A stretch of DNA of 64,000 bases from the NCBI GenBank assembly GCA_965222225.1, contig CBDCTK010000002.1, forward strand, positions 2,208,001-2,272,000. The letters are read 5' to 3'. The notes below the pieces were generated by a model. It was not told the origin of the DNA. It did no database searches and saw nothing but the letters and a program-made list of their open reading frames with translations. Below, piece after piece: positions 1-64,000 of the stretch. The DNA comes from Candidatus Poribacteria bacterium (GTDB lineage Bacteria; Poribacteria; WGA-4E; JAJDTR01). The translations under genes and the position numbers were made by a program. Positions within the stretch are counted from its first letter, which is position 1. Every line of letters starts with the position of its first letter.

Positions 1-1
1 G

Positions 2-235
2 AAGATAGACACTCTCGTCCACTCCGTTCGGACCTCCGACAATCTGATGCGTTGCCTTGCCAACAACGGCGTTTGTACTGATGGTGAACGCCCGATTTGC
101 CGACGAGTTGGCAAGGTCAATGGCAATAATCATGGCGACGCCGATGGACACACCTACGATAAAAAACAGACTTTGAAGAGGACGACGCCATGCACCTCCC
201 CAAGCCAACCGAAGCAAGGTTCTCAGATTTCTCAC
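2..235 (-). CDS. ABC transporter permease (FtsX/MacB-like), N-terminal part, runs off the window
   Basis: Manual translation from GTG at 235: [50 protein letters not shown]..., a typical FtsX permease start. It lies directly downstream of an ABC ATPase and is not in the ORF track. Confidence 0.85.
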
Positions 236-245
236 GTTGCCGATA

Positions 246-968
246 TTATCCCCTATGCAAGTTCAGTTTTCCGCCGTCAATGTGAAACACACGGTCTGCT
301 CGCTCCGCGATTTCAGTTGCATGGGTTGCCATCACCAAGGCTTTGCCAGCGGTTCGGCTCAGTCGCAGCAGCAGCGAGAGGACGGATTCACTCGTTTCGG
401 CGTCCAGATTACCGGTCGGCTCATCTGCGAGCACAAATTGCGGATTATGCACTAGAGCACGAGCGATAGCTACCCGTTGCTGTTCACCACCACTCAATTT
501 GTCGGGATAGGTTTCCGTCCGCGCACCGAGACCAACGGCATCTAGCAAGGAAGCCGCAGACTTATGAGCGTCCCTTTTGCCCATCAAGTTTACGGGTAGC
601 GTAACGTTTTCAATTACAGTCAGTGTCGGTATGAGATTGAAGAATTGGAAAACGAAACCGATATGATTCCGTCGGAACAGGGTGCGTTCGCGCTCCGTCA
701 AGCGATTGAGTGCGATTTCCCCGTCAGATGTTCGAATAAGGACATCACCGTCGCTAGGCGCGTCAATGCCAGCGATGAGGTTGAGGAGGGTACTCTTGCC
801 GCTGCCGGATTTCCCGTGCAGGCAGACGAATTCACCCCCATAGAACTCCTCGGTAATTCCGTCCAGCACGATATGATGTTGGTCGCCTTCCCTGTATATT
901 TTTCTCAAACCGTTGAGGCGTATGAGCGGTTTGTGGGCTGAATTGCTTTCCCGCATTAGGAACCTCAC
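246..968 (-). CDS. ABC transporter ATP-binding protein (LolD/MacB-like)
   Basis: Walker [24 protein letters not shown] signature, [12 protein letters not shown]-loop ATH. Confidence 0.95.
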
Positions 969-1011
969 TAGACGATCTCTATGGGATTAGCTATCGCGCT
1001 CGCTTAACCGT

Positions 1012-4000
1012 TCAGTCCGTTTTTAACGCCGGAAGTAGTGGAGCGCACAGCACAAAAAAGACGGCAACGGCGCTAGCTATCACCCCCACAAGAAACACGA
1101 TGCCCAAGGTCGCCGCGAGGGAGACCCACGGAACATGGCTGCCGGGAGCAAGTATGTGCGGTGCAACGGCAATCAACGCGGAAACGGCGCCGATTGCCAT
1201 ACCGGTCAGAAGAAGAAACGCGTTCTCTATCAGGAGCATCGCGGACAGTGTTAACCGGCGAAAACCAATTGCGCGCAGGGTCGCCAATTCACCGCGCCGC
1301 TCAATCGCATTCCTCAGAAGAATCAAGCCCAGACCTAATGTCCCGAGCAGTAGTCCGAAACCACCAAGCGTCTGAAACGTAGAAAGATAGGTATTTTCGA
1401 CCGTTCTGTAGTTGGCTAGTTTTTCGGCGGTTGAGGTTACATCGAAACCGTGATCGCGAAGCACATTTTCAAGCACCTGCGTCACCTCCTCCGCGGCTTC
1501 GGGAGGCGTTTGGATTAGGAAAGACCTATGCCCGCTCTGGCTCGGAAAGTATTTGGTAAAATTGGCTTCGGAGATTAACAGTTCACTCTGGAAGATGCTG
1601 CCTCGCAAAAGTCCTACGAGCCGGAGCTTTAACGGTTCGCCCAATTCGTCCCGGATGATGAGATCTTTGCCAAGCCCAAGGTGTAAAATCCACATCACCG
1701 AATTATAATCTCCGATAGCCGGGACCGCCCCTTCTCCAAGTTCCTCGTATAGAAGGCGCCACGGTGCCTCCTCTTCGTTCACTCTTGACTGAAATTGGAA
1801 ACCGCCCCGTGCAATGAGATTATCGGAAACACCCCATACCCGAGGATTTTGGGGTTGATAGAGGTTCAGACAGCTCGCATCCTCGCCCGGGAGAACGCGA
1901 AGTGGAATAATTCGGGATTGAGCCAATGCCGCCTCATCTCGGTCCGAGAAACCCAATTCAAACCTTCCGGCTTCAGAGTTCAAGTCATGATGCAGCGGGA
2001 CGTCCGCCTCGGCGACCAGCGTAAACCCCCCTGTACCGGAGGTGCGCTCCAGAGATGAGTTGTGTCCGCTATTAACGTGTCGATTTGCGCCGACTGCAAC
2101 GATGACGAAACAGGCGCAACTAACCAGTGCCGCACAAAGCATACTACGCCCGGGACGACGTGCGCAATTTCGAATGCCTATTCGCGCGATGCCACCTCTT
2201 GAACTCGACGCTTCGGACGCCCCATCCAACTTCAACCATAAAGCAAGAAAGGAGAATCCCGCAATCAATAGAAGCGTCCCGATAGCGAAAAAGAGCGTCG
2301 GTGATGATGATGCTTCGGTAATCAACGCAAACAGCAAAAGCGCCAGAGCAATCCCAATCGTTGCAAAAGCAAAGATGCGCACCACACGTCCCGATGCTTT
2401 TTCTTCAAGCTCAGTTGCCCCGGCGACTAACGAGCGAATCGAGATTTTGCCCAGCCGTCGGATTGTCCATCCGATTGAAGCAAGAACGACAACAATGGAA
2501 ATCAAGTAGCCGAGTAGCAGGTTCAACCAATTGAGGTGAAGTGACAGGAACTGCGTTCCCACCGCTGCCACCCACCACGTCCGCAATCCTGTCATCATCA
2601 ACCAGGCATAGCCGATTGCTCCAACCAATCCTATCGCACCGCCGATTCCAGCTAGGATACCCGCCTCCCTCATGAAACGCCAACGTACCGTGGACAGCGG
2701 ATAGCCCGAAGTCAATAGAATCCCGATTTCGCCCGCTCGTCCTTCGACGCCAAGTCTAAAGAGCAATCCCACGAGTAGCGCGGCAGAGATGATGAGAAAG
2801 AGACTAAATCCGATAAACAGCATACTGAAGTCGGTGGCGCCTGAAGCGGCTTCCAAGCCTTGCGCCTTCACCGGCTGGAATACGAACCCGAATTGCTCAG
2901 GGGCAGCCATTTCCCGTAACTGTTCATGGAAAACCCTTTGGGTAGTCTGGAGATTTTCACCCGGATTTGCTCCGAAACGAATTGCCGTTAGGCTGCCAAA
3001 CTGACTGCTCCATAACCGATAGCCCGTCGCGGCAGAAACAAAAGCCTTGGGCGTCGCGCCGAATTCATCCCAATACGCTTCATCTCTAGGACGAATTCGA
3101 TTAAAATCGACCGGGAATGGCGCGTCCCATTCGGACATGTCATCCGCGTCATGCACCCCCGGAAAGTTTGGCGTCAATTCCCGATCTGCGGCTAGCCCCG
3201 TTAGGGCAATAACACCCTTTAGACGAAATTCTGCGTACTTTGTCAAAAACTGTTCGTTGCGCCCAATGACGTAATAACTCACATCAATCCTATCCCCGGT
3301 CTGTGCCTTTAATTCGCTCGCCGCCCATTCGTTGAGTAGAATTTCATGGTCACCGAGTCGCACGGCGTGAAACAGGACTTGATTGTCCGGTTGTCCGCCC
3401 GTTTGCACCCGCATCTGCTCATTCACGCCAAGCGCCGTAATGGTCGAGTAGGGAACTGACTTCCCATTCGCCGAGATCCCATTCGCCAAGTAGGTCATGA
3501 CGGTAGTCACAGGAATTTCGTTCTCGGCTGCGACAGTCTTTGCCAATTTTATGATGTTCGGTTTGAGAACGAACTGGGAGGTTTCAAGGGAGAAATAGCC
3601 GACGGAGCGTCGGAGCGTCAAGCCGAAGTCATCCAGCTTTAATAGCTGCCGAAGTTTTTCCCCCAATCGCTCCGTTGCGTCAGTGGCGGGAATCGCGGGC
3701 GATGAAATTAGAATTGCGTTGACTTTCGCTTCCTGCCCCAAGGCTTTCTGCAAAACAGGTAGGGAAACATAGGCATTGAATGGAAGACTTTGATTGGGGC
3801 GGAGACCGAATCGCCCAACGCCTAAATTTGGGACAATTTTCGCCACGGTGAGCCGGAGGGTTTGCACGACATCCGATGTATCTCGACGACCAAGCAGAGA
3901 TTCGGGATGAATATCGTTTTGCTTCTGAAAAGAGATGAGAAGCGTGCCTCCAACCTCGACGTTGAGTTCCTTTTTGAGGGATTGGTTAATAATGACCGAT

Positions 4001-4413
4001 GGGAAGAGTTGCCTCGGTTGCTTTTTCAGGAAATCGCCTAGATTACCTGTTTCAGAGGTTGACCAGAAGTCCAAAAAATCCTCATCAATTCCCTGGATTT
4101 GGACGCGCGACGCCCTGGTCTTGGTAGTCGCGTTAACCGCGGGGCCGCTCAACAGCATTGCAGGTACAACGCGGTCATATCCTTCGTCTGTCGTCAGGTA
4201 GGCTGACAAATCCGCCGTGAGTGTTTCTCGAAAGAAGCGCTCTGATAGCATCACATGGTCAATTTTGCCTAACCGATCCAGTGTTAGCTCTCGTAGGCTT
4301 CCGCGAACGGAATCACCGACCAGAAGCGCGCCGGTGAGAACTGCTGTCGCCACGGCGGCACTGAGCAATACGGCGAGATGAATTTGCCAGAAATGGATTA
4401 GACTTCGGCGCAT
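1012..4413 (-). CDS. Large FtsX-family ABC permease (two periplasmic domains, 1133 aa)
   Basis: N-terminal TM AVLTGALLVGDS; two FtsX TM blocks (R..EIGIL, RRGELATLRAIGF); flanked by ABC ATPases. Confidence 0.9.
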   Translation of the reverse strand: MRRSLIHFWQIHLAVLLSAAVATAVLTGALLVGDSVRGSLRELTLDRLGKIDHVMLSERFFRETLTADLSAYLTTDEGYDRVVPAMLLSGPAVNATTKTRASRVQIQGIDEDFLDFWSTSETGNLGDFLKKQPRQLFPSVIINQSLKKELNVEVGGTLLISFQKQNDIHPESLLGRRDTSDVVQTLRLTVAKIVPNLGVGRFGLRPNQSLPFNAYVSLPVLQKALGQEAKVNAILISSPAIPATDATERLGEKLRQLLKLDDFGLTLRRSVGYFSLETSQFVLKPNIIKLAKTVAAENEIPVTTVMTYLANGISANGKSVPYSTITALGVNEQMRVQTGGQPDNQVLFHAVRLGDHEILLNEWAASELKAQTGDRIDVSYYVIGRNEQFLTKYAEFRLKGVIALTGLAADRELTPNFPGVHDADDMSEWDAPFPVDFNRIRPRDEAYWDEFGATPKAFVSAATGYRLWSSQFGSLTAIRFGANPGENLQTTQRVFHEQLREMAAPEQFGFVFQPVKAQGLEAASGATDFSMLFIGFSLFLIISAALLVGLLFRLGVEGRAGEIGILLTSGYPLSTVRWRFMREAGILAGIGGAIGLVGAIGYAWLMMTGLRTWWVAAVGTQFLSLHLNWLNLLLGYLISIVVVLASIGWTIRRLGKISIRSLVAGATELEEKASGRVVRIFAFATIGIALALLLFALITEASSSPTLFFAIGTLLLIAGFSFLALWLKLDGASEASSSRGGIARIGIRNCARRPGRSMLCAALVSCACFVIVAVGANRHVNSGHNSSLERTSGTGGFTLVAEADVPLHHDLNSEAGRFELGFSDRDEAALAQSRIIPLRVLPGEDASCLNLYQPQNPRVWGVSDNLIARGGFQFQSRVNEEEAPWRLLYEELGEGAVPAIGDYNSVMWILHLGLGKDLIIRDELGEPLKLRLVGLLRGSIFQSELLISEANFTKYFPSQSGHRSFLIQTPPEAAEEVTQVLENVLRDHGFDVTSTAEKLANYRTVENTYLSTFQTLGGFGLLLGTLGLGLILLRNAIERRGELATLRAIGFRRLTLSAMLLIENAFLLLTGMAIGAVSALIAVAPHILAPGSHVPWVSLAATLGIVFLVGVIASAVAVFFVLCAPLLPALKTD

Positions 4414-4526
4414 GAAAAGAGCTTTTGCGAATTGCGCATCAGGTTTCGTCAGATGGTCGGTTTTGCACTACAGGAATACAATAGCTGACAATGGTCGGGT
4501 AATCTTTAGGACTTAATGTCTTCATC

Positions 4527-5228
4527 TCAAACCTGTCCCGCGTGCCCTTCAATTCTGCCATTTACCAACTCAAATCGGCGTTCAAAGCGCTCCGCAAGTT
4601 CAAGGTTGTGCGTCACCACAATCAAGATATTTTGCTCGGCTTGGTGAAGTTCAAAGAGGAGGGAGGTGACTGTATCTGCTGTTGAACGGTCGAGATTTCC
4701 CGTCGGCTCATCGCAGAGGAGAAGGCTCGGCTTATTCATAAGCGCACGAGCCACGGCGACACGTTGACATTCGCCGCCGGAAAGCGCCGCCGGACGATGG
4801 CTCAATCGGTGAGAGAGACCGACGCCTTCAAGTAACATTCTGGCCCTACTTTCGACATGCTCATTGCGCCGATTAAACGCCAAAGTGGGTATCAAGACAT
4901 TTTCCAGAACCGAATATTGGGGTAGAAGGTGATGGTCCTGAAAAACAAACCCAATAACTTCGTTTCGAAATCTTGCCAACCGTGGTTCCGAGAGTCCAAA
5001 CGGGCTTTCACCGTTGATTTCAATCGTGCCGGCGGAAGGTGTGTCCAGCGTACCTATCAGGTGTAACAGCGTGCTCTTTCCTGAGCCGGAGGGACCGGTT
5101 AGGGCAAGCCTCTGCCCTTGAGTCATCTCGAACGAGACGCCGCGAAGGACTTCGACGGAACGTGCCGCGCTACCGAAGTTCTTATGGATTTCCGACACTT
5201 TGAGGGAAGTAAGATTTGATGTTGCCAT
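4527..5228 (-). CDS. ABC transporter ATP-binding protein (LolD-like)
   Basis: [37 protein letters not shown]. Confidence 0.95.
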   Translation of the reverse strand: MATSNLTSLKVSEIHKNFGSAARSVEVLRGVSFEMTQGQRLALTGPSGSGKSTLLHLIGTLDTPSAGTIEINGESPFGLSEPRLARFRNEVIGFVFQDHHLLPQYSVLENVLIPTLAFNRRNEHVESRARMLLEGVGLSHRLSHRPAALSGGECQRVAVARALMNKPSLLLCDEPTGNLDRSTADTVTSLLFELHQAEQNILIVVTHNLELAERFERRFELVNGRIEGHAGQV

Positions 5229-5312
5229 CTTTCACGGAGAGACATGAAGTCGCGCAGATGGATTTGGGAGTATCTTCGTACTACGCAGAAGGCTCCCATT
5301 TGCAGAGTGCAT

Positions 5313-5756
5313 TCAGACCATCCGTGGAGGACTCGGGGCTTCTTCAATTTGGTTTGCGATAAAGTCGGGGATTGGGATGGCTTTCATTTTTTCGCCCGGA
5401 TTACAGGTACAACACGCCGTTCGCATCTGACCACGCGCAATCTGGACATCATCTTTGGTAAACACAAATTGGTACGTCATAGATTTGCGCCCTTTTCTCG
5501 AAATCATCAGATTAATATCCAAGGTATCCTCAAACTTAACGGGATTCAAGTATTCACACGATGCCGACAGTCTTGGCCAACCAATCTTGTTTCCTTCCCA
5601 TTCTGCTGCAACGCTGGTTCCCAATGAACGCAGAAATTCATGTTCAGCGGTTTCCATGAAAACAAAAAATCGAGAAAAATGGGCAATACCGGCCATGTCG
5701 GTATCGGAAAATTCTATCTGCCGTTTTGTCCGATATTCATAGGGCATGACATTCAA
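5313..5756 (-). CDS. Acyl-CoA thioesterase (4HBT/YbgC hot-dog family)
   Basis: FSDTDMAGIAHFSRFFVFME motif, 147 aa. Confidence 0.9.
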   Translation of the reverse strand: MNVMPYEYRTKRQIEFSDTDMAGIAHFSRFFVFMETAEHEFLRSLGTSVAAEWEGNKIGWPRLSASCEYLNPVKFEDTLDINLMISRKGRKSMTYQFVFTKDDVQIARGQMRTACCTCNPGEKMKAIPIPDFIANQIEEAPSPPRMV

Positions 5757-5874
5757 TCACAAGGGGGGTAGTTAATCAGAGTTGAGTTCCTCAGCGATCA
5801 AGGTTGGGCGAAGGAACGCTGAAGGTGATGTAGCGCGTATGCCGAAATTTATCAATCCTGTTTCCGGCGGTAAC

Positions 5875-6351
5875 CTACGACCCCGGTCGATAAAGCGTCA
5901 CGAGACAACCGCCTGCCGCGGCAAGCAGAATCCCAACGATGAATTGCCAGTGGAAACTACTCCAACCGCCCGCCGGTGGGTGCATCGCCGTCGCAACAAT
6001 CGCATTAACAATCGGAGCGCCGGCAAAGACAATCGACATCACCACGGCGGGCCTGCCTCCCACACCAAATGCCAACACGACGCCGAACGCCCCGATGGCA
6101 CCGACTGTCCCGGCGATTGTTGACCAAGCTATCCCCTTCGCCGGAAAACTCCATGTGGCACCGTTGGCAACGAGCATAATCGCTGATCCGATAACCGCTA
6201 TCAGCAGATAGGCTATGCCCACGAAAAAGAACGCTTTGTAGCGCCCATGCGCAGCATCCGCCATTGATAACTGTCCGGAATGAAGTAAAACGCCGTAAGA
6301 ACCCCATGCTGCAACCGTTATAAAAACAAAAATTAACCATGTCATACGCAT
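5875..6351 (-). CDS. Small multi-pass membrane protein (EamA/DMT-like)
   Basis: About five hydrophobic helices; likely start MRMTW at 6351, just after the GT4 stop. Confidence 0.7.
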   Translation of the reverse strand: MRMTWLIFVFITVAAWGSYGVLLHSGQLSMADAAHGRYKAFFFVGIAYLLIAVIGSAIMLVANGATWSFPAKGIAWSTIAGTVGAIGAFGVVLAFGVGGRPAVVMSIVFAGAPIVNAIVATAMHPPAGGWSSFHWQFIVGILLAAAGGCLVTLYRPGS

Positions 6352-6361
6352 ATTGTTCTCC

Positions 6362-7657
6362 CTATGTCGAAAGGTATTTCCGATAAACCGCCAAAGTTTC
6401 ATCCGCCATGATGTCGTCGCTAAAGCATTGATGCACGGCTTCCTTCCCTTGCCGACCCAGCTCCTCGCGGCGTTTCGTATTGTTCATCAATTCAAGTATG
6501 CCCTCTGCAGTTGCAGTCGGCGACTCCGCATCTACGAGTATGCCGCCACCCGTCGCATCGATTAACTCCGGAAATCCCCCGTGGCGCGGGAGGACAACCG
6601 GCACGCCATTGGCGAGCGCTTCCAGAACGAATAGCCCTTTGGGTTCTTTGTAGATCGTCGGCACGGATAGGACGTGTAAGCCTCGAAGGAAATCAACCTT
6701 CTGCAGGCGATCAACCTCTCCCACATACTCGAAGGCGTCCGTTAATCCCCACGCCTCGATCTGCTTCACAATTTCCTCGAAGTACAGTGTGTCCCCCTTG
6801 CCGAGATACCCCGCAACCTTTAGCCGAATCTTATCAGATGCAACCTGCCGCGTCAACCGGTAAAACGCATCAACGAGCAGATGCAGCCCTTTCTCCGGAC
6901 AGATGCGCGCCAGATATCCAATCACGAAGGGAGAATCGGAAGCGGTGGTTTCCCTAGCTTCGCCGTGTCCTTCCAGATTCAAACCGAGTTTCACCACCTC
7001 AACTTTGTCCGCGGGAATCCTGAGATATGATGCCATGAACTCGGCATAATATCGGCAGGGCGCGATGAAACCATCCACATCGGAAGCCCGCGCTCGCAAA
7101 ACCTCCAACGCCTGCGCTTTGTAAGGCTCAATTAGACCTTCCAGAAAGATGTCTTCTCCCTGAAGCGCGCAGAGAATTGGGACACCCAACGCCTTTTTCA
7201 TCTCCTTGGCAAACCCCACGAACATTGAGTTGGTAAGTTGCACAAGATTTGGTCGGTAGGCATCTTTCAGCCATTTTGTCAGCTTTTCCAATTCCTTTTT
7301 CTGATGTCCGTTTTCCCCTTGAAGTACGGAAAGTGTGAGGGCACCGAGATCTTTCGCGTTTGTTGAACTGGCAAATCGAGATAACTTCCTCAGCAGCGCG
7401 GGACTGTTGAGCAATTCATCAAAAACCCACGGTGTGTGGCGGAACAGAGCCGACTTCTGCTCCAGATAGACGTTAATCCCGCCGTAAAAGATGCGGTGGA
7501 TGCTGACATCGGTTTCGTCTGTCCGGATAGGGGTATAGGTTGGGATGAGCGCGACATCGTGCCCCTTCTGTAGTAGCGCTGCAGCGAGGGTATTGTCGTG
7601 AATGCAGGTGCCGCAATACATGCCTGCGGCACCTGCGGCGATATAGGCAATTTTCAT
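6362..7657 (-). CDS. Glycosyltransferase family 4
   Basis: GYLARICPEKG and EPKGLFVLEALANGVPVV GT-B motifs; N-terminal YCGTC motif. Confidence 0.9.
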   Translation of the reverse strand: MKIAYIAAGAAGMYCGTCIHDNTLAAALLQKGHDVALIPTYTPIRTDETDVSIHRIFYGGINVYLEQKSALFRHTPWVFDELLNSPALLRKLSRFASSTNAKDLGALTLSVLQGENGHQKKELEKLTKWLKDAYRPNLVQLTNSMFVGFAKEMKKALGVPILCALQGEDIFLEGLIEPYKAQALEVLRARASDVDGFIAPCRYYAEFMASYLRIPADKVEVVKLGLNLEGHGEARETTASDSPFVIGYLARICPEKGLHLLVDAFYRLTRQVASDKIRLKVAGYLGKGDTLYFEEIVKQIEAWGLTDAFEYVGEVDRLQKVDFLRGLHVLSVPTIYKEPKGLFVLEALANGVPVVLPRHGGFPELIDATGGGILVDAESPTATAEGILELMNNTKRREELGRQGKEAVHQCFSDDIMADETLAVYRKYLST

Positions 7658-7868
7658 TGGGTTAACGACGACTGGCTTTCAGTGGTAATCTGTCCCTTTC
7701 AAGCAGATGAGGCGATTGTAGGTGCTATCTATTAGGGACTTAGTAGTTAACTGCTTTTTGGTCGATTTGCTTGCTTTTCTCTTCTTAATGTACAATCATT
7801 TTAGACAGTGTTCGGAATCTTGATTCACACTAAAATACATCTCTATAAGAGAGAAATGGAGGCATATC

Positions 7869-7991
7869 ATGTTGACCAAGCGTTTGTACATGCTCGCGGG
7901 AGCATTGCGGGTTATCTGCGGGATTTTAATTTCCAACACTATGGGATTTTCAGCACACCATGATGTTGTCGTTGACAGAATATACCGATAG
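7869..7991 (+). CDS. 40-aa passenger ORF inside the IS (signal-peptide-like)
   Basis: GGAGG RBS upstream of ATG; MLTKRLYMLAGALRVICGILISNTMGFSAHHDVVVDRIYR; convergent with the transposase. Confidence 0.35.
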   Translation: MLTKRLYMLAGALRVICGILISNTMGFSAHHDVVVDRIYR

Positions 7992-8009
7992 CCAAACAAT
8001 TCATGTGGC

Positions 8010-8864
8010 TCAGGTGAAGCATTCATCAAAAAATCTTATGAAAATCTCATCATCTTTTCTGCGATTATATTTCCAGCAAGACTCCATGATATACAGTGGC
8101 AGCCACTTCTTGCTGTAGTGATGATGCGTTCCGTAGAATGACCTCTTGACACAAGCCCAAAACGACTCGATGGTGTTGGTGTGAGTTACGCCGTCCTCAG
8201 AAACATATCTCTCTTGGTGATGGATAACATGTCTTTCGATATCTTCGTCCAGACTATTGTAAGAGCGAAATTCATCAGTCATAAGAATAGACTCATCGGG
8301 TGAGACATTGCTAAGGATGAATTCTCTGATATTTTCACCAGATAGAACCTTCATGAATTTAGCAACCACCCGACCGCCTCTCTCGACTACGCCGATGACG
8401 GGAGATTTATTTGTGCCTCTACCTCTCTTAGATTTTGCTCTGGGTTTGCCGCCGACATAGGTTTCGTCCGCTTCAACTATCCCTTTCAGCAATTCATCAC
8501 TATCACTCATTTTCTCACGGAGGCGCATTGCCATATACCAAGCGGACTTTTGATTCATGTCCAAGTCACGAGCAAGCTGACAACTCGATATGCTTTTCTT
8601 GGCATTGGAAAGAATTGAGATAGCCAAAAACCATTTCTGGAGAGGTATCTTGGTACCATGGAAGATGGTTCCTGCTGTAGCCGAAAAGCTAGATTCACAA
8701 TCGTAGCAATTCCAACCAGTAGTAATGTCGTTTTTGTTCTTGCGTCCAACTTTTTCACTGCCACAGTGGATACAGCAAACACCGTCCTTCCAACGTTTTT
8801 CCTCTATAAATCTGAGACAAGATTCTTGATTTGGAAACTCTTTCATAAGATTCAAAATGTCCAT
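8010..8864 (-). CDS. IS1595-family (ISXO2-like) DDE transposase
   Basis: Zn ribbon CIHC...CYDC, HTH region, VEADETYVGG, LMTDE, HTNTIESFW. Confidence 0.95.
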   Translation of the reverse strand: MDILNLMKEFPNQESCLRFIEEKRWKDGVCCIHCGSEKVGRKNKNDITTGWNCYDCESSFSATAGTIFHGTKIPLQKWFLAISILSNAKKSISSCQLARDLDMNQKSAWYMAMRLREKMSDSDELLKGIVEADETYVGGKPRAKSKRGRGTNKSPVIGVVERGGRVVAKFMKVLSGENIREFILSNVSPDESILMTDEFRSYNSLDEDIERHVIHHQERYVSEDGVTHTNTIESFWACVKRSFYGTHHHYSKKWLPLYIMESCWKYNRRKDDEIFIRFFDECFT

Positions 8865-9161
8865 AGCAAACTCCTACGAGAAGAATAGTCACTATGGACA
8901 TCTACGTGTGACGAAAAGATTTACGACAGGGTACCAAGTTTTATGTTTGTCGTCAGTCTAAAAGCTACAAGCTACTAATTCCGATCTATTATATTGTGAA
9001 ATTCCGTTATTTCCAAAAAGTTAATGCCATCTCATGAGATGTGGGAATTGTAGCTTGAAAATGGGGTGAAGGGAGTTGGTCCGATTGCAGAGAGGTCAGT
9101 ACACTCTCTACCATCCCATTGAATGAGATGCGATTGCCTTGCCTCTTCGGTCTCTTTAGGC

Positions 9162-9190
9162 TTGACGGCTTTCTGCCAGCGGAGTATAAT
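9162..9190 (+). promoter_or_regulatory. sigma70-type promoter for the GH127 operon
   Basis: TTGACG-N17-TATAAT. Confidence 0.7.
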
Positions 9191-9305
9191 TCAGCGCATT
9201 ATTTTGAATTCAATTCTATCAGGTTTAGGTAGCGGATTCAACAGAAAATTCCGATGGCAGTTCTTGTATGATTTCACTTCGCGCGATAGGGAATGTGTGC
9301 CATAG

Positions 9306-11198
9306 ATGAAAGAACCCATTTGTAGGAGAGTCCCAAAAACAGGGATGCAGATTGGCGGCTTCGTGGGGGATTACCTGAAGGGAATCACGCAGCAATGGTT
9401 GCTCGTGGCGCCAAAAGCCAATCCCGGCATGCTTGAAATGTTCCGCGATCGTGACATTTCCCCGCTACGGGAAATGGTGCCTTGGGCAGGGGAGTTCTCG
9501 GGGAAATATCTGACGGGCGCGGTGCAAGTTCTCCGAGTGACGTCAGATCCGGCGCTGAAAGTGTGGATGAAGGACTTCGTCCGCATCCTTGTAAACCTTC
9601 AAGATACCGACGGCTACCTCGGCCCTTGGCCAAAGCCGCACCGCTTAACAAACTCCAATTCCGCGGGGCAGAATACTTGGGATACTTGGGGCCATTACCA
9701 CAACATGCTGGGTCTGCTGCTTTGGCATGAAGAAACGCAAGACAAAGAGGCGCTGACTTGCGCGTCGCACATAGCCGACCTGCTCTGCGAGACGTATCTG
9801 GGGAAAAAGCGTCCGCGCTTGGTCGAGACAGGCTCAACCGAGATGAATCTGGCGCCGGCCCACTCCCTGTGCATACTCTATCGCAAGACGAAAGACGAAC
9901 GCTATCTTAAGTTGGCGCTCCAGATCGTGGATGAATTTGCAGCTACGGAGAATGGGGAACCTTTGGCAGGCGACTACCTGCGGAGCGCACTTGATGGCAA
10001 AGAGTTTTTCCAGACTCCCAAACCGCGGTGGGAAAGCCTACACCCAATCATGGCGCTGCCGGAACTCTACTGGATTACCGGTGAAGACCGCTACCGGAGA
10101 GCCTTTGAACGAATCTGGTGGAGCATTGTCAAGCTTGATCGGCACAACAACGGCGGTTTTTCGTCGGGAGAGCAGGCAACCGGCAATCCGTACCATCTAG
10201 CCGCGATCGAATCCTGCTGCACGATTGCGTGGACGGCGATGAGCGTCGAGATGCTGAAACTCACCGGGAATCCCATTGTCGCCGATGAACTCGAACTCAC
10301 GCTATTCAACTCCATCGTCGGCATGCACTCCCCAACAGGGCACTGGTCTACCTACGACACGCCGATGAACGGAATACGCCGTTCCAGCGCACACACCATT
10401 GTCTTCCAAGCGCGTGAAGGCACCCCCGAACTGAACTGCTGTAGTGTGAACACTCCCCGCGGATTCGGAATGCTAAGCGATTGGGCGCTCATGAAAGACC
10501 GCGAAGGTCTCATATTGAACTACTACGGTCCGTCAACGCTAGCGGCACGATTAAAGCCGGGTTTGTCCGTGACACTGACGCAGGAGACGGAGTATCCGCT
10601 TGATGGCAAGATTGTCGTATCTGTGAAACCATCCAAATCCTCCGAATTTGCTCTGAAGTTGCGCATTCCGCACTGGTCATCAGAGACGCACGTCAGAATT
10701 AATGATGAACCTCCGCTTAGCGTGAAAGCCGCTAGTTACCTCCGAATTGATCGCAAATGGAAAGCAAGTGATAAGATTCAGCTTACGTTGGACATGTCCT
10801 TGCGCGTATGGAGCGGAGAGCAGGAATGTGAAGGACTGGCATCAATCTATCGGGGCCCTATCCTGCTGGCGTATGACCACCGGTACAATCTCAAGCACGC
10901 CGAAGAGGGCAATCCGCAGATACGCGATGTTAAGGAGTGGGATCCGGTAACCTGCATGTTGGATATTCCGCTGGTTGACCTCGTGAACCTGCAATCGAAG
11001 CAGGTTCAGTGGACCGATTGGCTACCGCCTCAACTTCTGCTGGAATTTGAGGCGGCGAACGGCGAGACGGTGCGTCTTTGCGACTTTGGCAGCGCGGGCG
11101 AGGCTGGAACGCCGTATTGCTCCTGGTTGCCCGTTAAGGGCTGTCCCGAAACCCCCGAGTTTTCCAAAGAGAACCCGCTGCGGACTCTTCCCGTTTGA
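9306..11198 (+). CDS. Glycoside hydrolase family 127/146 (beta-L-arabinofuranosidase-like, DUF1680)
   Basis: QDTDGYLG, ESCCTIAW, NCCSVN Zn/Cys motifs, ETEYP, LRIPHW, YRGPILLA. Confidence 0.85.
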   Translation: MKEPICRRVPKTGMQIGGFVGDYLKGITQQWLLVAPKANPGMLEMFRDRDISPLREMVPWAGEFSGKYLTGAVQVLRVTSDPALKVWMKDFVRILVNLQDTDGYLGPWPKPHRLTNSNSAGQNTWDTWGHYHNMLGLLLWHEETQDKEALTCASHIADLLCETYLGKKRPRLVETGSTEMNLAPAHSLCILYRKTKDERYLKLALQIVDEFAATENGEPLAGDYLRSALDGKEFFQTPKPRWESLHPIMALPELYWITGEDRYRRAFERIWWSIVKLDRHNNGGFSSGEQATGNPYHLAAIESCCTIAWTAMSVEMLKLTGNPIVADELELTLFNSIVGMHSPTGHWSTYDTPMNGIRRSSAHTIVFQAREGTPELNCCSVNTPRGFGMLSDWALMKDREGLILNYYGPSTLAARLKPGLSVTLTQETEYPLDGKIVVSVKPSKSSEFALKLRIPHWSSETHVRINDEPPLSVKAASYLRIDRKWKASDKIQLTLDMSLRVWSGEQECEGLASIYRGPILLAYDHRYNLKHAEEGNPQIRDVKEWDPVTCMLDIPLVDLVNLQSKQVQWTDWLPPQLLLEFEAANGETVRLCDFGSAGEAGTPYCSWLPVKGCPETPEFSKENPLRTLPV

Positions 11199-11278
11199 TA
11201 GCGGAATCAACGCCAATAGGACGAATTGCCGATTACCACACCTATCACCACGTGTCGAAACAGAGGAGGAACTTGATA

Positions 11279-12010
11279 ATGACAGCGAACGGTGCTGTAC
11301 CGAAAACCCGCTCGGAAGGACGAGGTCCCACAATCTGGCTCGCAGGCAGCCCCGATGAACTAAAGGAGTGGATGCCGTTGGGGATTGCCGGGATTGTCAC
11401 CAATACTGTCGTACTCAATCAGTACGCCAAGCCTTACGGCTCAGTTATCGACCTGATGAAGGCGTATCTCGACATCACCGACAAACCCGTGGTCATGGAA
11501 ATCGACGGTCACACGGTCGACGAACTGCTCGCAGTTGGGAAGGTTTTCACCGACCTGTCGGATCAGATTATTCTGAAAATTCCATGCACGATAAATGGCC
11601 TCAAAGCCTTCAGCATTCTCAAGGGTGAAGGAGTTGAGACCTTCTGCACGACGGTCTTTTCCTTGCCCCAAGCTGCGGCTGTCGCCCAAGCTGGCGTCGA
11701 TCATCTCCTACCGTTCTGCGATCCCGTGAAAGCGGTAGGCGGCGATCCGACCCAACTTATACGCGAGTGTGTGCAGATGTTCAGCGACTGGGAGCAGCGG
11801 CCCTATATCATGGCGGCGCTCGTACGCTCGGTGGAGACCGCTCATGCCGCCTTCCGTGACGGCGCCGACGAACTCGTCACCATGTGGACCGTCTACCGGG
11901 ACATGATGGATCACCCGCTTACCGAGCAGTGGAATAAGACGTTCATGGACGAGTGGGTCGACATGCACGAAAACGGCTTGCTAGAAGGTGTGCCGGTCAC
12001 ATTAGATTGA
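11279..12010 (+). CDS. Transaldolase/fructose-6-phosphate aldolase family protein (divergent)
   Basis: GIVTN, Schiff-base Lys in ILKIPCT.NGL, T.VFS..QA; GAGGAGG RBS before ATG 11279. Confidence 0.8.
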   Translation: MTANGAVPKTRSEGRGPTIWLAGSPDELKEWMPLGIAGIVTNTVVLNQYAKPYGSVIDLMKAYLDITDKPVVMEIDGHTVDELLAVGKVFTDLSDQIILKIPCTINGLKAFSILKGEGVETFCTTVFSLPQAAAVAQAGVDHLLPFCDPVKAVGGDPTQLIRECVQMFSDWEQRPYIMAALVRSVETAHAAFRDGADELVTMWTVYRDMMDHPLTEQWNKTFMDEWVDMHENGLLEGVPVTLD

Positions 12011-12066
12011 ATGTAAATCTAGTGCCGGGTTCCGTAGTTATCGGAGTAAGAGGACCAAGTGTCAGC

Positions 12067-12134
12067 GAAGAATTGGAAGTCTGGAAGCGAGGGAAGGTTG
12101 GAAGGGAAGTCTTCCAATTTTCCATCCTTCCAAC
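12067..12134. repeat. (T/G)GGAAG tandem repeat followed by its inverted CTTCC copies (hairpin)
   Basis: ...TTGGAAGTCTGGAAGCGAGGGAAGGTTGGAAGGGAAGTCTTCCAATTTTCCATCCTTCCAAC. Confidence 0.6.
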
Positions 12135-12196
12135 GAATCAAATATCAGCAGAAACTAGCAGCGCGAGTAACTCATTCTTTAAAGTAGGGTGTAGAT

Positions 12197-13008
12197 ATGG
12201 CACGCGTTGTCCCCTTACGGTATGACACCGCTTTCAAGAAAGCTTTCAGCCAGCCCGACATCTTTTGTTAATTCGCCAAAGATGTTTTAGGCATTGAATT
12301 TCATACCAACGAGGTACATCAAGGCTATAAATTCCTCAAACCTGTCGGTCAGGTTGATATTGAGTACGACCTGTTCGCCGAGGATCCGGAATCTTGAATT
12401 GTCGTTGAGGTGCAGCATGTCAAAGAACGGCATTTCTACAATCGTTTTCTGTACTATCACCTTATCAACCTCGTCGAACAGGTGAAAAGCAGCAAACCTA
12501 TAAGTTTGGACAGACTGTATACACCATTGTCGTCTTGACCAGCCCTTCCCGCGAGAATGACATTGACTTCAGCGTTGCTGTCACGGATTTCAACCCCGTC
12601 AACGAGTTCAGCCGCAAAGTCGAAGCGTATCCTCATCAACTCGTGTTCTTGGTGCCCCGTATGGTCAATGAAAAAACTCCACCGGGCATCAAAGCGTGGT
12701 TGGAGCTTGTCTTGGATTCGCTTGACGGCGAGATTGATGAAAACCGCTTTACCATTCCAGTTTTCGAAAAGGTGATCCACGCGGTTACACGTGATAACAT
12801 CTCGCCCGGTGAACTTCGAGTGCTTAAGGATGAAGAGGATTGGGAAGATTCCCTAGTGTATGAACACAAACGAGGACTTGAAGAGGGAAGCCAACAGACG
12901 ACGGAGAAGATTGCTCTTGCACTAATCAGCGAAGGGGTAGACATTGAGTTCATTACGAGAACAACGGGAATGCCAGAAGCAGATATCGAAAAACTGCGGC
13001 AATCGTAG
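12197..13008 (+). pseudogene. Rpn / PD-(D/E)XK nuclease-family transposase, pseudogene
   Basis: MARVVPLRYDTAFKKAF...VEVQ...RFLYY; in-frame stops TAA 12269 and TGA 12395; frameshift near 12498; C-terminal RGLEEG...IALALISEGVDIEFITRTTG. Confidence 0.85.
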
Positions 13009-13128
13009 ACAAATAGACGTGTTGATACTTTACTGTCACGACTATTGGGGATAAGAACAGAAGGTCAAAAGAAAAACCGTCATACCAAAACTTGCTCTAA
13101 CCAGCCTAAAGCTTGTCCCCGATCACCT

Positions 13129-13863
13129 ATGCATCGTGGCTATGTTCCGTCAACCGACATCTTTTCCGATACCATCCACATCCGTGACCCCGAGCGCCAT
13201 CACCTGCTCAATGTGCTCCGCTTAAAATCCGGTGATGACGTACAAATCTTCGACGGGGAAGGAAACAGTTACATCGCTTGCCTGAGGGATACAGAATCTT
13301 CTCCCGCGATAGCGTCAATTCGAGATCATCAATTTCACCCGCCAATCCCCCCCCACATCACCCTCTTTCAAGCAATTCCCAAATCCGACAAGATGGATTT
13401 GATTGTTCAGAAAGCCACGGAAATCGGCGTTGATGAAATCGTCCCGATGATATGTGAGAGATCGATTCCGAAGCAGGGAGGAGATACTCAGAAGAAACGG
13501 CGAGATCGTTGGGAACGAATCGCAATCGAAGCCTCCAAGCAGTGCGGACGCCCGAGATTTCCCAAGTTAATTGAAGCACGAAGTATGGACGAAAGTCTTG
13601 AACAAGCGAAGACTTGTGAATTGTCGCTGCTCCTCTGGGAAAATGAAGTAGAGCGCAAAATTAAGGATGTCTTGCGTTATTTTCAGGAAGTGAAATCGAT
13701 CGGTCTGTTCATCGGACCAGAGGGCGGAATTTCGGATGCCGAGGTCAAGAATGCGATTGACAGCGGGTGCCTACCTACCACATTTGGAGGGAACACACTG
13801 CGGACGGAAACAGCCGCTATCGTAGCGGTCACTCTCACCGTTTATGAGTTGCGTCGTTCCTAA
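13129..13863 (+). CDS. rsmE: 16S rRNA m3U1498 methyltransferase
   Basis: HLLNVLR, QKATEIGV, EASKQCGR, IGPEGG, LRTETA. Confidence 0.95.
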   Translation: MHRGYVPSTDIFSDTIHIRDPERHHLLNVLRLKSGDDVQIFDGEGNSYIACLRDTESSPAIASIRDHQFHPPIPPHITLFQAIPKSDKMDLIVQKATEIGVDEIVPMICERSIPKQGGDTQKKRRDRWERIAIEASKQCGRPRFPKLIEARSMDESLEQAKTCELSLLLWENEVERKIKDVLRYFQEVKSIGLFIGPEGGISDAEVKNAIDSGCLPTTFGGNTLRTETAAIVAVTLTVYELRRS

Positions 13864-13869
13864 TGCGTC

Positions 13870-13898
13870 TTGACAATGGCATGGTCATACTATATCAT
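13870..13898 (+). promoter_or_regulatory. sigma70-type promoter upstream of mtaB
   Basis: TTGACA-N17-TATCAT. Confidence 0.7.
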
Positions 13899-13916
13899 CC
13901 AAACTCGGACAAACAC

Positions 13917-13995
13917 GTTGTCGTGGAATCTCTGTAATCGACGCGCATGATGCGGAATAGGGGCACGCCCCTTCCGGCGACTTAACCACGACGAA
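13917..13995 (+). other. Candidate structured RNA in the mtaB leader
   Basis: Outer stem GTCGTGG/CCACGAC enclosing hairpins CGCA-TGA-TGCG and AGGGGC-AC-GCCCCT. Confidence 0.35.
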
Positions 13996-14044
13996 GCGCA
14001 CGAAGTAAAAAAATTCCTCGACCTGAACGAGATAGAGTGTCAAC

Positions 14045-15403
14045 ATGCCGACAGCAGCATTCCTCACCATGGGTTGCAAGGTGAATCAATACGACACCGA
14101 CTCAATGCACGAAACGATGCATCGCAACGGCTACACAATCGTTGATGCGAACGAAATTGCAGATGTTTACGTCGTGAACACCTGCACAGTAACAAATGTC
14201 GCTGACCAGAAAGCCCGCAAATCGATTCGACGAATCGTCCGACAGAATCCGAAAGCCAAAGTGCTGGTTACTGGCTGCTATGCCGAAAGTGATCGCAAAA
14301 CCGTTGAAAAAATACCGGGAGTGACCTTCGTCTTCGGGAATCGCGAGAAAGCGGACTTTCAAGGCTATTTGGATAAACTCCGCGAATCCGATCTCTTGCA
14401 GATTAAGCCCATCCAGCATGATCCGGTGCGCGAACACGCAAGATTCAGCGCGGGGATTAGTCATGCGAATCAGCGGACGCGCGCACTAATAAAGGTTCAA
14501 GATGGGTGCAGCGCCTTCTGCACGTACTGCATTATCCCTTATGTGCGCGGACGGATGACGAGCCGTAGCCTGACGGACATTGTGAGAGAGGCGGAGCGTA
14601 TTGCCGCGAGTGGATACAAGGAGATTGTGATTACCGGTGTCCACTTGGGGGCTTACGGGCTAGACATTGAAAGAAAGGTGGACATCGGCGACATCTTGGA
14701 GCAGGTTCATCCGATTGAAGGCATAGAACGCATACGGTTTAGTTCAATCGAACCGATGAATTTTCCCGCCGACCTCGTTGATCGGATGGGGGCCTTGCCG
14801 AAGTGCATGCCGCACTTTCACCTCCCACTCCAAGCGGGCAACGATAAGATTCTGCGCAGGATGCGCCGACGCTACATCACGGCACAATACGCTCGGCTTG
14901 TGGAGAAACTGCGCGCCACCTTCCCGGATGTTGGAATAACGACCGATGTCATGGTCGGTTTTCCGGGGGAAACCGACCACGATTTTGAGGAGTCACTCGG
15001 ATTTGTTGAGGAAATCGGATTCAGCCAACTACACGTTTTCCGTTATTCTCCGCGGCGTGGTACACCAGCCGTAGACTATCCGGTTCAGGTCCCTCCAGGC
15101 GTTTCCGCGGCGCGTAGTGGGAGGATGATTGACTTGGGGAATCGCCTTGGCAACGCCTTCAAACGGCGTATGCTGGGGAAACAGGTGGACGTGCTGGTCG
15201 AAGATAGCCGCGAAGGGGAGATGGAGCAACTCGCAGGGTTTACGCCAAATTATCTGCGGGTTCTGTTGGACGTTCCCGCATCGAAAATCAATCGAATCGC
15301 ATCTGTCAAGTTGGTAGGACTGGAAAATGAACTGATTCAGGGAAAGACAGTCCATTTCGAGTCACCACGGGTATCTGCTAATGCCCCACAGCCGTCTATC
15401 TGA
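14045..15403 (+). CDS. mtaB: tRNA t6A methylthiotransferase
   Basis: MGCKVNQYD, NTCTVT, radical-SAM CSAFCTYC, EIVITGVHLGAYG, C-terminal TRAM; adjacent to rsmE. Confidence 0.93.
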   Translation: MPTAAFLTMGCKVNQYDTDSMHETMHRNGYTIVDANEIADVYVVNTCTVTNVADQKARKSIRRIVRQNPKAKVLVTGCYAESDRKTVEKIPGVTFVFGNREKADFQGYLDKLRESDLLQIKPIQHDPVREHARFSAGISHANQRTRALIKVQDGCSAFCTYCIIPYVRGRMTSRSLTDIVREAERIAASGYKEIVITGVHLGAYGLDIERKVDIGDILEQVHPIEGIERIRFSSIEPMNFPADLVDRMGALPKCMPHFHLPLQAGNDKILRRMRRRYITAQYARLVEKLRATFPDVGITTDVMVGFPGETDHDFEESLGFVEEIGFSQLHVFRYSPRRGTPAVDYPVQVPPGVSAARSGRMIDLGNRLGNAFKRRMLGKQVDVLVEDSREGEMEQLAGFTPNYLRVLLDVPASKINRIASVKLVGLENELIQGKTVHFESPRVSANAPQPSI

Positions 15404-15489
15404 ATCCTTCACGAACAGTCGAACGAACATAGACTATACAGTCAATCGGTTTTTACCCGATCACACCTCACGCAAACCGGGCGGCAATC

Positions 15490-16101
15490 ATGAAAATCGG
15501 AGTGTTGGCTTCCGGCAGTGGAAGCAATCTCCAAACCTTAATCGATCAACTCCACTGCGACGAATCCTGTGATATTGAAATCTCGGTCGTCATCAGCGAT
15601 CAAAAAAAAACCTACGCACTCACCCGCGCAAAGAATGCGGGAATCCCCTCCTATGTTGTAAACGCCCAAGATTTTCCGGACAGACACGCCTTCGACGAGA
15701 GAATCTCTGAACTCCTTGACGCGCACGCCGTGGAACTAATCGTCTTAGCCGGTTTTATGAAGTTGCTTAAACCCGCGTTTGTCCAAAAATACAGGAATCG
15801 GATCCTTAATATCCATCCAGCGCTTCTGCCCGCTTTCCCCGGCGCGCATCCAGTGGCGGACACCCTTACCTACGGGGCAAAAGTGAGTGGAATAACCGTC
15901 CATTTTGTGGATGAGGGGATGGACACCGGACCAATCATCGCGCAAAAGTCGCTGCCGGTATTCGATGACGACGATGAGGAGAGCCTTCATGCGCGTCTCC
16001 AAATGGAAGAGCACAAACTGTATCCCACCGTCATCAAGTGGTATGCGGAAAATCGAATCAGTGTGGCTGGCAGGAAAGTAAATGTGAAGAGGTCGGATTA
16101 G
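15490..16101 (+). CDS. purN: Phosphoribosylglycinamide formyltransferase
   Basis: SGSGSNLQ, LAGFMK, NIHPALLPAFPG, HFVDEGMDTGPII. Confidence 0.96.
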   Translation: MKIGVLASGSGSNLQTLIDQLHCDESCDIEISVVISDQKKTYALTRAKNAGIPSYVVNAQDFPDRHAFDERISELLDAHAVELIVLAGFMKLLKPAFVQKYRNRILNIHPALLPAFPGAHPVADTLTYGAKVSGITVHFVDEGMDTGPIIAQKSLPVFDDDDEESLHARLQMEEHKLYPTVIKWYAENRISVAGRKVNVKRSD

Positions 16102-16102
16102 G

Positions 16103-17002
16103 ATGATTGCCATCTCGACAATGTGGAACGCACTGAAGCAACCTGACGGAGCGGCTCTGATTGATGAGCTTAACAACCTCAGGTTTGATGCGGTCGAACT
16201 CAGTCGGCATCTGACACGCGATCAGATTGAGCAGCTTAAACCCTATTTGGGACGAATCAAGCCTTGCTCCATTCATAACTTCTGCCCTATTTTGCCCGAC
16301 CATCTACAATCGGATTCCGAAATCGATCCGATTCACCTTTCGAGTTTGGACACAGCCGAACGAAAACAGGCGGTACGTTGGACGGTGCGGACGATGGAGA
16401 TGGCTTCCGACCTTGAAATCCCAATCGTGGTACTCCACCTCGGCGAGGTGGACACGTACGATCGCTCCTATTTGATGTACGATTTTTACGAGTACGGTGA
16501 GCGTGAGTTTGAGGCGTTCAGCGGCAAGGTGTCGGAGGCGATGGATTGGCGAGAACGAAAGCAGGCAAAACATCAAGACGCGGTTCTATTCAGCTTGGAT
16601 GAACTCAATGAACTCGCTTTACGGATGAATCTCTACCTCGCCATTGAGAATCGCCCGCGCTACTATCACATTCCAAACTTTGATGAGGTGGAGATGTTCC
16701 TGGATGCCTTTGCCGGCAGCAACATGCGGTATTGGCACGATGTCGGTCACGCAATCTTGCAAGAGCGTGTCGGTCTTTGCTGGTCGAAGCGTTGGCTTGA
16801 CTCGTACAAAGACCACCTCATTGGCGTCAACCTCCATGACCTCAAAGACCTTGACGAATACCACCCGCCCAGTTTCGGAGATGTTGACTTCGGTGACGTG
16901 TTCACAGAATTCCCCGCCGATGTATTGAAAGTGTTGGAAGTTCGGCACGGCACATCGGAAGAGCTAACGGAAGCCAGGGAGTTTGTCTCTAGCAATCTCT
17001 AA
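16103..17002 (+). CDS. Sugar phosphate isomerase/epimerase family TIM-barrel protein
   Basis: SIHNFCP, VVLHLG, LAIENR, WHDVGH, LHD, VLE metal ligands. Confidence 0.8.
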   Translation: MIAISTMWNALKQPDGAALIDELNNLRFDAVELSRHLTRDQIEQLKPYLGRIKPCSIHNFCPILPDHLQSDSEIDPIHLSSLDTAERKQAVRWTVRTMEMASDLEIPIVVLHLGEVDTYDRSYLMYDFYEYGEREFEAFSGKVSEAMDWRERKQAKHQDAVLFSLDELNELALRMNLYLAIENRPRYYHIPNFDEVEMFLDAFAGSNMRYWHDVGHAILQERVGLCWSKRWLDSYKDHLIGVNLHDLKDLDEYHPPSFGDVDFGDVFTEFPADVLKVLEVRHGTSEELTEAREFVSSNL

Positions 17003-17024
17003 GACGAGCTACGCAATACGGTTT

Positions 17025-17190
17025 GTAGTAGCACAATTCACTGCAAGTTTTTTGTAGGAGCGAGTTTTACTCTCGACCGGGAGAGGCATTTCTATAGGAA
17101 CTCTATCGCCTTCGCTATTCGCTCAGTTGATCCCTCACTATCCGGTCGCTTGATCCTATTCGGTCGGTCGCTCTCCTATTGATTATCGCG
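17025..17190 (-). repeat. Two GTAG REP-like hairpins plus the longest GATCAA-unit cassette (17097-17190, minus strand)
   Basis: GTAGTAGCACAATT at 17025, GTAGGAGCGAG at 17054; reverse complement CGCGATAATCAATAGGAGAGC-GACCGACCGAATAG-GATCAAGCGACCGGATAG-TGAGG-GATCAACTGAGCGAATAG-CGAAGGCGATAGAGTTCC; between convergent genes. Confidence 0.8.
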
Positions 17191-17196
17191 TATAAC

Positions 17197-18306
17197 TCAG
17201 TTCGTTGCTCCGATGGCGCGATTAAACGCAGGGACAACCTCCTTGGCAAACAACTCGAAACTCCTATCCCAGCGCTCGCGATTGTCCCAGTCATGGGCGA
17301 CCGCGACCAGCGTACCGAAAGCGCCAATTTGCTCGCGAAGATTCAATAGTTGCTGCGTCACCGAGTCCGGATCGCCCGCGATAATCACCTCGTCCATGAA
17401 GTAATCCAAATTGCATTCGTCGTCGGTCATCTCCTCGTTGCGTTTCCAGATGAGGAGACCTGTTGGCGCGTAGCGGAGCGTAAAGTCGCGTATGTACTGT
17501 ATGCACTTGCCGAGTGAGTTCTCTCGGGCAATCTGACGCGCCTCTTTCGTCGAATCCGCCACGAAGATGTTTCGCGCCACACACCAATCGCTTGGATCCG
17601 CCTCGCGACCCGCCGCCGCCGCCCCCTCGGCATATCCCTGCCACTGATTCGCGAGAACATCGGGATGATTCATGTGATGACTTATCGGGCGAAAGCCGCG
17701 CGCCGCGGCTGCCTGAAGTCCTCGCGAGGCGGGAGACATGCACGGTACAAAAATTGGTGGATGCGGCTGTTGAAGGGGTTTATGCAAAATCCCCATCCCG
17801 AACTCCGAATCGACAGTTTTTTGAGAGACCGACCAGAAATCCCCCTTAATATTGTAGGGCGGGTCGCCGGACCAGATGTCCAGAATCATGTTGATAGATT
17901 CGGAGATACGGGGACCTATCTCGCTGGGATCTATACCGTAGAGTTCGTTGTCGGTTGGAATCGCGCCTGGCCCCAGGCAGACGTTCAATCGCCCGTGCGA
18001 GAAGTGATCCAGAAACGCAAGCCGGCTGGCAACATGCACCGGGTGGTGATACTGCAAGCAAACAGGAGCCGCGCCTATACGTATTTTGTCGGTTAAGCCG
18101 AGCACTTTTCCGAGGAAAATCTCTGGCATCACGATGTTCTCAATAGTTGAAGTATGGTGTTCGCCGACCCAGAAATCAGTGAATCCGAGGTCGTTACATT
18201 GGACGGCAAATTCCAAATCTTCATCGAAACATTGGGCTAACGGCTTTGCCGGATCGTGAACCGGCATCAAAAACATGCTGTATTTAACTGGGGACACTGT
18301 TTGCAT
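17197..18306 (-). CDS. LLM-class flavin-dependent monooxygenase
   Basis: WVGEHH, HPVHVA, LDHFSHGRL, KPLQQPHPPI, IAGDPDSV. Confidence 0.92.
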   Translation of the reverse strand: MQTVSPVKYSMFLMPVHDPAKPLAQCFDEDLEFAVQCNDLGFTDFWVGEHHTSTIENIVMPEIFLGKVLGLTDKIRIGAAPVCLQYHHPVHVASRLAFLDHFSHGRLNVCLGPGAIPTDNELYGIDPSEIGPRISESINMILDIWSGDPPYNIKGDFWSVSQKTVDSEFGMGILHKPLQQPHPPIFVPCMSPASRGLQAAAARGFRPISHHMNHPDVLANQWQGYAEGAAAAGREADPSDWCVARNIFVADSTKEARQIARENSLGKCIQYIRDFTLRYAPTGLLIWKRNEEMTDDECNLDYFMDEVIIAGDPDSVTQQLLNLREQIGAFGTLVAVAHDWDNRERWDRSFELFAKEVVPAFNRAIGATN

Positions 18307-18393
18307 CAGATGGAATTCCTCCGTATTTTATCCGTAGACCTGTTTCTCGTTTAGCGATTCAACAACCAACAATCCAAAGATGATATGATGGGT

Positions 18394-18422
18394 AGTCTAC
18401 CCTTTTCTCCATCATCGGTCAA
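18394..18422 (-). promoter_or_regulatory. sigma70-type promoter for the LLM gene
   Basis: TTGACC-N17-TAGACT on the minus strand. Confidence 0.5.
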
Positions 18423-18474
18423 GAGCTATAGACCCCATTTGAATAATCGTCGCGAACTCCAGTTTCTAAAGGCT

Positions 18475-18495
18475 GGTGCGCAGTGCGCACCCTAC
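18475..18495 (-). repeat. REP-like palindrome GTAGGGTGCGCACTGCGCACC
   Basis: Identical to copies at 33452 and 39844. Confidence 0.85.
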
Positions 18496-18546
18496 GAGAA
18501 ATTGTATTACTTGTTTGACGATTATTGGTCAAGAGCCTTATTCAAT

Positions 18547-18932
18547 TCATCCATATTCGGACTTTAACTCGTTCAAGAGGCGAGTTATGCCGTTCCTGAT
18601 AATCTGCTCGCACGATGCTCGCGGGCGCAAATACTTCCATACGCCCTGCGGATGCGCCCATGCCTCATAGCCGCCGTTCGATCCCAACTCGTAGTCCTTC
18701 TTTTGCGGCGATATACAGTGCGCGTCCGTTCGTGTAGCCGTAGACCACGGTATGCTTGAGAGGCGTGTGTTATCCTCTGCCAATACGAGAGCGCGTGCAT
18801 ACAGATCGTCGCGGACTTCTTAGCCTTTCGTCGCAGGCGTGGTGATGGTTTCGGCAGCGCCCACCATTAGCGCAATACCGCTAGTCGCGCTCGTATTAGC
18901 AAGCCATAGGACAAGACCAAAGAAATCTTCAT
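18547..18932 (-). pseudogene. Internally deleted remnant of a neutral/alkaline ceramidase-like protein
   Basis: Segments in different frames: LMVGAAETITTP, EVRDDLYARALVLAEDNTRL joined to KHTVVYGYTNGRALYI...GGYEAW; stop and frameshifts. Confidence 0.6.
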
Positions 18933-19003
18933 CTCGTTTAACCCCTGATGAAGTTCGGAGAAATAAAGCAACCGCCCTCTCCATGTGTACGTGACCTATC
19001 TTC

Positions 19004-40197: not shown

Positions 40198-40890
40198 CTA
40201 GTGTGTTTCAGCAGGCGGTGGCGTATTTTGCTTTCTTCGCGCTAAACTCTCCCAAATTTCGTCACTCTCGACATAGCGTTTCAACTTGGCTTTGGGTTCG
40301 TCGAAAATTGGAGTGCCATGCCCGAAACAGATGAAATTAAATGCGTAGTTCAATAGTTGAGAGATGGAATTCCGCGCCATCTTCAAATCCCCAATATATT
40401 CGGGTGCATAGATTCCCAGATCTCCGTCAACGATGCCCGCGTCCTGCCTGCCGCCGGAAAGCATGTCACCGATGATTAGTCCGCCTCCAACCTCTCGAAC
40501 CAGCAAAACCGTCTCGGGAAAATAGACATCCGAAACGTAAATTGGGTCGATAAAATCCCACAATCGTCCACCGTGGACAAACGTCCCATCAAGAGATGTT
40601 TCGTACCTGTCGAGTTCAATTTCATTCGCCCAAATTTCACATCCCCAGCGCTGCCTGAAGACTTCGGATTCGCGCAGGTGAAATTCGCACGTCAGAAGGA
40701 TGTGTGTGGGAGTCCGAATCTGCTCAATCTCTTGGGCGTCACTTGAAGATATCGGCAGTGGATCGACTGTCACTGCCACATCTTCATCGGGAACATTTAT
40801 CAGATAGCTGTTCCATGGGTACGGCTCATTTCTCGCCGCTCCGTGAATCTCCGACCAGCCGTAGATATGGGAAGAAATCTGTCGTAGCAT
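40198..40890 (-). CDS. Metallo-beta-lactamase-fold protein (non-canonical motif)
   Basis: VDP, HILLTCEFHLRES, LIIGD, CFGHG. Confidence 0.7.
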   Translation of the reverse strand: MLRQISSHIYGWSEIHGAARNEPYPWNSYLINVPDEDVAVTVDPLPISSSDAQEIEQIRTPTHILLTCEFHLRESEVFRQRWGCEIWANEIELDRYETSLDGTFVHGGRLWDFIDPIYVSDVYFPETVLLVREVGGGLIIGDMLSGGRQDAGIVDGDLGIYAPEYIGDLKMARNSISQLLNYAFNFICFGHGTPIFDEPKAKLKRYVESDEIWESLARRKQNTPPPAETH

Positions 40891-40981
40891 TTAGAATCAG
40901 CGTGAGAACGCCTCTATCTGGGGATGTATTATAGTCATTGCAACTAAGAATTACACATATAGGATTTGCGCTGTTCGGCTT

Positions 40982-41151
40982 GTAGTAGCACAATTTGTTG
41001 CGCGTCTTCTGTAGGAGCGATCAAGCGAACACTCAACTGAGTGGATAATGACCGCGATTAGGAGAGCGATCCCATAGAGATCGCTCTCCTAATCGCGAGC
41101 TCCTTCTGTTGCGACAAAATCCCTGAATCGCGAGCTGGAGCTCGCTCCTAC
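40982..41151. repeat. REP cluster (inverted REP pair) with a cassette containing a perfect 19-bp palindrome
   Basis: GTAGTAGCACAATT 40982; GTAGGAGC 41011 ... GCTCCTAC 41151; arms 41053-41071 and 41079-41097. Confidence 0.85.
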
Positions 41152-41196
41152 AACCCGTTTTGTATGGTGCGCACCAAGACGAAGCCCTGCCCTCCG

Positions 41197-44100
41197 CTAG
41201 CTGCCGACCACAATCTCAATCTCCTCATCAGTCAAGCCGTAGAGTTGATAGACAATCTGATCAATAAGCGTGCCGGTATGCTCAATGCGGGTGAGCAAAG
41301 GATTGAGTTTGACGAGGCTGGAATTGAATTCGCGCTCCAACGATTCTTGGAAATTTCGGCTTGATAGATCGACTCGGATGAGCCGATGGTTTTTCTTCAG
41401 GATACCAAGCAGTTGGTCAGAGGACAGATTGAAGTAACTCTGAATTGCTGTCTTGTTCTGAAGCTTATCAATCTTGACCTCTAGTTCCCGTTCCAACCAG
41501 CGGTGAAAGTCCCGAATTTCCTCACCTTTCGCTTTGTTCATCTCAAGCATCTGCTCCGCAAGGAAAGCGAGCAGGTCGTGGACGATGTCGGCACGTTCGG
41601 GATTGGCGGCGAGATGGTGTTTTACGAAACCGAGAACACAGTCAGTGCTACCTTTGTTGAGGCAGAATTCGTAGAGCGTTTTGGCTTTTTCGAGTTGGCG
41701 GTCGCGTTCGTCGGGAGGGGTGGTGAAGTTAATGCGGCGGATGGGCAAGTATTTCAAATACTCACGATATTCGATGTATCCTCCCCGAATGGCAATAGCT
41801 TCAAACAGTAGCTTATAGTACCAATCAAGGCATCTCGAATTCAGCAGTGATGTCACATAGAGAAGTGTAAGGTTGAAATGCTCGTTAGGAATGAGTGCGT
41901 ATATTGTATTCAGAGGGTAGAAGTAACTTTCATTCAGTCCTAGATCCGGAACAGCTGTCAGTGACGGTGCAATCCGCTTGATGAGGATTTTCTCGGTTTC
42001 CAAGACCTCAAGTGATTTAGCATTATATAGCTCGTTAGGTAGGTAATGAAGCCATTCACCTTCCCAAGCGATAGTGTATTGTTCAATATTTTCTCCATCT
42101 AGCATCTTTCGACAGGCCATTTTGACATATTCAGGCGCTGAAGCATAATGCCCTTCATCCAGCACTAGTGCCAGCCTTTTTGCTTGGCTACCAATACGGA
42201 TACACTGCTCTATGTCAAACATATCGTTTAAACTGGATGACAATTCGTCAAACCTCTTAATCAAATGATATAACCCATCTGAAAGACGCAGACAAAACAC
42301 GTTTTCGGGTGTTAGGTTGAACCTTGACTGAGGTATTCGGGCAGTGATTACCAGTTCACTGTTCCTATCGCTGATTAACTCCGGTGCATCTGGTGGAACT
42401 CGCACAACGAGGATTTTGTGTTCTGCGGAAGGCGTCCCTTTTTTTATTATCGGAAGACACGGGTAAGTTGTGGGATCCGGAAACACACGACATTGAGAAA
42501 CATCCACAAACTGTTCGATCTGTGTTTGCCCTAACAAGAAATCCCGAAGTGTTTTGCCATTAGCATAAATTGCAAATTTAATCGGTTGGATAAAACCGAA
42601 CATTCCACTCTTTCGCAGCAAACAAAGTGCTTGCTCGGCAAAAGTGATGTAAAGATCAAAACGCCCAGTTGCTGTGGTGAACTGCCTCAACAGGTAATTA
42701 CGAAAGTCAGGCTCAATATTGGTAACACTCACATAAGGCGGATTCCCTACAACCGCATCAAACCCCGGATTATCCTTCTCCCGTCCGTACTTGTCACGAA
42801 ACACTTCGGGAAACTCAATCTCCCAATGGAAGAACCGTCTCTCTGTCGCTATCTCCTGTGCCTGTCGATAGCAGAGCAGGTTCTCAAGGGTGTCGGTGTC
42901 TTTGGAGCGGAGTGCGTTCAAAGCTTGATGATAGACGGCGCGGGACACATCGTTTCCGAAGTAAACGCTCGTCCAGAGATTCGCCACCCCCTTGTGAAAG
43001 CGGAGCATCGTCTGGGCAATGTCCAATTCGTGTTCTTTCGCGTGGATCTGGTCTGCGGTGCGGCTCTCCGTTTCCTCAATCAGCAGGTAGTGTCCGATGG
43101 CAATGGCAACGGTGTCGATGAAAGGGAAGGTCATCGCAAATTCCGTCTGGGTTTCGCTGGTTCTACGGCGGCTCTTCTTCAGTTGCGGCAGGTGCGACAG
43201 GTTCTCTATCTTCGCCCCGATTAGCGAATTGCCGTAACGGATGTGATGGTCGAGGAACGAGAGCGGTTCGCCCTTCGCTACCGTGTGCAACCAGAGTGAG
43301 AGTTTCGCCAACTCCACCGCCATCGGGTTGAGGTCAACGCCGTAAACGCACGACTCCACAACGCGCCGGCGCCAATAGGCGAGTTCCGTCTCCTCGCTCG
43401 CGGTTTCGGTCATGAACGGCGCATCCGGGTTCGTAATTAGTTCCTCGGCGAGATAATCGACGACGCCGACGAGAAAGTGACCACTACCCGTGGCGGGGTC
43501 GAGAACTTTGAGCGATAAAATCTCTTTAACGCTTTTGTCCTTACAGAGCGGCGCCAGCGAGTTTTCGACGATGTAGCGCACGATGTAATCGGGCGTGTAG
43601 TAGCTCCCCGTCGCCTTCCGCTCGCCTTTGTCGGTCAGCAGATAAACCTCTCCCTCCCGATAGGCGACTTTCTGATTGGAGGATGATTTTGGCGTGACCA
43701 CTTCACGTCTCTTTTTTGAAGCGATGACCAAATCTTGGTCGGCAATTTGAGGTTGATATTCAAGCAAGCCCTCGTAGATATTCCCCAGATGACGTACGTC
43801 AAGGTCACGGTACGTGATACGTTTACTCTCCTCGGTACGCGTCAGGAGTTCGATAACCTGCGCCAGAGCATCGTTGCCAAGTTCGTACTTTTCAAGAAAC
43901 GGGTGATGCTCCGGATTGAAAAGCCCTCCGTTGTACTGCGGGATGAGGTCGTTCCAACCATCGTTAATGAGCGTAAATAGACCGCGTAGCCGCGCCCAAT
44001 AATCGCTTATCGTCGGAATAATCAGGTTGCCTCGATCAAGCGTTTCGTGAGTCGTCTCCGCGAGCGCTGCAAGGCTGTAGCGGGCGGCGTAGTCAGGGTT

Positions 44101-45021
44101 TTCGACCGGCAGCAGCCCTCGACTCTCGGCGTAGAGGATAAACAGGAGGCGGTACAACAGAATCAGAGAGTTGGCATGAATCTCGTCGAGCGGTGAATTG
44201 GCTCTGTCAAAACCGTTGCGGGGGAAATCGAGAAAACCGCCGATGAGCAAGCGTAAGGCATCGTAGACACGATTCTTCAGGTCATCGGAAACGGCGATGG
44301 TGTGTTGCCGACTCTCCGTCAATACGAGGTCAAGGAACGATGTCCCGCTCGCATCGGGGGTGAAAGCGTCGCGCCGAAAGAGACAGTAGAAATAGCGAAA
44401 GCTATCCAAGTCTCGGTTTTCGCTGAGAAGCGCGGCGAGGTCTACCTCATAGAAACTGTCAAGCCTATAACTAGTCTGACGATGGTAAAGCCGCCACTGC
44501 CTGCCGTTGGTCAAGACGCCCCACAGTTTATCCGCGCTCCGGAGATAGAAGTCTATCTGGTAGTTTGGATTTTGGTTGTTGAACGGGTCGCCTCGGCCCT
44601 CCGCCTTCCGATCCAGATTGCGAGACCACGCCTTGGCGTCGCCGACAGCGAGGGCGGTATTGAAGAACCGGTTGGTGTTGATGTGAGGCTGCGCCGCCTC
44701 GTGTGCATCCTCCGAGCCGAAGAAGGCATAATCGGGGCGTTTGGCTCCCTGCGGCGTTTGGAGAGTCGGTTGCACCTCGAAAACATGCCCTAACTGTTCT
44801 AGCACCGGCTGGATGAGTTCGTGTTCAATTTGTGCCTCATTGCGGCTCGGCGCATTCGGGGCGACAGCGTCGAAAACGTCCTTGATTTCGGCGTAATCCG
44901 ATTTAATGTCGGGTGTATCTAACCACTGCGGCTGTTCAACGATGAGGGAGTCGAGGTAGTAGTCCGAAAAGAGCGAGTGATTTTTAAAGGCGTCGGGTAT
45001 TTTTTTGGGGTTGATAGACAT
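41197..45021 (-). CDS. Type IIG (Eco57I-like) restriction-modification enzyme, nuclease-m6A MTase-TRD fusion
   Basis: RPDY...VGDAK nuclease, LTNG..WRLY, YNGGLF, GSYYTP, motif I LDPATGSGHF, motif IV GNPPY, TaqI-like TRD. Confidence 0.92.
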   Translation of the reverse strand: MSINPKKIPDAFKNHSLFSDYYLDSLIVEQPQWLDTPDIKSDYAEIKDVFDAVAPNAPSRNEAQIEHELIQPVLEQLGHVFEVQPTLQTPQGAKRPDYAFFGSEDAHEAAQPHINTNRFFNTALAVGDAKAWSRNLDRKAEGRGDPFNNQNPNYQIDFYLRSADKLWGVLTNGRQWRLYHRQTSYRLDSFYEVDLAALLSENRDLDSFRYFYCLFRRDAFTPDASGTSFLDLVLTESRQHTIAVSDDLKNRVYDALRLLIGGFLDFPRNGFDRANSPLDEIHANSLILLYRLLFILYAESRGLLPVENPDYAARYSLAALAETTHETLDRGNLIIPTISDYWARLRGLFTLINDGWNDLIPQYNGGLFNPEHHPFLEKYELGNDALAQVIELLTRTEESKRITYRDLDVRHLGNIYEGLLEYQPQIADQDLVIASKKRREVVTPKSSSNQKVAYREGEVYLLTDKGERKATGSYYTPDYIVRYIVENSLAPLCKDKSVKEILSLKVLDPATGSGHFLVGVVDYLAEELITNPDAPFMTETASEETELAYWRRRVVESCVYGVDLNPMAVELAKLSLWLHTVAKGEPLSFLDHHIRYGNSLIGAKIENLSHLPQLKKSRRRTSETQTEFAMTFPFIDTVAIAIGHYLLIEETESRTADQIHAKEHELDIAQTMLRFHKGVANLWTSVYFGNDVSRAVYHQALNALRSKDTDTLENLLCYRQAQEIATERRFFHWEIEFPEVFRDKYGREKDNPGFDAVVGNPPYVSVTNIEPDFRNYLLRQFTTATGRFDLYITFAEQALCLLRKSGMFGFIQPIKFAIYANGKTLRDFLLGQTQIEQFVDVSQCRVFPDPTTYPCLPIIKKGTPSAEHKILVVRVPPDAPELISDRNSELVITARIPQSRFNLTPENVFCLRLSDGLYHLIKRFDELSSSLNDMFDIEQCIRIGSQAKRLALVLDEGHYASAPEYVKMACRKMLDGENIEQYTIAWEGEWLHYLPNELYNAKSLEVLETEKILIKRIAPSLTAVPDLGLNESYFYPLNTIYALIPNEHFNLTLLYVTSLLNSRCLDWYYKLLFEAIAIRGGYIEYREYLKYLPIRRINFTTPPDERDRQLEKAKTLYEFCLNKGSTDCVLGFVKHHLAANPERADIVHDLLAFLAEQMLEMNKAKGEEIRDFHRWLERELEVKIDKLQNKTAIQSYFNLSSDQLLGILKKNHRLIRVDLSSRNFQESLEREFNSSLVKLNPLLTRIEHTGTLIDQIVYQLYGLTDEEIEIVVGS

Positions 45022-45174
45022 TGATGTAGCCGGTCTTTGCTATAGACTCTTCGCCTTAGACGGACAGCAGTTGTTTGGTTCGTGATAACAATCCGCGATC
45101 GTCAAATCACCGAGAAGTTCTCCACCACGAAACCTTGGGGGTTCAATCGCGTAAGCCCTAACGCAGATTCTGGG

Positions 45175-45360
45175 TTAGTCCTTGTCGTTAAACCGGCTAA
45201 AGACAGCGATCAAAGGGAAACCCGCACAGATTATCAGTGCCCCGAGGGATACCACGCTTGCGTTCGCGCTGAGTAGACCTGATGCGATACCGAGGAGAAA
45301 AGCGGAAATAACGATAGTAATAGTGATATTCCAACGCATCTTGAACGTCTCCCATAGCAT
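45175..45360 (-). CDS. Small two-TM membrane protein
   Basis: 61 aa, two hydrophobic segments. Confidence 0.45.
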   Translation of the reverse strand: MLWETFKMRWNITITIVISAFLLGIASGLLSANASVVSLGALIICAGFPLIAVFSRFNDKD

Positions 45361-45565
45361 ATCAATGTAGTATTTGTAGGAGTGAGAAAGTTAACGCTCA
45401 ACCGCGTTGCATCGTTTCATTTCCCATGGTTCAACTCTCTTGTTTGGGCTACGAGGCGTGGATTAGGATGCACCTTATCCGGTTTGTCGGAAATAGATCG
45501 CCCGTATTGACCCGCAGGGGCTTTAATAAGGAAAGAAACTCAGTTTCGGTGCGAGACGATATAGG

Positions 45566-45594
45566 TTGAATTTCGGCGGTGAAGGTGTTATAGT
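45566..45594 (+). promoter_or_regulatory. sigma70-type promoter, extended -10
   Basis: TTGAAT-N17-TATAGT with TG. Confidence 0.5.
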
Positions 45595-45630
45595 GTATTT
45601 ACCCTTGAGCCGAAAGGGGAAACTGGGACG

Positions 45631-45972
45631 ATGGAAGAATGGGTGAAAATTATCGCCCCCATGGTCGCGCCGCTAGTCGCGATTGCCGCACTCTGGTGGA
45701 AAATCACAACCTCGGTAGCAACAAAGGAGGATGTGAACAGGATTGCTGAGTACCTCCAAAAGCAGATAAATCAGTCGGTTGAATTAACGCTTGATTTGAC
45801 TCGAGATATTAGAGAGAACATGCGGCAGATGCGGTCTGAGATGAAGACGTTTCGTGCGGACATTAGCAAGCTCAATGATAAAATCGATACTAATTCCCAA
45901 ACCTTGCATACCAAAATAGACAGCCTAGCGAACGAGTTGCGCACGGAAATTAGAGAGTGGACGCGGTGTTGA
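45631..45972 (+). CDS. Membrane-anchored coiled-coil protein
   Basis: N-terminal TM, ATKEDV motif, heptad-rich tail. Confidence 0.7.
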   Translation: MEEWVKIIAPMVAPLVAIAALWWKITTSVATKEDVNRIAEYLQKQINQSVELTLDLTRDIRENMRQMRSEMKTFRADISKLNDKIDTNSQTLHTKIDSLANELRTEIREWTRC

Positions 45973-46000
45973 TAGTTGAATGGGCGCTTTATGCTACGGG

Positions 46001-46128
46001 TCGCGATTCGGAGAAGATTCCTATCGATCAAAGAAGCGGATAGATCAACTGACCGGATAGGGAGGGCGATAGAGATCCCAATGCGATAGAAAATCCTACT
46101 CGCTATTCGCTCGCTTGATCGCTCCTAC
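46001..46128. repeat. REP split by a cassette that itself contains an inverted cassette
   Basis: TCGCGATTCGGAGA...GCTCCTAC REP halves; outer cassette on minus 46015-46120; inner cassette on plus 46026-46096. Confidence 0.8.
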
Positions 46129-46169
46129 GGAGAGGGTATTCCAAATTCAGATTATTGGAGGATGCGTCA

Positions 46170-47006
46170 ATGCCGAAAGTATTGACTGAAGACGCCATCG
46201 GACAATACCATCGGGAGGGTTACTTCTTCCCAGTCAGAATCTTGGACGATGAGCAGGTTGCAGCCAATCGGAGGCGACTAGAGGAATTTGAATCGCGTCA
46301 GGGAAAACCCGTTGAGGGCGCGCAGCGGAGCAAATCTCATCTCCTATTCAAATGGGTTGATGACCTGATGCGGGACTCAACGTTGCTGGATGCCGTCGAA
46401 GACTTGATTGGTAGGGATATCCTGTGCTGGAACACGATATTCTGGATTAAGGAGGCGGGAAGTCAAAGTTTCGTCTCTTGGCATCAGGACCTGCACTACT
46501 GGGGGCTTGATACCAACGACTTGGTCAGCGTATGGTTAGCGCTTTCGCCGGCGACGCTTGAGAGCGGATGTATGCGCGTTTTGCCGGACAGTCACAAGGG
46601 GGATTTGCTGCCTCACAACGACGAATACCAGCAGGACAACCTCTTGACCCGCGGGCAGGAAATTGCGGTGAAGGTTGATGAGACGAAGACTGTCGCTATG
46701 CCGCTAGAACCCGGCGAGATTTCCTTGCACAATGTGCGCTTGGCACACGCCTCCGGTCCCAACTGTTCCAACGACCGTCGCATCGGTATTTCATTGCACT
46801 ACATGCCCACCCACACGAAACAGACGGTTGGAGAATGGGATACGGCGGCGCTCGTCCGCGGCGAGGATCGATTCGGTCACTTCACCATTACGCCGCGTCC
46901 AGCCAAGGACTTCGATCCCTCAGCGGTGTTGTTTCACGAGAAGGCGACCAACGCCACTCGCAAGATTTTGTATAAAGACGCCCAAGAGGATCGGCACACG
47001 ATATAA
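46170..47006 (+). CDS. PhyH-family dioxygenase
   Basis: SWHQD, ESGCMRVLPDSH, AHASGPN.S.DRR; GGAGG RBS. Confidence 0.92.
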   Translation: MPKVLTEDAIGQYHREGYFFPVRILDDEQVAANRRRLEEFESRQGKPVEGAQRSKSHLLFKWVDDLMRDSTLLDAVEDLIGRDILCWNTIFWIKEAGSQSFVSWHQDLHYWGLDTNDLVSVWLALSPATLESGCMRVLPDSHKGDLLPHNDEYQQDNLLTRGQEIAVKVDETKTVAMPLEPGEISLHNVRLAHASGPNCSNDRRIGISLHYMPTHTKQTVGEWDTAALVRGEDRFGHFTITPRPAKDFDPSAVLFHEKATNATRKILYKDAQEDRHTI

Positions 47007-47079
47007 CCGAGCCGCAGGTTGTTGGCAGACAATACGCCACAGTTCGGAAACCGCTAGTGCTTCGTGGTAGTAGCTTGGA

Positions 47080-47172
47080 GTTTGGTTTCGCTGGGATCTC
47101 TATTGCACTAACGCTTCTATCGCATTCGCTACTCGCTCATTTGATTCTATTCAGTCGTTCAACCCAACCTAC
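47080..47172 (-). repeat. GTAGGTTGGGTTGA-type REP with cassette
   Basis: Reverse complement GTAGGTTGGGTTGAAC[GACTGAATAG-AATCAAATGAGCGAGTAG-CGAATGCGATAGAAGCG-TTAGTGCAATAGAGATCCC]AGCGAAACCAAAC. Confidence 0.8.
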
Positions 47173-47203
47173 AGGTTAAAATCAGGAACGGCTAGAATTT
47201 ACC

Positions 47204-48430
47204 TCATCCATTCCAACTTTGGATAAAGTCCTCTACCTCAAATCCCCCTGGCATCTCCGTCAATTGATACCTCATCACTCTTTCCCTTCTATCGACGACG
47301 CACCGCTCAATCTCAGCTTCTATTTTCTCAAACAGGATTGAAAAACGCTCCCGGAGCTGATTCGCTTCCTCCTCGGAAAAACGCTGAGCAAAATCCTTAA
47401 TCGCGTGGAAACCGATCCGGTGCTCCCCTGTCGCAACAATCTGTTCCTCCAGTGAAAGATTGACGTTCTCCCGAGACTTCAACGTGCGCAGCTTGTCAAC
47501 CCACTTCGATAGGAACACGACGCACACCATCCGCCCTTCATCCCCCGGATGCAACGTTTCTAGTCCATTCATGAAAGCCGCTCTATCCCCCTTCAGGACG
47601 GCGCGAAGGGTAGACTCCACCACATCGCACTGTTCTTGGTACAACCGAGTGAACTCTCCAAACCGGTCGCGTATTCTTCGCGGGAGAGAATTGGTGAATT
47701 CCAATTCCCAGCCATGTGCATTAACAACCGGGAATACCGGACCGCCCAGAGCGCGATAGCCGAGATGAACCGTGCGCCGCAACTTCGTACTGTAGTTGCT
47801 GCCCCAGTGCAACATGAAGTGGGTATAGACAATCCCATCCCCCGCTTTAAGCTCGATTGGCGTGCCTCCCGGCATCGGCTGCTGCGGGTTCGTTAGCAGG
47901 TGTTGGTGTTCCTCCTCGGTATTTGGGCGGGAGTGGCTCCCTGGAACCACCCAGAATACACTGTCATCGTACAGCGGGATATTCCACTGAACATAACCGG
48001 GCGCGTTAGCCAGCATATCCATTTGCATACCGTTCAAGGGTGCTTGCGCAACGGGATTAACATCACGATGCCAACTGGCAGGCCCATGGTCTCGCGGGGG
48101 ACTGCACATCAGCGCCATCAATGTGACTGCGGCGTCTGACGAACGCATCAGTTGTTGGCTCACGCCTAGTGTGTTCTCATGCAGGCAAAACTCCACCGTG
48201 TCCGCGGTCTTTTCGTTAACGACCTCGTTGAAAAATACCCTCGGTTGGGCGGCAGTTTCCCAAGTCCCGCCCGGCGGGTCGTCCGGTTCGCGCTCACGCC
48301 GCCACACCGCCTTCTGTCGATCGACGAGGACTTCAAAACTCGTCCGGAGCGCATCCAATTGATCTGGCGGGATGACCTGCGGCAGTATGATGAAACCGTC
48401 ATCCAATAATTGCTGTGGGTTGACTTTCAT
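47204..48430 (-). CDS. PhyH-family dioxygenase with C-terminal helical extension
   Basis: LDDGFIIL, WHRD, WVVPGSH, LHWGSNYS..LRR. Confidence 0.88.
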   Translation of the reverse strand: MKVNPQQLLDDGFIILPQVIPPDQLDALRTSFEVLVDRQKAVWRREREPDDPPGGTWETAAQPRVFFNEVVNEKTADTVEFCLHENTLGVSQQLMRSSDAAVTLMALMCSPPRDHGPASWHRDVNPVAQAPLNGMQMDMLANAPGYVQWNIPLYDDSVFWVVPGSHSRPNTEEEHQHLLTNPQQPMPGGTPIELKAGDGIVYTHFMLHWGSNYSTKLRRTVHLGYRALGGPVFPVVNAHGWELEFTNSLPRRIRDRFGEFTRLYQEQCDVVESTLRAVLKGDRAAFMNGLETLHPGDEGRMVCVVFLSKWVDKLRTLKSRENVNLSLEEQIVATGEHRIGFHAIKDFAQRFSEEEANQLRERFSILFEKIEAEIERCVVDRRERVMRYQLTEMPGGFEVEDFIQSWNG

Positions 48431-48573
48431 AGTTGTAAACCTTGAAGAGGTCTTCGGTGTTTGTGCTGCCAATTTGTACCATTTCGCTTGAATACTATTG
48501 CCTACGATGTTTATCAATTATACTGTTATGAGATGACCGATACTAACCATTAACCCGTACGCCAAACCCGTTG

Positions 48574-48650
48574 GCGGGGCATCTTGCCCCGCATTAGTAA
48601 GACTTGATTAACGCTAATAATGCACTTCAAATATAGAGAAATGGCATTAC
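48574..48650 (+). repeat. Cassette-free copy of the 33.5-kb repeat
   Basis: Intact hairpin GCGGGGCATCTTGCCCCGC followed by the same AT-rich tail as 33541-33600. Confidence 0.85.
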
Positions 48651-48693
48651 TTCCGATTCGATGCTCTGAACGTAACCTGAGGAAACGTCTCGC

Positions 48694-49536
48694 TCATGAC
48701 AGTCCCCAGATGTTTGCTGCTGTGCCCCCCAATATCAAATCTCGATCAGCACCCGTCAAGAACGGCAAGCCTTCTCGGATGAGCCTGAGTTCTTCACTCA
48801 ATGGGAGCCAATTGTGCTTGATGCGGTGATGACCGGGATACCCGGTGCCCCAGATTGCCCGTTCCGCGCCAAAAACGTTGAGTAGAGCCTTGATAAACGG
48901 ATGCACATCTTCAAACGGAAACGTCTCGCTAGATCGCCCCGCTATGTCCGATATCTTCACATATACATTCTCGTGCCGGGCGAGGGCTAGAATTGGCTCA
49001 AATGCCGACAAACCGCCTGATACCTCCGGATAGCCCATATGGTCGAGAATCAGTTTCAGGCGGGGATATTGTCGAGCAATGCACTCCACCTGATCGGCGT
49101 AGGCGGCATCAAGATGGAATTGAATCACCGCCTCACAGACAGCAAGCTCCTCCCACATGGCGCGATTCTGATCTGTGAGGAGAATCTTCTCGTCGGGATA
49201 GTAGAGCGGGTGGAACCGGAACCCGGCAAGGTTACGCTCATTAACCCAGTACCGGACGAGCTCGGCATTGTCCGCAGCCTGCGGATCAATCAGTCCATGC
49301 CCAACGAACCGGTCCGGTAAACGTGAGACAGAATCCGCAATGTAGCCGTTGTCCCATGTGGACCAGCTAGTCTGCACCAACACACACCAATCGACGCCAT
49401 GCGCATCCATTTCGGCTAGGAGTTCATCAGCGGTGCCCGGCTCGTCCGGATTTGAATTCCAGGTGGGCGCCGTCGGTCCGATTGGATATTTGGGCGGGTC
49501 AATCTCCCAGACGTGGACGTGCGTGTCAACAATCAT
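48694..49536 (-). CDS. Amidohydrolase family protein (L-fuconolactonase-like)
   Basis: VDTHVHVW, LDHMG, NVYVKIS, WGTGYP. Confidence 0.88.
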   Translation of the reverse strand: MIVDTHVHVWEIDPPKYPIGPTAPTWNSNPDEPGTADELLAEMDAHGVDWCVLVQTSWSTWDNGYIADSVSRLPDRFVGHGLIDPQAADNAELVRYWVNERNLAGFRFHPLYYPDEKILLTDQNRAMWEELAVCEAVIQFHLDAAYADQVECIARQYPRLKLILDHMGYPEVSGGLSAFEPILALARHENVYVKISDIAGRSSETFPFEDVHPFIKALLNVFGAERAIWGTGYPGHHRIKHNWLPLSEELRLIREGLPFLTGADRDLILGGTAANIWGLS

Positions 49537-49569
49537 AAGCGATTTTCAAAGTCAAGGATGTGCGAAGGA

Positions 49570-50484
49570 CTATCTTTTCACGCCCGCCTTTGCTCCCTTT
49601 GAGCGCAGGTATCCGATCGTTTCTTTTCGGGCGCGATCTACGGCAAAATCGAGAGGCGTCCAGCCCAAATCTGTTTTGGCATTGATCCCCGCCCCTGCTT
49701 CTAGCAAGAGGTCGGCTTGTTCGATGAAGCCCGCCCATTCGGCGAGCGTGTGCATGGGGGTCCAATTTCCAGAGGCTTCACCTTGAGCGTTCACATCGGC
49801 GCCATGCTGTATGAGCAATTCGGTAATCCGAATGAAATTAGCTTTGGATCCTCGCCGCGGGCGCACAACCCAATGGAGCGGCGCCAATCCTTCGACATCC
49901 GTGGCAGTCGCACAAGACGGATTGTCTTCTAGCAAGTCCTGCACAACCCCCAACATTCCGAAGTGCGACGCAGTCAAGATGTCGATTTCTGCACCTTTCG
50001 CCAGCAGATAATCCATAACAGCCTCGGCTTCCTCGCTAGCGCCGTAGATAAGTGATGCGCACTGTAGCGGCGTGTAATCGCGGTAATCACGGGCATTGAT
50101 TAGATCGGGGGTTTCTTTGAGCATGTGTCGAACCACGTCCAGCAACCCCGCTCTAGCTGCCGTGAAGATGTCATATTCGGCGCCGTTGTCAGCCAGATAC
50201 TGTACGATTTTCCGATGTTGCGGGCGATGCCAAACCACCCTCTCTGCCGCAATCTGAATCAAGCTGCGCGCATCATTGTGTATCCGCGCATTGATGAGTC
50301 GACGGTCTCCTTCAATGAGAGTTTTTACCGTCGAAAACTCCCCTTTTCGGACAGCGTCGATTACCGCGTCCACTTGAGTTCCATAGTCATTTCTCTGTGC
50401 GTTTGAGGGTGAGATGGCGGCGTATAACATACCACCAAGCATGAGTGCCGCGCCAAGGATCGTGTACGTGACTTTCTGTCTCAT
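49570..50484 (-). CDS. Secreted ankyrin-repeat protein
   Basis: Signal peptide; TPLQCA, APLHW, TPMH, TPLDFA...GADVN repeats. Confidence 0.88.
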   Translation of the reverse strand: MRQKVTYTILGAALMLGGMLYAAISPSNAQRNDYGTQVDAVIDAVRKGEFSTVKTLIEGDRRLINARIHNDARSLIQIAAERVVWHRPQHRKIVQYLADNGAEYDIFTAARAGLLDVVRHMLKETPDLINARDYRDYTPLQCASLIYGASEEAEAVMDYLLAKGAEIDILTASHFGMLGVVQDLLEDNPSCATATDVEGLAPLHWVVRPRRGSKANFIRITELLIQHGADVNAQGEASGNWTPMHTLAEWAGFIEQADLLLEAGAGINAKTDLGWTPLDFAVDRARKETIGYLRSKGAKAGVKR

Positions 50485-50575
50485 ATTCCGTCATATTCCG
50501 GTGAATCTCAATCCTAATCCCATTTCGCTTGAACAACATTGCGTATGATGTCTAATTATAACATTCTCTTCCTAT

Positions 50576-50632
50576 GTAGGCGGCGGCCAAACGAGTGAAT
50601 AGCCAGTGCGATAGAGGTCCCCTTGCCCCACC
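50576..50632 (+). repeat. REP-like hairpin with a degenerate single-unit cassette
   Basis: GTAGGCGGC[GGCCAAACGAGTGAATAG-CCAGTGCGATAGAGGTCCC]CTTGCCCCACC. Confidence 0.7.
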
Positions 50633-50892
50633 GACTTTGCGTAGCGACAAGGCATCTTACTCCGCTCCACACATGTTTCTTTACTTGATTCACGCAATCA
50701 ATGCATTATCATTTTGGAGAAATGGCATTAGCAGTGGTTGGTGGAGCACAATGAATTGTGTTACTACACTATGCGGGGGTTTTGTGAGACAAGTGTCAGA
50801 GCGCTCCCACATACCCTTGTAATCTAGGGGCACGGTCGTCCCTATCCGCCTACTACACGTACAGGTCGCGACGCTTTCATTGGATTGTGCCC

Positions 50893-51834
50893 CTAATATC
50901 CCTTCTCTTTATCCACCACATTCTGCAACGGCTCCCCCTTCACATACCGGTGCAAGTTCTCGACAAACCGCGCCATCGAACGTTTTGGGAAATGCTGTGA
51001 GCCGCCCGCGCTATGGGATGTCAAAATCACATTGGGTAGCGTCCACAGCGGGCTGTCGTGCGGGCAAGGTTCCGTGTAAGTGACATCCAGTCCAGCCCCC
51101 GCCAGTTTACCGGACCGCAGCGCCGCGATCATCGCCGCCTCGTCCACCACCTTTCCCCGACTGACGTTGACGAGAAAACTACCCGCATTCAACCGGTCAA
51201 AGAGGTCTTGAGATAGCAATTTGTGCGTTTCCGCCGTGATCGGACAGCATACCATTACCACATTCGATTGAGACATGAGTTCGGGCAGATAGTCCATCTT
51301 CTCCAGTTGGTCGACGGATTCGGGCGGTTGCATATCTTCAGGATCGACGGCAATGACCCGTAACTCAAAGGCTTTCGCCCGATTTGCAATTGCCCGCCCG
51401 ATGCCGCCCAATCCGATAATGCCCATGGTCATACCCGCAAGCTCCAGACACGGCGCACCTCGCCACTGCTTGCTTTTCATGAATTCCAACTGTGTGTGGA
51501 TCTGCCGCGTCAGCGAAAGTAGCAGGGCAAACGCATGTTCGGCAATCTGAGGCCCAAATAGTCCGCCCGCATTCGTCAACACGATGTCGCTGTTCTTGAA
51601 TCTCTCGTACAGGTGCCCTTCAGCCCCGGCATGAGGCTGCTGAACCCACTTCAGTGCATCTGCGCGGTCAAAGTCGGATTCGGAGAGCAGACCGAACAGC
51701 ACCTCAACATCGGCGAGATGGTCTGCCTGCTTTTCCCCATCCGGTAGAAATGTCACCTCGGCCTCGGAGTGTGCATCTTTCAACAACCCCTCAACATCGG
51801 GGGCAAATCGACTGCCAATTAACACGCGAGTCAT
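50893..51834 (-). CDS. D-2-hydroxyacid dehydrogenase
   Basis: GIIGLGGIG, NVSRG, GAGLDV..EP, LTSHSAG; GGAGG RBS before 51834. Confidence 0.92.
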   Translation of the reverse strand: MTRVLIGSRFAPDVEGLLKDAHSEAEVTFLPDGEKQADHLADVEVLFGLLSESDFDRADALKWVQQPHAGAEGHLYERFKNSDIVLTNAGGLFGPQIAEHAFALLLSLTRQIHTQLEFMKSKQWRGAPCLELAGMTMGIIGLGGIGRAIANRAKAFELRVIAVDPEDMQPPESVDQLEKMDYLPELMSQSNVVMVCCPITAETHKLLSQDLFDRLNAGSFLVNVSRGKVVDEAAMIAALRSGKLAGAGLDVTYTEPCPHDSPLWTLPNVILTSHSAGGSQHFPKRSMARFVENLHRYVKGEPLQNVVDKEKGY

Positions 51835-51917
51835 CGTTATTCCTCCCTTTTGGATTACGCAAAGAGACCAAAATTTATCAGTCAACAGGATGTTGGAAGC
51901 ACACTACCGCTCCCCTC

Positions 51918-51954
51918 GGATTGCCAAATCCAAGGGGTCTGGATTTGGCAATCC
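51918..51954. repeat. Perfect 15-bp inverted repeat (REP-like or terminator)
   Basis: GGATTGCCAAATCCA-aggggtc-TGGATTTGGCAATCC. Confidence 0.7.
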
Positions 51955-52027
51955 AGACCGAGCAAGAAGCCGTGCGTTTTGAGTTTCCAGAATGCGCAAG
52001 TCCCATGTAACCTAAACTTGCTAGCTT

Positions 52028-53563
52028 TCAAAGATACCGTTTAATGAGATCGGCAATGTCATCATATCCCTTTTTCTCCGCCCAAGCGAGGGGCGTAGCC
52101 CACTCGGCGCCGGCAAGCGTGGAATCAGCGCCGCGCTCAAGATAGAGACGCGCGAGGTCGTACTTTCCCCAACGAACCGCCCAACCCAGGGGCGAAGATT
52201 GCAGCAGGTCGTCAATCACATTCAGGTCGGCGCCATAGTCGAGAAGGATGCTTCCGAAGGTAACGCGTTCAGGTTCGGTCATGATGGGTTCTCCCCATAC
52301 AACGCCGCACGCCGCCAGATCGTGAGCAAGCCGGTATCCGAAACGCCCTACCAGATTGGGGCTGGCGCCGTAATCCAAGATCATCCGAAAGATCTCGGGA
52401 TAGACAGTGCGGTCAAAGTCGCGAAATTTGCGGTGAGGGTTGGTGCGCCAAAGGCGAAGCGGTTGTTCAAGCAGATAGAACCAACGATTGTCATCCGGTT
52501 CCCAATCAAGTTGACGCAAACACATCCCCACGATATTCGGATCGCCCCCGCAGCCTGCCGCCCACAGAAGTTTTTCCGCAAGGGACGGGTCGTTGTGGAG
52601 GGCAACCGCAGCGGCGGAAGTTTCACCTTGGAGTCCGGCAGTTACCGGATCCAATACGCCACCGTATCTAAACAGCAATCCCTTCATTTTTTCATCGCGA
52701 TTGTTATACGCGTTGCCCACGGGATTGCCGCTCGCATAGATGCTGGCGTTGGGATCGGCGCCGCATTCAAGTAGGAGTTCGGCAATCTGAAGAAGACCAT
52801 CTCGTTCAGTGTCGGAGGATTGAAAGCGGTGGGAATCAAATGCGGCATACGCGCGAAGGTAGTCGAAATCACCGAGCGCAACCGCAGATTCAAGCGATTG
52901 TTCGCATCCCGCCTGAAGAAGGATGCCAGCGCAAATCAAGCAACCTTCGTTGAGAGGTCTGTTTCGACCGCGTACATTGTGGACAGCGCCGTCGAGAGGC
53001 GATTGCCCCTCGGGTGTGAGATGGGCAATATCGGCATTGCGTGCGAGTAACTCCTGAACAAGTTGGTAACGGCCGTGAGACGCCGCCGCATAAATGACAC
53101 TGCCGCCATTCCGATGACAGGCGTCGATCAATTCGGGCTGCCGACTGAGGATTGCTAGGGCATCCTCACTTCGCCCCTCTCGGACGGCTTCAAACAGCGC
53201 GTCATTTTCTTCGGTGATGCTGATGTTTTTGCAAGCGGCGAGTTTGCGTTTTTCGTCCTCCTCCCGCAAGATGTGGACAATCTCACCCATGCCCCGTTCA
53301 CGGGCGATGGTAAGTGCGCCGGTGGCATCGCGGTGGGGATAGATGCCGTGCGTGTGATTCGCGCCCGCTTCCATCAGGATGCGCACGGCGTCGGAGTGTT
53401 GATTCATGACCGCGTAGTGAATGGCTCGATGTTCATCGTCCTCCGCCATGTGTACGTTAATCAGATCGGGTTGCAGATCGAGAATCTGTTGAATTTTGGA
53501 GACATCGCCATCCCTCGCCGCTTCGCATAGGTCGGCGACCCTATAGGTTTCATTCGTCTCCAT
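52028..53563 (-). CDS. Cytoplasmic ankyrin-repeat protein
   Basis: Multiple ANK repeats (AIHYAV, SPLDGA, SPLGWA, TPLAWA). Confidence 0.88.
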   Translation of the reverse strand: METNETYRVADLCEAARDGDVSKIQQILDLQPDLINVHMAEDDEHRAIHYAVMNQHSDAVRILMEAGANHTHGIYPHRDATGALTIARERGMGEIVHILREEDEKRKLAACKNISITEENDALFEAVREGRSEDALAILSRQPELIDACHRNGGSVIYAAASHGRYQLVQELLARNADIAHLTPEGQSPLDGAVHNVRGRNRPLNEGCLICAGILLQAGCEQSLESAVALGDFDYLRAYAAFDSHRFQSSDTERDGLLQIAELLLECGADPNASIYASGNPVGNAYNNRDEKMKGLLFRYGGVLDPVTAGLQGETSAAAVALHNDPSLAEKLLWAAGCGGDPNIVGMCLRQLDWEPDDNRWFYLLEQPLRLWRTNPHRKFRDFDRTVYPEIFRMILDYGASPNLVGRFGYRLAHDLAACGVVWGEPIMTEPERVTFGSILLDYGADLNVIDDLLQSSPLGWAVRWGKYDLARLYLERGADSTLAGAEWATPLAWAEKKGYDDIADLIKRYL

Positions 53564-53635
53564 GCTTGTTCCTCCGCTACTGCTCGCCTTGAAAAATCCA
53601 AATCAGTTTTGTACACAATCGAGTTTAAGGCGCAT

Positions 53636-54031
53636 CTACTTTTGTTTAGCCCCTCTCAACTCAAAAGCCTTAACTATGATGTACGCAATTAAGGCAAATA
53701 TGAAAATCACTAAGTACATCCAAGCAATTGCTTGAAGGGTTTCAATGATGGTTCGATATATCTCCAGTGTCCATCGTTCGTTATTCAACTCTAAAACCCG
53801 ATCGTCTTTGGTCGGTGCGCTTATATATCGTTCTAGCTGATGTACCCTCACACCACCCGAAATACCGACTACATAGGTGGCAAATTTCACATACTTATTC
53901 CACGCGCTGCTGATTTCCTCCTGAATGATGCGCCTAAAAATGGTGGATATTGGCTTATTAAACATCTTCACAACGCAAAATGAGACAAAAGCCGCTAAAA
54001 CGAATGTGACTAACAGTAATGAAAAAAACAT
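53636..54031 (-). CDS. Hypothetical three-TM membrane protein
   Basis: GGAGG RBS, three hydrophobic helices, 131 aa. Confidence 0.75.
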   Translation of the reverse strand: MFFSLLLVTFVLAAFVSFCVVKMFNKPISTIFRRIIQEEISSAWNKYVKFATYVVGISGGVRVHQLERYISAPTKDDRVLELNNERWTLEIYRTIIETLQAIAWMYLVIFIFALIAYIIVKAFELRGAKQK

Positions 54032-54052
54032 ATATCCTCCACTTTTCCCGGA

Positions 54053-55222
54053 TTAGAACGAGATGCGTATCAATTCCAGAGAGAAAATCTCATCGGTCTC
54101 AGGCTGAACGCTGTCCGTAGAAGCGAACTCTTCGCCCCAGCCCCGTGTAAAACGGTGTGTGTACCAGATTCCCGCGGCAGATCCAACGACATTCGCCACG
54201 ACATAAAATTTCGTGTTCTCCCAACTGACATCAGCAAGGAGGAGGACTCCGCTGCCGGAGAGCGCACCGATGACCGCACCGAGAATTATCAATCTAGCAC
54301 GGCCTGTCGTGTACTCATCTTTGCCAGTCAATTGATAGCCGAGATATGTTCCTAGCGGCAAACCCAGTATGGAGGCGAACACATAGGCGCGCGGATGCTC
54401 AACTGTTTCAATCTGTCCCGAATCAATTGTGATGTCGCCCAAGCCGGCCAGGTGGGTCATTCCGGCTGCATAAGCACTGCCGACGACGCCTCCCAGAGAG
54501 ATGAGGTGCGCCCGACCTTGTGAAATGGATTTGTCTCGAATCAGTCTCGATGTCGCCCAGACGCCCGCTGGCACACCGACCATTGCGGACGCAGTGTAGA
54601 TTTTGGCTTGCGTCCAATTTTCAAGATTTTCAATGTCGAGAAGATACGGAATGGCGATGCCGTACAACCCTCCGACCAATCCGCCTTTGGTAATGAGATC
54701 GGTTTCGCCTTTCTCAAACCATCTGTGATCGCTGAGTGAGTGAGCGATTAGTCCGCTCAAAGGTGTGGCAAGCATCGCGCTAGCCAAATACGCTTTGTCA
54801 TTCTCGGATTCGAAAAAAATCGGAATGCCGAATCCATAAAGTGTGCCCGCGTAACTCCCCCATTGAATGAGTTTGGAACGGCCGGCGCCGAGCCGATAAT
54901 TTTCGGTGGCTTTGAGCGCGCCCCAAAACGTCCCGCCGCCCATCAGCAGTTCGAGTCCGATTATTTGCCGCGCGGATTCCATCTCTAGCATACGAGCCGT
55001 CCCCGGCCCATACAACAGAAGCCCATACAGCGTTGCATCAAACACCATTCGTTTCCTGCCCTCCTGTTGTTCCTCTAAGCTGACCTGTTCGTCAACGCGG
55101 TTTTCGAGATGACCCTCCGGTACAAGGTTGAGAAAGACGAAAATCGTGAAGCAACAAAGAACGGCAATAATATTGGGCGCCCTATTTCTGCTATTACTCG
55201 GCATGCTGGTAGGATTTTTCAT
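54053..55222 (-). CDS. Gly-rich membrane protein with ~4 internal helical-hairpin repeats
   Basis: Repeated GR(A/S).LI..GG..G..YG units. Confidence 0.7.
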   Translation of the reverse strand: MKNPTSMPSNSRNRAPNIIAVLCCFTIFVFLNLVPEGHLENRVDEQVSLEEQQEGRKRMVFDATLYGLLLYGPGTARMLEMESARQIIGLELLMGGGTFWGALKATENYRLGAGRSKLIQWGSYAGTLYGFGIPIFFESENDKAYLASAMLATPLSGLIAHSLSDHRWFEKGETDLITKGGLVGGLYGIAIPYLLDIENLENWTQAKIYTASAMVGVPAGVWATSRLIRDKSISQGRAHLISLGGVVGSAYAAGMTHLAGLGDITIDSGQIETVEHPRAYVFASILGLPLGTYLGYQLTGKDEYTTGRARLIILGAVIGALSGSGVLLLADVSWENTKFYVVANVVGSAAGIWYTHRFTRGWGEEFASTDSVQPETDEIFSLELIRISF

Positions 55223-55767
55223 AATGTCCTATATGATTAACGTGATTCTGATGCAACTGTGCAATTTCTGACGCAGGTCGTGAAAGTTCGTCTCAGTCTT
55301 TTCAGCGAGATTACTCATGTCCGCATGGAACCCTTGAGAATTAGCATCTCCGAGTGTTTGCTCGTCAGCATATTGTCCCGGAACGACTAGTTGAGTCTTT
55401 AACGCGCGCCTCAAGTTTGTCTTCGCTCTGATTTAATCTCCGCCGGCTAAACCCCAAAGGCACAACGTAGAATATCGCAAATGCTCCCCACAGCTTGAAT
55501 TCATCAAGTAAACCTTCAATGAATCAGTATCTCCTTCTGCGATGCCACATTATCGGAGTTTGCGACAAATCTGACTGCACAAGTGCAACTATACCACATT
55601 CACATCGCTTATTCAACCCGCACCGGTCACATTCCCAGGGCAATCGCCTCTGATTTTTGGGGTGTGATCGCGTCCTCTGCCTCACTCTCGACTAGATGTG
55701 CTATGAATGGGGATGCAAAGGGAAGATCGGAAATCGGGGATTTGATGATTGTCGATTTCACAAGAAA

Positions 55768-55852
55768 TCGCGACCGGGAGATCGCTCCTACAGTAGGTTT
55801 GTAGTAGCGATCCTCGATCATTAAATCGAAGATGGAATCCCTTCATTGCGCG
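55768..55852. repeat. Empty REP (55768-55791) next to a REP with a divergent GATC...ATCCC insert (55809-55841)
   Basis: TCGCGACCGGGAGATCGCTCCTAC; GTAGTAGC[GATCCTCGATCATTAAATCGAAGATGGAATCCC]TTCATTGCGCG. Confidence 0.7.
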
Positions 55853-55912
55853 TTTGGCTGGCCGTTCAACTGCGTGAGTCCTAAGACTAAACAGTTACAC
55901 CACCGATTTCAC

Positions 55913-57616
55913 TTATCGGGCGATCAGCATCGTCACCCGATGCGGCTCGGTTCCCGGACTCCGTTTCGGGGCTCCGTGAGCATCTCGTAGAGTAAACGGG
56001 TGATGAATGAGGATGTCCTGCACCCCGTCCTTGTTGAGGTCCACCAGCCAGGTGTATTCCCCGTCGTTGGGTAGGGCAACTGCCACCTTTTGAGGCTGCC
56101 GGGCGAATAGCTTTGGCCCCGGCACGCCGACATAGACACACAATTGCTTATGTGTCCACTCGATAAGCAGGTCTGAGCGTCCGTTGCCGGTCACATCCCC
56201 CATGAGCAAAGTCCTGTTGAATGCGCGCAGGTAACTCTTTTGAGTGTTCCGGCTCTCGTGCGTGCCTCCTCGAAGCACTATGTCCAGCGGCACCCACCCC
56301 GGCTCGCGATGGCTGGGCGCACCGTCCAACGCGATTCTGCGGGTGATGTTGGGATTGTCGCCGTAGAAGCCCCCTTCCATGTAGTAGAACTCAAGATCCA
56401 ACCAGATGTCGTCGCCCATAAACCCCTTGAGTCTCTTCCAGAGACTGCTCTTGAGGAAATCGAGACCGATGGTTGTGAGCATCACGTCGACCCGGCCGTC
56501 GCGATCGAAATCGTGCCGGTACATCCCGAGTTGGACGCTGTCGTCCGACCGGAACGCGGCGTTGACTGCCGGCGCGAACTCGGTGCCACCATCGGGTATT
56601 GGCGTGCCGAAATGCACTTCGTAGGCGGAACGCTTACTGGACATGTTCCTACCCTCTAGCGAGAAAACCACGAGATCGGCGACACCATCGTCGTTCAGGT
56701 CGGTTAACGAGTGCAGTACCTTCCCCAGCATGTCTCCGGTGGCGAGCGAAGAGAACTCGTCGGAGTCGAATGCCACATTGGTCGTGAAGCTCTCTGCCAC
56801 TGGAGAAAACAGCCCGTGCTTGTCCTGGTGATGAACCAAGAAGTGGTCCTCGTTCCAGAACACCAGGTCGTTGCGGCCGTCTCGGTTGTAGTCTATCTCG
56901 TGGACGCGGCTCTGACTCCAAGGGTTGTAACGATAGCCGTCGGCTCCGTAAATCCTACCCATCTCGGCGGGGGCACCGACCTTCACCGGATCGGCGAACG
57001 CGCCATCACCCACCTGGATGAACACCCAGAAGCCCGCGACATCCGGTACCACTAGGTCGTCGCGGTCGTCGCCGTTGAGGTCCCGAGTAATATCTACATG
57101 GGGGATTTCGCCGCTGCGAGGCGGGTTGAAGTTGGAAGTAACCTCCACCAGCGCACGCTCCGTCGCCGTTTCGGGGTCGAACCAGTTTAGGCGGCCGGGC
57201 TCGTAGGTAATCAACCGGTCGCGGCCACCGATGTTTGCGACGTCGACGAACAACACTTTGGGACGCAGCGTTGTGTCAAGGTACGTCTCCCAGGCGCCGT
57301 CGTCGAACGCGTAGATACGCAAGCGACGGTCGTCGTTGCCGTTGATGTTCACTACGGCAAGTTCTGCCATGGCGCCTCCGAGAAGAAACCCCGTTAATAC
57401 GGTCTGGCGTTTCGCGGATCCGATGACCACGTCGTACTGATTGAAAGTGAATTCCGCGGCGGCCTGATCGTCACCGGCGTATGCCATGCATTCCGATAGG
57501 AACGCTCCCAAAACCAGTATGGGGAACAGGCTTCGTGGATAATGCCTCGTGCAGATGGTTGCCAAGCTGGATTTTGCGGAAATCCGGCGTTTGTGGGATT
57601 GGTTTCGCTCTTTCAA
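55913..57616 (-). CDS. FG-GAP/VCBS-repeat (integrin-alpha-like) exported protein
   Basis: Six DxNxDGxxD-type loops (DLNGDDRDD, DYNRDGRND, DLNDDGVAD, DFDRDGRVD, DVTGNGRSD, DLNKDGVQD); start codon uncertain. Confidence 0.85.
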   Translation of the reverse strand: MKERNQSHKRRISAKSSLATICTRHYPRSLFPILVLGAFLSECMAYAGDDQAAAEFTFNQYDVVIGSAKRQTVLTGFLLGGAMAELAVVNINGNDDRRLRIYAFDDGAWETYLDTTLRPKVLFVDVANIGGRDRLITYEPGRLNWFDPETATERALVEVTSNFNPPRSGEIPHVDITRDLNGDDRDDLVVPDVAGFWVFIQVGDGAFADPVKVGAPAEMGRIYGADGYRYNPWSQSRVHEIDYNRDGRNDLVFWNEDHFLVHHQDKHGLFSPVAESFTTNVAFDSDEFSSLATGDMLGKVLHSLTDLNDDGVADLVVFSLEGRNMSSKRSAYEVHFGTPIPDGGTEFAPAVNAAFRSDDSVQLGMYRHDFDRDGRVDVMLTTIGLDFLKSSLWKRLKGFMGDDIWLDLEFYYMEGGFYGDNPNITRRIALDGAPSHREPGWVPLDIVLRGGTHESRNTQKSYLRAFNRTLLMGDVTGNGRSDLLIEWTHKQLCVYVGVPGPKLFARQPQKVAVALPNDGEYTWLVDLNKDGVQDILIHHPFTLRDAHGAPKRSPGTEPHRVTMLIAR

Positions 57617-57651
57617 TTCTGTTGTTATAAAATGTAACTCTGCTTTGCGGC

Positions 57652-57720
57652 GATCAACCGACCGAATAGGATCAAATGAGCGAATAGCGAATGCGATAGA
57701 GATCCCTCTTCATTGCCCGT
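57652..57720 (+). repeat. Two-unit cassette followed by a REP right arm
   Basis: GATCAACCGACCGAATAG-GATCAAATGAGCGAATAG-CGAATGCGATAGAGATCCC-TCTTCATTGCCCGT. Confidence 0.85.
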
Positions 57721-57763
57721 CTAATGACTTCAGGGTTGTTACTCACCACTAAACACTTATAAT

Positions 57764-58552
57764 TTACGATTCCCAGATAAAAACCTGTTTCTCGTAGATA
57801 ATTTCAAATCCGTTGCGCTCCAGATTCCCCAGCGATGTTTTAAGCATGGTGAGGGTTTGACTGCACGCGACTTGGCATCCGAGTTCAGCGGCTCGATTCA
57901 AGCGTGCCTTGATGAGCACATTTTGCCCGCCTTTTCCTCTGTGTTCTTCAGCCGTTGCTGCCGAACAAAGGCAGGCGAAACTGTCGTGTGTCCCCAGTAT
58001 TGCGGCACTGACAGGAGTACGATCTTCATACGCCAGAAAGTGCTCAAACCCGGGCTGATCAACGCCGTCAAAGAAAAATGAACAACCCCAAGGACTGTAG
58101 ATATGGGTAATCGCATCGGCGTGGTTTTCGACCTCCCGCCGAGAGACACGCTCCACTCTGAGATGGGTTTCGTGTGGTGTTACTTTTTCAACGGGACGAA
58201 TTAGCGTAGGGTACTGTGTCCCCTGAAACGGCTTAAGACCGTTGTCTAGCAGCCACTTGACGATTTCTTCTTGCTGGGGATTCGGACTAAGCCAGAAGAA
58301 GAATCGCTCAACCTGTGCCCCTTTCAATGTGTTCAGAACCTTTAAGAAATCGGTCTGAGACACTGTTGTCCCGCAACCGAAATAAAGGGCGGCGTTTCTG
58401 TTGGCTGATGGATACGGCGAGGACGCCGAAGGTGGATCTATCGTGATGATAGCATCCCCAATATTTTCGTACCTGTGTGTGCCGCCCTTCGAACAACTGA
58501 ATTCTTTCTGCTCAAGGACTTTGAGATGTTTGGCGATTTCATAAGGTATCAT
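57764..58552 (-). CDS. GNAT-family acetyltransferase
   Basis: AATAEEHRGKGGQ..LI.ARL, S..NLERNGF. Confidence 0.85.
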   Translation of the reverse strand: MIPYEIAKHLKVLEQKEFSCSKGGTHRYENIGDAIITIDPPSASSPYPSANRNAALYFGCGTTVSQTDFLKVLNTLKGAQVERFFFWLSPNPQQEEIVKWLLDNGLKPFQGTQYPTLIRPVEKVTPHETHLRVERVSRREVENHADAITHIYSPWGCSFFFDGVDQPGFEHFLAYEDRTPVSAAILGTHDSFACLCSAATAEEHRGKGGQNVLIKARLNRAAELGCQVACSQTLTMLKTSLGNLERNGFEIIYEKQVFIWES

Positions 58553-58553
58553 T

Positions 58554-58936
58554 TCATTTTTCAATCGGGCTTTCAAAAGTCAAGCGGTAACCGTCGGGAT
58601 CTTTGAAATAAAAGACATCCATGTCGTTGCCAACAAAGGGTACGCCTACTTGAATACCGCGTTAATTGAACTCTCGGTGCGCCGCTTTGGCATCATCACA
58701 AATGAAATATAGCGTAAGTCCACCTCAGGATTCGCGCGAGCTTCGCCCTGAGACTTCTGCAGCATCAGCGCTCTGTCGCCGTGCTGAATCCAGCACTATT
58801 GCAATTCGTCATCTTTCTCCCACTTTTCTTGCATTTCGAACCCGAGACCATCAACGTAAAATGCGACCAATCTCTCCACATCCGCAACGGCGAATAAAGG
58901 GACTGTCTGAGCAATTTTGACCCGTGATAAACTCAT
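58554..58936 (-). pseudogene. VOC/glyoxalase (bleomycin-resistance-like) protein, pseudogene
   Basis: Manual translation [33 protein letters not shown]...LQ*CW...GLTLYFICDDA...N*RG...FKDPDGYRLTFES; stops at 58796 and 58662 plus a frameshift; ATGA overlap with the uvrA stop. Confidence 0.82.
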
Positions 58937-61809
58937 GAGATTCTCCCATTTAAAAGTGGTTTCAAAAACTGTCCGGTATAAGATTGTTCAACGCTCGCGA
59001 TTGCTTCCGGCGGTCCTTTTGCAATCACATTGCCCCCGTTGTGACCGCCTTCCGGACCGAGGTCAATCACATGGTCTGCGGTTTTAATCACGTCAAGGTG
59101 GTGTTCGATGACGATGACCGTGTGGCCCGCATCGACAAGCCCGTTCAGCGCGTCGAGTAGTTTTTGGATGTCCGCCAGATGTAGTCCGGTCGTCGGTTCG
59201 TCAAGAATGTAGAGGTTATGTTTGCCGCGTTTGATTTTGCCGAATTCGGTCGCAAGCTTCACGCGCTGCGCCTCGCCGCCCGAGAGGATGGTGGCGGGAT
59301 GACCCACTTTGAGATAGCCCAGCCCGAGAGTGTTGAGCACGGACAGTTTGTGCACAATGAGCTTCTCATTCGCAAAGAATTCGACGGCGTCTTTAACCGA
59401 CATATCAAGCACGTCGGCAATGGTTTTGTCTTGATACGTGACCTCAAGGGTTTCATCATTGTAACGCGCCCCTTTGCAGGTGGGGCACGGAACTTCAACG
59501 TCGGGCATAAACGCGAGGCTTGTCTTGATTACGCCATCGCCCGCGCACTCTTCACAGCGACCCCCTTTGACGTTGAAGCTGAACCGGGAAACTGTGTAGC
59601 CGCGTTCTTTGGCTTCGGGCGTGGATGCAAAACATTTACGGATGTTGTCGTAGAAACCGATGTACGTCGCGGGATTTGAGCGCGGGGAACGCCCGATGGG
59701 AGACTGGTCGATGTTGACGACATCCCCGAAGTATTCGTGGCCGACAATGTCATCGTGATCGCCGGAAAACACCCGACTGTCGTGGTATAGGTTATAGAGT
59801 TTCTTGTAAAGTACTTCGTGAATAAGCGTGCTTTTGCCTGATCCGGACGCCCCCGTGATGCAGGTAAAGACTCCGATTGGGATCTCAACGTCAATGTCGT
59901 TGAGGTTGTTCGCACGTGCGCCTTTGATGTGCAGCGCCTTAGCGTTCTTTTTACGGCGTTGGCTCGGCACGTCAATCGTCCGTGTGCCGCCAAGGTATTG
60001 TGCGGTTGGTGATTCACGGCAGTCCAAGACCTCTTTGAGGGAACCGCTCGCGACGACGTGACCGCCGTGCACACCCGGACCTGGTCCCATCTCAATGATG
60101 TAATCAGCAGCGCGAATGGTTTCCTCATCGTGTTCGACGACGATGACGGTGTTGCCGATGTCGCGCAGGCGTTGTATGGTGTTTATCATCTTGACGTTGT
60201 CTTTGGGGTGCAAACCGATGCTAGGCTCGTCAAGCACATAGAGCATTCCCATAAGCCCAGAGCCGATCTGCGTGGAGAGCCGAATGCGCTGAGATTCACC
60301 GCCCGAAAGCGTACCCGACGGGCGATTGAGGCTGAGGTAATCGAGGCCGATACCGATAAGAAGCTCCAGGCGGGATGTGATTTCAAAGATAATCTGTGAG
60401 GCGACCTTCTCCTGTTTGTCCGGTAGTGTGAGTTTGTCCAGAAAGGATAACAGCTCCGGCAGGTGCATTTCGCCGAGGTTATGTATATTGTAATCCTCGA
60501 TAGTGACCAAAAGGCGCTGTTTTTTGAGTCGCTCACCGCCACAGTCCGGACAAAGGTTCTCAACCATCACCTTGCGCAGGTAATCCTCCATGCGTCCGTG
60601 AGCGGCACCTTGTTGTCGGTAGCGACGATAATGGCGCTCAATCTGGTTGATGACGCCATCGTAGCGAAACTCGCGTCCGATGTATCTGGCGGCGGACTTG
60701 GATTCAGGGGGCTGTTCAACGACAACCCGTTCCCCTTTTGTCCCGTACAGGAGCAAATCCTTAACCTCGTCGGACAGGTCTTTATACGGCGTGTCGAGAT
60801 CGAAATTGTATTTCTTCGACAGACTGTAGAGAATGCGTCCTCCCCATGAATTGACATTGTACTGTAGTGCCTCCTTGACAAAGGCGCCCTCGCGAAGACT
60901 GCGATCTTTGTCCGGGGCGACGAGGTCGGGATGCGCTTTGAGATAGGTGCCCAAGCCCGAGCAGGTGATGCAAGCGCCCGCGGGATCGTTGAAGGTGAAC
61001 ATGCCGTGGTGCATACGGCCCGCGACAACATGAACCGAAGAACCTCCGAGTTTATCGTAAAAGGCATCGGTGGCTTTCGCTTCTGTGGGGTCAAGCACGT
61101 GAAAACTTAAGAAACCTTCACCGATGACTTCAAGACCGTGCGTCAGCGAGGTGACAATCTGTTTGTCGAGCCCCTTGCGGATGACAAAGCGGTCAACGAT
61201 TACTTCAATGAGGTAATTCTCCCCTTCGTCAAGGTCTATTTCTTCGCTCAGGTCGTGCATCTTGTCGTCGATACACAAACGGCGGTATCCTTTGGTGCGA
61301 ATGTCGTCGAAAAGATAGGCGTAGTCTTCGCCGTAGATTTTGAGCACTGGGGCGCGGACTTCAACTTCGGTGCCTTCAGGCAGCGAAAGCATGTGTTCCA
61401 TCATCTGATGAGGCGTCCACACCTTGACCCTCTCCTTGGTTATGGGGCAGCGCGGCTGTCCAATGTTCGCAAAGAGCATCCGCAGGTAGTCGTACAGGTC
61501 CGTCATGGTGCCCACGGTCGATCTCGGGTTCTTCATGACCGTTTTCTGTTCGATTGAGATGACGGGCGAGAGACCGTTCACGAAATCGACATCAGGTTTC
61601 TTAAGCTGGGAGACAAATTGGCGGGCAAAGGTGGAGAGCGATTCCATGAAACGCCGCTGTCCTTCGGCGTACACCGTGTCGAAAGCGAGGGAGGATTTCC
61701 CTGAACCGCTTACGCCGGTGACAACAACGAGCTTGTCGCGCGGGATTTCGAGGTGGACGTTCCGCAGATTGTTCTCGCGAGCGCCTTTGACTTCGATGGT
61801 TGATCTCAT
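58933..61809 (-). CDS. uvrA: Excinuclease ABC subunit A
   Basis: [32 protein letters not shown], second [37 protein letters not shown]. Confidence 0.95.
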
Positions 61810-61833
61810 CTCTGTAAGCAGCCAACCTTTGAT

Positions 61834-62774
61834 TTACAACAGCTCAACAGCGTCTTCGTCGTAATAATACGCAGGCTCTTCAACTTTGATTCGGCTTTTC
61901 TCGGTCAAGTGGATGGAGTTTGATAGCTTTTCGATGATGTCCTGTCGAACAAGCCATTCACACGCTTCTTCAAGGCCGCCGCCCTGAATCTTTTTGCGAA
62001 AATAACCGTTGATCTCCGATAATGAGCACACCTCTGCACATTCCGTGAGATAGTCGAGCAACGGGCGAAAAAGGCGATCTGTTTTTTCTTCGAGATACCC
62101 GTTCACTTGACTCAGCACGCCTCCAACGGTCTCGCGTGTTTTTTACTGGTTAACAAAGTCGGTGTAGACAGCAGTGAAGAATTGGGGATTGTGTTTGAGG
62201 GCTTGATGGATAACCTCGCGCGCGGGCGCTTCATCTTGTGAAGGATGACTTCGACAGACGCCAACTCCCGCACAACGTACATGAGCCACAAGAAACTGTA
62301 TTCGTAGTCCTCTTTGAGGTAGAAGTATTTCTCCGCCTTGTTGAGCAACGGGATGAGATATGAGGCGTGTCTCATCAGTTGAAGCGCCTGATCGCGCGCA
62401 CCAATGTGATCGATTGTGCTATACCATTGGGTTACCGAGTCGTCTTTGGTAAATAAAAGGGTGCTCGTGGAGAAGCTGAAGTCGAGCCAGCCACCGGCAA
62501 GTTCTCCTTCGATGCTGCGCTTGAACCTGCTGCGCGGTATGCGTTGCGCATGGATGTTTACATCGTATTCGCAGAGAGTAACATCCCCTTCCTTTTGTCC
62601 GTCCTCCATTATGAGCCATAGGTCGATGTCCGAGTTTTTCCAGACTTCGTCGTAGGACAGGCTGCCAAAGAGGATTGCCGCAACTACGGTCCGGTCTTTT
62701 TCGAGTTTCTCGACGAGCGACGATAGCGCTTGCTGGTAGCGTTCTCGGGTTTCTTGGCTCGGGGAATCGGGCAT
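61834..62774 (-). pseudogene. Nucleotidyltransferase-domain protein, frameshifted
   Basis: LFGS......SDIDL Pol-beta motif; frameshift near 62236, then EAPAREVIHQAL..., in-frame TAA at 62143-62145, C-terminus in ORF 61834-62118. Confidence 0.8.
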
Positions 62775-62846
62775 AACGCACCTCACATAGCAACTCGCTG
62801 ATACCGGCTAAAGCCATCCCATCTCAATTCGGCGATTGTCGCCCCT

Positions 62847-62944
62847 GTAGGAGGATCAAGCGAGCGATTAGCGAGTGCGATAGAGATCCCAAGACGATAG
62901 TAGATCCCACAGTAACTGCGATAGAGATTCCTTCCGATTCCTGA
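62847..62944 (+). repeat. REP with a cassette and three reiterated cassette ends
   Basis: GTAGGAG[GATCAAGCGAGCGATTAG-CGAGTGCGATAGAGATCCC-AAGACGATAGTAGATCCC-ACAGTAACTGCGATAGAGATTCC]TTCCGATTCCTGAC. Confidence 0.85.
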
Positions 62945-62999
62945 CAGGTGAAAATCGCTTACAGGTTATTTACTGATAACGCGGTATCTCTTGCGCTCT

Positions 63000-64000
63000 T
63001 TAAATTCCGATGGCGTATCCATCGCGACGCGGATCGGCGCCTCCCATCAATGAACCTTCGTCTTGATCGACGGCAATTCCCTGTCCGCCGCCCACGCCTG
63101 CCGTCCAGTCGGGCAACGCGCGAACATCATGCCCTCGTGCGGCAAGCGCGTCCCTGACCTCGACGGGGACACGACTTTCTATCCCAACACTGATGCCAGG
63201 CTCTTCAAGCCGAACCCGTGGCGCTTCAATGGCGGCTTGGATGTTCATGCCGTTCTCAATGAGATTCAGGATCATCTGCGGCGTGGTCTGCATGATTCCG
63301 TGACTGCCCGGCGTTCCAATCAGGGCGAAGAGATTGTCATCTCTCCAGATTTGGCACGGAGAGAGGCACATCTCGATTCGTTTGTGCGGGGCAATAACGT
63401 TCGGACTTTCGGGCAGAAGGTCGAACCAGTTCATGAAGTTATTCAGAAACATCCCCGTCCCGCCAAGAACCACGCCCGATCCGAAGGCAGATCCGAGGCT
63501 CTGGGTCACTGCAACGGCATTTCCTTCCGCGTCGATCACGTCAAAGTGCGTGGTACACTCATTAATCCACTCGCTCGGATCGCCTTCCACCACTTCCCCG
63601 GGCAGCTTGCTCTTCGTGTAGCGCTCACCGCCGCTTACTGCTGCTCGGTCGCCGATGCGTCCCCGTTGGGAGGCGGCATAACCCTTGGAAAGCAGACCGG
63701 AAATGGGCGGATTTGGGGCACAGGTGTACGCCGCGCGGTCGGCGCTTGCGAGTTTTATCGCCTCGATGAGCAGATGCAGATAGTTCGTCGAATTGTGTCC
63801 GAGTTCACTCAGGGAGTCGTTTTCCAGTATGCTCAGCGTTTGAAGATATTGGAATCCGGCGCACGGCGGCGGCGGGCAGTAGATGTCATACTCTTTATAA
63901 GATCCCGAAATCGGGGTCTCCCACCGCACTTCAAAATCCGCCAAATCTTTTTCCGAGATTAAACCGTCGTTCTCACGGGAAAACCGGGCAATCTCTTTAG
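63000..64000 (-). CDS. ggt: Gamma-glutamyltransferase family protein, C-terminal part (start outside the window)
   Basis: TTHFDVIDAEGNAVAVTQSLG (Thr nucleophile), LNNFM, GTPGS, IEAPR, GGADPRRDG. Confidence 0.9.
   Translation of the reverse strand, partial: KEIARFSRENDGLISEKDLADFEVRWETPISGSYKEYDIYCPPPPCAGFQYLQTLSILENDSLSELGHNSTNYLHLLIEAIKLASADRAAYTCAPNPPISGLLSKGYAASQRGRIGDRAAVSGGERYTKSKLPGEVVEGDPSEWINECTTHFDVIDAEGNAVAVTQSLGSAFGSGVVLGGTGMFLNNFMNWFDLLPESPNVIAPHKRIEMCLSPCQIWRDDNLFALIGTPGSHGIMQTTPQMILNLIENGMNIQAAIEAPRVRLEEPGISVGIESRVPVEVRDALAARGHDVRALPDWTAGVGGGQGIAVDQDEGSLMGGADPRRDGYAIGI

Follow-up and report, generated by a model that had tools for sequence, protein, structure and literature searches.

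A 35–37-nt hairpin element dispersed in REP sequences of Candidatus Poribacteria

What is the short sequence that recurs between the genes of a 64-kb stretch of Candidatus Poribacteria DNA (hereafter, the window), and how does it come to lie in REP hairpins? The preliminary description listed eleven intergenic loci sharing one consensus and read them as a modular cassette. The shared motif is real. The sequence GCGATAGAGATCCC, allowing at most two mismatches, was found nine times in the window against 0.36 expected, and none of 100 shuffles reached nine; an 18-nt unit gave 13 matches against 0.32 expected. Moreover, an HMM built from the 37-nt unit returned 16 window matches at E ≤ 10 (Table 1), covering ten of the eleven loci (17097, 33496, 39888, 40115, 41019, 46015, 47093, 50585, 57652 and 62854); locus 55809 has no match. 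The consensus had been read correctly.

Table 1. Copies of the element in the window (window coordinates).
Feature	Position	Strand	Match
Three-copy cluster (one full, two 5' parts) in GTAGGAGCGA...TCGCTCCTAC REP	17097..17173	-	HMM 17097-17132, 17133-17155
Third unit of the 17097 cluster	17156-17173	-	18-nt unit
Full copy in GCCCCAGAGGGG hairpin after GTAGGGTGCGCACTGCGCACC REP	33496..33532	+	HMM positions 1-37, E 1.3e-7
5' part and degenerate full copy, downstream of GTAGGGTGCGCACTGCGCACC REP	39889..39957	+	HMM 39889-39911, 39921-39957
Full copy within GGGCGAG...CTCGCCC hairpin	40116..40150	-	HMM positions 1-35, E 3.3e-6
Partial copy after GTAGGAGCGATCAAGCGAAC (stacked 5' parts)	41033..41058	+	HMM positions 3-28, E 0.0012
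Doubly nested cluster	46026..46120	.	HMM matches
46026 cluster, inverted outer copy (tail before 46026)	46098-46120
46026 cluster, middle copy
46026 cluster, inner copy	46043-46079
Copy with extra 3' tail, adjoining minus-strand GTAGGTTGGGTTGAAC REP	47093..47145	-	HMM 47116-47145, 47093-47109
Degenerate copy in GTAGGCGG...CCTTGCCCCACC REP	50588..50621	+	HMM positions 4-37, E 6.5e-6
18-nt 5' part, then full copy	57652..57706	+	HMM 57652-57669; 57670-57706, E 5e-10
Full copy 5 nt past GTAG, then two extra 3' tails	62854..62931	+	HMM 62854-62890 (E 4e-10), 62911-62931

Throughout the 5.7-Mb genome of this sponge symbiont, the same HMM gave 1118 matches at E ≤ 0.01, which cover 0.68% of the sequence. 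The unit of ~37 nt consists of GATCAA, a hairpin of the form xxGAyy-GRATA-zzGAww, and GCGATAGAGATCCC; the inserted length is ~35 nt, read as a 37-nt unit, so that the size is given as 35–37 nt, among the smallest seen for a mobile element. Its 30-nt conserved core is GATCAA-xxGAyy-GRATA-zzGAww-GCGATAG, and its 3' end is variable (alignment columns 33–36). A second genus carries a different 3' tail on the element, and its copies represent natural 'mutants'. The only symmetry of the ends is GATC, which is missing in the copies of genus g7; as GATC is not unusual in the genome (19093 observed, 22258 expected, 1224 of them within elements), a Dam/GATC idea was dropped. The element has no coding capacity, and pairs of filled and empty sites revealed neither terminal inverted repeats nor target-site duplication, which bears out the early reading as a short non-coding insert without inverted termini. 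There were no Rfam matches at gathering score in the window, nor at E ≤ 1 in window 45900–47300, and a literature search found no description of the element. Its kind is not wholly undescribed, since cyanobacterial small dispersed repeats (SDRs) share features with it.

The hairpin combines two variable 2-bp stems with a conserved tandem G.A/A.G pair and a GRATA loop; a mismatch of AA (5' arm) and GC (3' arm) below is also conserved. Among 596 distinct full copies, the four column pairs with the highest mutual information are the four stem pairs, whose cells comprise 1986 Watson-Crick, 276 G.U, 39 A.C and 83 other combinations. All four pairs are formed in 75% of 847 copies, compared with 11% after shuffling; 177 stem combinations were counted, and RNAalifold recovers the same pairs. 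Two families of Poribacteria share the conserved fold and loop: among 80 copies (76 distinct) taken from other assemblies, pairing is seen in 95.1% of stem cells (69.2% shuffled) and a double change in 86 cells (14.8 shuffled), values that none of 500 shuffles attained. G.U exceeds A.C by ~7:1, and by about 46 to 6 in other species, indicating that only one strand folds. Under RNA parameters, 5/6 top strands and 0/3 bottom strands of window copies have the covarying fold as their energy minimum, whereas with DNA parameters it is not the minimum in 5/6 copies.

Most matches (1042 of 1118, 93%) lie outside ORFs of at least 150 aa, though such ORFs span 77% of the genome. The initial impression that no copy falls in a CDS holds for the window and fails for the genome, where 44 of the 1118 lie wholly within such ORFs. 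No orientation bias to flanking genes was detected in co-directional intergenic regions (360 sense, 321 antisense). Of 1115 copies, 772 have their top strand on the C-rich strand; the bias is present in every context class and is shared by the host REPs. Orientation thus follows GC skew, which suggests a link to replication more than to transcription.

These copies are mobile. Among 80 multi-copy 30-nt cores, 66 occur in at least two unrelated flank contexts. Moreover, two orthologous sites are empty in sister species: the REP of window 17097 is empty in genomes G022 and G026, and the site of window 46043 holds in G022 the outer two copies without the inner one. The intergenic regions of G026 and G020 orthologous to window 47093 measure 66–79 nt and contain no copy. 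The REPs flanking the same RAYT gene also differ between species in which side is filled. That we are dealing with a mobile structured element is very probable.

The preferred place of insertion is a REP hairpin, 4–5 nt past its GTAG tag and in the orientation of this tag. Of 1033 5' ends of the element, 239 have a GTAG on the same strand that ends 0–10 nt upstream, most often (116 cases) at 5 nt, while an opposite-strand GTAG faces the 3' end in only 14 of 742 cases. The arrangement proposed from the window, with GTAG followed by the left arm, the element and the right arm, is therefore genome-wide. As also proposed, the hosts are several REP families, and paralogous REPs occur in both states: GTAGGGTGCGCAC is empty 78 times and filled 51 and 21 times at two sites, GTAGGAGCGATCTCC is empty 95 times and filled 34 times, and GCCCCAGNGGGGCG is empty 40 times and filled 48 times. 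We consider REP-directed insertion probable. Where filled and empty sites could be paired well (39 pairs), 19 pairs have exactly the 5' G in common, and net losses are most often 1–2 nt; the element goes in 3' of this G, which is itself preceded by C or G and is the only left context, with 0–2 target bases lost and none duplicated. The junction lies in a predicted hairpin loop, or within 3 nt of one, at 142 of 374 primary sites (38%), compared with 20–25% in three controls. Hairpin-loop targeting was dropped in view of this modest excess. The suggestion that structure rather than sequence is recognised is thus weakly favoured by the loop frequency, whereas the G and the fixed 4–5 nt from GTAG are sequence features.

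The element also inserts into its own copies in both orientations. Insertion at G-containing sites of other copies generates nested 'modules', so most of the repeated 18-nt units first taken for a modular cassette represent the 5' portion of an outer copy split by an inner one. Of 111 cases that could be assessed, 63 retain the rest of the outer copy; a script found none in the other 48, though several of these visibly have one. The 5' part at window 57652 is a case in which no 3' remainder was found. Simple cut-and-paste nesting does not explain 5' parts that lack a remainder.

High copy number is confined to genus g1 (10/10 genomes) and genus g7 (4/4), which belong to different families of Poribacteria. 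These 14 carrier genomes, mostly complete, hold 110–760 exact-core copies each. No copies are found in 157 of 176 Poribacteria genomes, which carry the same kinds of REPs, nor in genus g2, the sister genus, or a further 20 genomes of family f2. A third apparent carrier, G041 (genus g9), was set aside: its 13 copies all sit on one 15.5-kb contig, probably mis-binned, since it is 92–96% identical to G000 over the first ~7 kb. Elsewhere, all 80 loci listed among 109 matching stretches come from Poribacteria MAGs. A cyanobacterial origin, suggested by GCGATC-like motifs, was ruled out by these matches and by the lack of enrichment of GCGATCGC; a phage vector was rejected with 0 matches in viral contigs.

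The closest known repeats are the cyanobacterial SDRs and the REPs. SDR1–SDR8 of Nostoc and relatives, reportedly described by Elhai in 2008, are said to be very short dispersed intergenic repeats of 21–27 nt whose hairpins show compensatory changes and which lie nested in their own copies and within small transposons and other repeats; they reportedly carry no gene for an enzyme. To our knowledge, how repeats of 20–40 nt move has been an open question since then, and we know of no enzyme for such repeats. Our element resembles SDRs in being dispersed, nearly all intergenic and non-coding, in its compensatory hairpin, and in its nesting and embedding in repeats. It differs in length (35–37 vs 21–27 nt), host (Poribacteria, not cyanobacteria), target (GTAG-type REPs, not HIP1 or heptamer arrays) and in its conserved tandem G.A pair and AA/GC mismatch; its sequence is called unrelated on the strength of SDR descriptions. 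SDRs are found only in the Nostocaceae lineage, according to the available part of one account (PMC5861425).

With REPs and REPINs, which are mobilised by RAYTs, the element shares a short imperfect hairpin that acts on one strand, a high copy number, a position between genes and the strand bias of this genome's REPs. A similar AA/GC bulge is present in the REP that TnpA-REP of E. coli binds; this enzyme needs a bulge of such composition and side for binding, as stated in the accessible portion of PMC3479197. In contrast to REPs, it starts with GATCAA and has no GT[AG]G at the hairpin foot, any GTAG being that of the host REP 4–5 nt upstream; it lies inside REPs rather than beside them, forms no inverted doublets and was not seen to track a RAYT family. 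Insertion sequences that target REPs were reportedly treated by Tobes and Pareja in 2006. Two of them, IS1397 and ISKpn1, likewise insert specifically into REP hairpins, as far as the available parts of PMC3116915 and PMC3733652 describe them, whereas they are kb-sized and possess a transposase, inverted repeats and target duplications. MITEs and IS200/IS605-derived palindrome-associated elements are also non-autonomous and structured. The present element is less than half their usual size with imprecise junctions; it differs from MITEs in having neither terminal inverted repeats nor target duplication, with 0–2 nt lost instead, and from IS200/IS605 derivatives in having one hairpin rather than two subterminal ones and just a G rather than a fixed tetra- or pentanucleotide.

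As to the enzyme, the prediction that none is encoded in the window was correct, and across the genome none was identified among Y1 families, reverse transcriptase and kb-sized masters. RAYT-type Y1 transposases are present, but also in element-free genomes. Of 176 Poribacteria genomes, 110 have an ortholog of Y1a (C2:3080255-3080728), in many cases 80–85% identical and with zero element copies in the genome, and a search at E ≤ 1e-5 gave no Y1a for two of the four g7 genomes; Y1b occurs in 3/9 other g1 and 0/4 g7 genomes, and Y1d in 7/9 and 1/4. None of the three thus has a distribution matching an element-specific enzyme. Inverted copies do lie 9–100 nt from the Y1a gene and from a Y1 remnant; at Y1a the copies sit within the gene's own GCCCC REPs, so that the hosts would probably account for the flanking. 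The sole PF00078 match is an AbiA-type defence reverse transcriptase (254.8 bits, PADLOC AbiA model), present in 5/9 other g1 and 1/4 g7 genomes, some with stops, and was rejected on account of its type and this distribution. The search for a longest 'master' copy was equally negative, as the genome shows no recurrent kb-scale spacing between the two ends of the element.

Our preferred explanation, to which we give somewhat less than an even chance as a whole, is a non-autonomous, REP-directed family of mobile hairpins moved by an HUH/ssDNA route, this route itself being proposed tentatively. The element would move as single-stranded DNA and may be handled by a Y1 HUH (RAYT/IS200-like) enzyme already engaged on REPs, which would make it a hyperparasite of the REP/RAYT system. 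The trans-acting enzyme would recognise the single-stranded form with the hairpin as handle, and covariation would arise because only copies keeping the fold get copied again. The hints are the C-rich-strand bias, the TnpA-REP-like mismatch, and the occurrence of at least one PF01797 gene in all 10 g1 and all 4 g7 genomes. E. coli TnpA-REP is moreover reported, in the part of PMC3479197 available, to transfer strands to any 3'-OH. A more specific version, in which a 35-nt ssDNA hairpin mimics the bulged REP stem and is strand-transferred by a RAYT docked on GTAG 4–5 nt away, is doubtful; if true, the element would be the first parasite of REPs, and no HUH-mobilised element would be smaller. 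Against an HUH route, none of the three Y1 families was seen to track the element, and its hairpin foot has no GTAG. The loss of 0–2 nt contrasts with the precise insertion of the IS200/IS605 type, and the fold is mostly not the predicted energy minimum with DNA parameters. The known RAYT cleavage site, as given in the same portion of PMC3479197, is CT outside the hairpin, which is not the element's junction. The 5' parts without 3' remainder also count against the preferred explanation.

If no HUH enzyme acts, a short structured RNA or DNA would enter the chromosome by a route that uses neither a canonical transposase nor a canonical reverse transcriptase. A dedicated trans-acting enzyme, neither Y1 HUH nor reverse transcriptase, encoded once per genome in both carrier genera, is another explanation, which we judge unlikely. 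Restriction to g1 and g7, with g2 and the other f2 genomes lacking the element, fits a separately inherited or transferred factor, and no Y1 family or reverse transcriptase shows the carrier distribution. However, the pattern could equally mark where the element arose, and neither a candidate nor a recurrent master was identified.

Quite unlikely is RNA-mediated spread as proposed for the SDRs, whereby a transcribed unit would fold and be copied back at REP nicks, template jumps stacking 5' parts. The excess of G.U over A.C, the fold being minimal with RNA and not with DNA parameters, and the variable 3' end favour this route, and 5' parts before a full copy without remainder, as at window 57652, fit an enzyme copying to the 5' end and then jumping. 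On the other hand, the only reverse transcriptase is the patchy AbiA-type one, orientation ignores genes, and its link to GC skew suggests replication. An RNA-library contig (depth 223) spans window 45623–46109 including the 46015 cluster, and such contigs cover some copies; this is not proof of transcription, as the library may hold DNA, repeats confound placement, and public-run contigs (Logan) break or cross-join at repeats.

Template switching or short-patch gene conversion at stalled REP hairpins would dispense with a dedicated enzyme and is very unlikely: a nascent 3' end in G would anneal beside a distant copy, copy ~35 nt and return. It would account for the one-base microhomology at the left junction (the G of 19/39 good pairs), the imprecise return with 0–2 nt lost, hairpin-rich targets, partial and stacked units, orientation along GC skew and the lack of a co-occurring enzyme. 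Yet one base is very little homology, the borders are sharp and identical across hundreds of copies and two genera, the conserved internal hairpin, loop and mismatches would not be selected, and 157 of 176 genomes with the same kinds of REPs lack the element. Finally, a motif that is not itself mobile and is selected by the host (a protein-binding site or transcript stabiliser carried by REPs) would agree with the fold and loop conserved across two families and with variants that travel with one host site, such as the 21 copies of one variant in GTAGGGTGC, but is highly improbable given the identical cores in unrelated contexts, self-insertion in both orientations, an in-frame insertion in a protein, the lack of gene-related orientation and the absence from most of the phylum.

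The element is a much cleaner system than the SDRs for the question of how 20–40 nt repeats move. Hundreds of compensatory changes in a sharply defined fold tell which bases the machinery reads, and the target rule is simple (3' of a G, 4–5 nt past GTAG). With the carrier genomes, fold, target rule, filled and empty REPs and natural 'mutants' at hand, binding, cleavage and mobilisation assays can be designed directly. The parasitic chain is usually taken to stop at REPs, yet REPs can be colonised themselves. Such elements can also add 11 in-frame residues to proteins, at least one copy being an insert of this kind in a real protein family.

The repeat described here is established as a mobile element: it is very small and structured, is non-autonomous, and has colonised both REPs (host hairpin repeats with a GTAG tag) and its own copies. 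Both motifs on which the preliminary description was based far exceed chance in the window, positions C2:2208001-2272000 of genome G000 (9 occurrences against 0.36 expected for the 14-mer, 13 against 0.32 for the 18-nt unit), and a scan of the whole G000 genome (5.70 Mb, two contigs) found the 14-mer 146 times exactly and 987 times with at most two mismatches. Alignment of 511 copies gave one unit of ~37 nt, GATCAAGCGAGCGAATAGCGAGTGCGATAGAGATCCC. A skeleton search of the genome returned 712 copies (596 distinct), and the HMM built from them gave 1118 matches at a threshold of E≤0.01 (0.68% of the genome), 824 of them with E≤1e-5. The HMM backed ten of the eleven window loci first proposed, but not the one at 55809. 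According to a crude, custom map of ORFs of at least 150 aa, which make up 77% of the genome, 1042 of the 1118 matches lie wholly outside such ORFs, 32 overlap one and 44 are inside. Using the window sequence, we found no Rfam family matching the element, nor was its description found in the literature on Poribacteria and REPs, on REPIN/RAYT and nested insertion, or among the citers of Elhai et al. 2008.

The variable dinucleotides of the unit are not free: in the layout GATCAA-x1x2-GA-y1y2-GRATA-z1z2-GA-w1w2-GCGATAG, there is pairing between y and z and between x and w. Across the 596 distinct copies, these four stem pairs comprise 1986 Watson-Crick, 276 G.U, 39 A.C and 83 other cells, and they are the top four column pairs in mutual information. 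All four are present in 75% of 847 copies, compared to an average of 11% in 200 shuffles, and the 177 different stem combinations counted show that the copies do not fall into just a few subfamilies. We repeated the test on 80 independent copies taken from other assemblies with a search pattern that puts no constraint on the paired positions. Here 95.1% of cells were paired (69.2% when shuffled) and 86 were double-change cells (14.8 when shuffled); the observed values were reached in none of 500 shuffles, and pairing collapsed in slid controls. RNAalifold predicted the identical four pairs, together with an invariant ATC/GAT stem beneath an AA/GC mismatch. That G.U outnumbers A.C 7:1 means that it is only the GATCAA strand whose fold matters. 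Under RNA parameters the covarying fold is the minimum-energy structure in five of six window copies and in none of three reverse complements, whereas under DNA parameters another structure has the minimum energy in five of six window copies. It should be noted that these DNA parameters may undervalue sheared G.A pairs.

The 18-nt units, initially taken for modules of a cassette, proved instead to be mostly copies nested within copies, with the 3' remainder of the outer copy lying beyond the inner one. Where an 18–24-nt 5' part directly abuts a full copy downstream, our script detected this remainder in 63 of 111 assessable cases, and several of the 48 cases scored as absent visibly do have it. 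A minority of 5' parts lack a remainder (e.g., window 57652), 41 further chains end without any full copy, and 211 5' parts have no same-strand copy after them. Outer copies are broken after model positions 18, 21 and 23–24, each break being preceded by G; inverted outer copies also hold inner copies, at the same GCG site.

Mobility is visible at several levels. Identical cores stand in at least two unrelated flank contexts for 66 of the 80 multi-copy 30-nt cores. Empty orthologous sites exist: the REP at window 17097, which holds three copies in G000, is conserved and empty in the sister genomes G022 and G026, and in G022 the cluster at 46015 has both outer copies but is missing the inner one (46043-46079). 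Of the REPs beside an orthologous RAYT gene, the left one is filled in G000 and G026, the right one in G025 and G022. Paralogous REP families of G000 likewise occur empty and filled (78 vs 51 and 21 at two sites; 95 vs 34; 40 vs 48). Moreover, three G000 members of a large LRR/GHL15/dockerin paralog family carry the element as an 11-residue in-frame insert (e.g., RSSEGTASAIE); in the alignment, its place is an 11-residue gap in other paralogs and in orthologs. More copies were seen deep within a TamB/AsmA-like 2418-aa ORF, a 768-aa LRR ORF and a 638-aa ORF that includes part of a DNA methylase.

To define the junctions, we compared 106 filled sites, each with an empty site resembling it; the outer flanks match well in 39 of these pairs. 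In 19 of these 39 pairs, exactly one base (G) is common to the empty site and the first base of the element. The target bases left unaccounted for number 0 in three pairs, 1 in seven, 2 in eight, 3 in one, at least 4 in 18 and are negative in two, the high values being overstated because the script halts at the first mismatch between paralogs. On these alignments, the best reading is that ~35 nt (ATCAA...GATCC) would go in on the 3' side of a G, in many cases at G^C, the next 0–2 bases being lost and none duplicated. The link to GTAG hairpins claimed for the window extends genome-wide, as a same-strand GTAG ends 0–10 nt upstream of 239 of 1033 element 5' ends (116 at 5 nt, 39 at 4 nt), compared to 23 for CTAC and 29 for GATG as control tetramers; a further 41 at 12 nt represent a second site of one REP. 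GTAG lies on the other strand in only 14 of 742, and the spacer bases between GTAG and element vary among at least 10 REP types. Predicted hairpin loops show only a modest enrichment at junctions (38% vs 20–25% in controls).

Orientation is unbiased relative to neighbouring genes (360 vs 321). A clear bias follows local GC skew, the top strand coinciding with the C-rich one in 772 of 1115 copies and 460 of 673 clusters; it is present in every context class and common to the host REPs. Over the whole contig C2 of G000, the sign of GC skew flips many times rather than delimiting two replichores, a pattern that may stem from numerous inversions or from joins made during assembly.

The element was found in few lineages. 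An exact-skeleton scan with one genome per species gave, among the matches listed (80 of 80 loci, of at least 109 stretches), Candidatus Poribacteria MAGs only. Across 176 Poribacteria genomes, matches to the 30-nt core pattern number 280–761 per genome in all ten genomes of the window's genus, 111–126 in all four of genus g7, which belongs to a different family, 13 in one genome of genus g9 and 1–4 in four others; 157 have none. All 13 g9 copies are on one contig of 15499 nt (L226), whose first ~7 kb is 92–96% identical to G000 C2:919606-928674, and which is thus probably, judging from this identity, a contig of a close G000 relative mis-binned into the MAG of another genus. The g7 copies keep the 30-nt core with a different tail, GCGATAG-TCTTCTCC, are missing the second GATC and for the most part occupy GTAGGTTGGGT...ACCCAAC repeats. 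A search of viral contigs found no copy.

As for the enzyme, G000 contains five PF01797 (Y1 HUH) matches and one PF00078 match, and no kb-sized master element was found there. The PF00078 reverse transcriptase was rejected, being AbiA-like (670 aa; scoring 254.8 bits against PADLOC's AbiA model) and patchy in occurrence; in several sister species it has internal stop codons. We tentatively favour as candidate mechanism, at somewhat less than even chances, that the element would move as single-stranded DNA via a Y1 HUH enzyme, since it is coupled to REPs and GTAG, its strand bias is replication-like, its bulged hairpin resembles that of REPs, and no usable reverse transcriptase was found. Messing et al. 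2012 (PMC3479197) report that a mismatched bulge (A12, A13 against G26, C27) interrupts the stem of the E. coli REP, that TnpA-REP no longer binds once this bulge is repaired, and that the monomeric enzyme could pass the strand it holds covalently to any 3'-OH. Similarly, the element has a nearly invariant AA (5' arm) and GC (3' arm) at the place corresponding to that bulge.

This single-stranded DNA route is weakened by imprecise junctions, the better RNA fold and a phyletic misfit. Orthologs of the best Y1 family, Y1a (157 aa in G000), occur in 110 of 176 genomes, many without the element; Y1a was not found (E≤1e-5) in two of the four g7 genomes, where other PF01797 genes exist, and the distribution of Y1b and Y1d fits no better. 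The Y1a RAYT gene is flanked phylum-wide (loci L117-L139) by inverted GCCCCAGCGGGGCGACAGGTG repeats, and the inverted GCCCCAGCGGGGCGACAGGTGTATAG repeats around it have no GTAG tag. At locus L121 the GCCCCAGCGGGGCGACAGGTGTATAG repeats beside Y1a form a tandem array of ~57-nt units. Two Y1 transposase gene remnants are each bracketed within ~10–60 nt by inverted element copies.

Positions in G000 of enzyme genes, gene remnants and in-frame element inserts
Feature	Position	Remark
Y1a gene	C2:3080255-3080728	
AbiA-type defence reverse transcriptase	C2:4499563-4501572	
Y1 gene remnant	C2:1545570-1545977	
Y1 gene remnant	C2:3560325-3560519	
In-frame insert, LRR/GHL15/dockerin family	C2:3738216-3738253	outside window
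In-frame insert, LRR/GHL15/dockerin family	C2:2910569-2910606	outside window
In-frame insert, LRR/GHL15/dockerin family	C2:3939338-3939369	outside window

A length difference in which the element is not involved was seen at window 45879-45911, where contigs from all four public runs skip 33 nt, equivalent to 11 residues in frame, inside a small ORF (45631-45972) of repetitive coiled-coil-like sequence.
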